A stretch of DNA of 40,000 nucleotides from the NCBI RefSeq assembly GCF_000979455.1, contig NZ_JJOY01000052.1, forward strand, positions 1 through 40,000, written 5' to 3'. The notes beneath the pieces are model-generated. The model did not search any database and was not told the origin of the DNA. It saw only the letters and a list, made by a program, of their open reading frames with translations. Positions 1 to 40,000 of the stretch are shown here, one piece after another. Both the position numbers and the translations under genes were made by a program. Origin of the DNA: Methanosarcina sp. 2.H.T.1A.6. GTDB lineage: Archaea > Halobacteriota > Methanosarcinia > Methanosarcinales > Methanosarcinaceae. Within the stretch, counting starts at the first letter, position 1. The number at the start of each line of letters is the position of its first letter.

Positions 1-146
1 TTAAGTGTAGGTACATAAAGCGTGGAGTCATTCTCATTTGCAGGAACAACAATAATAGAGAGGGGTAGCCCCTCTAAATCTACTAAAACGCTTATTTTTA
101 CTCCTTTTACTTTCTTGTAGCCATCATAACCGATGTTTCCCCTTTT
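1..146 (-). CDS. IS5-family transposase, DDE catalytic part (orfB frame, -1 relative to orfA), 3'-partial at the window edge
   Basis: My own translation of the -1 frame from 146 downward gives KRGNIGYDGYKKVKGVKISVLVDLEGLPLSIIVVPANENDSTLYVPTL. This matches the first-Asp region of IS5-type DDE transposases. The frame opens exactly at the AAAAAAG run. Confidence 0.65.
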
Positions 147-466
147 TTAGCAGGAACATCCTTTGTATCAGTAAAGCAATGAGAAAGATCTATTTTCTTC
201 AAGTCATAACCTTTGTTTAAAAGTTCATTGAAAATCTTCTGATAGGTACCATGTTCACACAGGTAGAGATGAAATCTATGAACTGTTGACTTAGAGCCAT
301 AGATACGAGGAACATCTTTCCAAGTACAACCTGTTGTAACGACATACAAGATTCCATTCATTAACTTCCTTAAGTCTGCATGAGGCCGTCCTGTATGTGG
401 TTTCTGTGGAGGAAGATAAGGTTCTATGGATTTCCACAGATCATCATCGATTTCCTGAAAGGACAT
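107..466 (-). CDS. IS5-family transposase, N-terminal HTH part (orfA frame, DUF4096-like)
   Basis: 119-aa ORF with the pattern LWKSIEPYLPP...GRPHADLRKLMNGILYVVTTGCTWKDVP..YGSKSTVHRFH, typical of the N-terminal domain of IS4/IS5-type transposases. It ends just after an A6G run at 143-149. Confidence 0.8.
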   Translation of the reverse strand: MSFQEIDDDLWKSIEPYLPPQKPHTGRPHADLRKLMNGILYVVTTGCTWKDVPRIYGSKSTVHRFHLYLCEHGTYQKIFNELLNKGYDLKKIDLSHCFTDTKDVPAKKGETSVMMATRK

Positions 467-519
467 AATATTAAATATATAATTTCAACATAATATTAGT
501 TTCGGGATAGGCTCATTCA

Positions 520-1432
520 GTGTTTGTGCCACCTGATAAGGCTCAGGAGCTTACAGAGTTCTTTCAGGCTCTTAACCCTAATTGATATTCCATTACTTAA
601 ACCTGAGAAAAAGGATCTCTGGTTTTATGGAATTGCTTCTAAAAGGTATGCTCTATACTACTATGAGAATGAAAAAATCAAGTTCATGGAAGATGAAAGG
701 TCTTATAAGCTTCATGGGCTTGGGCATTTAACAAACCCATTTCCTAACTCAATTGAAGATTGGCAGGCTGAAATTTGGCAGGATATTCTTAAACTTCATT
801 ATGGGCTGATTACTGAAAGGGATATTGGGGATAAGTATTCTAATCTGTATGCAATTTCCAGGCTTACTGTTAGCACTTCCAATGTTTTGAACCGGTTTAA
901 GAAATTGAATGTGGGAAAAACTTGGAAAGAACAAATTAAACCTTTTAACTTCTTCCTTGTAGGATTTCAAGTAATTGAGGAAAATAGTAAGGCTGTTAAG
1001 CCTCTGGCTCCATTTACTAAGGATTATCAGAAGATAGTTTATGAGCCATTCATTGATTATGAATCTGGGGAAGTTAAGGAAGGATCTCAATATTTCAAAC
1101 CATTAAGCAGAACCATCTTGCAATATGTTGAGCATATGGAAAACAAGTTTGATGGAGAGAGAGGGGTTTTAAAAAGGAGAAATATTCAAGCTGATGTTTT
1201 AGTTTACATTGGGAAAGAAGCCAACAGCATTGAAGATCAGCCTTTAGATGTAACAGGGGCTCAGGTTTTCATCAATGAGGAAGAGATTAAACAGAAAATT
1301 TTGGCTTTAACCCCTGAAGAGGCAAGGAAACTAGGAATTAAGCATAGAAGCACTTTGAAAAGGATGAAAGATAGGATTATAAATTATGGGGGGATAAGTT
1401 TAAAAACTAAAGAGGTACAAAAGTTAATTTGA
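520..1432 (+). pseudogene. polB: Family-B DNA polymerase, C-terminal remnant (truncated by the IS; carries the same 5-nt deletion as copy X)
   Basis: The 302-aa ORF aligns along its length with the C-terminal ~300 aa of the 899-aa polB ORF at 14712-17411 (DIPLLKPEKKDLWFYGIASKRYALYYYEN...). At 520-585 the upstream frame reads VFVPPDKAQELTEFFQALNPN-stop, as in copy X. Confidence 0.9.
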
Positions 1433-1585
1433 GGGAAAGGTTGGAGAAACTAAGATTTATTACAGGAGTATGCTGAAAAAAATGAAAAGTGGAGTAAGGG
1501 AAGGGGACTTTTTTAAATACGAAAGAGATGAAGAAAATATTAAGTTCTAATTTTCTCAAATAAAAGTAAAAATATTGGTTAAGAT

Positions 1586-2749
1586 TTATGGATTATAGTA
1601 GTCTCTTTGATTGAAATGCGATTTACTATTTATCAATGTCAACTTTGAAAAGTTATTGAAATTGATTGCCGTATTGTAGTTTTCATCAGTTTTATTAGAA
1701 TCCATCCAATATAATATTTTTAATTCTTCAGGTAACAATTCATTAATTTTTTTTACAAAATCAACTGAAAGTTGCAATGATTCTACTAATGATTTTTCAT
1801 TTAACTTGAGCAATGGTTTTAATTCTGATTCTTTAGAAGAGGGGTCGATAAATGCAGAAGCATGTATGTACCTATCGCGGATATTAATAACTTCTTTATA
1901 TTTAGTAAACAATTCTCCAATCTTAGCATCATTTTTTATGTTAGGAAAAAGCTTAAAAAGAACTCGGTCAACGATTTCTTTATCTTGAATTTTTCTTTTA
2001 TTCATATCTAAGTTAATATTTTCATTATAAGACAAATTTTCTGTTATTGATAATAAAAGATCATAAAGATACGCTTCAACAAAGCTTACACACAAAATGA
2101 TTAAAGTCCTATGAAGAGCTCCTAATGAATAAGAATCATGTCTGTTTTGGTTATCTTTGAGATACTCATATTTATCTTGCATATCTTTTATATCCGTCTG
2201 GGAATTTGACAAATTTGTTCTTACATCCAGATAATAATTCCATTGCACTTTCAAATCATTAAAAAGTATATATTCAGGAAATGTTACAGTGATAGGTTGA
2301 TCCAAGCTGAACTGCACCCAATGGTGATCGGTTAAGCAAGATATTCCATAATATTTGTTGACATCAAAAATTTGAGAAATTTCCTTTATTTGAAATAAAG
2401 AGATTTCATTGTTGTCTATTTCTTTTAATCTACATCTTAAGAAAGTGATTACATTACCCAAAAATATATTATCGTATGGCTTCTTGAAATGGGAGTTTTC
2501 TAGACTTGAATTAACATTTGTTGAGATAATTTTGAATACTAAATCAACATCTGTTTTTTTAGGGGGGGATTTTAAGAACGATATTAAAAATCGTATATTA
2601 TCACATTGCATATCTGTATAATGTTTCCCATAGATAATGTTTATAAAGATACCGCATATTGCATATTTATATAATTTCTTATATGTACCCGACGTTTTCT
2701 TAAGTCTACGATGACTAATCAAATCTAATAAAAAAATTTCATCCTTCAT
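1586..2749 (-). CDS. Hypothetical cargo protein, possible C-terminal HEPN-like domain
   Basis: 387-aa ORF in the polB-proximal cargo slot of casposon W. The only recognisable signature is an Rx4H motif (NIRDRYIHASAF) in a helical C-terminal region, preceded by FVEAYLYDLLL. No other family is recognised. Confidence 0.6.
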   Translation of the reverse strand: MKDEIFLLDLISHRRLKKTSGTYKKLYKYAICGIFINIIYGKHYTDMQCDNIRFLISFLKSPPKKTDVDLVFKIISTNVNSSLENSHFKKPYDNIFLGNVITFLRCRLKEIDNNEISLFQIKEISQIFDVNKYYGISCLTDHHWVQFSLDQPITVTFPEYILFNDLKVQWNYYLDVRTNLSNSQTDIKDMQDKYEYLKDNQNRHDSYSLGALHRTLIILCVSFVEAYLYDLLLSITENLSYNENINLDMNKRKIQDKEIVDRVLFKLFPNIKNDAKIGELFTKYKEVINIRDRYIHASAFIDPSSKESELKPLLKLNEKSLVESLQLSVDFVKKINELLPEELKILYWMDSNKTDENYNTAINFNNFSKLTLINSKSHFNQRDYYNP

Positions 2750-2920
2750 AAATTATCTATTTATTTTTAACATATTAAAATATAAAAAGTTGTTTAGTCT
2801 TTGTTAATAAAAATTTGAAAGTAATCCCCTTTTGGAAATTTATATACTGCAAAACAGCGTACAAAAACGGAATTTTTATTATTTATTCTTTATAAAAAAC
2901 AGAGCGATATTTAGTCAAAT

Positions 2921-2992
2921 GAACTTTTAGATATACGGTTGTGCATAAATCTCACAAAACAGCGTTGCGTTTTTTTAAGTTACCTATATCCC
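2921..2992. repeat. Terminal inverted repeat of casposon W (polB-proximal end)
   Basis: ...AACTTTTAGATATACGGTTGTGCATAA...CAGCGTTGCGTTTTTTTAAGTTACCTATATCCC is the reverse complement of the X left TIR at 3007-3078 and resembles 13226-13300. Confidence 0.85.
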
Positions 2993-3006
2993 AAAAGAAG
3001 AGTGCG

Positions 3007-3078
3007 GGGATATAGGTAACTCAAAAAAACGCAACGCGTGTGTACTGATTATGCACAACCGTATATTTTCAAAAGTTA
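3007..3078. repeat. Left terminal inverted repeat of casposon X
   Basis: GGGATATAGGTAACTCAAAAAAACGCAACGC...TTATGCACAACCGTATATTTTCAAAAGTT is inverted with respect to 13226-13300 (X right end) and 2921-2992 (W). Confidence 0.85.
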
Positions 3079-3172
3079 CATCACTAAAAATTAGTTTATT
3101 ATTATAATTCATATTAAATAATTGGTTTAAATTTTTTTGGGTTTAACATTTTCAGTTTAAGATCTAATTAAT

Positions 3173-4345
3173 TCATGTGCTGAGTTCATTGTAATCAACA
3201 TTTTCTAATCCAAACAAAAAATCTAACATAAGGTATGTCCTAATTAAATGATCTTTTCTTCCATACTTTACATATTCGCCATGCATTATCTTATGTCTAC
3301 TTAGTCCAAAGGGGTTTTCAAGCTTTTGTTTTGTGTAAGCTGTTTGAAAAAGAGTATTAAGAATAAAATTATTCCCTATTCCTAAAGCTGCCGACGACAT
3401 CGAACCATTGGGCAATGAATATTCAATGATATTTGGGTCAAATATATCTTTGAAAATTTTGTTTCGATTACTAATTCTCCAATTATTCTTGTTCATTTTG
3501 TCTGTCCAAACTAAACCCTTTCCTTTTTGTATAATGGTAAATTCATTTTGAATAAGGTAATCTGTGAGAATGCCATCTATTTGAGAAATTAATGTTGGAA
3601 TCAAAAAGTTTGAAGGATTATAACTATTGTGAGAGTGTTTCAATAGATTATAACTATCTCTAAATATCTTCATTCTTGGTTTGAATAAAGTGTTCTCTTC
3701 CCAAGATTCAATCATAGAGGCTAATTTCTCAAAATTATTTCTTGAAAAGTAGTTAATAAACTCTTGACGTATTTCTTTTCCCAATTTTCCTGAAGGGTTT
3801 TCGATTGTTCGTGAAAAGTTCAAAATGAAATCATCTTCTAATGAAACCGTTATAAACCAATTATGTTTTTGTAATATAGGTATAATTTTTGAATCAACGC
3901 TATCAACAAAAGAAAGACGTTTATTCACAAAATCAAAAAGCTGTACATTTGTTTTTACCCAATTATCGAAAACTAGTTCTTTCGAAATTAAATTTGATAG
4001 TTTTATATGTGCATCTTCAATTGCCTTGAACATTGAAGGAGAATAAACTTCTGAAAGGCTCTTTTGTGCATCTTCAATTACCTTAAACGTTGAAGGGAAA
4101 ATGACTTCTGAAAACCTCTTATGGGCATCTTCAATTACCTTAAACGTTGAAGGGAAAATGACTTCTGAAAACCTCTTATGGGCATCTTTAATTGTTTTAG
4201 TTGCCAGAGCATTCTGATATTCAGGAGAGTAAATGTTGGTTTTCTCTTTTTTACTATCTAAAGTATTAGTTTCTTCAGATTTTGTATCAATATTCCCTTT
4301 TTTATTATCTGAAGTATTAGTTTCTTCATTTAAGTCGTCAGACAT
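3173..4345 (-). CDS. Hypothetical cargo protein with N-terminal 19-aa tandem repeats; possible C-terminal HEPN-like motif
   Basis: 390-aa ORF with a low-complexity Lys/Glu/Thr-rich N-terminus and repeats IEDAHKRFSEVIFPSTFKV (x2 perfect plus degenerate copies). The C-terminus has GLSRHKIMHGEYVKYG (Rx4H followed by G). It occupies the same slot as 1586-2749 and 13623-14609 but is unrelated in sequence. Confidence 0.65.
   Translation of the reverse strand: MSDDLNEETNTSDNKKGNIDTKSEETNTLDSKKEKTNIYSPEYQNALATKTIKDAHKRFSEVIFPSTFKVIEDAHKRFSEVIFPSTFKVIEDAQKSLSEVYSPSMFKAIEDAHIKLSNLISKELVFDNWVKTNVQLFDFVNKRLSFVDSVDSKIIPILQKHNWFITVSLEDDFILNFSRTIENPSGKLGKEIRQEFINYFSRNNFEKLASMIESWEENTLFKPRMKIFRDSYNLLKHSHNSYNPSNFLIPTLISQIDGILTDYLIQNEFTIIQKGKGLVWTDKMNKNNWRISNRNKIFKDIFDPNIIEYSLPNGSMSSAALGIGNNFILNTLFQTAYTKQKLENPFGLSRHKIMHGEYVKYGRKDHLIRTYLMLDFLFGLENVDYNELST
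4011..4190. repeat. 57-bp coding tandem repeat (about 3.3 copies) inside the 390-aa cargo gene
   Basis: 4068-4124 and 4125-4181 are identical. 4011-4067 is a diverged copy and 4182-4190 starts a partial copy. Confidence 0.9.
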
Positions 4346-4421
4346 ACCTAATAAAGTTTGAATTTAATCTATTTAAGTTATTCTTTATTTAGAGAAAGAT
4401 AAATATCTAATATTAAATTCA

Positions 4422-7089
4422 TTAATATTCATTTACAAGTTTCTTTACTTCTTTCGTGTCCAAGTTCATCTTACTATCTCTCTTAACTCTATCTTTCATT
4501 CTCTTCAATGTACTTCTATGTTTGATTCCGAATTCCCTAGCCTCTTCAGGAGTTAAAGCCAAAATCTTCTGTTTAATCTCTTCCTCATTCACGAAAACTT
4601 GAGCCCCAACAATATCTAAAGGCTGATCTTCAATGCTGTTGGCTTCTTTCCCAATGTAAACTAAACCATCAGCTTGAATATTTCTCCTTTTTAAAACCCC
4701 TCTCTCTCCATCAAACTTGTTTTCAAGATGCTCAACATACTGCAAAATTGTTCTGCTTAATGGTTTGAAATATTGAGATCCTTCCTTAACTTCTCCTGTT
4801 TCATAATCAATAAATGGCTCATAAACTATCTTCTGATAATCTTTTGTAAATGGAGCCAGAGGCTTAACAGCCTTATCATTTTCTTCAATTGCCTGAAATC
4901 CTACAAGAAAGAAGTTAAAAGGTTTAATCTGTTCTTTCCAGTTTTTCCCTTCATTTAGCTTTTTAAACCTGTTCAAAACATTAGAAGTACTAACAGTAAG
5001 CCTGGAAATTGCATAAAGGTTAGAGTACTTATCTTGAATATCCTTTCCAGTAATCTGCCCATAGTGCAGTTTAAGAATATCCTGCCAGATTTCAGCCTGC
5101 CAATCTTCAACCGAGTTAGGGAAAGGGTTTGTTAAATGCCCAAGTCCATGAAGCTTATAAGATCTTTCATCTTCCATGAACCTGATTTTTCCATTCTCAT
5201 AGTAGTATAAAGCATACCTTTTAGAAGCAATACCATAAAACCAGAGATCCTTTTTCTCAGGTTTAAGTAATGGAATATCAATTAGGGTTAAGAGCCTGAA
5301 AGAACTTCGCAAGCTCCTGAGCCTTATCGGGAGGCACAAACACAGAGTCAGTATCCATGTAAGCGTGAATTGCTCCAAGCTCTTTCAACTTGGCTTCAGC
5401 CATTGTTAAGAAAAGCCTGGCTCCTGATGTAATCATAACAGCCAGAAGAGGATGAAAATACTTCCCTGACTTCTCAAACCTGTTTTCTTTTGTAACGAAA
5501 TTCTCAAGCCCATAAACCTGAAACTCACTTTTCCTATCTTCTGGGTTAAGCTCAATAAAGATTCCATAACTGAGAGCATTTACAAGGATCTTGATAGCCT
5601 GGGCTCTGCTTGATAGATGTTGAAATTCAGGATCATTTTTATCTGTCTTTTTTGACCTTTCCTTAATTTTCTGCCTCTCTTCTACAAGAACCTGAACAAT
5701 GTTATCCTTTGACGGATCAATGTCAACTCCAAGAATCCTGGATTTCCTTAACCCCTTCTGTACTTCTTTAGGAATAAATTTTACAGCTTCTTTGATCTTT
5801 GGAGCCTTGCCAGCAAGGAGATATGAGCCTATAACATCCGGTAAAGAGTACCACATCTCAGAGTTAGAACTCAGATAATTGATTCCTACGTTAAACCCTG
5901 TATTATTTCCTTTGTAATCCATCCTTACAGGTAAATTATCATTATCAGGCTGAATCTTGACCATAACAACAAGCTTTTTCCATGTATCCTGTTTCTGAAG
6001 GTCTGAAAGCTTCAGTTTTGAGATAAACTCCCTGGTTTCTTCTGTGATGTCTTGAATTTCCAGGCTCTCAGCTATGATGTATTTCCAGAGGTTCATTTCC
6101 ATTGTAACTGTGGGATACATGCTTGTAAAATCCAGAACATTAACCTTTGTTGGCTCCTTCCTTATTTTACATTCTGTTCTTCCCCCAAAATAGGAAGTCA
6201 TCATGTTTCCAATAGCTGAATCTGGAAACTCTGGATTCATTTCCAAGAATGGCTTAACCCCTAACTGGCTGAGAGCATGTTTTCCAATGGAAGCAGAGCT
6301 AAAGATCTTTGTTATGGGTATATGGATCTGATAAACGTCAAGCTCCTTAACAAGTGCCTTATATACAGCCTGGGTGGTTTCAACATCCTTTACCAGATAT
6401 TCAATATACTTTTCAGTAACCTTTCCATGCTTAACCTCTTTCATCTTCTGAACAGGCGTGTTAAGCTTCTCTCCTGCTCTCTCAAGGGAAATATGGTTTG
6501 ATTGAAGGAGAACTTCAGCCAGCCTTTGAGTATCCAGGAAATATCCTGAAAAATAGCTCTCTCCTTTGTTCTGCTTGGTAGTGGTAAACTTAAAGCTGTT
6601 AGAATAGCCAAGCTTCCTGATGATTACAGGAGGCTTAAAGGGATCCTTTGAGAGGGTAAGGGTAAAGCCTCCTCTGTTCCTTTCTCTTGAATCTCCTGAT
6701 CTTTTAGCTATCCTGCTTATATCAAAAGCCAGGTTATACCCATTGCAGAGGGTTTTAAGCTCAAAGACTTCAGGATAAAATACATTGTCTATAAACTCAT
6801 CCAAGCGGTACAGGTTTAAGTTATGGTTTCTTGAATAGGCTTCCAGTATCTTTATTTCTCTCTCATTAAGGGTAGTTGGATCATGGAATAAACCATCATG
6901 CTGAATAACTCCATCCTGGTAAATCTGGAAGTATCCGATCTTGAAATTTTGATACTGGTCGGTTGTGGTTTCAGTATCAAAAACCAGTACCCTGTTATGC
7001 CTGAGAGAAGTATCATAACGCCTAAAGCTCCTGTATCCTTCTTTTTTCTCAAGCCTCTGAGTATATCCTCTGACTGCAACTTTAGACAT
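4422..7089 (-). pseudogene. polB: Family-B DNA polymerase of casposon X, split by a frameshift near 5280-5290
   Basis: Two overlapping ORFs (5278-7089 and 4422-5378) together cover the full intact Y polB. Relative to Y (AACCCCTATAAAATTGAT), X reads AACCCTAATTGAT, a 5-nt deletion that gives LNPN-stop. All Exo and Pol motifs are otherwise present. Confidence 0.85.
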
Positions 7090-7414
7090 TTTGCATCATC
7101 TCATTTCCAACATCAATTAGTTGAGTTCCTAATTCTGTTAGTAAAGCACCGATAGATACAATCTGAAAAGCTCTCTTTTGTTCAGGAGAGGCATTCCCAG
7201 ATCTGGCTTTTGGGCTTAGCTTATTCTGTTCCCTTGTTATCTTGGAATGGCAGTTTTTACAGAGAGGCTGAACCTGGTCTGAATTGTTCCGCCCATAGGG
7301 ATGATGCATTTCAATTACATCTGGGTCATCTTCCCCACAGATAACACAGCAAAGAGAAGTTTTTCGGTTTCTCTTCTGTTTGTTCAAAGTTTTCTTATAT
7401 GCTTCTTTATCCAT
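7082..7414 (-). CDS. HNH endonuclease (casposon core)
   Basis: CCVICGEDDPDVIEMHHPYGRNNSDQVQPLCKNCHSKIT is an HNH/zinc-finger signature. Its stop overlaps the polB start by 8 nt, as in copy Y. Confidence 0.85.
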   Translation of the reverse strand: MDKEAYKKTLNKQKRNRKTSLCCVICGEDDPDVIEMHHPYGRNNSDQVQPLCKNCHSKITREQNKLSPKARSGNASPEQKRAFQIVSIGALLTELGTQLIDVGNEMMQNV

Positions 7415-7426
7415 AGTTTCCCCTCC

Positions 7427-8065
7427 TCAATGCTGATAGATTTCCAAAAATTCAGGCTCTTCCTGGGCTTCCAGGATCTCATAGAGCTTATCAAGGTCAG
7501 TTTCAAAATGGTGGACTTTGCCTTCAGCATCCACTATTTGAATATCCTTGAACTTGGCAAGAACAGAAGGATCATTGTTTTTTGTAGCCTTGTAAACACT
7601 GGCAAAATATTCTCCAATCAAAGACCTATCCTTAGAACTGGCTGTAACAATCGTTTTTTGTCCTTCTGTGGAGTAGATCAGCATATTGACCTGGATAGTA
7701 TCGGCTTTTGTGACCTTCCAGGTTCCTCCTGACTTGTACAGGTTCTTTCCAAGATGCTTGACTGCAAATTCGGGTCTTTTGCCTATTTTTTCAAGTACAG
7801 AAGAAAGGTTTTCTCCTTTTCACATTTTCCTTGAAATTTGAAGAGATAGGGTTCTATCTCTCTTATCCTGGGCTGAAAGAGTTTTCCAGGCTACCTGGCT
7901 TAGATCAAAATCTCCGATCTTGAGTTTTCTAAGTTGGCTGAGGCTCCGATCAGGGAAAAACTTGTGTTTCCTGATGATTTCTTTTGCATATTTTGTATCT
8001 CTGGACTGAGCCTTGAGCCATTCTCCATAGGTTCTACATTCTTTGGAAAATCTTGGTCTGCTCAT
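7427..8065 (-). pseudogene. Casposon core gene ORF212 homolog interrupted by a single in-frame TGA (7820-7822)
   Basis: ORFs 7820-8065 and 7427-7684 are in the same frame, and the frame is open between them. Y reads GAA ATG AGA AAA GGT where X reads AAA ATG TGA AAA GGA. Confidence 0.75.
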
Positions 8066-8211
8066 CTTTCAGCCTCCATCATTCTGATAAAAGCTGTTCT
8101 CATAACTTCAGCCTGAGAACATCCGTATTTTTCTGCCTTCTGTACCAATTTCTCCTTAAGGTAAGGAGATAACGTTATCAATACTCTGTCTTTTGTATCT
8201 TTTGTATTCAT
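8062..8211 (-). CDS. Ribbon-helix-helix (CopG/Arc-like) DNA-binding protein, 49 aa (below the ORF-track cutoff)
   Basis: My own translation gives MNTKDTKDRVLITLSPYLKEKLVQKAEKYGCSQAEVMRTAFIRMMEAER. The beta-strand plus two helices pattern is typical of RHH proteins. The stop overlaps the ORF212 ATG (ATGA), and the gene is conserved at 18357-18497. Confidence 0.7.
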   Translation of the reverse strand: MNTKDTKDRVLITLSPYLKEKLVQKAEKYGCSQAEVMRTAFIRMMEAER

Positions 8212-8312
8212 GTAACTCACAATAAACAGTATGCATTACTAGGTATTGTACAGAATTGAGTATAACTTTAAGTACAAGTTTGACGTATATTTTATATATA
8301 CTTGGGATCAAT
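8212..8312. promoter_or_regulatory. Divergent promoter region between the RHH operon and the wHTH-cas1 operon
   Basis: AT-rich 100-bp spacer with TATA-like boxes (TTTATATATA at 8291-8300, TATAACTTTAAG near 8264). The same arrangement is conserved at 18498-18600. Transcription start sites cannot be determined from sequence. Confidence 0.4.
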
Positions 8313-9203
8313 ATGAAAAAGAAAGAGTATGATTTTGACACTGAAGTAAAGCGATATCTTACGCAAAAAGGGTATGCAAGAAGGCGGCAACTCATAAAAG
8401 ACCTCATGGAAATACATAAAAATGAACTTGGATATAGCCTCAAAAGTATAAACCGTAAATTAGACAAACTAAAGAATCAAGGTATGATTATACGGCTGGA
8501 GTATTCCGATTTTGGGAAATTAGGAATAGAGGATACTGATAAAAACGCCAGTTATCTTACCTTGAAAGATATATCCAAAATAACAGAGCATATGGATAAG
8601 ATCTTAGAACGGCTTGATTCAGAAGAGCCCATGAAGCAAAAAATGGCTTTAAAAGAGATTGCCCGTTATGAACAAACTTATGTTTTAACTCCTGTACAAC
8701 TGGATCTAGTTGTAGCTCAGTTTGATAAAAACATTGATAAAGGAAACATAGATGATGAGCTTGCTGATAAGTTATTGCTCTTGTTAGACAGATATATTTT
8801 GAAAAAAGATATTGAGCCAACGAATAAAGCAAAAACAATTGACTTGTTAGTAAAATTGCTAGATAAATATCCTGTCCCTGTTTCAACCCATGTAAACCTT
8901 AGAACTCACATCATCTATCTTCTTGGGCATTATGGGCATAAGGCTGTAATTGAAAGGTTTATGGAAGATGCAAGAACCCTACAGGATCCTTTTTCTGTAG
9001 AAAATGTTTACAATACAGAATACACAGCCAATCTTATTGAGGAACACAGAGAAGAACTTTACAAGCTAGAAGAAGAGCTAGCAATAGAAGGAAAAGAGTA
9101 TGCTTCACAGTTTGTTTCCAATATAAGAACTGATGCTCTAATTAATTTGGGTTTATATAAAAACCCTTATACTACAGGAAAGAAGGAGGATGATTCTTGG
9201 TGA
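8313..9203 (+). CDS. Winged-helix (MarR-like N-terminus) protein with helical-repeat C-terminus (casposon core)
   Basis: The start is chosen at MKKKEYDFDTE rather than the upstream alternative start in the ORF track. The N-terminal YARRRQLIKDLMEIHKNELGYSLKSINRKLDKLKNQGMIIRL looks like a wHTH. The stop overlaps the cas1 start, and a homolog lies at 18601-19485. Confidence 0.7.
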   Translation: MKKKEYDFDTEVKRYLTQKGYARRRQLIKDLMEIHKNELGYSLKSINRKLDKLKNQGMIIRLEYSDFGKLGIEDTDKNASYLTLKDISKITEHMDKILERLDSEEPMKQKMALKEIARYEQTYVLTPVQLDLVVAQFDKNIDKGNIDDELADKLLLLLDRYILKKDIEPTNKAKTIDLLVKLLDKYPVPVSTHVNLRTHIIYLLGHYGHKAVIERFMEDARTLQDPFSVENVYNTEYTANLIEEHREELYKLEEELAIEGKEYASQFVSNIRTDALINLGLYKNPYTTGKKEDDSW

Positions 9204-10417
9204 AGCTTCTTCTTTTGAATGGTCACGGCATAAATATGCACGTTGATGGAGCCAAGCTTCATATTAAGGATGGAAGGTTTTCAACTACTGAAGAGCCTCA
9301 AGAATACATATTTGCTCCAAAAAGGATCGACATTTACAGCATTATCATTTATGGGAAAAGTGGAAACCTGACCTTAGAGGCTGTTAGATGGCTAATTAAG
9401 CACAATGTCCAGGTCACTATTCTCAACTGGAATGGAAAGCTCCTTACTACAATGCTTCCTCCTGAAAGTACCAATGTAAAAACAAAGTTTGCTCAGTATC
9501 ACGCTTTTGAGAATCAGGACGCAAGGCTTGAGATAGCAAAGAAAATTATTGAGGCTAAATTTGACAAGTCCAAGACTGTTCTTGATTTCCTGAGCCAAAG
9601 ATACCCTGAAATTAAATATGATATTTCGGATGAACTTACAAAGTTGAGAGATATAAAGAGCATCAGGGAGCTTATGGGTATAGAGGGAGGGTTAGCCTGG
9701 AAATACTGGAATGAGTTTTCAAAGGCGGTTCCAAAGGAATATGATTTTTGTTCCAGGATAGACCAGTACAGAAGACCTGTAGGGTCTGGGGATATGGTAA
9801 ACACTATGCTGAATTATGGCTATTCTCTTCTTGAATCTGAATGCCTGAGAGCCATTAATTCTGTGGGTCTGGATGTTCATGTAGGCTTTTTGCATGAAAT
9901 GGCCCCAAGTAAAAACAGTTTAGCCTATGACCTTCAGGAACCTTTCAGGTTCCTTGTGGATCTGGCAGTTATCAGCCTTGTTGAAAGTGGAGCTATGGAA
10001 ACTAAAGATTTCATAAGGACAGAGAATTACAATCTGAGGCTAAAGCCTAGTGGAGCCAGGAAGATTGTTAATGAGTTTTCCAATATGCTGAATAAAAAGG
10101 TAAGTTACCAGGGAAAGGAAAGCACCTGGAGTTATGTTATCTTTCTGAAAGTAAGGGAATTAGCCCATTATCTTACTAGCAAAAAGGAAAAACTGGATTT
10201 CGTTAAGCCTGAATATGAAATAGAGAGGATTGATTCTTATGTTATAAGGCAAAAGATTCTTAACATTTCTTATGTTGATTGGAAGAAATTAGGGTTTTCT
10301 AAAGGCACATTGCATTATATGAAGCAGAATGCAAAGTCAGATAAACCGTTTACTCTTAACAGCCATGTTCTGGACAGGGTGAATAAATGGGAAGCTCTTG
10401 TTTCAGGTCAAAAGTAA
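9197..10417 (+). CDS. cas1: Cas1-family casposase (solo Cas1; no cas2 or CRISPR array nearby)
   Basis: 406 aa with Cas1 catalytic-region motifs NYGYSLLESECLRAIN (E), HVGFLHEM (H) and AYDLQEPFRFLVD (E). AGGAGGA lies upstream of a TTG/GTG start. It is adjacent to polB and HNH within TIRs. Confidence 0.93.
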   Translation: MVKLLLLNGHGINMHVDGAKLHIKDGRFSTTEEPQEYIFAPKRIDIYSIIIYGKSGNLTLEAVRWLIKHNVQVTILNWNGKLLTTMLPPESTNVKTKFAQYHAFENQDARLEIAKKIIEAKFDKSKTVLDFLSQRYPEIKYDISDELTKLRDIKSIRELMGIEGGLAWKYWNEFSKAVPKEYDFCSRIDQYRRPVGSGDMVNTMLNYGYSLLESECLRAINSVGLDVHVGFLHEMAPSKNSLAYDLQEPFRFLVDLAVISLVESGAMETKDFIRTENYNLRLKPSGARKIVNEFSNMLNKKVSYQGKESTWSYVIFLKVRELAHYLTSKKEKLDFVKPEYEIERIDSYVIRQKILNISYVDWKKLGFSKGTLHYMKQNAKSDKPFTLNSHVLDRVNKWEALVSGQK

Positions 10418-10448
10418 AAATATGTATGTTTTTACTGAAAAGTGTAAA

Positions 10449-10595
10449 ATTGTAAATTTTACAGTAAAATAGTAAAACGGTATCAAGAGAAATTGTAAAT
10501 TTTACAGTAAAATTGTAAAACGATATCAAGGGAAATTGTAAATTTCACCTGTAAAATTGTAAAACGGTATCAATAAGGATTGTAACAAGTAAATT
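10449..10595. repeat. 43-44-bp tandem repeat, about 3.4 copies, immediately downstream of cas1 (iteron-like)
   Basis: Units at 10449-10491, 10492-10534 and 10535-10578, with a partial unit at 10579-10595. The consensus is ATTGTAAATTTTACAGTAAAATWGTAAAACGGTATCAAGRGAA. Each unit contains the palindrome TGTAAA(T)TTTACA. Confidence 0.9.
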
Positions 10596-11241
10596 AGATT
10601 TTGTATCTCTTTGTAAAATTCTGTGATATAGTTCAAAATCAAGTAATTTTTGATATGTCTATATTAGAATTTGGAGCTTAAAAGTATCATTTATCATACC
10701 ACCTTCTGGTTAATGTTACTCTGCTATATTCCTTAGCGCTATCTGGAATCTGATATATACCCTGTGAGTAAATATTCGTTTCCTTCTCTTCATTTGTAAC
10801 AAGATAATTATTGAATCTATCCTGAGCTTTTTTATCTGCCATGGGAAAACCAGGAAAGAGATATAAAATTAATAATATTAAGCTATAGGTTTACCTGCCG
10901 AAGGCAGGATATAAGATAATATTTAGTATCCTCTTCAAATTCAAGGGGGAATTTTCTACCCCGAAAAATATACAATAATTTTGTCATACATTTATGAAGT
11001 TGATTGTGTCTCCCAAGTATGTTTTTTATACCTGGCTAAATTTTTAATTTTCCAGCAAATCTGTGAAACTTATTTTTCCCCATACAATTTGAAGAGGATA
11101 CAATATTTACTCATATCTTTTCTTATAGTTTTACATTGGAACTTCTTGCGGCATCTATGATCTTATATATTTTATGGCCAGAACATCAAACAATCAAAAT
11201 TAGAAAATAATTATAGACATTAAAATGATTCCAAAAAAAGA

Positions 11242-11541
11242 TTAATTTAAGACATTTGCCGTAAAATTTATAAATACATTGCCAAAGATGATCATATGAA
11301 GTTCAAATCTACTTTTCAGATTATCTGAACTCCACAAAATATCTCTAAGATGTATATCAAGAAGCACAATTATGTTAGCTTTGCGTTTAAGACTTAGCTT
11401 TAATGATTCTGCTTCTTGATAAATAACTCGCGCATCGATCTCAAATAACTCCATTATTTTGTGAATATGATTCAGAATTACAGAAAATAATAGAGGTAAA
11501 AATATGAAATTAAAGATACTTCTAGTACTCCTACTAATCAA
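11242..11541 (-). CDS. Hypothetical small protein (doubtful)
   Basis: 99-aa ORF whose 5' end overlaps the start of the 461-aa gene on the other strand. An internal start (MELFEIDARV...) is possible. No recognisable motifs. Confidence 0.25.
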   Translation of the reverse strand: MISRSTRSIFNFIFLPLLFSVILNHIHKIMELFEIDARVIYQEAESLKLSLKRKANIIVLLDIHLRDILWSSDNLKSRFELHMIIFGNVFINFTANVLN

Positions 11542-12889
11542 TATGATAGGATTAGGAGCAGCAGTAGAGGAAGATGAAGATCAAAATTACAATATTGACC
11601 TATATTCCGGAAAAGTTTCAACGCCAGAAGAACTAATTGCAATTTTTGGAAATAGTACTCCAATATTACCTGACGACTGGTTTGAAAAATGCGAAGAAGA
11701 ACGGGAAAAACTCAGAATAGAAATTGAAAAAGATGAAAAAGAAAATTTAATTAAAAAACCACTTACACCTGAAAAAATAGCTCAAATAAATGCTAATGCT
11801 CCAGAAGGAATGTTCTTAATAAGTGGGATCGAAGATGTTTCGGTAAAAAGTAATTCGCCTGAAAATGTCACAATCAAGGATGATAAAATAGTTATGGTTT
11901 GGTCAACTTCAAAAAATAAGGCAATATCTGACTCTTCCGAATACTCTATAAAGACAGTGGTACCAAATGTTGTTGTTACGGGTGCTACTTGTGACTGGAG
12001 ATGGATTCAGAATGAATCTGCAGCCAATCAAATTACAATAAAAAATTATGGCACAGTTGCTGCTAATGGATTTGTTATGCTTTATTCTTATGAAGATTCG
12101 AATGGCTGGGCAAGAAATTACGTAAACCTTTTACCAGGTGAAGAAGTTACAATTTCCCTTCCATTTTATGTAGATCCTGATTTATTCACAACTGTGGGTA
12201 GCAAGTCAATAACTATAAGAAATTACGTTGTGGTCAATTCAAGCGTTTATTTAACAAGTGCTCCAACCGTCAGTGCACCCTTTGTTGAAGTCTACAATAA
12301 TAATGTAGGGTATCTTGAAGACCCTGATAATGGCAGAAATTTGCAACTGACTGACCTCCATCATCATAACGAATATGAAATATCTGTATTAGCAGCTCAA
12401 GCTGGAGATAATACATCTACTCCTTATACTACAGGACGTAAAATTGTTCTATATGTTGATGGTGTAATGGAATACAATATATCTGCATTAGACCCAACAT
12501 TAACTGGATCAGATGATTGGATAATTGAGAATGGTTATGAAGGAATATGCGATGAATTTTCTGTATTAAATAGTGATTTTGCAAGAGCTTTAGGTGTACC
12601 AGCAAGGACTATTGCATGTAATTTAGTGGAACCCGGAGAACCTACTATATCTCATCAATTTAATGAGATATGGGATGGAAGCCGTTGGGTTCACTCAGAT
12701 GCAACAGGAGCATATGATAATCCTCATGTTTATAACAATGATAATAAGGCTGTTGATTATACGCACCTGGCTTATGATTCAGATGACAGCAGGAGTAGTG
12801 TTGACGGTCCAGATGGAGATGGTATTTTGCATGGTGTATTTGATTCTATCTTCACCTATACCCCTGAATTAGAGTTAATTTACAATTGA
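11504..12889 (+). CDS. Secreted transglutaminase-like (Cys-His-Asp papain-fold) protein, casposon X cargo
   Basis: N-terminal signal-like MKLKILLVLLLINMIGLGAA. The transglutaminase-core pattern is YEGICDEFSVLNSDFARALGVPARTIAC (Cys) and ISHQFNEIWDGSRWVHSDATG (His, Asp). Confidence 0.75.
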   Translation: MKLKILLVLLLINMIGLGAAVEEDEDQNYNIDLYSGKVSTPEELIAIFGNSTPILPDDWFEKCEEEREKLRIEIEKDEKENLIKKPLTPEKIAQINANAPEGMFLISGIEDVSVKSNSPENVTIKDDKIVMVWSTSKNKAISDSSEYSIKTVVPNVVVTGATCDWRWIQNESAANQITIKNYGTVAANGFVMLYSYEDSNGWARNYVNLLPGEEVTISLPFYVDPDLFTTVGSKSITIRNYVVVNSSVYLTSAPTVSAPFVEVYNNNVGYLEDPDNGRNLQLTDLHHHNEYEISVLAAQAGDNTSTPYTTGRKIVLYVDGVMEYNISALDPTLTGSDDWIIENGYEGICDEFSVLNSDFARALGVPARTIACNLVEPGEPTISHQFNEIWDGSRWVHSDATGAYDNPHVYNNDNKAVDYTHLAYDSDDSRSSVDGPDGDGILHGVFDSIFTYTPELELIYN

Positions 12890-13225
12890 GGGGTGCAATA
12901 CTCCTTTTTTTATATAAAGAAGCATGAACGTCCAGGTCTTTAGCTTAGGGACAGTTCACATATACTTATAATATATGTCACGTTTATTTTTTAACTTCTC
13001 TTATTTTTTAACAATTAACTAAAAACATTTAATGAGTTGTGCCTATTAATTTACTGCTACGTTCAAAGTTCAACGTTCTAAAAATCCATCTGAATTCTCA
13101 AGCTTCGTCCTTCCTCGAACTTGGTCCTATTTTTGATGCATTATTATTACTCTCACCCAACTAACTATTTATTTATATTAACTTATTAAATCAAAAATTG
13201 TAGAAAAAGAGTTTTTTAGTTGAGG

Positions 13226-13300
13226 CAACTTTTGAAAATAAAACGGTTGTGCAAATTCCTTACAAAACAGCGTTGCGTTTTTTTGAGTTACCTATATCCC
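13226..13300. repeat. Right terminal inverted repeat of casposon X
   Basis: CAACTTTTGAAAATAAAACGGTTGTGCAAATTCCTTACAAAACAGCGTTGCGTTTTTTTGAGTTACCTATATCCC is the reverse complement of 3007-3078 apart from a variable central segment. Confidence 0.85.
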
Positions 13301-13314
13301 ATAACTTTAGTGCG
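13301..13314. repeat. Target-site duplication of casposon Y, left copy (ATAACTTTAGTGCG)
   Basis: Identical 14-mer at 23077-23090, directly flanking the two Y TIR tips. Confidence 0.85.
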
Positions 13315-13385
13315 GGGATATAGGTATCTCAAAAAAAGTGTACGCTACTGAAAAATTTCTACAGTACCCATTTTTCAAAAGTTGA
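13315..13385. repeat. Left terminal inverted repeat of casposon Y (outer)
   Basis: GGGATATAGGTATCTCAAAAAAAGTGTACGCTACTGAAAAATTTCTACAGTACCCATTTTTCAAAAGTTGAC matches the reverse complement of 23007-23076. Confidence 0.85.
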
Positions 13386-13425
13386 CACGCTTAAACATAA
13401 ATAGTTTTTATAAATCAAGTTTAAT

Positions 13426-13491
13426 AAAAAGAGTACGTTTTTTTGAGATAATGAGCAAACACTAATCTTTGAAAGTTGCCCTAACCAAAAT
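13426..13491. repeat. Second, inner TIR-like module at the left end of Y
   Basis: AAAAAGAGTACGTTTTTTTGAGATAATGAGCAAACACTAATCTTTGAAAGTTGCCCTAACCAAAAT matches the reverse complement of 22893-22975 (best over TTGAAARTTKGCCCTAACCAAAAT). Confidence 0.6.
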
Positions 13492-13622
13492 TAATTCATA
13501 TTTTTATAATTGTGTCTAAAAATAAGACCAGTTTTATACTTAAGTGTGAGATATATTGTTATAAAACCTTAATGATTTAAAAATAAAAAATAGTTTTATG
13601 GAAAGCTCTTTAACAAATCTCG

Positions 13623-14609
13623 TTATTCTTTTAAATATATTCTTTCTATTTCATATATCGATTTCCATTGGAAATTTATATCTGTTTTGTCTTTAAATAT
13701 TACAAAATTATCTCCGCCTTTACGACCATATCTACTTCTATATTTAATGCCTTGAAAACCAGCACAAAGAGCACAATCTGCGAGGAAACGAGTAAAAACA
13801 TATTCAGGTCTATCCCATTCTCTACTTTTTGGAGTATTATATATTAATGACGAACAAATAAGGGTTTTATATAATTCGTTGTCAAGTTTGCAACCCTCTA
13901 GGTCTGTTAAATCTAATATTTTTAAAGGCTTCAAGAAATTGATTTCTGCCATACAAACTGGGTATTTTTCATTTGATCTCACTTCACTACAACTGACATC
14001 TTCTGTTGTAGCCACATATAAGAATCCATACCCTGTATGATTGAATCTACCTTCTGTCGCTTTATTATCTGGAACAGCCCCTAATTCATCACAAGAATAA
14101 AGACTGCCAGTTTCAGCTAATTTTCTACATCTATATAAATTAAAGTCGAAGATTAATTCAGAGGTTTCTTTTGATATTTCTTTGATTAATTCATATATCT
14201 TTTCAGCAAATGGATGTGATAAAAGCATAAAAGGAGTTTTTTTAGCTATTTCAGCAATATCATTAATCTCCTCTGAAAATTCACCAAGATCTATTGTTAA
14301 AATATAAGGCCAAATATAAGAATTAGATTTTAAGCTACTTCCACAATATGGGCAGGTTATTTCTTCTACAAACCCCTTGAATTCTGAAAAAGAATAGACA
14401 TCTACTAAATGTGATCCTGAATAAAAAGAATCTAAACTAGTACTTAAAAACTGCTCGTCCAATAAGTTAATTCCGGCCCATTTAATCTGAAAATCATCGA
14501 CACAAGATTCACATAAAAAGAAGTCTGTATCGAACCACTTTTCAAAATAATGCCAGAATAACTCTATAAAACAATCCAATCTGATTAGATCAACCATTTC
14601 TTGCACCAA
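13623..14609 (-). CDS. RES-domain protein (NAD-targeting toxin family) with N-terminal Cys-rich (zinc-ribbon-like) extension; casposon Y cargo
   Basis: The C-terminal half follows the RES-domain pattern: LYRCRKL (R), TEGRFNHTGYGFLYVATTEDVSCSEVR (E), LKILDLTD, GFQGIKYRSRYGRKGGDNFVIF (S). The N-terminal part has CESC...CPYC. No Xre-like partner ORF is adjacent. Confidence 0.7.
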   Translation of the reverse strand: MVQEMVDLIRLDCFIELFWHYFEKWFDTDFFLCESCVDDFQIKWAGINLLDEQFLSTSLDSFYSGSHLVDVYSFSEFKGFVEEITCPYCGSSLKSNSYIWPYILTIDLGEFSEEINDIAEIAKKTPFMLLSHPFAEKIYELIKEISKETSELIFDFNLYRCRKLAETGSLYSCDELGAVPDNKATEGRFNHTGYGFLYVATTEDVSCSEVRSNEKYPVCMAEINFLKPLKILDLTDLEGCKLDNELYKTLICSSLIYNTPKSREWDRPEYVFTRFLADCALCAGFQGIKYRSRYGRKGGDNFVIFKDKTDINFQWKSIYEIERIYLKE

Positions 14610-14711
14610 TTGAAAGATATATCCATCTTACTAATATTTTAAAATTTGTTCTCAATCTCTTGATGAATAAAAACCCTAATTGTTTCAAAGTTCGGAATAG
14701 TTCATTATCCT

Positions 14712-17384
14712 TCAAAAGAGAGAAATTAATTTCTTTACTTCTTTAGTTTTCATATTGATTTTCCCATCTTTTATTATCTTATCCTTTATCTTTTTTAAAG
14801 TGCTCCGGTATTTTATTCCAAATTCCCTAGCTTCTTTTGGGCTTATGTTTAAAATTTTTTGTTTAATCTCTTCCTCATTAATGAAAACTTGAGATTTGGT
14901 AACATCCAAAGGCTGATCCTCAATATTATTGGCTTCTTTCCCAATGTAAACTAACCCATCAGCTTGAATATGTCTTCTCTCTAAAACCCCAATATTCCCA
15001 TCAAACTTATTTTCAAGATGTTCAACATATTGTAAAATCGTCCTGCTCAATGATTTGAAATATTGAGATCCTTCCTTAACTTCTCCTTTTTCATAATCAA
15101 TGAATGGCTCATAAACTATCTTCTGATAGTCTTTAGTAAATGGAGCCAGAGGCTTGACAGCCTTATAATCTTCTTCAACTGCCTGGAATCCTACAAGGAA
15201 GAAGTTAAAAGGCTTAATCTGGTCTTTCCAGTTTTTCCCCTCATTCAGTTTCTTAAACCTGTTCAATACATTGGAAGTACTAACAGTAAGCCTAGAAATT
15301 GCATAAAGGTTAGAATATTTTTCTTCAATATCCCTTTCAGTAATCAGCCCATAATGAAGTTTCAGAATATCCTGCCAGATTTCAGCCTGCCAATCCTCAA
15401 CTGAATTAGGAAATGGGTTTGTTAAATGCCCAAGCCCATGAAGCTTGTAAGACCTTTCATCTTCCATGAATCTGATTTTTTCATTCTCATAGTAGTACAG
15501 AGCATACCTTTTAGAAGCAATTCCATAAAACCATAGATCCTTTTTCTCAGGCTTAAGCAATGGAATATCAATTTTATAGGGGTTAAGAGGCTGAAAGAAC
15601 TCTACAAGCTTCTGAGCCTTTTCAGGAGGCACAAACACAGAATCAGTATCCATGTAAGCGTGAATAGCTCCAAGTTCTTTTAACCTGGCTTCAGCCATTG
15701 TTAAGAAAAGCCTGGCTCCTGAAGTAATCATAACAGCCAGGAGAGGATGAAAATACTTGCCTGACTTCTCAAACCTGTTTTCCTTTGTAACAAAATTCTC
15801 AAGCCCATAAACCTGAAAATCACTTTTCTTATCTTCTGGGTTAAGCTCAATAAAGATTCCATAACTGAGGGCATTTACAAGAATTTTGATAGCCTGGGCT
15901 CTGCTTGATAGATGCTGATATTCAGGATCATTTTTATCGATCTTTTTCAATTCCTGCTTAATCCTCTGCCTCTCTTCTACAAGAACCTGAACAATATTAT
16001 CCTTTGATGGGTCAATATCAATTCCAAGAACCCTGTTTTTCCTTAACCCCTTCTGTACGCCTTCAGGAACAAATTTTATAGCCTCTATGATCTTTGGAAC
16101 CTTACCAGTAAGAAGGTATGAGCCTATAACATCCGGTAAAGAATACCACATCTCAGAGGCAGAACTCAGATAATTGATTCCTACGTTAAACCCTGTATTA
16201 TTCCCTTTATAATCCATTCTTACAGGCAAAATATCATTATCAGGCTGAATCTTGACCATAACAACAAGCTTTTTCCATGTATCCTGTTTCTGAAGGTCTG
16301 AAAGCTTCAGTTTTGAAATAAATATCTTTGTTTCTTCTGTAATGTCCTGAATTTCCAGGCTTTCAGCTATGATGTATTTCCAGAGGTTCATTAACATTGT
16401 AACTGTAGGGTACATGCTTGTAAAATCAAGAACTGTAACCTTTGTTGGCTCTTTCCTGATTTTACATTCTGTTCTTCCCCCATAATAAGAAGTCATCATG
16501 TTCCCGATAACTGAATCTGGAAAATCTGGATTCAGTTCTAGGAAAGGTTTAACCCCTAACTGCTCAAGAGCATATTTCCCAATGGAAGCCTCACTAAAGA
16601 TTTTTGTTATGGGTATATGGATCTGGTAAACGTCAAGCTCCTTAACAAGCTTTTCATACACAGCCTGAGTAGTTTCAACATCTTTTATCAGATAATCAAT
16701 ATACTTTTCAGTAACTTTTCCATGTTCAATTCCTTTCATTTTCTTAACAGGAGTATTGAGCCTTTCTGCGGCTTTTTCAAGGGAAATACGCCTTTCCTGA
16801 AGGAGAACTTCAGCCAACCTTTGAGTATCTAGGAAATAGCCTGAGAAATGACTCTCTCCCTTGTTCTGCTTGGTTGTGGTAAACTTAAAGTTGTTAGAGT
16901 ATCCAAGTTTTCGGATAATTATAGGAGGGTTGAAAGGATCATCTGAAAGAGTAAGAGTAAAGCCTCCTCTATTCCTTCCCCTTGAATCTCCTGATTTTTT
17001 GGCTATTCTGCTAAGGTCAAAAGCCAGGTTATACCCATTGCAGAGGGTCTTAAGTTCAAAGACTTCAGGATAAAACACATTGTCTATGAACTCATTCAGG
17101 GAATACAGGCTTATGTTATGCTTTTTGGAATAGGCTTCCAGTATCTTTATTTCTCTTTCATTCAGGATAGTTGGATCATAGAATAAACCATCATGCTGAA
17201 TAACTCCATCTTGGTAGATCTGGAAGTATCCTATCTTAAAATTCTGATACTGGTCTATAGTGGTTTCAGTATCAAAAACCAGTACTCTTGAATGCCTCAG
17301 AGGAGTATCATAAAGCCTAAAGCTCCTATACTCTCCTTTTTTCTCAAGTCTTTGAGTATATCCCCTGACTGCAACTTTAGACAT
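14712..17384 (-). CDS. polB: Family-B DNA polymerase (casposon Y), intact
   Basis: ExoI VLVFDTETT, ExoII NLAFDLSR, ExoIII YLIKDVETT, PolA LDFTSMYP, PolB KILVNALSYG, PolC YMDTDSVF. The start is set at MSKVAVRGY (as in copy X) rather than the upstream Met at 17411. Confidence 0.93.
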   Translation of the reverse strand: MSKVAVRGYTQRLEKKGEYRSFRLYDTPLRHSRVLVFDTETTIDQYQNFKIGYFQIYQDGVIQHDGLFYDPTILNEREIKILEAYSKKHNISLYSLNEFIDNVFYPEVFELKTLCNGYNLAFDLSRIAKKSGDSRGRNRGGFTLTLSDDPFNPPIIIRKLGYSNNFKFTTTKQNKGESHFSGYFLDTQRLAEVLLQERRISLEKAAERLNTPVKKMKGIEHGKVTEKYIDYLIKDVETTQAVYEKLVKELDVYQIHIPITKIFSEASIGKYALEQLGVKPFLELNPDFPDSVIGNMMTSYYGGRTECKIRKEPTKVTVLDFTSMYPTVTMLMNLWKYIIAESLEIQDITEETKIFISKLKLSDLQKQDTWKKLVVMVKIQPDNDILPVRMDYKGNNTGFNVGINYLSSASEMWYSLPDVIGSYLLTGKVPKIIEAIKFVPEGVQKGLRKNRVLGIDIDPSKDNIVQVLVEERQRIKQELKKIDKNDPEYQHLSSRAQAIKILVNALSYGIFIELNPEDKKSDFQVYGLENFVTKENRFEKSGKYFHPLLAVMITSGARLFLTMAEARLKELGAIHAYMDTDSVFVPPEKAQKLVEFFQPLNPYKIDIPLLKPEKKDLWFYGIASKRYALYYYENEKIRFMEDERSYKLHGLGHLTNPFPNSVEDWQAEIWQDILKLHYGLITERDIEEKYSNLYAISRLTVSTSNVLNRFKKLNEGKNWKDQIKPFNFFLVGFQAVEEDYKAVKPLAPFTKDYQKIVYEPFIDYEKGEVKEGSQYFKSLSRTILQYVEHLENKFDGNIGVLERRHIQADGLVYIGKEANNIEDQPLDVTKSQVFINEEEIKQKILNISPKEAREFGIKYRSTLKKIKDKIIKDGKINMKTKEVKKLISLF

Positions 17385-17709
17385 TTTGCACCATCTCATT
17401 TCCAAGATCAATTAGCTGAGTTCCTAATTCTTTCAGTAAAGCACCAATAGAAACTAACTGAAAGGCTCTCTTTTGTTCAGGAGAAGCGTTTTTAGACCTA
17501 ACTTTTGGGCTGAACTTATTCTGTTCCTTTGTTATCTTGGAATGGCAGTTTTTGCAGAGAGACTGAACCTTGTCTGAATTGCTCCTTCCATAGACATGAT
17601 GCATTTCAATAACTTCTGGATCATCTTCCCCACAGACAACACAGCAAAGAGAAGGGCTCCCATTTCTCTTCTGTTTGTTCAAACTTTTTTGATAAGTTTC
17701 CTTGTCCAT
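17377..17709 (-). CDS. HNH endonuclease (casposon core)
   Basis: CCVVCGEDDPEVIEMHHVYGRSNSDKVQSLCKNCHSKIT. It overlaps the polB start by 8 nt. Confidence 0.85.
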   Translation of the reverse strand: MDKETYQKSLNKQKRNGSPSLCCVVCGEDDPEVIEMHHVYGRSNSDKVQSLCKNCHSKITKEQNKFSPKVRSKNASPEQKRAFQLVSIGALLKELGTQLIDLGNEMVQNV

Positions 17710-17721
17710 AGTTTCACCCCC

Positions 17722-18360
17722 TTAGTGCTGATAAATTTCCAAAAACTCTGGCTCTTCCTGGGCTTCCAGGATCTCATAGAGCTTATCAAGGTCGGTTTCA
17801 AAGTGGTGGACTTTGCCTTCAGCATCCACTAGTTGAACATCTTTGAACTTGGCAAGAACTGAGGGATCATTGTTTTTTATTGCCTTCTGAACGCTGGCAA
17901 AATATTCTCCAATTAAAGACCTATCCTTAGAACTGGCTGTAACAATCGTTTTTTGTCCTTCTGTGGAATAGATCAGCATATTAACCTGGATAGAATCGGC
18001 TTTTGTAACCCTCCAGTTCCCTCCTGACTTGTACAGGTTCTTCCCAAGGTGTTTAACTGCAAATTCTGTCCTTTTGCCTATTTTTTCAAGCACAGAAGAA
18101 AGATTTTCACCTTTTCTCATTTCTCTTAAAATTTGGAAAGATAGATTTCTATCTCTCTTATCCTGGGCTGAAAGAGTTTTCCAGGCTGTCTGGCTTAGAT
18201 CAAAATCGCCTATCTTCGGATTTCTAAGCTGGCTGAGGCTTTTATCAGGGAAAAATTTGTGTTTCCTGATGATTTCTTTTGCATATTTTGTATTCCTAGG
18301 CTGAGCCTTGAGCCATTCTCCATAAGTTCTGTAGTCTTTGGAAAATCTTGGGCGGCTCAT
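17722..18360 (-). CDS. Conserved casposon core protein of unknown function (ORF212)
   Basis: 212-aa ORF translationally coupled to the upstream RHH gene (ATGA overlap). A homolog lies at 7427-8065. No motif is recognised. Confidence 0.75.
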   Translation of the reverse strand: MSRPRFSKDYRTYGEWLKAQPRNTKYAKEIIRKHKFFPDKSLSQLRNPKIGDFDLSQTAWKTLSAQDKRDRNLSFQILREMRKGENLSSVLEKIGKRTEFAVKHLGKNLYKSGGNWRVTKADSIQVNMLIYSTEGQKTIVTASSKDRSLIGEYFASVQKAIKNNDPSVLAKFKDVQLVDAEGKVHHFETDLDKLYEILEAQEEPEFLEIYQH

Positions 18361-18497
18361 CTGTCAGCCTCCATTATTCTGATAAAAGCTGTTCTCATAA
18401 CTTCAGCCTGAGAGCATCCGTATTCTTCTGCTTTCTGTTCCAGTTTCTCCTTAAGGTAAGGAGATAATGTTATCAAAACTCTGTCTTTTGTGGTCAT
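18357..18497 (-). CDS. Ribbon-helix-helix (CopG/Arc-like) protein, 46 aa
   Basis: My own translation gives MTTKDRVLITLSPYLKEKLEQKAEEYGCSQAEVMRTAFIRIMEADR, homologous to 8062-8211. Confidence 0.7.
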   Translation of the reverse strand: MTTKDRVLITLSPYLKEKLEQKAEEYGCSQAEVMRTAFIRIMEADR

Positions 18498-18600
18498 GTA
18501 GCTCACAAAGAACAGTATGCTCAGATCTTACTTATGTACAGAATTGAGTATAACTTTAAGTATAAGTTTGATGTATATTTTATATATACTTGGGATTAAT

Positions 18601-19485
18601 ATGAAGAAGAAAGAGTATGACTTTGACACAGAAATAAAGAATTATCTTGTCCAAAAAGGGTATGCAAGAAGGCGGCAACTCATAGAAGACCTAATGAAAG
18701 CACACAAAAATGAAAGAGGATATAGCCTCAAGAGTATAAACCGCAAACTGGACAATTTGATTAATCAAGGAATAATTATAAGTCTCAAATACTCCGATTT
18801 TGAAAAATTAGGAATAGAAGATGCTGATAAAAGAGCCAGTTACCTAACCTTAAAAAATATATCCAAAATAAAGGAGCATATGGATAAGATTTTAGAAAGG
18901 CTCGCTTCAAAAGAACCCACGAAGCAAAAAATGGCTTTAAAAGAGATTGCCCTTTATGAGCAAGTATATGTTTTAACTCCTGAACAGTTGGATTTAGTGG
19001 TAAAGCAATTTGATAAGGGTATTGATAAGGAAACTATAGATGATGACCTTGCTAATACGCTATTACTTTTATTATACACATATATTTTGAAAAAAGGTAT
19101 CGAACCAGCTAATAAAATAAAAACAATCGACCTGTTAGTAAAACTGCTAGATAAGTATCCTGCTCCTGTTCCAAGGCAAGTAAATCTAAGAACGCACATC
19201 ATTTATCTTCTTGGGCATTATGGGCATAAAGCTGTAATTGAAAGGTTTATAAAAGATGCAAGAACCTTACAAGATTTTTCACCCATAGAAAACGTTTACA
19301 GTACCGAATACACAGCTAATCTTATTGAAGAACATAGAGAAGAACTTTACAAACTGCAAGAAGATTTAGCAATAGAAGGAAAAGAGAATGCTTCTCAGTT
19401 TGTTTCCAATATCAGAAGTGATGTTCTAATTTCTTTGGGCTTGCGTAAAAACCCTTTTGCTAAAAAGGAGGATGATTCTTGGTGA
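18601..19485 (+). CDS. Winged-helix protein with helical-repeat C-terminus (casposon core)
   Basis: Homolog of 8313-9203. The start is set at MKKKEYDFDTE, and the stop overlaps the cas1 start. Confidence 0.7.
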   Translation: MKKKEYDFDTEIKNYLVQKGYARRRQLIEDLMKAHKNERGYSLKSINRKLDNLINQGIIISLKYSDFEKLGIEDADKRASYLTLKNISKIKEHMDKILERLASKEPTKQKMALKEIALYEQVYVLTPEQLDLVVKQFDKGIDKETIDDDLANTLLLLLYTYILKKGIEPANKIKTIDLLVKLLDKYPAPVPRQVNLRTHIIYLLGHYGHKAVIERFIKDARTLQDFSPIENVYSTEYTANLIEEHREELYKLQEDLAIEGKENASQFVSNIRSDVLISLGLRKNPFAKKEDDSW

Positions 19486-20699
19486 AACTTCTTCTTCTGA
19501 ATGGTCACGGCATAAATATGCATGTTGATGGAGCCAGGCTCCATATTAAAGATGGAAGATTTTCAACTACTGAAGAGCCTCAAGAATACATATTTTCTCC
19601 GAAAAGGATTGATATTGACGGCATTATCATATATGGAAAGAGTGGGAACCTTACCTTAGAGGCTGTTAGATGGCTTATTAAACATAATGTTCAGGTTTCT
19701 ATTTTAGATTGGAATGGCAAGCTCTTAACCACAATGCTTCCTCCTGAAAGTACCAATGTAAAAACAAAGTTTTCTCAGTATCATGCTTTTGAGGATAAGG
19801 AAGTAAGGCTTGAGATAGCAAAGAAGTTCATTGAAGCCAAATTTTACAAATCTAAGGCTGTTCTTGATTTCCTGAGCCAAAGGTATCCTGAAATTAAGTT
19901 TGATATTTCGGATGGACTCACAAAACTAAAAGATGTAAAAAGCACTAGGGAAATTTTGGGAGTAGAGGGAACCTTAGCCGGTAAATACTGGACTGAGTTT
20001 TCAAAGGCTGTTCCAAAGGAATACGATTTCTGTAACAGAATAGACCAGTACAGCCGATCTATGAATTCTGGAGATATGGTAAACACCATGCTCAATTATG
20101 GTTATTCTTTGCTTGAGGCTGAATGTTTGAGAGCCATAAATACTGTAGGGTTAGATCCTCATGTAGGGTTTTTACATGAAATGACACCAAGCAAGAACAG
20201 TTTAGCCTATGATCTTCAGGAGCCTTTCAGATTTCTTGTAGATCTGGCAGTAATCAGCCTGGTTGAAAGTGGGGCTATGGAAAGTAAGGATTTCATAAGG
20301 ACAGAAAATTACAATCTCAGGTTAAAGCCTAGTGGAGCCAAAAAGGTTGTTAATGAGTTTACCAATATGCTGAATAAAAAGGTAAGCTACCAGGGAAAAG
20401 AAAGCACATGGAGTTATGTTATCTTTCTGAAGGTTAGAGAATTAGCCCATTATCTTACTAGCAAAAAAGAAAAACTGGATTTTGTTAAGCCTGAATATGA
20501 AATTGAGAGAATTGATTCTTATGATATAAGGCAAAAGATTCTCAATATTTCTTATGTTGATTGGAAGAAATTAGGGTTTTCTAAAGGTACATTGCATTAT
20601 ATGAAACAGAACGCCAAGAGCGATAAGCCATTTACTCTTAATGCTCACGTTCTGGAAAGGGTAAATAAGTGGGAAGCATTGGTTTCAAGTCAAAGGTAA
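19479..20699 (+). CDS. cas1: Cas1-family casposase (solo Cas1)
   Basis: 406 aa with NYGYSLLEAECLRAIN, HVGFLHEM and AYDLQEPFRFLVD. AGGAGGA precedes a TTG/GTG start. Confidence 0.93.
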   Translation: MVKLLLLNGHGINMHVDGARLHIKDGRFSTTEEPQEYIFSPKRIDIDGIIIYGKSGNLTLEAVRWLIKHNVQVSILDWNGKLLTTMLPPESTNVKTKFSQYHAFEDKEVRLEIAKKFIEAKFYKSKAVLDFLSQRYPEIKFDISDGLTKLKDVKSTREILGVEGTLAGKYWTEFSKAVPKEYDFCNRIDQYSRSMNSGDMVNTMLNYGYSLLEAECLRAINTVGLDPHVGFLHEMTPSKNSLAYDLQEPFRFLVDLAVISLVESGAMESKDFIRTENYNLRLKPSGAKKVVNEFTNMLNKKVSYQGKESTWSYVIFLKVRELAHYLTSKKEKLDFVKPEYEIERIDSYDIRQKILNISYVDWKKLGFSKGTLHYMKQNAKSDKPFTLNAHVLERVNKWEALVSSQR

Positions 20700-20730
20700 A
20701 ATGTGTATGTTTTTACTGTAAAATGTAAAA

Positions 20731-20875
20731 ATGTAAAATTTACAGTAAAATAGTAAAAATGCATCAAGAGAAGTTGTAAAATTTACAGTAAAATAGTAAA
20801 ACAGTATCAAGAGAAAGTGTAAAATTTACAGTAAAATTGTAAAACGATAAAAAGAGCAATTGTAAAAAAGTAACG
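20731..20875. repeat. 43-bp tandem repeat, about 3.4 copies, filling the cas1-RT intergenic space (iteron-like)
   Basis: Units at 20731-20773, 20774-20816 and 20817-20859, with a partial unit from 20860. The unit is the same family as 10449-10595 (TGTAAAATTTACAGTAAAATAGTAAAAC...ATCAAGAGAA). Confidence 0.9.
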
Positions 20876-20876
20876 A

Positions 20877-22385
20877 TTAACTATGTGAAGCAGAAGGTCT
20901 TTTAGATGCATCAATTAAAACTGATTCAATTTTAAATTTCCCACATTCATTTATTTTTTTAATTGTTTCTTCTAAATATTTAAGCATCTGGGTCTTGTTT
21001 TGATTTGTTGGTCTTTTAAAGTACTCTTCTTTTTCATCTTTAAACCACATGACCAAAAATAAACCTGATTTGGAAGGACTTGCTTTCAAATATAATGGTA
21101 ATTGTTTAGTTAGACCATGTTCCAACTCTTCATTATGTGCCAATTTAAACTCTGCACAAACATTTACAGGAATGTTACCTTTTATTGTAACCAGGAATTT
21201 GAAGTCAAGTTTTCCGATTCCTTCATCTGTTTCTCTTAAAACATGTATCCCAAAAGGTAGTAAATTTCGACAAAAGAAAATATGAATTGTAGGTTGAATT
21301 TTTGATTCTTTTTTGGGAACAGCTGGTATCTTATACTTTTTTCCATCCATCTCTACCTCACGAGCCTCATCCCAAAATGGTTCAGTCCATCTTCGATCCT
21401 CTATATAGTGTTTCAATTCTGTAATGGTAGTAGCTATGGCTTTTAAAAAATCACTTTCTGACTCAATAATATTATTCGCATCAACTGGATGGAAATAATG
21501 TTTTTTCTCAAGAGATCTTACAATAAGTTCGCTGTCTCTTGAATTTTTTAGATTTTCATCATAACTTAGCCAATTAAAACCTTTAAGTTTCTCTATTAAC
21601 GGATTTGCAAAGTCAGGGTCTACCATTTTAGCAAATGCCAGTTCACCACAAATCTTTTCTTTGAAAAATGGATCCTTCTCTCTATTCTCTGTTTCAGCTC
21701 CATTTTTCTGAATATTATGCACTATTGCTCTTAGAATTTTCTTCTTGCGCCTACCAATACTTACCTTGTCATTAACAACCAAGCCGGTTACTTTTTGCTG
21801 TGAACCTCTTGAAAGTACCCTAGTTTTTTCTTCATTGATAACAAAGCCATTTCTTTCAATAATTTCTATTATTTTTTGCTTGTGCATTGGAAGTTTATAG
21901 GAACCTGAAATCGTGATGTCGTCCGCATATCTTGAATATCGAAAATTTCTTCTTGTACAATAATTGTCGATTTCATAGTCAAGGTCTACAGTAGATAGGT
22001 TAGCGAGCATTGGACTAGTTGGTGCCCCTTGAGGTAATTTCCAATGATATGTGCATAAATCAGAAAGCGACCACGCAATTTTTTTGGTATATCCAGCGGA
22101 CTTAAAGATATAGTAGACAGATCTAAAACTTATACTTGGGAAATAATCCTTTATATCAATCCCTAAAACTAGATCTTGACCAACGTGAATCGAAGCATTT
22201 GTCAAAATTGATCTGTCTGGAATAAAACCATGAGCTAAATTTCCAGCATTCAATTTATACAAAATATTATTTAGAATCCATCTTTGAATATTCTTCATTT
22301 TTTTTGATGGAGCGTTGATTTCTCTTAAACCACCATTTTTTTTAGGTATTTTAAATGTAGAATAAGCCTTCTCTTTATTTGACAA
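20877..22385 (-). CDS. Retron-type reverse transcriptase fused to a C-terminal RecB/Cas4-like PD-(D/E)xK nuclease-like domain (the frame stays open upstream to 22595)
   Basis: RT motifs ILTNASIHVG (NAxxH), LPQGAPTSPMLANL, YSRYADDITIS and SQQKVTGLVVNDK (VTG) closely parallel my recollection of retron RTs such as Ec86. The C-terminal ~230 aa has GKLDFKF (D), CAEFKLA (ExK) and KQLPLYL (QxxxY). The listed start is a TTG. Confidence 0.85.
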   Translation of the reverse strand: MSNKEKAYSTFKIPKKNGGLREINAPSKKMKNIQRWILNNILYKLNAGNLAHGFIPDRSILTNASIHVGQDLVLGIDIKDYFPSISFRSVYYIFKSAGYTKKIAWSLSDLCTYHWKLPQGAPTSPMLANLSTVDLDYEIDNYCTRRNFRYSRYADDITISGSYKLPMHKQKIIEIIERNGFVINEEKTRVLSRGSQQKVTGLVVNDKVSIGRRKKKILRAIVHNIQKNGAETENREKDPFFKEKICGELAFAKMVDPDFANPLIEKLKGFNWLSYDENLKNSRDSELIVRSLEKKHYFHPVDANNIIESESDFLKAIATTITELKHYIEDRRWTEPFWDEAREVEMDGKKYKIPAVPKKESKIQPTIHIFFCRNLLPFGIHVLRETDEGIGKLDFKFLVTIKGNIPVNVCAEFKLAHNEELEHGLTKQLPLYLKASPSKSGLFLVMWFKDEKEEYFKRPTNQNKTQMLKYLEETIKKINECGKFKIESVLIDASKRPSASHS

Positions 22386-22595
22386 AAAAAGTCTAATTTG
22401 TTTTGATGAGGAATTTGATAAGTTACAAAAATGATCAATATCATATATATAAGGTAATTTTTTGGACTTTAAATTTTTGAAAGATTTAAAATTTTCGTCA
22501 TATTCTTCTTTGCTTAGTTCTGGAATAATACCTTCTTCAAAATAATTATCAAATAAAATTTTTAACTTTTCATTTTTTGTTAATTTGTTTATTAC

Positions 22596-22892
22596 TTATC
22601 CCACCGAATATGACTTAAAATTCAGTTAATAGTATGGATAGTTGCCCTCACAAAATCGCTTGCGATTTTATGGTGCATGAAGTTCGTGAAGTTCATGCAC
22701 TTTTCGGTCAAGTTTACCTTTGCCTTAGTATGACATTTGCATGGCGTAACACCACACATATCTCCCTGACGAGAGATAATTCAGATCTGAGAGCAACTAA
22801 TTGTAGTAAGACAACTTATTATAAATATTGTACTAAATTGATCTTAAAGAATTTCATTTTTTCAAATGACCATTATAAAAATAGAAATTAAT
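22596..22892 (-). ncRNA. Candidate retron non-coding RNA (msr/msd) region upstream of the RT
   Basis: About 300 bp with no convincing ORF lies between the RT frame and the inner TIR. It contains stable hairpins at 22652-22669 (7-bp stem), 22673-22700 (9-bp stem) and 22759-22778 (6-bp stem), plus a 10-nt palindrome at 22781-22790. No a1/a2 repeats or branching G could be identified by eye. Confidence 0.3.
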
Positions 22893-22975
22893 TTTGGTTA
22901 GGGCAAATTTTCAAAATTAACGGTTGTGCATAATCGCTACAAAACAGTGTACACTTTTTTAACCTTTTATATAGT
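22893..22975. repeat. Inner TIR-like module at the right end of Y (X/W-type TIR lacking the terminal TACCTATATCCC tip)
   Basis: ...GGTTAGGGCAAATTTTCAAAATTAACGGTTGTGCATAATCGCTACAAAACAGTGTACACTTTTTTAACC resembles 13226-13288 and is inverted relative to 13426-13491. Confidence 0.6.
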
Positions 22976-23006
22976 TAGCATTATAAAATGTGATTTTAGA
23001 CTAGGG

Positions 23007-23076
23007 CAACTTTAAGAAAAACAGTGCTGTTAGAATTTTCCTGTAGCGTACACTTTTTTGAAGATACCTATATCCC
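23007..23076. repeat. Right terminal inverted repeat of casposon Y (outer)
   Basis: CAACTTTAAGAAAAACAGTGCTGTTAGAATTTTCCTGTAGCGTACACTTTTTTGAAGATACCTATATCCC is the reverse complement of 13315-13385. Confidence 0.85.
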
Positions 23077-23090
23077 ATAACTTTAGTGCG
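23077..23090. repeat. Target-site duplication of casposon Y, right copy (ATAACTTTAGTGCG), overlapping the 3' end of the tRNA-Leu-like sequence
   Basis: Identical to 13301-13314. Its last 4 nt (TGCG) are the complement of the tRNA 3' terminus ...CGCA. Confidence 0.85.
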
Positions 23091-23170
23091 AGGGATGGGA
23101 TTCGAACCCACAAAATCCTTCGAGATCGATTTTAAGTCTGTCGCCTTTGACCGGGCAGGGCACCCTTTGC
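23087..23170 (-). pseudogene. Decayed tRNA-Leu(UAA)-like copy (casposon attachment site)
   Basis: The 84-nt sequence aligns with the intact tRNA at 23771-23855, with the same D-arm, CTTAA anticodon loop core, variable arm and T-arm. However, the acceptor stem has 2 mismatches (GCAAAGG vs CCCTCGC) and the anticodon stem keeps only 3 of 5 pairs. Confidence 0.65.
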
Positions 23171-23266
23171 ATCTTTGTCTACCGACTTATAAATAAATAT
23201 AATAAGTTTGATTTTTAATCTTTGCAAGAACTTGATCTTATTCTGTTTCTAGAGTAGCACATACAT

Positions 23267-23473
23267 TTACATAAGTTTTTTAGTGCTCTGTACTATGGTA
23301 ATTGCCCCGTGTGCGCATATATCTAAACATGAGCCGCAGTCATTGCATTTATCTTCAATCACAAATGAAATATCATCGTCATTGAAGGAAACTGCGTTTG
23401 CAGGGCATTCGCCTATGCAGCTTCCGCAACCAGCGCAGGAGTTGGCATTGATTTTTGCTACCATGGTTTTCAC
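23267..23473 (-). CDS. 2x[4Fe-4S] ferredoxin
   Basis: 68 aa with two cluster motifs, CAGCGSCIGECP and CNDCGSCLDIC. Confidence 0.85.
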   Translation of the reverse strand: MKTMVAKINANSCAGCGSCIGECPANAVSFNDDDISFVIEDKCNDCGSCLDICAHGAITIVQSTKKLM

Positions 23474-23770
23474 TCCTCATTTCATCAAGAAGTTGATTTC
23501 ACTCACCGAATTTTATATATGAATATGGTTGATGGTTCTGGTAGTCTAACGTTAAGTTAAGTCTTCGACAAATACAGCCAGGGGGCATCAAGTATTTACT
23601 TGCTAGGAAGCCCACTTCCTTTTTCTGATTTGATATATAAAAATCTATGCCATATTTATAAATATTTTTCTCTTTTAATCTGGTTGCAAGACTTAAAATT
23701 GCCACAATAAAGTAAAAACAGTTAATGTCAGGAAAATCTGAACTAAAATAAGAAATTATAACAAACTCAG

Positions 23771-23855
23771 TGCGAGGGGTGGGATTCGAACCCACGAAAT
23801 CCTTCGATACCGGATCTTAAGTCCGGCGCCTTTGACCTAGCTGGGCAACCCTCGC
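23771..23855 (-). tRNA. tRNA-Leu (anticodon UAA), type II with long variable arm
   Basis: The reverse complement is GCGAGGGTTGCCCAGCTAGGTCAAAGGCGCCGGACTTAAGATCCGGTATCGAAGGATTTCGTGGGTTCGAATCCCACCCCTCGCA. It has a perfect 7-bp acceptor stem, anticodon stem CCGGA/TCCGG with loop CTTAAGA, and a GTTCGAATC T-loop. Confidence 0.9.
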
Positions 23856-24093
23856 AAATTGAAGAGTAACTTTTTATTTTTGCCTGTCCTACCTTTAAAT
23901 AGCCTTTTTGCTTTTAGCTCTTTTCCTCGGATTTTGTTCAGTCCTGTAAATAGTTTATTAAGTTTGATGCCTTTGGACTGGCTGAACAACCTTTGCGCTT
24001 GAATAAAAGCAGGCTGGTTTTGAGCCGCAAAAATTTCCTTATGCGAACATGCACTAAATAAAGTTAAATTATTTAAAGTTTATTCTCTACTTC

Positions 24094-24849
24094 ATGGAGA
24101 TTACATTTCTTGGTACTGGAGTTGCGATCCCTGAAAAGGGTCGGGTACAGTCCGGCATACTTGTCAGGCTTGAGGACAAACCTCTGCTTATTGACTGTGG
24201 AAGCGGCGTCTTAAGCAGATTTCCCGATGCAGGAGTCCCACATACAGAAGTGGATACCGTATTTCTCTCACACCTTCACCTTGACCACGTAGCTGATTTG
24301 CTCCCTCTCATTAAAGCAAACTGGCTCAGAGGAAAAACTGAAATGCGAGTATATGGACCTGAAGGGACCGATGACTGGTTCTCGAAGGTACTTGGGGCTT
24401 ATGAGTATATTCTGGATGGAGTGGACGTGGATGTTATAGAGATCTCTCCCGGAAAGGAGTTTACGCCTGAGGGTTTTGACTGCGAGATTACCTGCGCAAC
24501 TGCTTCCCACAGTGTTCCGACTCTGGCATACCGCGTGACTGCAGAAGACGGAGAATTTGTTTACTCGGGGGATACCGAGCCCTGTCGGAATATAATGGAC
24601 CTGGCAGTTGAAGCCGACCTCCTGATACACGAATGCTCCTTCCCCCCTGGCACAAAAGTAACAAACCACACAACTCCGAGCACGCTGGCTGAAATGCTTG
24701 AAGACTACAACAAAGAGATCGGAAGTATCTGCCTCACACACTTCTATCCCGAAATGAAAGGGCATGGAAAAGAAGCAATACACCGCCTCAAGGACTATGT
24801 TGATGGAGAGGTGATCCTTGCAGAAGACCTGATGAAACTTGAAATATAA
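24094..24849 (+). CDS. Metallo-beta-lactamase-fold hydrolase (RNase Z-like family)
   Basis: MEITFLGTG...LIDCGSG...VFLSHLHLDHVADL (HxHxDH motif), 251 aa. Confidence 0.8.
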   Translation: MEITFLGTGVAIPEKGRVQSGILVRLEDKPLLIDCGSGVLSRFPDAGVPHTEVDTVFLSHLHLDHVADLLPLIKANWLRGKTEMRVYGPEGTDDWFSKVLGAYEYILDGVDVDVIEISPGKEFTPEGFDCEITCATASHSVPTLAYRVTAEDGEFVYSGDTEPCRNIMDLAVEADLLIHECSFPPGTKVTNHTTPSTLAEMLEDYNKEIGSICLTHFYPEMKGHGKEAIHRLKDYVDGEVILAEDLMKLEI

Positions 24850-25142
24850 AGGAATTTAAATTGTAATAATTAGAGCTATGAAAATTATAAATATGAAAAT
24901 TATAACTATGAAAATTTGAAATAAATATTTGAAATCTGATTATAATCATAAATTTTGTGGAATCCGGAGAAATACAGAGATTTTAACTCTCCGGTTTTCC
25001 CACCTGTTTCAAGAATTTGAGGCTTAATTCGGGATTTATGTTACCTGGATTTGCCTTATCTGGATTTTACTTACTGGAATTTACCTTATTGGAATTTTGT
25101 TTGTGAAAAGCTCTGAAAGACCAGAATTACATTTTACCCCCG

Positions 25143-25496
25143 GTGATTATCATGGCAAGAATACTTTCCGAACTTGATATTGGCATTCTGAAAACCGTTG
25201 CCCCGGAATGTGAGGGGCTCCTCTGTTCCGGCTCAGGAGTACATTATCGTTCCATTCTCCCGCCTCTGGCAAACCACTACTCAAAAGATGCAGACGATTT
25301 TCTGAGGAGGATCAAGCTGCTGTCCATGTCTGACCTTGAATACCTTGTCAGGCTCATTTTATCCGGAGAAGAAAGCCTGGGATGCGTGCCTTTTAATTAC
25401 ATTATCCTCTTTGTGGAAAATGTATCAGAAAGGCTGGGTGAAGAAGTTGCATCTCAGGTCAGAAAATCATATGATGATTCCGAATGTCCGGTCTGA
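25143..25496 (+). CDS. Hypothetical protein
   Basis: 117-aa ORF with host-like composition and no recognisable motif. The start is uncertain (MARILSEL is possible). Confidence 0.45.
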   Translation: MIIMARILSELDIGILKTVAPECEGLLCSGSGVHYRSILPPLANHYSKDADDFLRRIKLLSMSDLEYLVRLILSGEESLGCVPFNYIILFVENVSERLGEEVASQVRKSYDDSECPV

Positions 25497-25555
25497 AAAA
25501 GACTGATTCGGAATTAACTTAACGAAGGAAATCAATAAAATACGGATAAGCCTTC

Positions 25556-26896
25556 TTATGCTCTTCCGTATTTATCTTCGAGCCTTTCGATATCGTCTTC
25601 TCCAAGGTAATCCCCCTGCGCAATCTCAATAAATATCAGGTTCTGACTGCCTGTGTTTCTAACGCGGTGTACGTCGTTTACCAACAGGTCGACCGAGTTT
25701 CCGGCAAGAACTCTGATCTGGTCACCGTTTTTAGTTACAAGCCCTTCGCCGCTGATTACATGCCAGTGCTCACTTTTATGGGAATGGCGCTGAAGTGAGA
25801 TCTCTTCCTGGGGCAGGACCGTAAGGCGTTTGACCTTATACCCCGGTTTCTCTGTAAGCACCTCATAGAAGCCCCAGGGCCTTTTTGCCTCACGTTTGCA
25901 CTTTTCCAGAATTGTCTCATATACCCTGATATAGTCCTCTACCATCCGGTCAACAGAGAAGCGTTTTTCCACGCTTTCCCGGCATCTCCTGCGTGATATG
26001 GAGCTGACTTTTTGAACAGCCTCTACGGCTTCATCTGCATTGTTTACGAGGAACCCGGTCTCTCCGTCCAGGATCAGTTCAGGCATTGCCCCTCTGTTTA
26101 TCGCAATTACGGGCGTCCCGCAGGTAAGGGCTTCGACCACCCCGAGCCCGAAAGCCTCTTCATAATTGATCATGTGCAGAAGAGCACGGGCATTTGAGAG
26201 AAGCTCTTTTTTGCGTTCCTGGGATACATGCCCCTCGTAAATTATCTGCTCGTTGTCTATATGGGGCTCAACTTCATTCTTGAAATATTCAGAGTCTGCA
26301 ATAAAGCCAGCCATTCTCAATTTCATCCCGGCTTTTTTTGCAACCTGTATCGCTTCTTTTGCGCCCTTATCCCTGTGAATGCGAGATATAAAAAGAAGAT
26401 AGTCCTCCGGACTGGCATTAAAAGGAAAACTCTCGATATCTATTCCATGCCGGACCGTTGCTATATAGTCCAGTTCATTGCACCTGTAGGCATCACTTAT
26501 GGATACATAAAAAGTACTGTCGTTATATTTTTTATAGACCGGCAGAATTTTCCGTGAAGAAAAGCCGTGGATAGTTGTTACAACAGGCGTGTCTACAAGC
26601 CCACTGTAAGTAAGAGGCAGGTAATCAAAATGGTTATGAATTATATCAAATTCATTTGCCCTTTCAAAAACCTCTGATATATGAAGGCTCTCGTATACCT
26701 TTATAATCATATCTTTATCTTCTTCGTACGGCCTCGGACACACCGAATGAAGTTTGCCTGCAGTGTGCGAGTCAGCTGTTGCAAACAGCGTAACGTCAAT
26801 ACCCCGTTTCACCAGTCCCTCAGTTAATAAGGATACCATTGCCTCCCACGGGCCGTACTTTTTAGGCGGCGTGCTCCAGGCAATCGGAGATAACAT
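25556..26896 (-). CDS. GT4-type glycosyltransferase fused to a C-terminal cupin (mannose-6-phosphate isomerase-like) domain
   Basis: GT-B signature EAFGLGVVEALTCGTPVIA. The C-terminal cupin pattern is WGFYEVL...LQRHSHKSEHWHVISGEG. Confidence 0.8.
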   Translation of the reverse strand: MLSPIAWSTPPKKYGPWEAMVSLLTEGLVKRGIDVTLFATADSHTAGKLHSVCPRPYEEDKDMIIKVYESLHISEVFERANEFDIIHNHFDYLPLTYSGLVDTPVVTTIHGFSSRKILPVYKKYNDSTFYVSISDAYRCNELDYIATVRHGIDIESFPFNASPEDYLLFISRIHRDKGAKEAIQVAKKAGMKLRMAGFIADSEYFKNEVEPHIDNEQIIYEGHVSQERKKELLSNARALLHMINYEEAFGLGVVEALTCGTPVIAINRGAMPELILDGETGFLVNNADEAVEAVQKVSSISRRRCRESVEKRFSVDRMVEDYIRVYETILEKCKREAKRPWGFYEVLTEKPGYKVKRLTVLPQEEISLQRHSHKSEHWHVISGEGLVTKNGDQIRVLAGNSVDLLVNDVHRVRNTGSQNLIFIEIAQGDYLGEDDIERLEDKYGRA

Positions 26897-26967
26897 AGCA
26901 ATTCTAATAAAAGTCCCCCCAGTACTTTAAATATTTAATTTAGATATTTAAACTCCATTTCCCGCTT

Positions 26968-27990
26968 TTATTCGAAAATGATATGCCTGTGCCCTTCAAA
27001 AGCCCTGCAAAACTCTGCAGGACACTGCTCCTCGGGGCACTCATGAATATACTCAAGGACGTCACCAAGTTTTGCGCTTGCCATGGAGACAGAAGTATCC
27101 GCGCTTCCATAATAAATACGGATTTGATCGTCATTTAAAACCCATCCACAGGGAAAAACAACATCATTTACATCTCCACTGCGCTCATAGAGTTCACGGG
27201 GTCCGAAAACCCATCCTTCTGACCTGTGAAGGACTTTTCTCGGGTCTTCAAGGTCAAGAAGAGCCAGCCCAAGTCGATAACTTGTTTTTGACGTTGTTGG
27301 GCGGACTCCGTGGTACATAATTAACCATCCGTCGTATGTACGAATTGGCTGTGGGGATAAACCAATTTTACGGGCATCCCACCATCCTCCTTCCCTGGCA
27401 TACAGAAGGACCTGATGATCTCCCCAGTATCTCATATCCGGGGAAAAGGAAATCCAGATATTTGCCTTCGCGCCGCTCATTGAAGAGACCGGTCTGTGTA
27501 ACATTGCCCACCTGCCGTTAAACCTTACAGGAAACATGGCAGAATCTTTATTTTCAGGAGGCAGAGTAGCCCCTATTCGCTCAAAATTGCGAAAATCCTC
27601 TGTAAAGGCAAGTGATGTTAAGGGGCCGGAATCCGAAAAAGCAGTATATGCTACAGCCCATTTTCCCATCTCATCAATATAAGTTATACGCGGGTCTTCA
27701 ATGCCGTATATCTCTTCAGGGTAGTTTATAGCGTCCGGAGTTAAGGTCGGTTCGGTGTCAATTTCCCAGCCATCTATCCCGTTATTGCTCCTGGCTACCG
27801 TAAAGTGAGAAAAGCCCCTGTGGTCTTCAACACGCACAAGCAACAGAGTTTTACCGTCAACAATAGCGGCTGCAGGGTTAAACACCGAATTAGCCTGGTA
27901 AGGCCAGTCTTCAACAGTGAGTATGGGATTTTTTTTATGCCTTACAAACAGTTCTCCGTGGTCCTTCCAGATCATGCTGTCACTTCTCAC
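26968..27990 (-). CDS. GH130-like glycoside phosphorylase/hydrolase (beta-propeller)
   Basis: NSVFNPAAAIVDGKTLLLVRVEDHRG and IEDPRITYI... resemble the GH130 (beta-mannoside phosphorylase) family. 340 aa. Confidence 0.7.
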   Translation of the reverse strand: MRSDSMIWKDHGELFVRHKKNPILTVEDWPYQANSVFNPAAAIVDGKTLLLVRVEDHRGFSHFTVARSNNGIDGWEIDTEPTLTPDAINYPEEIYGIEDPRITYIDEMGKWAVAYTAFSDSGPLTSLAFTEDFRNFERIGATLPPENKDSAMFPVRFNGRWAMLHRPVSSMSGAKANIWISFSPDMRYWGDHQVLLYAREGGWWDARKIGLSPQPIRTYDGWLIMYHGVRPTTSKTSYRLGLALLDLEDPRKVLHRSEGWVFGPRELYERSGDVNDVVFPCGWVLNDDQIRIYYGSADTSVSMASAKLGDVLEYIHECPEEQCPAEFCRAFEGHRHIIFE

Positions 27991-27996
27991 TCTACC

Positions 27997-30372
27997 TTAT
28001 TTGCTAATAACAGGCTCTTTTTTCTTCGGCAGGACTTCTTCACTTACGGTAAGCTGGGATAGAGCACTATAAGCTTCACCTGCGTGTTTACTTAAGGAAC
28101 TTAAAGCCATGAGGAAGCAGATTACGGATTCTGCACCCTGGTTGCAGTTCATCCCATCGCAGTTGAGTCCGTCGCAGATCGCACCTGTCGAATAGTCATA
28201 CATAGGAGTTCGAAGGCGGTTTCTGCCCAGGAAATATTCAAAAGAGTATCTTGCAAGATCCAGGTATTTTCTCTCATGGACAGTTTCATAAGCCGAAATA
28301 TAAGCCTGAGTCAGGTAGCCTGCTTCGATGGGCTGCTGGTCAAAAATCGGTTTTTCTCCATCACAGGAGTACCAGCCCTGATTTCCAACAATATCAAAAA
28401 AGTCGCCTTTCCACTGGACCTCAGTAAGGAAGTCCAGGGTGGCAAGCCCAACTCTTCTGTAAGTTCGGTCTTTGGCATAGTTATACGCCAGTATAAGGGC
28501 TTCACTCAGTTTTGCATTGCTGTAGGTAACTGTGGGTTCAAACCAGTTCCAGTCTTCTTTCCGGTTAGCTTCATACAGGTCGACCAGAGAGTCTGCGTGG
28601 CTGGTAAATATGGATTCAACGGTATCTTTGTCTATAAGGGAGTCTACGGCCCTTACAGCATCCCTGCGAGAGTTAAATATGGATTCAAAAGAGTCCGCAT
28701 CCACGCCTGCCCTGAGCATTTCATACAGCCCGCACATTGTGTAGGCTTTTGCCCTCGGATAACTCAGTTTTTCCATCTGCGTTTTAGATTTACTTACAAG
28801 CGTGTGTGCAAGCGTACGTGTGTTTTTTGATAGGTAAGGGCAGCTTATCACATGCCCAAGCCCGTAGATCGCACGTCCTAGAGTATCTTCGCTGCCTTCT
28901 TCGTCCAGAAACTCCCTTTTATAGCTCATAAAGTTATGGAAGTGCCCTGTACCGGTCTGGGCATGTTCAAGAAAGCTCATGTATGTGGTAATCAACTTCC
29001 GGAGTTCCTCGGCTTTTTCCTGGCTATCGGTAAGCTGTGTCAGTGCAACGAGTCCTCTGCCCACATCATCGGTACTGTATCCGTAATGTCGGGCCGGCAC
29101 ACCCAGATTGGTATGCTGGATAATGCCCACGTCATCGGTCAGCAGTTTGAGGTGGTCAAGTTTTATTTCCGGAAGCTGATCTGGAAGGAAATTAAATCTG
29201 TTTTGTACTTTTGGATAGGAATTGTAGTGCTTTAAAACCCTGGAAAAAACAGTATTGTATTCTTTACCTATGTTTTTCCAGGTCATTTTCCTGCCAAAAC
29301 CGTATGCCTTTCTGCGCATATTCTCACACTCGTCCGGATTTTCGATTAAGTATAAAAGCGAGTTTTTAAAGCCGGCAGTGTCTCCGAAATCTACGAGCAG
29401 CCCGCGATTATCGGAAAGCATTTCCTGGGCGTACCAGTAAGGAGTGGATACTATTGCTTTTCCCATGCCTATGGCATAGGTCAGAGCGCCGCTTACTATC
29501 TGTTCTCTGGAAAGATATGGAGATGCGTAAATGTCACTGGCAAGGATATAATTGCAGAGCTCTTCTTTCTTGACAAATTTATCGTGAAACATTACGTTAT
29601 TCTCAAGCCCGAGTTCGGAAACCCTGTTCATAAGATACTTTCGATATGTCTCACCATAATGTTTTTTGATCACCGGATGGGTGGCGCCCAGTATAAGGTA
29701 AACAAGATCAGGATACTGGCTTACAACATCAGGGAGAGCCTCGAGCATATTTTCGATGCCTTTATTCTGGCTCAGCAGGCCAAAGGTAAGAATAAGGGGA
29801 GCCCCCTTCAGATTCAGCATCTGTTTATACTTGCTGCAATTGTTAAACGGATAGTCGGGTAAGCCGTGAAAAATGATCTCTATTTTTTCAGCCGGTACCT
29901 TATAAACATCTTTTAACATCTCGACTGCAGTCTGGCTCATCACAACCAGCTTTTCCGAGTATCTTATGAGTTTTTCTGTGGATGTACGGTATTCCGGTTC
30001 CGGTTCCCGGATAACTGTATGCATTGTAGTAATCACAGGCTTGTTTATTCCTGAAAGAAGAGCGAAAATATAATCGCCTGCGTTTCCCCAAAAAAGGCCG
30101 AATTCGTGTTGAAGACATACGATATCTGCATCGGACCGATTTATAAAATCTGCAGCCCGGTAGTAATCTTCGAGTTTATCCCTCTCTATTTGAAAAACAA
30201 CCTCTTCAGGATAATTGTAGGTTTCGGAAGGGTCATTAAGGGCAATGACCTCACAATGTATATCGTCATGCACCCCGGATACTGAATTCAAAAGATCAAA
30301 AGTAAATGTAGCAATCCCACATTCTTTCGGAACATAAGTTCCTATAAACAAAACTTTCAATTGCTTATTCAA
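27997..30372 (-). CDS. Group-1 (GT4-like) glycosyltransferase with a ~400-aa C-terminal domain of unknown function
   Basis: The N-terminal ~390 aa has a GT-B pattern (LKVLFIGTYVPKECGIATF...EQIVSGALTYAIGMGKAIVSTP). The C-terminal half is helical and unrecognised. Confidence 0.75.
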   Translation of the reverse strand: MNKQLKVLFIGTYVPKECGIATFTFDLLNSVSGVHDDIHCEVIALNDPSETYNYPEEVVFQIERDKLEDYYRAADFINRSDADIVCLQHEFGLFWGNAGDYIFALLSGINKPVITTMHTVIREPEPEYRTSTEKLIRYSEKLVVMSQTAVEMLKDVYKVPAEKIEIIFHGLPDYPFNNCSKYKQMLNLKGAPLILTFGLLSQNKGIENMLEALPDVVSQYPDLVYLILGATHPVIKKHYGETYRKYLMNRVSELGLENNVMFHDKFVKKEELCNYILASDIYASPYLSREQIVSGALTYAIGMGKAIVSTPYWYAQEMLSDNRGLLVDFGDTAGFKNSLLYLIENPDECENMRRKAYGFGRKMTWKNIGKEYNTVFSRVLKHYNSYPKVQNRFNFLPDQLPEIKLDHLKLLTDDVGIIQHTNLGVPARHYGYSTDDVGRGLVALTQLTDSQEKAEELRKLITTYMSFLEHAQTGTGHFHNFMSYKREFLDEEGSEDTLGRAIYGLGHVISCPYLSKNTRTLAHTLVSKSKTQMEKLSYPRAKAYTMCGLYEMLRAGVDADSFESIFNSRRDAVRAVDSLIDKDTVESIFTSHADSLVDLYEANRKEDWNWFEPTVTYSNAKLSEALILAYNYAKDRTYRRVGLATLDFLTEVQWKGDFFDIVGNQGWYSCDGEKPIFDQQPIEAGYLTQAYISAYETVHERKYLDLARYSFEYFLGRNRLRTPMYDYSTGAICDGLNCDGMNCNQGAESVICFLMALSSLSKHAGEAYSALSQLTVSEEVLPKKKEPVISK

Positions 30373-30409
30373 CTATTTTCCCCCTAACTTATAGTAATCA
30401 GGGTTGTAC

Positions 30410-30521
30410 TCCCGCTAACAGAAAAAGCACTTAAGTAAGCATAAATTCCCACTAACAGAACTTTAAGCACTTAATTAAGCATGCTCCCCACTCAGTAACG
30501 CTTAATTAAGTCGTACTCCCC
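30410..30521. repeat. Degenerate ~37-bp tandem repeat (3 copies) with palindromic CTTAAKTAAG cores, upstream of the glycosyltransferase operon
   Basis: Units at 30410-30446, 30447-30484 and 30485-30516, each TCCC(R)CTAACAG...GC(A)CTTAA(G/T)TAAGC. The perfect palindrome CTTAATTAAG occurs twice. Confidence 0.7.
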
Positions 30522-31986
30522 AGTTTTTTCAATTATACTTCATTTCTCTGCTGTGTTTTCAGATCAATACATATCAGCTTCTATAATCGATGTGAACAGC
30601 TTCTGTATCGATGTGAAGACTATATGTCCACAAAGTTATTGCCGTATCGGATTAAACATATATTGGATATATTTTATCGTAAAATCCGCAACTGGTTGAA
30701 AAAGATGTAGTTATTAATCGAAAACATGTCGTTAATCGAAAACATGTCGTTTTGTTTCGAGGATCCTTATCATCAACCGCTCAACTTACTGATAACACGC
30801 GATAAATTTATGATCCACGCCCGCTCACATACTTTGCAAAAATTTAGCTAAATGAGTAACAAAATATTGATTAGATATATCAATTGTATTCAATGATATT
30901 TAATATTATTTATAAATATAATTAAACTAGTTAACTGAAAAAAATGATATAACTTTTATAATATATTGTAATTTTAAATGGCCCGACAAATATCTTTTAA
31001 ACAAAAAATTATGGGGGAAATAAAGTAGCATAGTAATCTTAAACTAGATTTTTGTTTCCTGCTACTGTATACAGTATGATTATTTTTTCTGATTTTCAAC
31101 TTATGGATTTTGAATGTGAATAACTTTTAACCATATCGATTTTTACCTTAATTGAGCCTGCTGTGATATTTCTCGTAAAATAATAAAATAAAAGCTGTTA
31201 TAATGTATAAAATTCTGCAGTGAGATCTGTATTTTGTTCAGGAGAATTAATCCAAAGTAGATCCGGGCGCAACCGTGAATATGAAAACCAGGCATTTCAG
31301 AGTAAATAATTGATAATATGTGACCTGCTGAAAGCGCGGTAAAAACGAAACCGGAAAATAAAGCTTTTTAAGCATCTTCGAAGTTATACGAATGAATTCA
31401 AAATTGTTAGAGCATAATCTACAAAAAATCATTTTTTCATAAAATTCCAGGGCATTTTAAAAAATAACTCATCTCTATGATTTAAAGTCAAATATCCCAA
31501 TAGATAATGATTTTTGTTTTTCCTGCTTTCACATTATCTCTTTTTCCAAACTGTATAAAATATTTTAATATGTATCGCGAATATTTTTATAATATAACAT
31601 ATAAAGTACAATATCACATGTCAAATTAATTTAGTAAATAGAATGAGATTTATTTATACTGTTTGATACTGGGAGAATCTATTCAAGCGAGGGATAAAAT
31701 CCTGAAAATGGAAGCTCATGTGCTATCTTTACGGTCCATTAACCTGATGAGATAGCCTCTGATCCGGATACATTTTAGGATTATTTCTGGAATTTCAAAA
31801 CTGTGATAGTGGATACTGTCTGCCAGATCCTTCCTTATTTCTCATACGTGAAAAGTACAATCATAATGTGCACCGAGCCAGAATTCAAATTATTAACAAA
31901 TTTGGAAATCATACAGAATAAATTGGAATCATACAGAATAAATTTTTATTTTAAGTCAATTAAAATTTTATTAAATAGTATTACAG

Positions 31987-34908
31987 GTGATAGCTCTGTT
32001 GAATCAAAAATTAGTAATACTCTTTATGACAAGCTGCCTTGTCCTGTCAGGCATTCCTGCAGCTTTATGCATGAGTTCGGCACCAGTTGTTTATGTTGCA
32101 GGAGACGGCAGCGGAGACTTCAACTGTGATGGAAAAGACGACCATATCCAGATAAATCAGGCTCTCAAGTTCGTGGCAGAAAACTCTGCATATACAACTG
32201 TTCATCTCAAGGGACCCTTTACCTATGTTATTGACGAGACCCTCCTTATAGGCAGCAATACTATCCTTGAGGGCGACTCCAGTGCAAAAATAAAGCTTGT
32301 CAGCAATGCTAACTGGGCAGCCTGGAAACCAATGATTAAAGAAAGAAGTACAGGCAGCAGCGGAATTACCATTCGCGGTTTTACAATCGATGGAAACCGG
32401 GGAGGGAATTCGAATGTGGTTAGCGGAAAAGGATATTATAACCTTATCCACCTCAGCAGCTGTCAGAACATAAATGTGTATAATATGTATCTGACCAATA
32501 ACCACGGGGACGGTTTGAAAACCGATAAATGCACCGGTGTGAAACTCTATAATAACAAAATATACCTGCTCGGGCACGACGGCCTCTATGCCAGCAGCTG
32601 TTCAAATGTGGAAGCCTACAACAACATAATAACCTGCAGGACAAACAGCGGCCTCAGGCTTTATAATACAAACAAAGCCAGCTTCCATGATAATGTTATT
32701 ACATCGGAAGGTTCCGGTGGGGCAGGAATTGAAATCCAGAAGTATAACACTCCCTCAATGAACGATATTGAGGTCTACAACAACGTAATATACAAAACTG
32801 CTCTTGCAGGGATCTGGATTTTCGGATCAGGATCTTATTCCGCTTCAACGGCAAACGTTCACATCCACCATAACCAGATATACGATACCGGAACTAAAAC
32901 CAGCAACAGCATAATAGGAGGAATCTTATCCAACGGGTTCGGTGGACTCATTGAAAATAACGTGGTCGATGGGACCTATGGAGCTGGTATTGTCCAAAAA
33001 ACGGTGTATTCTCCAGCCCCGTCCGGGTCAGGTTTTGTACTTACAGTAAGAAATAACATAATTACAAACTCCAGATCTTCTTCAGCCGGGGGAAGCGGGT
33101 ATGGGGTGAACAACGAACTTAAAGGTACGCACTCTTTTGTCCTGCAGAACAACTGCTTCTACGGAAATGCAGGTGGAGAATACAAAAATGTCCAGGCCTC
33201 ATCTTCAGATATAAAGGCAGACCCGCAGTACGCTGACCGAAACAGCCGCGACTACCACCTGAAATCAAAAGCAGGGCGATGGAACGGAAACGGCTGGATA
33301 ACTGACAGCATGAGTTCCTCCTGCATCGACACAGGATACAGCTCTTCGGACTATTCTGCAGAACCTCAGGACAACGGAGGCAGGATTAACATAGGGGCAT
33401 TCGGGAACACAAAGTATGCTTCAAAATCAGGAACACCAATAATAGATAATCAGGCTCCTGTGATAAATTCCATCCCGGATGTTAGTGTTGAAGCTGGAAA
33501 AAGCCTTACCTTTACAGTAAGCGCTTCGGATGCAGACGGAGACAGCCTCGCATACTCTGCTTCAGGTACTCCCTCAGGTGCGACTTTTGACAGCAAGTCA
33601 GGGGTTTTCAGCTGGACCCCGGCTGTCGGACAGGAAGGGACGTACAGCGTAACCTTTGAGGTAAGTGATGGAAAACTAAAGGATTCGGCTACAGCAGCTA
33701 TAAGCGTTGTCAATCAGGAAAACCCCTCGCCCGCAACAGAAGAGGTCTACGATAACCGCCTGCGGGAAGCTTCTCCTAACACAGTCTACAAGAGCTCATC
33801 CTTTATTGACGTAGGGGGAATGAATAGTTTCAGGTATAGGGATGTAATACGGTTTGACCTGAGCGAGTACGAAACTTCCGGGGAAGTTGGTAACGCAATC
33901 CTTTCTCTCTACTGGTATTATCCTTCAGGGACCTCAAGACCCGGGGATACCGTGATCGAAGTTTACAGACCTGCTGCGTCATGGAATCCTGATTATGTGA
34001 GCTGGAGTAAAAAAGACAATGGTGTTGCATGGAATAATGCCGGAGGAGACTGGTACGATAAAAATGGTGTCTTGCAGGGCAATACTCCATATGCTACAAT
34101 AACCCTTAAAGCCAGTGAACTTCCGGATAGTGCATACCACGAGCTTGATGTAACTGGCCTGGTAAAAGAGTACGCCAGCGGCAAATATGAAAATACTGGA
34201 TTTCTGATCAAAGCCCGTACGGAAAACAACAATTACATAGCTTTTTACAGCACCGAAGCCGGAAACGAGAACCAGAAACCCAGGCTCACCGTAACCGAAC
34301 AGGCAGCTGTAAACCCGGTTATTGATGTGACCGTGACCGGGGCAAAGGACAACCGCCTGCGTGAAGCCTCCTCTAACACAGTCTACAAGAGTTCGTCCTT
34401 TATTGACATCGGCGGAATTGGTGGAGTTGGAAGGTACAGGGATGTAATGCGGTTTGACCTGAGTGAATATGAAGCTTCCGGGGAAGTTATTAACGCAGCC
34501 CTTTCTCTCTACTGGTATTATCCTTCAAGAACCTCAAGACCTGAGGATACTGTGATCGAGGTTTACAGACCTGCTGCTTCATGGAATCCTGATTATGTGA
34601 GCTGGAGTAAAAAAGACAAAGGTGTTGCATGGAATAATGTAGGAGGAGACTGGTACGATAAAAATGGTGTCTTGCAGGGCAGTACTCCATACGCTACGAT
34701 AACCCTTAAAGCCAGTGAACTTCCGGATAGCACATACCACGAGATTGATGTAACTGACCTGGTAAATGAATATGCCAGTGGCAAATACGAAAATACGGGA
34801 TTCCTGATCAAAGCCCGCACGGAAAACAATAATTACATAGCTTTCTACAGCACCGAAGCAGGAAGTGAGACTCAGCGCCCTAAACTGAACCTGCAATTGA
34901 AATCGTAA
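31987..34908 (+). CDS. Secreted right-handed beta-helix protein with Ig-like domain and two disaggregatase-related C-terminal repeats
   Basis: GTG start with signal-like LVILFMTSCLVLSGIPAALC. Beta-helix repeats (NNHGDGLKTDKCTGVKLYNNKIY...) and an Ig/cadherin-like segment PVINSIPDVSVEAGKSLTFTVSASDADGDSLAYSASG. The two ~180-aa repeats DNRLREAS.NTVYKSSSFID...AFYSTEAG resemble the repeats I recall from Methanosarcina disaggregatase. Confidence 0.8.
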   Translation: MIALLNQKLVILFMTSCLVLSGIPAALCMSSAPVVYVAGDGSGDFNCDGKDDHIQINQALKFVAENSAYTTVHLKGPFTYVIDETLLIGSNTILEGDSSAKIKLVSNANWAAWKPMIKERSTGSSGITIRGFTIDGNRGGNSNVVSGKGYYNLIHLSSCQNINVYNMYLTNNHGDGLKTDKCTGVKLYNNKIYLLGHDGLYASSCSNVEAYNNIITCRTNSGLRLYNTNKASFHDNVITSEGSGGAGIEIQKYNTPSMNDIEVYNNVIYKTALAGIWIFGSGSYSASTANVHIHHNQIYDTGTKTSNSIIGGILSNGFGGLIENNVVDGTYGAGIVQKTVYSPAPSGSGFVLTVRNNIITNSRSSSAGGSGYGVNNELKGTHSFVLQNNCFYGNAGGEYKNVQASSSDIKADPQYADRNSRDYHLKSKAGRWNGNGWITDSMSSSCIDTGYSSSDYSAEPQDNGGRINIGAFGNTKYASKSGTPIIDNQAPVINSIPDVSVEAGKSLTFTVSASDADGDSLAYSASGTPSGATFDSKSGVFSWTPAVGQEGTYSVTFEVSDGKLKDSATAAISVVNQENPSPATEEVYDNRLREASPNTVYKSSSFIDVGGMNSFRYRDVIRFDLSEYETSGEVGNAILSLYWYYPSGTSRPGDTVIEVYRPAASWNPDYVSWSKKDNGVAWNNAGGDWYDKNGVLQGNTPYATITLKASELPDSAYHELDVTGLVKEYASGKYENTGFLIKARTENNNYIAFYSTEAGNENQKPRLTVTEQAAVNPVIDVTVTGAKDNRLREASSNTVYKSSSFIDIGGIGGVGRYRDVMRFDLSEYEASGEVINAALSLYWYYPSRTSRPEDTVIEVYRPAASWNPDYVSWSKKDKGVAWNNVGGDWYDKNGVLQGSTPYATITLKASELPDSTYHEIDVTDLVNEYASGKYENTGFLIKARTENNNYIAFYSTEAGSETQRPKLNLQLKS

Positions 34909-35019
34909 TCAATTAGCAGATTTAGTTTCAGGAAAGGTATTTCTACAGGATGCAGGCGAGCATAAAAACGTCAACTGCTTAACCTTCATCCCTGTATATT
35001 CTTTCGAATAACTTTTTTA

Positions 35020-35114
35020 GAAAACGGGCCTCCTGAAAAACAGGCCTTCTGAAAAACAGGCCTTCTGAAAAACAGGCCTTCTGAAAAACAGGCCTTCTGA
35101 AAAACATGCTTTCT
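35020..35114. repeat. 16-bp tandem repeat GAAAAACAGGCCTTCT (4 perfect plus 2 degenerate copies)
   Basis: Perfect copies at 35035-35050, 35051-35066, 35067-35082 and 35083-35098. Degenerate copies at 35020-35034 and 35099-35114. Confidence 0.9.
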
Positions 35115-35209
35115 CATTTTTTCAGAGCATGATATGTTCTGGTTTTAATTTTTAAAATTAATTTAAAACTGAATAAATAATTTATACATCCTGTTTTCAT
35201 ACCTTCTGC

Positions 35210-35731
35210 ATGACCCTTTCTCTATTGAGCCCTCTGGAAATGCCTGCAATAGATGGCATCAGAATTCCCCTGAACTTATATGTCGTGCTTAAGGAACCAG
35301 TACTTCTTGCCGGTATGTCTTATCCCGGAATGCGTACCCCCTGGGAAAATATTGGGGATGCTTGTTTCTCAGGTGTGGTCTGCCTCTGCGATTCAAAGGT
35401 TTCCTATAACCCCTATCCTCTTGAAGTACTGTTTTCTGCAGAGTTGGAAGATCTGCACCACGGTTTTCCGCCAATTAACCCTCAAATGCAGGAGGAACTT
35501 GTAAGAGACGCAACTGAAGTAATAAGGCGAGAAGCGGATGCAGGGAAGGGAATTGTTGTTCACTGTATGGGCGGGATAGGCAGGACTGGCACTGTTCTTG
35601 GATGTGTACTCCGGGACCTTGGTTTTCGTGCTGATGATGTAATAAGTTACCTGGACAAAATAAACAGAATCAGGGGTGTAAGGGGGTGGCCGGAGGTAAA
35701 ATGGCAGGAGGAAATGGTACGAAAGTACTGA
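35210..35731 (+). CDS. Cys-based protein phosphatase (dual-specificity / PTP-like)
   Basis: VVHCMGGIGRTGTV matches the HCx5R(S/T) phosphatase P-loop. 173 aa. Confidence 0.8.
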   Translation: MTLSLLSPLEMPAIDGIRIPLNLYVVLKEPVLLAGMSYPGMRTPWENIGDACFSGVVCLCDSKVSYNPYPLEVLFSAELEDLHHGFPPINPQMQEELVRDATEVIRREADAGKGIVVHCMGGIGRTGTVLGCVLRDLGFRADDVISYLDKINRIRGVRGWPEVKWQEEMVRKY

Positions 35732-35823
35732 TTTATTCTGTGAAAATTAACTCATTCTGTGAAAATTGACGCTCAGTTGATTAATCCTTTAATTTCTTAA
35801 CATAAACTTTCTTTATAGAATTT

Positions 35824-36504
35824 TTGACAAGGTATCTATATTTCTCTTTTATTTCCTTTTTTCAGCTTCATTTTTACCCTTGTCCTTCACTACTGAAAAT
35901 CATCTCCGGAGGAAAAAATTTAAGAACTAAGTCTTCGTATAAGAACTGTACAAATATAATTGAAATGATGGCGATGGCTATGGTAACAAGTCAGGAAAGA
36001 CAGAGGTCAAATCTATCCAGAATGAAAGAAATAATGGTAAAAATTGAAAACACAAAAAACGACTTTGATCTAATAGTCGAATTAAAGGAACTTTTAAGAA
36101 AACAGTATCCCCTGTCCCTAAAATGGCATATGATTATATTTAGAAATGAAATTGATAGAAGCTTAAAGTATTTAGAAGAAATAAGAAAAGAAGAAGCTAA
36201 GGTAACGGGCGGGAAGCACAAGCAAAGAAAGGAGCCAAAAGGAGGATTAAAGCAAGTTTACTATAAACCCTCAGAGATACCGGGCGCATTTAAACTTGAT
36301 TATTGCTTAGTATATGATGCTGAAACAAACCAGTATAAATGGTTAAAGTGCAGCACTCCCCGAAATACAAGAGCAAAAGTTTTTACAATTCCGATATCTA
36401 TGATTGGAGAGTACAAACTTCAATGGAGTGAAGAGATGAAACAGAAATGGGGAGAAGACAGCATCGGACAAAGAGAATTAGTGGAAAGGACTATTAATAA
36501 TTGA
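35824..36504 (+). CDS. Hypothetical Lys/Glu-rich protein (start uncertain)
   Basis: 226-aa ORF from a TTG. A more likely start is at the MMAMAMVTSQ methionines near 35965. No motif is recognised. Confidence 0.4.
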   Translation: MTRYLYFSFISFFQLHFYPCPSLLKIISGGKNLRTKSSYKNCTNIIEMMAMAMVTSQERQRSNLSRMKEIMVKIENTKNDFDLIVELKELLRKQYPLSLKWHMIIFRNEIDRSLKYLEEIRKEEAKVTGGKHKQRKEPKGGLKQVYYKPSEIPGAFKLDYCLVYDAETNQYKWLKCSTPRNTRAKVFTIPISMIGEYKLQWSEEMKQKWGEDSIGQRELVERTINN

Positions 36505-36829
36505 AAAACAAACCAGATCAGATATATCAAAGACCCTAACCCCCCACCTTTATGTGTGCAGTGGAAGCACTTGCAGATATACTCAGGAAAAGTGTCATTT
36601 TGAAACAAGTAGAAAGCTTCTTTGAATATATTGGTCAATAGGATTCAGAATTGAAGCAGTTATTAACTCAAAAATTCCACATTCTATAAGACGAGGAGTA
36701 TATATCTAGAAGAGGATTAAAACTGGAGATTAGGTGCTAAATGTGGAATCGATGTTCTGTAAGGTCTAATCTCCAGCAAAGTCTTAAGGGTCATACATTA
36801 CCAAGGTGTATACCTTATCCGATGTAGAT

Positions 36830-37237
36830 TCAGGCAGTAATTTCCTTACTCATGATATAAGCAACCATTTCGGAGTTTAACTTGCTCTCCCTTGAAACTC
36901 TTTTCTCAATCTCTTCAGCGGATTTACCTTCTATTTTCATTTCTTTAATCTTTTCAATTATTGAGGATGAAATGCTGTAGTATTCATTAATATCTTTCCT
37001 GTGTCCCCAGACATCCCCTTCAATAAGCTGGACTCTCTGCATCTGAAGGAACATTTCTATGGACTTTGAAACCGTGCGCCTGTAAGATTTAGGCAACTGA
37101 ATAACTTCAATCTTCGGGCAGGTTTCAACCAATCCAAAGATGTCCTTGTTAGAAGGCCTGAAAGCCAGATGAACTATTCTTTCGTTTGGATTCAATGTAA
37201 AGATTTCTTCTCTGGAACTAACTACTCTTATTCTCAT
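36830..37237 (-). CDS. Hypothetical protein
   Basis: 135-aa ORF starting MRIRVVSSREEIFTLNPNERIVHLAFRP.... It has reasonable coding composition but no family I can name with confidence. Confidence 0.5.
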   Translation of the reverse strand: MRIRVVSSREEIFTLNPNERIVHLAFRPSNKDIFGLVETCPKIEVIQLPKSYRRTVSKSIEMFLQMQRVQLIEGDVWGHRKDINEYYSISSSIIEKIKEMKIEGKSAEEIEKRVSRESKLNSEMVAYIMSKEITA

Positions 37238-37854
37238 GTTTTTCCCCCACTGTAGGTTGTTTTATATTTTTTAATTGTTTTATGTTTTTACTACAGTAGG
37301 AACTACTTATACTTATTATAAATAGTTATCTCATTGCACTAACATTATTTAGATAGTATATTGGTTGTTTACTTCTACTAAGTCCTTGGAAAATGACCTA
37401 AAAAAGCCTAAAATGGAATAAAATCACTTTATACAGAAGATTTTATTATATTTACTTTGATTTTTGCCGTTTTTCTTAGTATAATTTTTTTATAACTATT
37501 TGACTTATCATAATCACTAACACCGGGAATTTCTATGCATTTCAACTTAAAATTTTGGTGATTTTACGACGGACATAGAAGCCACCTATGTGAACAGTAT
37601 TCGTGTCTCATATACATGATATGACAGATAATAAAAAGAATTGAAAGGCTGATCAAGATCACGGTTTATAAAGGAGGAAGTCCGCTTGCTTTAGCGGTGG
37701 GAGATATTCCGTCAAATGACAGGAAATGCTCAGAGAGAACCAGATTCAAAAATCCCCGCAGTAAACATTACAAAAATCCCCGTAGAAAATATTGTAAAAA
37801 TCCTTGCCGTAAACATTAAAGAGAGTTCTATACCTATTTTCTTCTGGTGTGGGT

Positions 37855-40000
37855 TTAATCTTCAAACTCCAGATCATACTCTTCCTGCAGTTCTCTATCA
37901 AACAGTTCCTCTTCAACCTTTAACGTATTGGCTGCAACTCCCGTTTTTCCTTCAGGTATGCCAAGTTTACTAAGAGTAAACTGCTTCATTTTTTCAATAC
38001 GGGTATCTTCGAGGTTTAATTCTGCAGACCTGTTAAAAGCTGAAAGTGCTTTATCATATTCTTCTATGTTGTAATGGAGGACACCCTTGTAATACCAGGT
38101 TCTTGAATTATGCCAATTAATTTTGAGCGCATCTTCAATAGATATAAAGGCTTCATCGTGTTTACCCAACCTTGAAAGCATAAAAGCCTTTTTTGCAAGA
38201 GCTTTCTGGTCATAGGGATCAAGTTCCAGAACGCTGTTAAAGTGCCTTAATGCTTCATCATACATTCCGTTTTTAGAGTAAATGTAGCCTCTTGTAAAAA
38301 GTGAATCTGAGTCGTCAGGGACAATTTCCAGAGCCCGGTCAACAGCTTTCAAAGCTTCTTCTGACCTGTGCATTTTAGTAAGGATTGCTCCTTTCTTTGA
38401 CCAGAGGACTGAGTTGAAAGGATTTAGCTGTATTAGCCCGTTATACAGGCTGAGCGCGTCTTCATATTTTCCAGTCATTACAAGGATGAAACCTTTGTTT
38501 GACAGCGCTTTTACATTATCTGGCTGGATGTTTATCATCTTATCATAGGCTTTTAAAGCCTCTTCAAATCTATTTAGCTTGGAGAGGGCATATCCTTTTC
38601 TCAGGAGGACCTCTGGCTTTTTTGGCGTAAGCTGGTAAGCTTTTTCAAGGTACTCAAGCCCTTCTTCATATTTATGGAACTTTAAAAGTGCTTTTCCTTT
38701 CAAAAAGAGGAGTTCACCATTCTTTGGGTCCAGATCAAGTGCAAGGACTACAATCTCGAAAGCCTCCTGAAATCTCTGGAGTTTCAGGAGGCTGGAAGCT
38801 TTAAGGCAAAGGGCACCCACATGGTCCGGTTCAATTTCAAGTATTTTATTTGCGAGTCCTAATACCTCTTTATACATTCCGAGCTGATAGAGCACAAAAC
38901 CTTTTTTGCATATGGCTTTCACGTATTCGGGATTAAAATCACAGAGTTCACTAAAGGAAGATAACTGTTTTTTTGATGAAAGGGAATTTATAAAGTTTGG
39001 AGTAATCCTGATTACTTCATCAAGTGTGTAAAGTGCCTCTTCATACCTTTTGTGCCCAATGAGGAACTCAACTTTAGAACGCCAGCTTTCCGTATTGCCA
39101 GGGTCTGTTTCAATCAATTCATTAAGGGCTCTTTCCTCTTCAAGGATTTCAGTTTGCTTTTTCGTCCAGGCTTCAAGGAGGTCTCTTGAGTCAGGATGTT
39201 CTGAATCAATTGAGAGCACATACTTTATTTGCTCTATTGCTTTTCCGAAATCTCCGGAATCCGCATATATCTCAGCTAGCTTTTGCATCTCATTCACTAC
39301 AGGGTATGCAGAGATCTGAACAGCTATATCTCCCTGCGAGCCTTTTATGGGCTGAAATATCACCTGGATTTGGGCTCCCCAGTATACATTATTTAAATCA
39401 ACGTCAGATATCGAACTGTCGATTATTGCACTGACATGGAAAAAATAGGTTTTCCCGTCCTGGCCGATTATAAACCCGTAACCCTGCGGTGCAAGATACT
39501 TGAAAATCTGGCCCTGCTTTCGGGGAATTTTACTGCAGAATTCTTCCATTGTTCGCCCGGCTTCATCTTCAGGCCCATTTCCATTGAAAGAATCTATTTT
39601 ATCGAGGGATGATTTTAGCTTATCAGTAATTATGGCAAAGTTATTGGGGGTAATAGGGGAGTTATTGGAGGTAATCGAAGTATTAGAGGAGTTAATGGAA
39701 GAGTTATTGGGGTTAATAATAGGTGGGGAATTAATAGGGGGAGAAGACTTAATAGAAGAAGAGTTTTCCATGCGGGAACCTCTATATTCGTTCAAAAGGC
39801 CCGTGAGTTTTCCATAGCCGATAAGCCTTTCATATTCCTTACACGTTTGTCTGGGATAGTTTTTGAAGGCCAAATCGAGCAGGGACGTTACATTTTTCAG
39901 ATCAAGAGTTTTGTGTTCCGGGTCCTTTTCTTGCAAGGCCGTTATAAGAGGTTCTGCAGCTTTGTATTTTTTATCCCTCTGAAGGACATAAAGCGCGGAT
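37855..40000 (-). CDS. TPR-repeat protein with an OB/cold-shock-like segment, 5'-partial (frame open to the window end)
   Basis: More than 10 TPR-like 34-aa repeats (e.g. AICKKGFVLYQLGMYKEVLGLANKILEIEPDH). The segment GQIFKYLAPQGYGFIIGQDGKTYFFHVSAI resembles a cold-shock/OB fold. The ORF-track start is a TTG, and the frame continues upstream (..ALYVLQRDKKYKAAEPLITAL) to 40000. Confidence 0.75.
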   Translation of the reverse strand, partial: SALYVLQRDKKYKAAEPLITALQEKDPEHKTLDLKNVTSLLDLAFKNYPRQTCKEYERLIGYGKLTGLLNEYRGSRMENSSSIKSSPPINSPPIINPNNSSINSSNTSITSNNSPITPNNFAIITDKLKSSLDKIDSFNGNGPEDEAGRTMEEFCSKIPRKQGQIFKYLAPQGYGFIIGQDGKTYFFHVSAIIDSSISDVDLNNVYWGAQIQVIFQPIKGSQGDIAVQISAYPVVNEMQKLAEIYADSGDFGKAIEQIKYVLSIDSEHPDSRDLLEAWTKKQTEILEEERALNELIETDPGNTESWRSKVEFLIGHKRYEEALYTLDEVIRITPNFINSLSSKKQLSSFSELCDFNPEYVKAICKKGFVLYQLGMYKEVLGLANKILEIEPDHVGALCLKASSLLKLQRFQEAFEIVVLALDLDPKNGELLFLKGKALLKFHKYEEGLEYLEKAYQLTPKKPEVLLRKGYALSKLNRFEEALKAYDKMINIQPDNVKALSNKGFILVMTGKYEDALSLYNGLIQLNPFNSVLWSKKGAILTKMHRSEEALKAVDRALEIVPDDSDSLFTRGYIYSKNGMYDEALRHFNSVLELDPYDQKALAKKAFMLSRLGKHDEAFISIEDALKINWHNSRTWYYKGVLHYNIEEYDKALSAFNRSAELNLEDTRIEKMKQFTLSKLGIPEGKTGVAANTLKVEEELFDRELQEEYDLEFED

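Follow-up and report, generated by a model that had tools for sequence, protein, structure and literature searches.

How does a stack of mobile elements come to stand end to end beside one tRNA sequence, and which of its members arrived separately? The CRISPR adaptation machinery is proposed to descend from casposons, and nothing in nature comes closer to a proto-CRISPR array than tandem stacks of them with duplicated target sites in between. The question is raised here by Methanosarcina sp. 2.H.T.1A.6, in a window of 40,000 nucleotides (contig NZ_JJOY01000052.1, positions 1 to 40,000) that holds a casposon stack of two complete elements, Y and X, and a remnant, W, lying end to end beside a tRNA-Leu sequence. 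It is very probable that the region is a family-2 casposon array, composed of self-synthesizing Cas1-integrase DNA transposons and built by serial insertion on the tRNA side. The anatomy of the locus, the casposase identity of its Cas1 proteins and its gradient of decay can be read from the locus directly.

Anatomy of the array

The main parts of the array and its surroundings are as follows.

About 517-2992: W, remnant of a third, X-like casposon
2993-3006: spacer T2 between the W and X tips, 14 bp, AAAAGAAGAGTGCG (reverse complement CGCACTCTTCTTTT)
3007-13300: X, full-length but decaying family-2 casposon
13301-13314: spacer T1, left copy of the Y TSD, shared with X, ATAACTTTAGTGCG (reverse complement CGCACTAAAGTTAT)
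13315-23076: Y, intact family-2 casposon
23077-23090: right copy of the Y TSD (T1), identical to 13301-13314
23086-23170, minus strand: pseudo-tRNA-Leu(TAA), the array 'leader' (ARAGORN), sharing 5 nt with the last TSD
23757-23770: unoccupied potential target at the 3' end of the intact tRNA-Leu, CGCACTGAGTTTGT
23771-23855, minus strand: intact tRNA-Leu(TAA) (Rfam tRNA, 54.5 bits; ARAGORN)

The tip GGGATATAGGTA occurs exactly at 2981-2992 (minus), 3007-3018 (plus), 13289-13300 (minus), 13315-13326 (plus) and 23065-23076 (minus), five matches against 0.12 expected, a number reached in 0 of 100 shuffles. Facing tips are exactly 14 bp apart at both the W/X and the X/Y junction, and the TIRs are imperfect and about 70-80 bp long; the boundaries that had been proposed from inspection, with TIRs of about 70 bp and gaps of 13-14 bp, are thus recovered by alignment, with the gaps now fixed at 14 bp. 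The two TIRs of X are identical at 31 of 31 positions at their tips and then imperfectly matched to about 75 nt, and those of Y (13315-13384 and 23007-23076) are 91% identical over the first 43 nt. The casposons have a GC content of 34-35%, against 41% in the flank.

The sequences flanking the elements differ in how well they agree. Those of Y form a perfect TSD (13301-13314 against 23077-23090, 14/14), which begins with CGCA in the tRNA 3' end, as does the published 14-bp casposon target (PMC4779613, PMC6977970). Those of X match at 9 of 14 positions, T2 differing from T1 at the other five and keeping the CGCA(CT) end, and W has one flank only.

Identity of the Cas1 proteins

Judged by homology, the Cas1 proteins of X and Y are casposases. 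The Cas1 of Y matches the crystallised Methanosarcina mazei casposase 6OPM over residues 2-406 with an E value of 8e-259 and about 92% identity, that of X is full length and 89% identical to it, and each cas1 gene adjoins a gene for a family-B polymerase (Pfam DNA_pol_B / DNA_pol_B_2). Pfam and NCBIfam do label these proteins Cas1, as they would if the genes served CRISPR adaptation or belonged to degenerate CRISPR-Cas loci, but the probability of that reading is negligible: the best CRISPR Cas1 match to the Y protein, 4N06, reaches only 6e-42, polB, TIRs and a TSD surround the genes, and no CRISPR array, CRISPR-like repeat or other cas gene, cas2 included, was found in the 40-kb window, flank ORFs among them. 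With neither cas2 nor a repeat-spacer array at hand, a CRISPR association is refuted, and the same combination of 6OPM match, polB neighbours, TIRs and TSD upholds the element type given in the earlier note.

Elements X and Y

The features of Y, the element nearest the tRNA, are these.

13623-14609, minus strand: RES-domain protein (Pfam)
14712-17411, minus strand: polB, 899 aa, full length (Pfam family-B polymerase)
17377-17709, minus strand: putative HNH
17722-18360, minus strand: ORF212
18357-18506, minus strand: RHH-like ORF, 49 aa
18517-19485, plus strand: 322-aa ORF
19479-20699, plus strand: cas1, 406 aa
20728-20867: three 43-bp repeats
20877-22385, minus strand: retron-type RT
22634-22891, plus strand: 85-aa ORF

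X, whose core is collinear with that of Y and in the same orientation, holds the following.

3173-4345, minus strand: repeat protein, 390 aa
4422-5378 and 5278-7089, minus strand: split polB (Pfam DNA_pol_B_2)
7082-7414, minus strand: putative HNH
7427-8065, minus strand: ORF212 with one stop
8256-9203, plus strand: 315-aa ORF
9197-10417, plus strand: cas1 (Pfam Cas_Cas1, 1.3e-67)
10447-10573: three 43-bp repeats
11504-12889, plus strand: transglutaminase-core protein (Pfam Transglut_core)

The putative HNH genes of both elements give weak matches under the Pfam cutoff (E 0.004-0.007); the order of HNH and the small genes and their conservation between X and Y agree with the published family-2 map. 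Family-profile searches (Pfam, NCBIfam) returned no family for the 49-aa RHH-like ORF, nor did Pfam, PADLOC or NCBIfam match ORF212, the 322-aa ORF or the 390-aa repeat ORF of X. The RT of Y belongs with the retron-clade enzymes (NCBIfam retron_St85_RT, 255.5 bits against a cutoff of 235; PADLOC RT_III-A, 5e-98), its C-terminal ~230 aa corresponding to DUF8371 (precomputed Pfam), and an Rfam scan at the gathering threshold detected neither a retron RNA nor any other RNA family within the casposons, including the surroundings of 20877-22900.

The passage from an intact Y to a decaying X that was first noticed from the sequence is confirmed: the genes of Y are full length, and in X polB is frameshifted once, near 5283, and ORF212 is interrupted by a single in-frame stop, whereas its Cas1 remains intact. 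X and Y share a collinear core of 6.15 kb (4440-10592 against 14730-20873), and since this core is only 86.6% identical, the cargo on both sides of it unrelated and the TIR subtypes distinct, the two are best regarded as independent arrivals. Their collinearity and common orientation would also be expected if the array were a tandem segmental duplication of one casposon made by unequal recombination, an exceedingly improbable origin given that X and Y are of different lineages, that their cargo is wholly different at both ends and that the junctions are precise, tip-14 bp-tip; divergence and cargo effectively refute it.

The pair itself has been described. Krupovic et al. (2016, Genome Biol Evol, Fig. 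2; PMC4779613) mapped Met2HT1A3-C1 and -C2 in tandem at a tRNA-Leu in Methanosarcina sp. 2.H.T.1A.3,.6,.8 and.15, the former with a retron-like RT and a RES protein as cargo and the latter with a transglutaminase and a broken polB. On matching gene content and layout, Y appears to be Met2HT1A3-C1 and X Met2HT1A3-C2, their layout and cargo being the same. The newness that the earlier note had seen in the stack is accordingly lost; the main text of that paper, however, treats two elements, and W, its insertion sequence and the pseudogene tRNA are absent from it.

Remnant W

At the left end of the window the array is broken up, and the following features remain.

1-516, minus strand: right part of an IS5-family insertion sequence, interrupting the W polB
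107-466, minus strand: transposase ORF of this IS (N-terminal part of a DUF4096 transposase, Pfam E 1.3e-22)
524-1432, plus strand: C-terminal polB fragment of W, codons about 591-896 (~300), inverted relative to X and Y
1586-2749, minus strand: 387-aa ORF of W, absent from X and Y
About 2915-2992: the sole surviving TIR of W, ending in TACCTATATCCC

The description of W as IS-disrupted and inverted is borne out, as the IS cuts its polB and the fragment runs against those of X and Y. To count it as a third collinear core was an overstatement, W consisting of ~300 inverted polB codons, the 387-aa ORF and one TIR. In the near-identical contig JJOZ01000022.1 the IS holds a nested IS21 (rve and IstB) and parts polB codons 564-586 from 591-896. 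In locus L001 the 8.4 kb left of the window contain neither a second W TIR nor a copy of T1 or T2. Further debris in L001 comprises cas1 codons 1-10, the 3' end of a cas1 and the polB stretch of codons 564-586.

W would represent an insertion of its own, to judge from its single TIR, its divergent piece of polB and the cargo peculiar to it, its other end having been lost. It is closest to X, in polB (90.7% identical by blastn, against 85.6% to Y) as in its TIR (97% identical to those of X over 31-39 nt), and might on that account be a rearranged or duplicated piece of X, made up of the 3' part of polB and a TIR, rather than a third independent casposon. We consider this quite improbable: the polB of W is 9% off that of X, the 387-aa ORF, for which Pfam, PADLOC and NCBIfam gave no match, is missing from both X and Y, W has its own tip-14 bp-tip junction, and more debris follows further left in L001.

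The tRNA-Leu sequences and the W/X spacer

The sequence on which the array ends had been described as tRNA-Leu-like, and so it is in that ARAGORN calls a tRNA there and that it shares 91% identity with the intact tRNA-Leu nearby over the 3' 44 nt. As a tRNA it fails: it has two acceptor mismatches with the acceptor and anticodon stems broken, the Rfam tRNA model finds no match at 23086-23170 (the best being tRNA-Sec, 20.4 bits, E 0.35), and its minimum free energy structure (-18.3 kcal/mol) lacks a cloverleaf, whereas the neighbouring tRNA-Leu folds into one at -33.4 kcal/mol. No TIR follows that intact tRNA-Leu, 684 bp away, and the site at its 3' end is empty. Reuse of one site, the central claim of the earlier note, is sustained insofar as X and Y are of different lineages, but T2 is not T1 and the adjoining tRNA is a pseudogene.

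Two observations sit uneasily with strictly serial insertion. Identical TSDs are predicted, yet T2 differs from T1 at 5/14 positions, and the leader is a pseudo-tRNA while the intact tRNA-Leu stands vacant. Since the TIRs on either side have stayed the same, mutational decay is rejected as the source of the T1/T2 difference. One alternative, which we regard as rather unlikely, is that the W-T2-X segment arose in some other way than by serial insertion at this tRNA. T2 would then be an old TSD that an element brought along from a previous site, or two arrays would have been fused when an X-like casposon at a T2-type site recombined with another at the tRNA-Leu site. It would account for spacers that differ at 5 of 14 positions next to X TIRs identical at 31 of 31 (Fisher p 0.0016) and for the distribution of the two sequences, tRNA-Leu(TAA) being natively followed at its 3' side by T1-like sequence in loci L030 and L043 and T2 standing beside no tRNA in 78 loci; moreover, MetMaz-C1 has reached a tRNA-Leu-like site in vivo with its old TSD and not the local 14 bp (PMC10359463). 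Against it, the W and X tips stand exactly 14 bp apart with the CGCACT end preserved between them, and no donor site with T2 was found.

Other arrays and alleles

Tip-to-tip junctions elsewhere were located by a tip-regex scan, as a palindrome scan missed junctions between different tip types. Six further arrays (L004, L008, L010, L011, L012 and L024) show the polarity seen here, with full polB and cas1 in the tRNA-proximal element and fragmentary or frameshifted genes in the distal one, so that an intact proximal and a decayed distal element were found in 7/7 arrays examined, the window included (binomial p 0.008). Through these arrays the polarity extends to other genera. Within seven other arrays the TSDs are identical, unlike T1 and T2. 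The orthologous tRNA-Leu/MBL251 locus in L043, L030, L029 and L007 holds different casposons whose tips are others and whose TSDs are T1-like but not those of the window. The tips GGGTAATAGG and GGGATATATACA mark heterotypic neighbour elements. Exact-protein look-ups of the flanking ferredoxin turned up no allele of this very locus that was empty or held a single element, and all of the contigs with an identical ferredoxin (8/8) also carry Y.

Proposed assembly

Serial insertion on the tRNA side, the preferred reading, would proceed as follows. The casposase would recognise about 30 bp of the T-arm/acceptor end of tRNA-Leu together with the CGCA that opens the 14-bp target, cut the strands 14 bp apart and join the 3'-OH ends of the element (...TATATCCC-3'), after which gap filling would duplicate the 14 bp. 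The recognition sequence would be kept only at the tRNA-side copy of the TSD, and a newcomer would therefore land between the tRNA and the previous element, older elements being displaced outward and then decaying. Three features of this scheme were established for the 92%-identical M. mazei enzyme alone and are presumed by analogy to apply here: the need for 30 bp of tRNA-Leu in addition to the TSD (Hickman et al., 2020, PMC6977970), the cut staggered by 14 bp, and the growth of tandems, demonstrated in vivo by insertion into an existing TSD (NAR 2023, PMC10359463). Beguin et al. (2016, PMC5137440) proposed that a new casposon goes in on the tRNA side, upstream of its predecessor. For this locus we infer that W came earliest, X before Y, and Y last, the latter being intact with a perfect TSD and X bearing two inactivating lesions; W would later have been broken by the IS5-family element and scrambled by internal rearrangement.

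A wider extension of this scheme is tentative. Stacks across the Methanosarcinaceae may be CRISPR-like polarised records, newest and intact next to the tRNA-derived leader with older elements decaying outward. At this locus T2 may be a TSD carried from a previous site, and a displaced pseudo-tRNA might have served as landing pad while the intact tRNA stayed empty.

The tandem pair and the mode of stack formation are already published, and since the proto-CRISPR point was made for this locus in 2016 and backed by biochemical studies of 2016 and 2020 and by in vivo work of 2023, no new principle follows. The additions are small, namely remnant W with the debris beyond the window, the T2 mismatch, the pseudogene tRNA beside an empty intact tRNA-Leu and the polarity of six other arrays. 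What specialists may put to modest use is a stack depth of at least three elements, a polarity that recurs in other genera, and one spacer that misfits simple serial insertion.

Comparison with known systems

Close relatives are the M. mazei family-2 casposons (MetMaz-C1, MetMaz1FA1A3-C2), which share a Cas1 of about 92% identity, the terminal octamer TATATCCC, the CGCA-starting 14-bp TSD and the tRNA-Leu 3'-end target, but belong to another species cluster, carry other cargo and come from natural strains reported without tandem insertions. The casposon of Aciduliprofundum boonei at tRNA-Pro likewise uses a target made of the TSD segment and upstream T-psi-C-arm sequence (PMC5137440); it differs in its 15-bp TSD, its 18-bp upstream requirement, its tRNA and its occurrence as a single element in the genome. 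Tn7-like elements at attTn7 and genomic islands at tRNA genes are alike in that repeated site-specific insertion gives an island of live and dead elements, although the transposase chemistry and target recognition of Tn7-like elements are others. In CRISPR arrays, too, a leader-like sequence and a duplicated unit guide a Cas1-family integrase, there Cas1-Cas2, with the newest unit at the leader and the oldest decaying at the far end, whereas the casposon stack is without Cas2, short repeats, crRNA and interference genes, and its units are 10-kb autonomous transposons.

Elements, termini and target site

The tip positions proposed in the earlier note were reproduced exactly: the window contains five copies of the terminal 12-mer of the terminal inverted repeat (TIR), GGGATATAGGTA, against about 0.12 chance matches expected. 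Facing tips are separated by exactly 14 bp at 2993-3006 and at 13301-13314, and the 14 bp that follow the last tip (23065-23076) enter a tRNA-Leu(TAA) called by ARAGORN. The features are as follows.

1-516: part of an IS5-family element (DUF4096)
about 517-2992: W, a remnant; about 300 codons of polB (524-1432, inverted relative to X and Y; identity 90.7% to X, 85.6% to Y), a 387-aa ORF without family match (1586-2749) and one TIR only, X-type, ending at 2992
2993-3006: T2, the W/X spacer
3007-13300: X, full-length but decaying; left cargo a 390-aa protein with 19-aa repeats, right cargo a transglutaminase-core protein
13301-13314: T1, the X/Y spacer
13315-23076: Y, intact; in order, RES-domain protein, family-B polymerase (899 aa), small HNH protein, 212-aa ORF, 49-aa RHH-like ORF, 322-aa ORF, Cas1 (406 aa), retron-type reverse transcriptase (RT, 502 aa), 85-aa ORF
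23086-23170, minus strand: pseudo-tRNA-Leu(TAA)
right flank: glycosyltransferases, metallo-beta-lactamase (MBL)-fold protein, disaggregatase-type protein, TPR proteins

One identical 14-mer, ATAACTTTAGTGCG, occupies 13301-13314 and 23077-23090; read on the tRNA strand it is CGCACTAAAGTTAT, the published form of the Methanosarcina casposon target, in which the tRNA 3'-end CGCA is followed by AT-rich sequence (PMC4779613, PMC6977970). The GC content of the casposons is 34-35%, versus 41% for the flank.

The reading of these elements as casposons in the earlier note is supported. From end to end, Y Cas1 matches PDB 6OPM at about 92% identity (E 8e-259), whereas its best CRISPR-associated Cas1 match reaches 6e-42, and the rest of the window holds no cas gene and no CRISPR-like array. 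6OPM is the M. mazei casposase, for which site-specific integration at the tRNA-Leu 3' end has been characterised, and the element terminus TATATCCC is the octamer of the crystal structure of that enzyme (PMC6977970).

Gene content and origin of X and Y

X and Y have in common a 6.15-kb core (4440-10592 and 14730-20873) of 86.6% nucleotide identity, their cargo is unrelated at both ends, and their TIRs are of different subtypes (...AAAAAAACGCAACGC in X versus ...AAAAAAGTGTACGC in Y); they thus represent two separate arrivals and not a duplication. In X, polB carries one frameshift near 5283 and ORF212 one in-frame stop; cas1 is full length.

Several smaller features were also observed. The cargo of Y is defence- or toxin-like, with a retron-clade RT (20877-22385, minus strand) that scores above the NCBIfam retron_St85_RT cutoff and has a DUF8371 domain in its C-terminal ~230 aa, and the RES-domain protein (13623-14609, minus strand); both genes were already listed in PMC4779613. 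A scan with Rfam gave no msr/msd RNA in the casposons. Directly 3' of cas1 lie three tandem 43-bp repeats, conserved between X (10447-10573) and Y (20728-20867), with the consensus AAATTGTAAA(A)TTTTACAGTAAAAT(T/A)GTAAAAC.GTATCAAGAG, which might act as iterons bound by a protein, or as a regulatory or origin region. Tandem 57-bp (19-aa) repeats at 4006-4193 lie within the 390-aa cargo protein of X (ORF 3173-4345). Y also has a degenerate second copy of the terminal-repeat unit, set in from each true end by about 100-130 bp (13437-13513 and 22869-22973), the inner part of which is similar to X-type TIRs (ACGGTTGTGCA...), and it looks as if these termini had been duplicated or re-capped.

The remnant W

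The earlier note described three collinear cores, and this did not hold for W, in which an inverted polB piece, the 387-aa ORF and a single TIR are present and no third core. W is nevertheless what remains of a genuine casposon similar to X, and it has cargo of its own. Its 387-aa protein is confined to a handful of sister assemblies, a narrow spread consistent with the Methanosarcina strain group of Krupovic et al. (2016).

The sister contig JJOZ01000022.1 (GCA_000979475.1) is 100% identical over 8.7 kb, differing only around the 57-bp repeats of X, in copy number, and reaches 8.4 kb further left than the window. In it the IS carries a nested IS21 and is inserted in the W polB between codons about 586 and 591, and in the 8.4 kb left of the window a second W TIR was not found. 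To the left of the IS, 2.5-4.3 kb from window position 1, lies debris in which polB codons 564-586 are joined in the same orientation to codons 1-10 of a cas1, together with two unrelated ORFs (one of 182 aa, the other a cytidine deaminase gene) and 90 bp from a cas1 3' end; this material beyond the IS5/IS21 is either scrambled W or a fourth element. A distal decayed element of Methanolobus sp. Soudan_28 (related locus L024, 678-2315) has, beside a tip, an arrangement like that of W, in which part of a cas1 runs straight into an inverted C-terminal piece of polB, and such fusions may be a recurrent rearrangement.

Polarity of the array

The casposase would recognise the tRNA T-arm and acceptor sequence plus CGCA, cut with a 14-bp stagger and join the TIR 3' ends, after which repair would duplicate the 14 bp. 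Only the target-site duplication (TSD) adjoining the tRNA would keep the recognition sequence, so that new elements should join an array on its tRNA side. The decay gradient reported in the earlier note is real and fits such growth: Y, next to the tRNA, is intact and flanked by a perfect TSD, two lesions are present in X, and W is wrecked.

The Cas1 protein was used to retrieve 78 related loci. Besides the window, fifteen loci (L004, L008-L012, L020, L024, L037, L039, L041, L058, L062, L072, L080), from Methanosarcina, Methanolobus, Methanococcoides and related MAGs, contain tip-to-tip junctions in which the spacer is 13-14 bp long. Many of these junctions join casposons with unlike tip types (GGGATATAGG, GGGTAATAGG, GGGATATATACA). 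In many loci the "tRNA" beside the tip is just a 3' fragment, left uncalled by ARAGORN. When counting was restricted to arrays with an identifiable leader side, that is, the side of the tRNA-derived sequence (L004, L008, L010, L011, L012, L024), full polB and cas1 were present in the proximal element and the distal one was fragmentary or frameshifted in all six, or 7/7 with the window (p 0.008), which on a small scale confirms empirically what had been predicted in print.

The W/X spacer

Simple serial insertion at a single target does not account for T2. Of the 14 positions of its reverse complement, CGCACTCTTCTTTT, 5 depart from T1, whereas the two TIRs of X are identical at 31 of 31 (Fisher p 0.0016). 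In seven other arrays the TSDs do not differ from one junction to the next. At orthologous loci tRNA-Leu(TAA) is natively flanked by a T1-like sequence, and in none of the fetched loci was T2 found beside a tRNA. The two most likely explanations are that T2 is an old TSD carried over, as has been reported once in vivo (PMC10359463), or that it arose by recombination between casposons at two sites.

The tRNA leader

The tRNA adjoining the array is a pseudogene: 23086-23170 fails the Rfam tRNA model, its acceptor stem contains two mismatches, its anticodon stem is disrupted, and its fold (MFE -18.3) is not a cloverleaf. An intact tRNA-Leu(TAA) with an unoccupied CGCA site lies 684 bp away (23771-23855), beyond a 65-aa ferredoxin gene (23267-23464). 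At four orthologous loci (L043, L030, L029, L007) it is the intact tRNA, beside the same MBL-fold gene, that borders the casposon; in two other Methanosarcina genomes (L032, L052) the intact tRNA is likewise empty and the 3' copy occupied. The simplest reading is that the array became separated from the functional tRNA through a later integration or duplication, and cohabitation of casposons with tRNA-Leu-integrating elements has been described (PMC4779613). The closest homologue of the ferredoxin segment (L066, 9173-9612, a Methanobacteriota MAG; 78% DNA identity) lies within or beside a casposon remnant, a hint that this segment, too, may be cargo of a mobile element.

Relation to described casposons

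The observation in the earlier note is largely confirmed, but both the locus and the phenomenon had been published before. Judged by content and layout, Y and X appear to match the tandem tRNA-Leu casposons Met2HT1A3-C1, with its retron-like RT and RES protein, and Met2HT1A3-C2, with its transglutaminase and fragmented gene (Krupovic et al., 2016; PMC4779613). The target was shown to comprise the TSD and an upstream tRNA segment, and each newcomer was proposed to insert upstream of its predecessor (Beguin et al., 2016; PMC5137440), the M. mazei enzyme requires the TSD plus 30 bp of tRNA-Leu (Hickman et al., 2020; PMC6977970), and in vivo a mini-casposon entered an existing TSD to give a tandem (2023; PMC10359463). 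Because of that 2016 locus description and these three mechanism papers, repeated use of one site is established knowledge; what this analysis adds, of modest specialist interest, is the remnant W, the polarity seen again in other arrays, the deviating spacer T2 and a leader that is a pseudo-tRNA.

What the first reader, a model, noticed from the sequence alone, without database searches (positions are those of the whole stretch)
1586..22892. Both casposon ends act as swappable cargo slots filled with toxin/defence-like genes
The core genes are roughly 85-90 percent identical by eye between copies, but the genes next to the TIRs are unrelated. The polB-proximal slot holds the 387-aa protein with Rx4H (W), the 390-aa repeat protein with RHKIMHG (X) and the RES-domain protein (Y). 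The cas1-distal slot holds the secreted transglutaminase-like protein (X) and the retron-type RT-nuclease (Y). Several of these resemble abortive-infection or toxin domains (HEPN, RES, retron). This suggests casposons act as vehicles for exchangeable defence cargo, much like the hotspots of other mobile elements.
Basis: inference. Interest (0 to 1): 0.65.

Follow-up and report, generated by a model that had tools for sequence, protein, structure and literature searches.

The report
Variable accessory-gene arms of tandem casposons
Three casposons (self-replicating transposons related to CRISPR's Cas1) sit side by side at a tRNA gene; they share a conserved core but carry unrelated accessory genes at both ends, some of them immune-type genes. 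These elements and their accessory genes were already published in 2016, and I could not show that defence genes are enriched at the ends.

Summary
Casposons X (3007-13300) and Y (13315-23076) share one colinear 6.15-kb core at 86.6% identity. Homology stops at the polB stop codon and about 175 nt after cas1. A third, inverted and IS-truncated copy (W, up to 2992) has yet another end gene.

RES, transglutaminase and retron-type RT are confirmed. The retron is close to complete: a conserved msr/msd-like ncRNA lies upstream, and the RT is fused to DUF8371. Its canonical start codon is missing, however. The "HEPN" calls for the 387-aa and 390-aa proteins found no support in any profile or fold search. 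Only a conserved Rx4H motif and defence-island neighbours elsewhere speak for them.

In 41 delimited end regions of related casposons the cargo is extremely diverse. About a fifth hold recognisable immune-type genes (Drt8, retron, SMODS+SLATT, DndB-like, OLD/AriA-like ATPases, NACHT). Flanking control genes hit defence models about as often, so enrichment is not shown.

Ends are reassorted by crossovers inside the core. X is 99-100% identical to a M. mazei casposon over its left 2.8 kb but about 84% over cas1.

The window matches the published Met2HT1A3-C1/-C2 description (Krupovic 2016), which already lists these accessory genes. Interest is modest.

The parts
23086..23170 (-). tRNA-Leu(taa), the integration target. 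Its 3' end contributes 5 nt of the 14-nt target-site duplication (23077-23090).
   Evidence: ARAGORN; sequence.
13315..23076 (.). Casposon Y, which matches published Met2HT1A3-C1. It has an intact core and TIRs of about 200 nt in two modules (13304-13384 / 23007-23087 and 13437-13513 / 22869-22945).
   Evidence: the description in PMC4779613.
14730..20873 (.). Y core: polB (14712-17411, -), HNH (17377-17709, -), 212-aa protein (17722-18360, -), HTH-HEAT protein (18517-19485, +), cas1 (19479-20699, +), and three 43-nt iterated units (20745-20868).
   Evidence: Pfam Cas1 2e-67 and DNA_pol_B; blastn block; repeats.
13623..14609 (-). Y polB-side cargo: a 328-aa protein with a C-terminal RES domain (residues 180-306) and an N-terminal region of about 180 aa containing CxxC pairs. 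No separate antitoxin ORF is present in the slot.
   Evidence: Pfam RES 3.8e-16, 59.9 bits against a cut-off of 23.2; ORF list.
20877..22595 (-). Y cas1-side cargo: a retron-type RT fused to DUF8371. The canonical ORF starts at 22385 (TTG). The frame is open a further 70 codons upstream and that stretch is homologous to the N-terminus of relatives. The homologous TTG start is GTA here.
22639..22799 (-). Candidate retron ncRNA (msr-msd). The a1 arm UAGUUGCUCUCA (followed by G) pairs with the a2 arm UGAGGGCAACUA. The 5' half is conserved and the central long hairpin is variable.
   Evidence: Fold z = -5.5. Conserved in L051 and L079, with two compensatory pairs in the variable hairpin. No Rfam family matches.
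3007..13300 (.). Casposon X, which matches published Met2HT1A3-C2. It is inactivated: polB is split (4422-5378 / 5278-7089) and the 212-aa gene is split (7427-7684 / 7820-8065).
   Evidence: PMC4779613.
3173..4345 (-). X polB-side cargo: a 390-aa protein with 19-aa tandem repeats and a nearly invariant RHKIMHGE motif. It belongs to a large unannotated family.
   Evidence: genomic contexts.
11504..12889 (+). X cas1-side cargo: a secreted 461-aa protein with a transglutaminase-like core. The rest of the slot (10593-11500, 12890-13243) has no convincing ORF.
   Evidence: Pfam Transglut_core 1.3e-11; ORFs.
505..2992 (.). Casposon remnant W. It is inverted relative to X and Y: polB 3' fragment 505-1430 (+), cargo gene, and TIR 2935-2992. 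It sits head-to-head with X across a 14-nt spacer and is cut at about 505 by an IS5-like element (DUF4096 ORF at 107-466).
1586..2749 (-). W polB-side cargo: a 387-aa all-helical protein with conserved R291-x4-H296. It belongs to a small unannotated family.
   Evidence: genomic contexts.

Best explanation
The region is a tandem array of three family-2 casposons inserted one after another at the 3' end of a tRNA-Leu gene. Each element has a conserved core of about 6.15 kb for replication and integration: polB, HNH, a 212-aa protein, an HTH-HEAT protein, cas1 and iterated 43-nt units. The core is flanked by two accessory regions of 1.4-2.7 kb that lie between the core and the terminal inverted repeats.

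These two regions tolerate any insert, because only the TIRs and the core are needed for mobility. They are therefore the places where foreign, A+T-richer genes accumulate. Left and right arms are then reassorted between co-resident or tandem casposons by homologous recombination inside the long conserved core. Some replacement also occurs at the core borders, by a mechanism I could not identify.

A minority of the accessory genes are stand-alone immune, abortive-infection or toxin modules. Here these are a RES-domain protein and a retron with its ncRNA and an RT-DUF8371 fusion. These probably favour retention of the element, through host protection or addiction. Most other cargo is of unknown function.

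Shown: the architecture, the borders, the diversity, the crossover, and the RES and retron identity. Inferred: that the cargo acts in defence, and that selection on cargo explains why the arms persist.
For: Architecture and borders.

Diversity among close relatives. Y carries RES | retron. X carries the 390-aa protein | transglutaminase. W carries the 387-aa protein. L001 (Methanosarcina sp. T3, 90.8% core identity) carries Drt8 (PADLOC 1.2e-147) | a 598-aa unknown. L091 (M. mazei) carries a 390-aa homologue | a 271-aa protein.

Recombination. X against L091 is 99-100% identical over X element positions 1-2800 (TIR, cargo, 3' half of polB) and about 84% over the cas1 region. The left arm has 37 mismatches in 1192 nt against an expected 7.65% (p = 3e-11). 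In L003 the HTH-HEAT gene is replaced, and cas1 is 75% identical while polB is 86.5%.

Survey. The terminal 12-mer TACCTATATCCC is conserved across genera, which allowed 41 unique slots to be delimited. Their genes include RVT_1 x2, AAA_15/AAA_21 x2 (NsnB/AriA/AbiLi/GajA-like), NACHT x2, SMODS, SLATT_4 and DndB. A SIR2_2 gene sits next to a 390-aa homologue in L085.

Retron. The ncRNA is conserved in three loci, and in the window and L079 the retron lies directly inside a casposon TIR next to a cas1 3' end.

Genomic contexts of the two unannotated families: BREX plus TIR genes, a type I R-M operon, and SIR2.

Experimental literature. A mini-casposon carrying arbitrary DNA between TIRs transposes in trans and forms tandems in M. 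mazei, and homologous recombination there needs about 800 bp of similarity (PMC10359463).

Cargo G+C is lower than core G+C.
Against: No enrichment over local background is shown. 58 control ORFs from the flanks of the same loci also hit many PADLOC families (IetA, JetD, RT_UG17, TRIP13, BrxH, DrmB, mad3/8).

Most slot proteins have no family hit. Several are clearly not defence genes: Usp, methyltransferase, glyoxalase, TrmB, NosD/beta-helix, membrane proteins and an IS66 transposase.

The window's retron RT lacks a canonical start codon at the homologous position and may be inactive.

X is itself a dead element. No experiment links any casposon cargo to immunity. A published PADLOC annotation found a low defence density in casposons (PMC11551731).

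How new genes enter the slots is not shown.
Confidence: 0.7

Rival explanations
1. The end regions are merely permissive, fast-decaying zones. Genes land there by chance and are neutral hitch-hikers or remnants. The immune-type genes reflect the general abundance of such genes in mobile DNA and in the insertion hotspots, not a vehicle function.
For: Control flanks hit defence models as often as the slots do. Most cargo is unannotated. X carries about 1.2 kb of slot DNA with no ORF. The RT start codon is lost. Casposons show a low PADLOC density (PMC11551731).
Against: Cargo ORFs are long and intact, even in 54 loci where the core has decayed to a cas1 3' fragment. The same cargo families recur in different casposon lineages and in both slots. 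The retron ncRNA and RT are conserved together in three loci.
Confidence: 0.2
2. The cargo serves the casposon itself, not the host. Toxin-type modules (RES, and retrons acting as tripartite toxin-antitoxin systems) act as addiction or exclusion devices. They stabilise the element or act against rival mobile elements that compete for the same tRNA site.
For: RES and retron are toxin-type systems. Several casposons compete for one site in tandem arrays, in this window and at the junctions seen. Arms persist after core decay, as expected for addictive modules.
Against: No antitoxin partner is identifiable for the RES protein. Many cargo genes are not toxin-like: the transglutaminase, membrane proteins and TPR proteins. 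This reading cannot be told apart from host defence by sequence alone.
Confidence: 0.25
3. The differences are old and lineage-specific, not swapped. Each casposon lineage acquired its end genes once and has carried them vertically since.
For: Identity decays gradually towards the polB 3' end rather than breaking sharply. X and L091, the closest pair in the core, share the left cargo. The 387-aa family sits beside polB in a casposon whose polB is only 42-47% identical.
Against: X and L091 share the left arm at 99-100% identity but have unrelated right slots and only 84% identity over cas1. The 390-aa family is found in either slot. The retron RT in L051 carries a different C-terminal domain.
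Confidence: 0.1

Closest known systems
Family-2 casposons Met2HT1A3-C1 and -C2 of Methanosarcina sp. 2.H.T.1A.3/.6/.8/.15 (Krupovic et al. 2016, PMC4779613)
   Same: [quoted passage not shown] One copy has a fragmented polB. C1 carries a retron-like RT and a RES protein, and C2 carries a transglutaminase. All of these match Y and X.
   Different: The passages of the paper that I read describe two copies. The window also holds a third, inverted, IS-truncated remnant (W) with its own cargo gene. The paper calls the roles of the accessory genes 'enigmatic'. In the passages I read it does not report the ncRNA, the DUF8371 fusion or the intra-core crossover. I could not confirm the strain name directly.
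Cargo or defence hotspots of other mobile elements (pipolins, PMC11551731; also Tn7-like transposons and P2/P4 hotspots, from my own knowledge)
   Same: A conserved mobility core with variable, exchangeable accessory regions that include immune systems.
   Different: PADLOC-detectable defence density in casposons is several-fold lower than in pipolins. I found no enrichment over local flanks. Casposon slots usually hold one to four genes, not islands.
Retrons: 13 types (Mestre et al. 2020, PMC7736814), with Ec86/St85-type RTs
   Same: An ncRNA with a1/a2 inverted repeats lies directly upstream of an RT of the retron clade, and the effector is fused to the RT C-terminus as in types I-C, VII-A1, XI and XII.
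   Different: The fused domain is DUF8371 (PF28130), which is not among the listed effector domains. The host is an archaeon and the carrier is a casposon. msDNA production is untested, and the start codon is aberrant in this copy.
RES-Xre type II toxin-antitoxin systems
   Same: A RES domain is present above the Pfam threshold.
   Different: The gene is a single 328-aa ORF with an N-terminal extension and no Xre-type partner. The NCBIfam Res_ParT_toxin match is far below its cut-off (13 bits against 110).
HEPN-superfamily abortive-infection RNases (Abi_2/AbiD/F, PrrC-like)
   Same: A conserved Rx4H motif is present in both unannotated families. Homologues sit beside type I R-M, BREX/TIR and SIR2 genes.
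   Different: No HEPN family or structure is matched by any search.

Membership tests
Family-2 casposon | Casposase (Cas1 homologue) gene | tested here: met
   Pfam Cas_Cas1 2.1e-67 for 19479-20699. The X copy is at 9197-10417.
Family-2 casposon | Family B DNA polymerase, HNH endonuclease and two HTH-type proteins in conserved order | tested here: met
   DNA_pol_B 4e-07 and weak HNH hits. The same gene order is found in 13 related loci. HTH folds were not tested.
Family-2 casposon | Terminal inverted repeats and a 14-bp target-site duplication at a tRNA 3' end | tested here: met
   The terminal 12-mer is conserved in relatives.
Retron | RT of the retron clade | tested here: met
   PADLOC RT_III-A 5.2e-98. 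NCBIfam retron_St85_RT 262 bits against a cut-off of 235. Ec86 RT 1.7e-50.
Retron | Adjacent ncRNA (msr-msd) with flanking a1/a2 inverted repeats and a G after a1 | tested here: met
   12-nt a1/a2 arms at 22788-22799 / 22639-22650. Fold z = -5.5. Conserved in L051 and L079 with a variable central hairpin. No Rfam family matches. With only three sequences, covariation is thin (2 pairs).
Retron | Effector protein or fused effector domain | tested here: inconclusive
   The C-terminal 230 aa is DUF8371. Invariant residues E88...D122...E140-x-K142...Q156-x3-Y160 fit a PD-(D/E)xK / QxxxY nuclease pattern. Pfam and PDB profile searches find nothing. There is only a weak match to the C-terminus of the antiphage NACHT protein EruA (1e-4).
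Retron | Production of msDNA; anti-virus phenotype | not testable with these tools
   Needs experiment. The homologous start codon is mutated in this copy.
RES toxin | RES domain above the curated threshold | tested here: met
   PF08808, 59.9 bits against a cut-off of 23.2.
RES toxin | Cognate Xre-type antitoxin gene adjacent | tested here: not met
   No other ORF of 60 aa or more lies in 13315-14729.
HEPN superfamily (387-aa and 390-aa proteins) | Conserved Rx4-6H motif | tested here: met
   R291/H296 are invariant or nearly invariant in A1. R350-H351-K352-I353-x-H355-G356-E357 is nearly invariant in A2.
HEPN superfamily (387-aa and 390-aa proteins) | Sequence-profile or fold similarity to a known HEPN domain | tested here: not met
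   Nothing was found in Pfam, PADLOC or NCBIfam. A Pfam scan of 68 family members at E<=1 gave no recurrent HEPN family. PDB profile searches were negative. Foldseek against PDB and BFVD gave no match with E<0.1. The models have mean pLDDT 84 and 69.
Defence-cargo hotspot of a mobile element | Variable region at a fixed position between conserved element parts | tested here: met
   The same two borders appear in all pairwise comparisons. 44 slot calls (41 unique) were delimited.
Defence-cargo hotspot of a mobile element | Enrichment of defence systems relative to background | tested here: inconclusive
   About 10 of 62 slot proteins carry immune-type domains. Flank controls from the same loci are similarly rich, and those flanks are themselves MGE-rich. 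No genome-wide background was available.

The most novel reading that the evidence does not exclude
Casposon arms are a reservoir of archaeal immune modules that current catalogues miss. Three candidates stand out. First, a retron class with a fused DUF8371 (putative PD-(D/E)xK) effector, outside the 13 described types. Second and third, two unannotated protein families (the 387-aa and 390-aa types) with conserved Rx4H motifs; these recur in casposon slots and beside BREX, TIR, SIR2 and type I R-M genes. The frequent survival of 'cas1 3' fragment + cargo + TIR' remnants (54 of 78 loci) would then reflect host domestication of casposon-delivered defence genes.
Probability: 0.3. Interest if true: 0.6.

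Novelty: already known. Interest (0 to 1): 0.35.

Why it matters
If casposon ends really deliver immune modules, then the transposon lineage that gave rise to CRISPR adaptation would also be a carrier of innate immune systems in methanogens. Its arms would be a place to mine for new archaeal defence genes and retron variants.

As it stands, the elements and their accessory genes are published, and the defence-vehicle idea is only weakly supported in quantitative terms. The useful new points are:
- the near-complete retron (ncRNA plus RT-DUF8371);
- the intra-core crossover that reassorts the arms;
- two candidate defence families.

Tried and rejected
HEPN assignment. I tested it with Pfam, PADLOC and NCBIfam on the proteins themselves, and with Pfam on 68 family members at E<=1. 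I also ran PDB profile searches with family alignments, AlphaFold models followed by Foldseek against PDB (both proteins) and BFVD (387-aa protein only), and hhalign of the two families against each other. All were negative.

Nuclease assignment of the RT C-terminus. Pfam and PDB profile searches with 13- and 38-sequence alignments were negative. Only the motif pattern and the DUF8371 label remain.

Rfam. No retron msr or other family matches the ncRNA.

Non-autonomous mini-casposons. I considered that the many cas1-fragment loci might be mini-casposons with two TIRs. For most of them no left-end motif lies near the fragment, so they look like decay remnants.

Nested insertion in Y. I considered that Y's duplicated TIR modules mark a nested insertion that captured cargo. 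The two modules are symmetric at both ends (I4/I5), so this is a long-TIR variant.

Window origin. An exact look-up of the RES protein to identify the source found nothing on record.

Enrichment test. The control set comes from the same MGE-rich loci, and the tool returns only aggregated family counts. It is therefore a weak test.

Full report
ANATOMY

The window holds a tRNA-Leu(taa) gene at 23086-23170 on the minus strand. Three casposon copies are stacked against its 3' end.

The junctions read ...TACCTATATCCC | 14 nt | GGGATATAGGTA.... The 14-nt spacer is ATAACTTTAGTGCG at 23077-23090 and 13301-13314, and AAAAGAAGAGTGCG at 2993-3006.

- Y spans 13315-23076 and has an intact core.
- X spans 3007-13300. 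Its polB is split (4422-5378 / 5278-7089), and so is its 212-aa gene (7427-7684 / 7820-8065).
- W is a remnant in inverted orientation. It consists of a polB 3' fragment (505-1430, + strand), one gene (1586-2749, - strand) and a TIR (2935-2992). It is cut at about 505 by an IS5-like element whose DUF4096 ORF lies at 107-466.

CHECK OF THE OBSERVATION

X and Y align as a single colinear block, X 4440-10592 to Y 14730-20873, at 86.6% identity over 6167 nt. Outside the block only the TIRs match.

In 100-nt windows identity is 80-96% through the core. It sinks to 67-76% in the last 150 nt of polB and then falls to background at about 4440 and about 10590. The W fragment is 90.7% identical to X and 85.6% to Y.

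The end regions are 1.4-1.6 kb on the polB side and 2.2-2.7 kb on the cas1 side. Their G+C is 0.27-0.32, against 0.36-0.37 in the core and 0.44 in the host flank. The right border of the core is marked by three 43-nt iterated units just after cas1.

WHAT THE END GENES ARE

RES. The match is solid (Pfam 3.8e-16, residues 180-306 of 328). There is no partner ORF in the slot.

Transglutaminase. The protein has a signal-peptide-like N-terminus and a Transglut_core domain (1.3e-11). Nothing links it to defence.

Retron RT. It matches retron RT models at 5e-98 in PADLOC and Ec86 RT at 1.7e-50 in the PDB.
- The reading frame stays open for 70 codons upstream of the listed TTG start. With that extension the protein passes NCBI's curated cut-off for retron_St85_RT (262 bits against 235).
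- The codon that serves as the start in the homologue of locus L051 (TTG) is GTA here. This copy therefore either uses a non-canonical start or is damaged.

Retron ncRNA. Directly upstream, on the same strand (22799 down to 22639), lies a 160-nt structured element.
- A 12-nt arm UAGUUGCUCUCA followed by G pairs with UGAGGGCAACUA at the other end. Between the arms are two short conserved hairpins and a long hairpin. The fold has a z-score of -5.5.
- The element is conserved upstream of the homologous RTs in L051 (Methanosarcina sp. Z-7115) and L079 (a metagenome contig). The 5' half is nearly invariant and the long hairpin differs in sequence and length but is kept as a hairpin.
- That is the pattern of a retron msr-msd RNA. 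With three sequences, covariation is thin (two compensatory pairs). No Rfam family matches.

RT C-terminal domain. The C-terminal 230 residues are DUF8371 (PF28130).
- The family has 1765 representatives at E<=0.001, usually at the C-terminus of proteins with varied N-termini.
- Its invariant residues E...D...ExK...QxxxY fit a PD-(D/E)xK nuclease by my knowledge of that superfamily.
- Neither Pfam nor PDB profile searches confirm this. There is one weak hit (1e-4) to the C-terminus of the antiphage NACHT protein EruA.
- Such a fusion is not among the 13 retron types of Mestre et al. (PMC7736814).

The two "HEPN" proteins. This label does not hold up as a tested assignment.
- Both belong to unannotated families, with 15 and more than 100 relatives respectively. 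Their Rx4H motifs are conserved.
- Pfam, PADLOC, NCBIfam, PDB profile searches, a scan of 68 family members at E<=1, and Foldseek searches (PDB for both models, mean pLDDT 84 and 69; BFVD for the 387-aa model) all found nothing. The two families are also unrelated to each other.
- Context is the best evidence in their favour. A 387-aa homologue sits in the polB-side slot of a distant casposon (L082). Another sits next to BREX and TIR-domain genes (L084).
- 390-aa homologues sit in the polB-side slot of a M. mazei casposon (L091), in the cas1-side slot of a casposon remnant beside a SIR2_2 gene (L085), and directly downstream of a type I R-M operon (L086).

SURVEY OF RELATIVES

A Cas1-based scan of one genome per species returned 78 loci, almost all from Methanosarcinales.
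- 13 loci have full-length cas1 with polB.
- 54 loci keep only a 3' fragment of cas1.

The terminal 12-mer TACCTATATCCC is conserved across genera. That allowed 44 slot calls (41 unique) to be delimited between a core gene's 3' end and an element terminus. Each slot holds one to four ORFs.

The 62 slot ORFs of 120 aa or more share almost nothing with each other or with the window's cargo. The one exception is the L051 retron RT, at 67% identity.

Pfam and PADLOC find the following:
- a full-length Drt8-type RT in the polB-side slot of L001 (1.2e-147);
- the L051 retron;
- two AAA_15/AAA_21 ATPases of the NsnB/AriA/AbiLi/GajA kind (L022, L024);
- two NACHT NTPases (L045, L065) and a STAND C-terminal protein (L066);
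- SMODS (L008) plus a SLATT_4 hit, presumably the adjacent 182-aa ORF (this mapping is inferred);
- a DndB-like protein (L005).

The same scans also find Usp, methyltransferase, glyoxalase, TrmB, NosD/beta-helix, TPR and membrane proteins, and an IS66 transposase. Most large proteins have no hit at all.

That makes roughly 10 of 62 proteins, in about 9 of 41 slots, of an immune type.

As a control I took 58 long ORFs from the outer 3.5 kb of the same loci. These hit PADLOC models at least as often: IetA, JetD, RT_UG17, TRIP13, BrxH, DrmB, mad3/8 and HEAT_CxxC_PD-DExK. Those flanks are themselves rich in mobile DNA, so the control is imperfect. Still, enrichment is not shown. A published PADLOC annotation of 48 casposons likewise found a much lower defence density than the 15.9% seen in pipolins (PMC11551731).

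HOW THE ENDS CHANGE

Among elements with 87-92% core identity, the homology block always starts within about 50 nt of the polB stop and ends 105-175 nt after cas1.

The clearest signal of exchange is not at those borders. X and the M. mazei casposon L091 are 99-100% identical over X element positions 1-2800 (left TIR, 390-aa gene, 3' half of polB). Identity then falls to 88-94%, and to about 84% over cas1. Their right slots are unrelated. The left arm has 37 mismatches in 1192 nt, against 7.65% expected from the core (p = 3e-11).

In L003 the HTH-HEAT gene is replaced, and cas1 is 75% identical while polB is 86.5%.

Arms are therefore reassorted by crossovers inside the long core. This fits two published results in M. 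mazei: homologous recombination needs about 800 bp of similarity, and mini-casposons with arbitrary inserts transpose in trans and integrate in tandem at a resident casposon's TSD (PMC10359463). Tandem arrays such as this window put the partners side by side.

How new genes first enter the slots remains unknown.

COMPARISON WITH WHAT IS KNOWN

The window matches the published description of Met2HT1A3-C1 and -C2: two casposons in tandem at a tRNA-Leu gene, one with a fragmented polB, C1 with a retron-like RT and a RES protein, and C2 with a transglutaminase. Sister elements carry HEPN and AbiF-like proteins, and the paper calls the roles of these genes "enigmatic" (PMC4779613).

The 2014 paper already noted casposon genes "implicated in defense functions", including Sir2-like proteins and a restriction endonuclease (PMC4046053). 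Retron-type RTs in Methanosarcina have been known since 2003 (cited in PMC6868368).

What I add:
- the third remnant, W;
- the ncRNA and the DUF8371 fusion, which make the retron near-complete and place it outside the 13 types;
- the intra-core crossover;
- the recurrence and defence-island contexts of the two unannotated families;
- the negative result on HEPN and on enrichment.

VERDICT

"Defence cargo vehicle" remains a plausible hypothesis without quantitative support, and the elements themselves are already described.

Noticed in passing
Genome-contig loci L013-L078; L079 11053-11196; L085 9183-9413: 54 of 78 related loci keep only a 3' fragment of cas1, usually followed by the iterated units, one to four intact-looking ORFs and the terminal 12-mer; 51 of them lack polB. 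The cas1-distal arm seems to outlive the rest of the element. A detection bias from the search patterns cannot be excluded.
   Followed up: partly
window 10464-10588 and 20745-20868: Three 43-nt iterated units (consensus TTTACAGTAAAATAGTAAAACGGTATCAAGAGAAATTGTAAA) lie directly after the cas1 stop. Methanosarcina-type relatives have one to four copies. Other genera have different iterated motifs at the same place, for example GGAGACA in Methanolobus. They look iteron-like, possibly a protein-binding or origin region, and they mark the right border of the core.
   Followed up: partly
window 3007-5800 against L091 (M. mazei CP187260.1): The left 2.8 kb of X is 99-100% identical to a M. mazei casposon while the cas1 region is about 84% identical. 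This indicates a recent inter-species exchange with a crossover inside polB.
   Followed up: yes
window 22590-22600: The start codon used by the homologous retron RT in L051 (TTG, just after a TAA) is GTA in the window. The frame is open but has no ATG/GTG/TTG until 22385. The RT may be N-terminally truncated or may use a rare start.
   Followed up: partly
window 3985-4193: 57-nt tandem repeats lie inside the 390-aa gene and encode 19-aa repeats (EDAHKRFSEVIFPSTFKVI). Close homologues differ in length (371, 382, 409 and 447 aa), which suggests copy-number variation.
   Followed up: partly
window 7427-8065: In X the 212-aa core gene is split into 85-aa and 81-aa ORFs, in addition to the split polB. 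X is inactivated in at least two core genes.
   Followed up: no
window 2993-3006: The spacer between W and X (AAAAGAAGAGTGCG) shares only the tRNA-derived AGTGCG with the other two TSD copies (ATAACTTTAGTGCG). W and X are head-to-head. A similar head-to-head pair, with a 387-aa homologue beside a polB fragment, occurs in L082.
   Followed up: partly
L005 2867-2904, L007 9581-9618, L008 12387-12424, L036 3476-3513, L077 3687-3724, L078 9923-9960: 'End | 14 nt | end' junctions recur in other genomes, often pairing the usual terminus with a variant one (GGGTAATAGGTA). Tandem or nested casposon arrays are therefore common.
   Followed up: no
L079 5986-10954: The same RT-DUF8371 retron in a metagenome contig is interrupted by two IS elements (DDE_Tnp_1, IS66). 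It still lies between a casposon TIR and a cas1 3' fragment.
   Followed up: partly
window 23770-23855 and 23086-23170: There are two tRNA-Leu(taa) genes 684 nt apart. Only the first carries casposons.
   Followed up: no
window 35005-35130; 33751-34731: A 16-nt unit (AAAACAGGCCTTCTGA) is repeated about six times downstream of a 973-aa ORF. That ORF itself contains a 600-nt internal duplication. Neither feature is related to the casposons.
   Followed up: no

Follow-up and report, generated by a model that had tools for sequence, protein, structure and literature searches.

Several described retrons combine the reverse transcriptase (RT) and the effector in a single polypeptide. These are types I-C (Retron-Eco2/Ec67, RT-Toprim), XI (RT-protease), XII (RT-TIR), and VII-A1 (RT-DUF3800), where the effector is fused at the C-terminus (Mestre et al. 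2020, PMC7736814). In types III-A and II-A, the latter including Ec86/Eco1, the effector is a PRTase or NDT encoded by a gene of its own. Only bacterial phyla appear in the 2020 classification of Mestre et al. (PMC7736814) and in a metagenome survey from 2026. In archaea, retrons are barely studied.

Casposons are self-replicating transposons that use Cas1, and the one described here resides in a methane-producing archaeon. Tandem casposons, one with a fragmented PolB, were reported at a tRNA-Leu gene of Methanosarcina sp. 2.H.T.1A.3, among them Met2HT1A3-C1 (Krupovic et al. 2016, PMC4779613). As cargo, one carries a RES protein together with a "retron-like reverse transcriptase (cd03487)", and the second carries a transglutaminase (PMC4779613). 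The window analyzed here is a stretch of 40,000 nucleotides from Methanosarcina sp. 2.H.T.1A.6 (contig NZ_JJOY01000052.1, positions 1 to 40,000). Casposon Y of this window (13315-23076), recognized by its TIRs, TSD, and gene content, appears to be the same element as Met2HT1A3-C1 (PMC4779613). Only the RT was annotated in the published element. What is new is that a predicted nuclease domain is fused to it, that an ncRNA accompanies it, that its start codon is defective, and that the retron recurs beside casposon remnants in other genomes.

Casposon Y is an intact family-2 casposon and the retron module is its cargo. The family-2 traits are a Cas1 casposase, a family B polymerase, HNH and HTH proteins, TIRs, and a 14-bp TSD at a tRNA gene. 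The genes for RES (13623-14609), PolB (14712-17411), and HNH (17377-17709) are on the minus strand, and those for the HTH protein (18517-19485) and Cas1 (19479-20699; E 2e-67) are on the plus strand, with the retron next. The TIRs are located at 13315-13346 and 23045-23076, within extended subterminal inverted repeats at 13315-13513 and 22869-23076. The TSD, ATAACTTTAGTGCG, is found at 23077-23090 and again at 13301-13314, and the first of these copies overlaps the 3' end of tRNA-Leu(TAA) (23086-23170, minus strand). The first-pass annotation of this DNA had placed the module in the cas1-distal cargo slot of an intact casposon. The casposon is indeed intact, but the slot is not really cas1-distal, because it is directly downstream of cas1 and before the tRNA-proximal TIR. 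The corresponding slot of casposon X holds other cargo, as had been noted.

The module is probably a self-contained retron, composed of one ncRNA gene and one polypeptide and carried by a family-2 casposon in Methanosarcina. Its make-up is tripartite (RT, ncRNA, and fused domain), with the fused DUF8371 domain supplying the predicted effector. Like types I-C, XI, XII, and VII-A1, it consists of an ncRNA and, after it, a single ORF whose RT precedes a C-terminal enzymatic domain, with no accessory gene. The fused domain of type I-C is also a nuclease, as is predicted for DUF8371. The differences from these four types are the PD-(D/E)xK fold of the fused DUF8371 and the archaeal host. The first-pass annotation could not place an RT with a PD-(D/E)xK domain among known retron types, and neither a PD-(D/E)xK nor a DUF8371 effector is among the 13 types in Table 1 of Mestre et al. 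2020 (PMC7736814). Judged from its sequence, the PD-(D/E)xK-fused effector would thus be new. The literature searched describes neither this RT-nuclease fusion as a type of retron nor its ncRNA, and it reports no archaeal retron system. The earlier suggestion of an undescribed system is therefore sound for the fusion and its ncRNA, but not for the parts already known: the retron-like RT was listed in 2016 as cargo of Met2HT1A3-C1 (PMC4779613), the protein carries a St85-family RT name at NCBI, and DUF8371 exists in Pfam.

The fusion gene occupies 20877-22595 on the minus strand, an open frame of 572 codons plus a stop. The first canonical start in this frame is a TTG at 22385, giving the 502-aa ORF (20877-22385, minus strand) reported earlier. 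That ORF is present as described, but the gene is longer. Since the frame is open to 22595 and the extra 70 residues are a conserved RT N-terminus, the ~210 bases 5' of the 502-aa ORF are coding. The PADLOC RT_III-A model matches the 502-aa ORF at E 5e-98 and 326 bits, covering profile positions 57-329; with the 70 residues added, the score (PDLC02946) rises to 350 bits and coverage to positions 10-329 of 330. The NCBI protein model, named a retron St85-family RT, is 520 aa long and begins with MDHF.

Expression of the window copy is uncertain because the ancestral start codon is now GTA (22593-22595), as seen in an alignment of nine homologous loci that start with TTG or ATG. The next in-frame ATG, GTG, or TTG would drop the 70 conserved residues. 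A frameshift from an out-of-frame ATG near 22573 was considered and rejected, as the homologue alignment puts the start at 22593-22595. It is possible, though doubtful, that the module is a retron by descent whose window copy is decaying and silent, with an RT that can no longer be fully translated. The substituted start points this way. The nearest relative, L054, has TTA at the start position, and the TTG located 13 codons downstream in L054 is TTA in the window; the MDHF start of the NCBI model falls on ATT here (22439-22437). Related copies are also visibly broken, namely Methanoperedens L003, whose open frame spans 92 aa, and the M. maripaludis pair P0120/P0126, which is split. However, no stop interrupts the 572 codons, the catalytic residues are all preserved, the ncRNA is intact, and the N-terminal 70 residues, judged by eye, closely resemble those of L054 and P0002. 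The Shine-Dalgarno-like box GGTGGGAT (22598-22605, minus strand), just 5' of the start position and conserved in alignment A2, is likewise intact, and we infer that it acts in ribosome binding. An ATA codon, conserved in the window and in L054, directly follows the start position and could be a weak near-cognate start.

The RT belongs to the retron clade. Its domain (21570-22520, minus strand) is matched by PADLOC RT_III-A, by NCBIfam retron_St85_RT (255.5 bits; cutoff 235), by Pfam RVT_1 (E 8e-21), and in a PDB sequence-profile search. The motifs that distinguish retron RTs were all located, as the first-pass annotation had read them: NAxxH (region X; NASIH at 22185-22199), YADD (21918-21929), and VTG (region Y; 21783-21791). 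Its class was judged by comparing profile scores, in which retron models reach 200-350 bits, a group II intron RT model 62 bits, and the Drt2/Drt3a models 34-40 bits. At E <= 1e-40, 29 PADLOC retron RT models match. The models for the fused types I-C, XI, and XII score 215-260 bits, compared with 350 for III-A. The best solved relative is the Ec86 RT (residues 11-272, E 3e-72), in line with the likeness to Ec86 remarked on earlier. The RT aligns end to end with those of type III-A and Ec86/Eco1 and has NAxxH, YADD, and VTG in common with them. In contrast to types III-A and II-A, the locus has no PRTase or NDT effector gene and no conserved neighbor gene, and its ncRNA matches no Rfam family. 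Effector logic cannot be carried over from a close relative because the best models are III-A, where the known effectors are PRTases.

A structured RNA with retron anatomy, 161 nt long, is located at 22639-22799 on the minus strand and has strong covariation support. This candidate msr-msd was identified by folding, nhmmer, and covariation. From 5' to 3', it is made up of a1 (22788-22799), a G at 22787 that is invariant in 17 sequences, SL1 (22759-22778), SL2 (22738-22758), a conserved linker (22709-22738), a variable hairpin SL4 (22673-22700), SL5 (22652-22669), and a2 (22639-22650). The 5' hairpins are conserved and msr-like; the 3' one is variable and msd-like. The first-pass annotation had described ~300 bp upstream of the ORF as hairpin-rich and free of a credible ORF; the structured RNA is there, but ~210 bases of that region are coding. 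About 20 nt upstream of a1 is an A/T box, TATTTATAATA (22817-22827, minus strand), also conserved in alignment A2. By the general pattern of archaeal promoters, it may serve as the TATA box from which the ncRNA and RT are transcribed. The 9-nt core shared by a1 and a2, AGTTGCCCT, is also a motif of the casposon subterminal repeat, a link based on three exact copies; with one mismatch allowed, it is not enriched across the window (8 observed, 8.1 expected). The segment 22869-23076 is casposon subterminal and TIR sequence and not part of the retron.

The hairpins could in principle be chance or casposon-terminal structure instead of a retron RNA, a reading that we consider highly improbable. The region is AT-rich and adjoins the long subterminal inverted repeats, and an Rfam scan of 22300-23300 (E <= 10) returned a tRNA and noise only, with no retron msr family. 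Against this, the segment 22593-22900 folds with z = -5.2, and none of 100 shuffles folds as well. Nine independent single-sequence MFE folds give matching architecture. In the 17-sequence alignment, 97.5% of cells in the five helices pair, compared with 36-55% in slid controls, and 13 pairs are compensatory double changes, with observed values reached by none of 500 shuffles. Homologues were searched by nhmmer, which suffices because sequence conservation is high, and the RNA was found 5' of related RTs in 20 loci. The window has a single copy of it, and casposon X has none. It goes with the RT and not with the nuclease domain or the casposon, being present also beside RTs in loci without casposon sequence.

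The C-terminal ~200 aa are DUF8371 (PF28130; 20880-21467, minus strand), a predicted nuclease with support for a PD-(D/E)xK superfamily fold from its Pfam label, AF2 model, Foldseek matches, and residue conservation. The key residues, all on the minus strand, are E360 (21306-21308; 99% conserved), D394 (21204-21206; 100%), E412 (21150-21152; 100%), K414 (21144-21146; 99%), Q428 (21102-21104; 100%), and Y432 (21090-21092; 99%), with conservation computed over 152 family representatives. The corresponding motifs are GKLDFKF (21195-21215), AEFKLAH (21135-21155), and QLPLY (21090-21104). The AlphaFold (AF2) model has a pLDDT of 80.6 and a restriction-endonuclease-like core. Its predicted elements, in domain numbering, are H110-128, E131-137, E142-151, E155-165, H171-185, and E190-197, an a-b-b-b-a-b order in which the catalytic D and ExK sit on strands 142-151 and 155-165.

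Foldseek matches for this model are almost all PD-(D/E)xK proteins, but they are weak (E >= 2e-4). The top PDB matches are SfsA, NucS/EndoMS, BbvCI, PaqCI, Mus81, PspGI, and Card1, and those in a viral library are DUF2726, Mrr, PD-(D/E)XK, and UL24 proteins. The first-pass annotation had called the domain RecB/Cas4-like. The D/ExK/QxxxY order and the PD-(D/E)xK core agree with that call; the kinship to Cas4 and RecB, however, is one of motif pattern only. Cas4, RecB, and AddB structures are absent from the best 50 Foldseek PDB matches, and since no Cas4 or RecB match appeared, only the PD-(D/E)xK superfamily is supported. The ordered E, D, ExK, QxxxY series is common to these proteins and DUF8371, but the four-Cys Fe-S signature of Cas4 and AddB is not conserved in DUF8371, which has a single near-invariant Cys. 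The C-terminal domain had no match in the PADLOC scan, in the local Pfam scan (where ten other DUF8371 architectures likewise had none), or in the PDB sequence-profile search, where the RT part alone matched. NCBIfam NF058535, which models the NACHT antiphage protein EruA, does align with DUF8371 proteins over its final ~150-230 residues (E 3e-5 to 2.5e-16). Only this terminal domain is shared, at 22-59 bits against a cutoff of 1000. Literature searches on EruA and HyoA, and on PF28130 and DUF8371, found nothing relevant.

The RT-effector fusion proposed earlier is a single frame here and recurs in at least 44 homologues with both RVT_1 and PF28130. These are mostly 554-575 aa, up to ~750 aa, and mostly from Methanosarcinales. 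In sister archaeal RTs, which have the ncRNA in common, the C-terminus is occupied by different domains, some of them weak matches to CN-hydrolase. DUF8371 is found without an RT in ~435-aa bacterial proteins. Across 16 loci, the RT gene is the only conserved gene. An IMG/VR scan found no viral contig that encodes a relative, and the 434-aa DUF8371 protein from bacteria has no relative in a phage collection. In PLSDB, the RT half alone matches plasmids (197 records), and the fusion matches none; the closest bacterial plasmid RT is 39% identical, and this match is uninformative on retron type because it comes from a type I-A-like locus.

In some retrons, the msDNA is trimmed by a host exonuclease. 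By comparison, DUF8371 could process or bind msDNA and not be a toxic effector, with the effector located elsewhere or nonexistent. The fusion in cis would hold the domain beside nascent msDNA, and the RecB-type QxxxY motif that it contains is typical of end-processing nucleases. We consider this unlikely: unrelated domains replace DUF8371 in sister RTs that keep the ncRNA, and M. alaskense P0044 has lost the catalytic D, E, K, and Q and has a further C-terminal domain appended. Moreover, DUF8371 is found in hundreds of RT-less proteins and at the C-terminus of the EruA model, and no conserved partner gene is available as a candidate effector.

The RT and RNA might instead serve the casposon itself, e.g., in replication priming or transposition. 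The retron is repeatedly found at the same casposon end, beside cas1 and a TIR, and casposon remnants adjoin the same retron in at least five other loci (L004, L015, L054, L056, and L057). The a1/a2 core identical to the subterminal repeat would also fit such a role. Service to the casposon is nevertheless very unlikely, as casposon X and most published casposons are without a retron and have other cargo in the slot (PMC4779613), many homologous retron loci have no casposon sequence within 6 kb, and the RT, the ncRNA, and the domain modularity are retron features.

As a retron, the module would be expected to work by analogy with described systems. The RT would bind the msr hairpins and prime from the 2'-OH of G22787. 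It would then copy the SL5/SL4 region into a short msDNA, ~50-90 nt long and containing two DNA hairpins. In complex with this msDNA, the RT may hold the nuclease fused to it in cis in check; a virus that disturbs the msDNA would release the nuclease, which would then cut nucleic acid and abort the infection. For the casposon, the module may be a cargo for defense or addiction that makes it worthwhile to keep the element. We give about even chances to the broader reading of a retron type native to archaea and functional in methanogens, which has an RT fused to a DUF8371 PD-(D/E)xK nuclease, its own conserved msr-msd RNA, and an archaeal-style promoter, and is spread by casposons as antiviral or element-stabilizing cargo. 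More speculatively, casposon machinery might interact with the RNA or msDNA of the retron, because the 9-nt a1/a2 core is that of the subterminal repeat.

Retron biology, classification, and tool-building rest almost wholly on bacteria. An ncRNA supported by covariation, together with a single-ORF RT-nuclease in Methanosarcinales, offers a concrete and testable archaeal retron. If true, this would be the first retron system in Archaea with a defined RNA component and a fourteenth effector class, and such a compact two-part system might be of use for making msDNA or for editing in methanogens. The "dark" Pfam family DUF8371, of ~500 clusters at 50% identity, would gain a likely function as a nuclease effector. 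Casposons, relatives of the CRISPR adaptation module, repeatedly bear defense-type cargo at one end, which is relevant to the question of how hosts come to retain these elements.

The minus-strand gene at the end of casposon Y encodes a retron reverse transcriptase (RT). The 502-aa frame described at first pass is present; it spans 20877-22385 and begins at a TTG. It matches RVT_1 in Pfam (8e-21) and retron_St85_RT in NCBIfam (255.5 bits against a 235-bit cutoff), while the competing NCBIfam models reach 62 bits (group II intron RT) and 34-40 bits (Drt2/Drt3a). PADLOC ranks RT_III-A first (326 bits), with XIII and II-A next; the fused-type models XII, XI, and I-C score 215-260 bits. In a family profile search, the best solved relative is the Ec86 RT (3e-72), then Ec67, Kva2, and Ec78/Ec83. 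The motifs NASIH, YADD, and VTG are all in place. Model scores, Ec86 match, and motifs agree with the earlier retron call, and placement in the retron clade, judged from sequence, is secure and needs no tree.

The frame is open for 70 codons beyond 22385, up to 22595. The extra 70 residues (..LFDNYFEEGIIP..LPYIYDIDHFCNLS..) are conserved in homologs, mostly of 554-575 aa, and with them included the RT_III-A score goes from 326 to 350 bits and the match covers profile positions 10-329 instead of 57-329. Nine aligned loci have a start codon, TTG or in L020 ATG, immediately behind a conserved GGTGGGAT box. The window codon at this position, directly after the box, is GTA (22593-22595, minus strand). 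In the closest relative, locus L054, this codon is TTA and a TTG persists 13 codons further downstream, where the window has TTA; the second codon, ATA, is common to both. The 520-aa NCBI model begins MDHF, and the window codon at that position is ATT. The window copy is otherwise intact, with a translation start that is non-canonical or lost. The GTA may reflect near-cognate initiation or recent inactivation. Functional decay of this copy is considered rather unlikely.

The C-terminal domain is DUF8371 (PF28130) in precomputed Pfam labels; a separate Pfam scan, PADLOC, and PDB sequence searches returned no match to it. Modeled by AF2 with 40 homologs, residues 251-502 reach a mean pLDDT of 80.6 (core >90) and follow the order helix, strand, strand, strand, helix, strand. 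Foldseek matches are weak (best E 4e-3 in the PDB and 2e-4 in BFVD; TM ~0.3) and almost uniformly PD-(D/E)xK proteins: SfsA, NucS/EndoMS, BbvCI, PaqCI, Mus81, PspGI, Card1, and HamA in the PDB, and viral DUF2726, Mrr, and UL24 proteins in BFVD. A full-library HMMER search finds 506 cluster representatives of the family. Across 152 representatives, D394, E412, and Q428 are 100% conserved and E360, E385, K414, and Y432 99%; D394 and E412-x-K414 lie on predicted strands 2 and 3. The D, ExK, QxxxY series noted at first pass is thus real and strongly constrained. For the Cas4/RecB kinship proposed with it, no specific link was found: neither protein is in the structural match lists, and the domain has no Cas4-type cysteine cluster.

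The domain behaves like an exchangeable effector. Different C-terminal domains, two with weak CN-hydrolase matches, are borne by many RTs of Methanosarcinales whose RT half is 55-70% identical. P0044 of Methanococcoides alaskense (L004 5164-7632), an RT fusion of 805 aa, has substitutions at the catalytic D, E, K, and Q of DUF8371 alike and carries an additional C-terminal domain of ~300 aa. This looks like effector replacement in progress. P0083 and P0088, related to P0044, give weak CN_hydrolase matches. DUF8371 is also found apart from any RT, in bacterial proteins of ~435 aa and in other architectures. Every member tested matches the last ~150-230 residues of the NCBIfam model for EruA, a NACHT antiphage protein, with E down to 2.5e-16. 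Across 16 loci there is no conserved neighboring gene. A gammaproteobacterial MAG (L005 4178-6588) has an inovirus-type replication initiator (Phage_CRI, 8e-51) at whose stop codon a 435-aa DUF8371 protein begins, its N-terminal half unassigned. The arrangement suggests that integrated filamentous phages may carry such proteins; the phage collection yielded no relative. Outside Methanosarcinales, Methanococcus maripaludis has a 286-aa retron RT truncated in the thumb (P0120) and a separate 240-aa DUF8371 protein (P0126), a fusion either split or frameshifted.

The retron RNA predicted at first pass upstream of the RT is supported by fold stability, shared layout, and covariation. The region 22593-22900 (minus strand) folds at -77.4 kcal/mol (z = -5.2). 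The a1/a2 closing stem pairs TAGTTGCTCTCA (22788-22799) with TGAGGGCAACTA (22639-22650) on the minus strand. The sequences upstream of nine homologous RT genes can be aligned well, and each folded alone gives the same layout: a1 and then a G, a pair of conserved hairpins, a conserved linker containing a small hairpin, a long hairpin varying in sequence and length, a short hairpin, and a2. Conservation in the 5' hairpins and variability in the 3' one is what msr and msd would be expected to show. An alignment of 17 sequences gives 97.5% pairing over 38 pairs in five helices (36-55% with partners slid), and 13 pairs change on both sides; 0/500 shuffles reach the observed values. L057, outside this alignment, adds double changes in a1/a2, with GTTATCCTTAG pairing with TAAGGATAAC. 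The G that follows a1, at 22787, is invariant. About 20 nt upstream of a1, at 22817-22827, lies a conserved TATTTATAATA box, plausibly an archaeal TATA box.

An nhmmer profile places the RNA upstream of the RT in 20 loci, including RTs with other C-terminal domains, with a single copy in the window and none beside bacterial DUF8371 genes. No Rfam family matches it. The 9-mer AGTTGCCCT has exactly three copies in the window, two in casposon subterminal repeats (23003-23011, minus; 13474-13482, plus) and one that is the complement of the a2 arm (22640-22648, plus). In many homologs the a1 arm is GTTGCCCT(C/T)AG. The sharing may be chance, since the 9-mer with one mismatch is not enriched in the window (8 observed, 8.1 expected).

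Casposon Y (13315-23076) is bounded by terminal inverted repeats (TIRs; 13315-13346, beginning GGGATATAGGTATCTC, with its complement at 23045-23076) and a 14-bp TSD, ATAACTTTAGTGCG (13301-13314 and 23077-23090). The right-hand TSD copy overlaps the 3' end of the tRNA-Leu used as insertion site (23086-23170). Two tRNA-Leu(TAA) genes (23770-23855 and 23086-23170) lie 684 bp apart and have a 44-nt 3' segment in common (91% identity); only the casposon-proximal one has the TSD. Subterminal inverted repeats extend inward to 13513 and 22869, so the outer ~210 bp of the "upstream region" is casposon end, not retron. The retron lies between cas1 and the tRNA-side TIR, a slot that holds a transglutaminase gene in casposon X.

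The tandem elements match the published casposons of Methanosarcina sp. 2.H.T.1A.3 and sister strains, an arrangement described by Krupovic et al. 2016 (PMC4779613). The cas1 genes are at 9197-10417 and 19479-20699 (Cas_Cas1 2e-67 for the second), and PolB is split in the left-hand element and intact in the right-hand one. One casposon carries a RES protein and the RT, the other the transglutaminase. Three tandem ~43-bp repeats (GTAAAATAGTAAAAC.GTATCAAGAGAAATTGTAAA) directly follow cas1 in both (20745-20868 and 10464-10588), abutting the RT stop codon in casposon Y. A third TIR/14-bp spacer/TIR junction (2962-3037; spacer AAAAGAAGAGTGCG) and an inverted copy of ~900 nt of PolB (524-1432, 89% complementary to 4441-5351) suggest a third, partial casposon left of casposon X, which would be additional to the two described in 2016.

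The association recurs in other Methanosarcinales genomes, with remnants in the same relative position to the retron as in the window. Cas1 fragments lie tail-to-tail with the RT in L057/L058 and beside the retron in L056, PolB fragments adjoin it in L004 and L054, and TIR or subterminal sequence is found upstream of the ncRNA in L004, L015, L054, L056, and L057. The remnants span L057 9438-12572, L056 9730-13782, L004 2788-10015, L054 8729-9272, and L015 1363-1441. L001, L002, L016, L017, and L019 have no casposon sequence within 6 kb. On these sequences the retron appears to be recurrent casposon-end cargo; from both sets of loci, it is an independent module repeatedly carried by casposons or left behind during their decay. 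The retron adjoins a 1368-aa NACHT protein in L054 (11434-15540) and lies near an nSTAND/TPR ATPase in L057 (1-1229), contexts that resemble defense islands.

Mestre et al. 2020 (PMC7736814) list 13 retron types, among them fused RT-Toprim (I-C), RT-DUF3800 (VII-A1), RT-protease (XI), and RT-TIR (XII), but no PD-(D/E)xK fusion such as that predicted here. A May 2026 survey covers retrons from 13 bacterial phyla, and a putative retron RT was already on record for M. acetivorans in 2003. Literature searches found no paper on either archaeal retron systems or DUF8371, and PLSDB plasmids give RT-half matches only (≤42% identity). A database protein 100% identical to the window RT is annotated from "unclassified Methanosarcina". 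Novelty is tempered by the start-codon defect of the window copy, by a function that is predicted only, and by the 2016 paper, where the cargo listed for Met2HT1A3-C1, apparently the same casposon, comprises a RES protein and a "retron-like reverse transcriptase (cd03487)". The finding is real and its first interpretation largely right: a casposon-carried retron, native to methanogenic archaea, with a putative new class of fused effector and a newly defined ncRNA.
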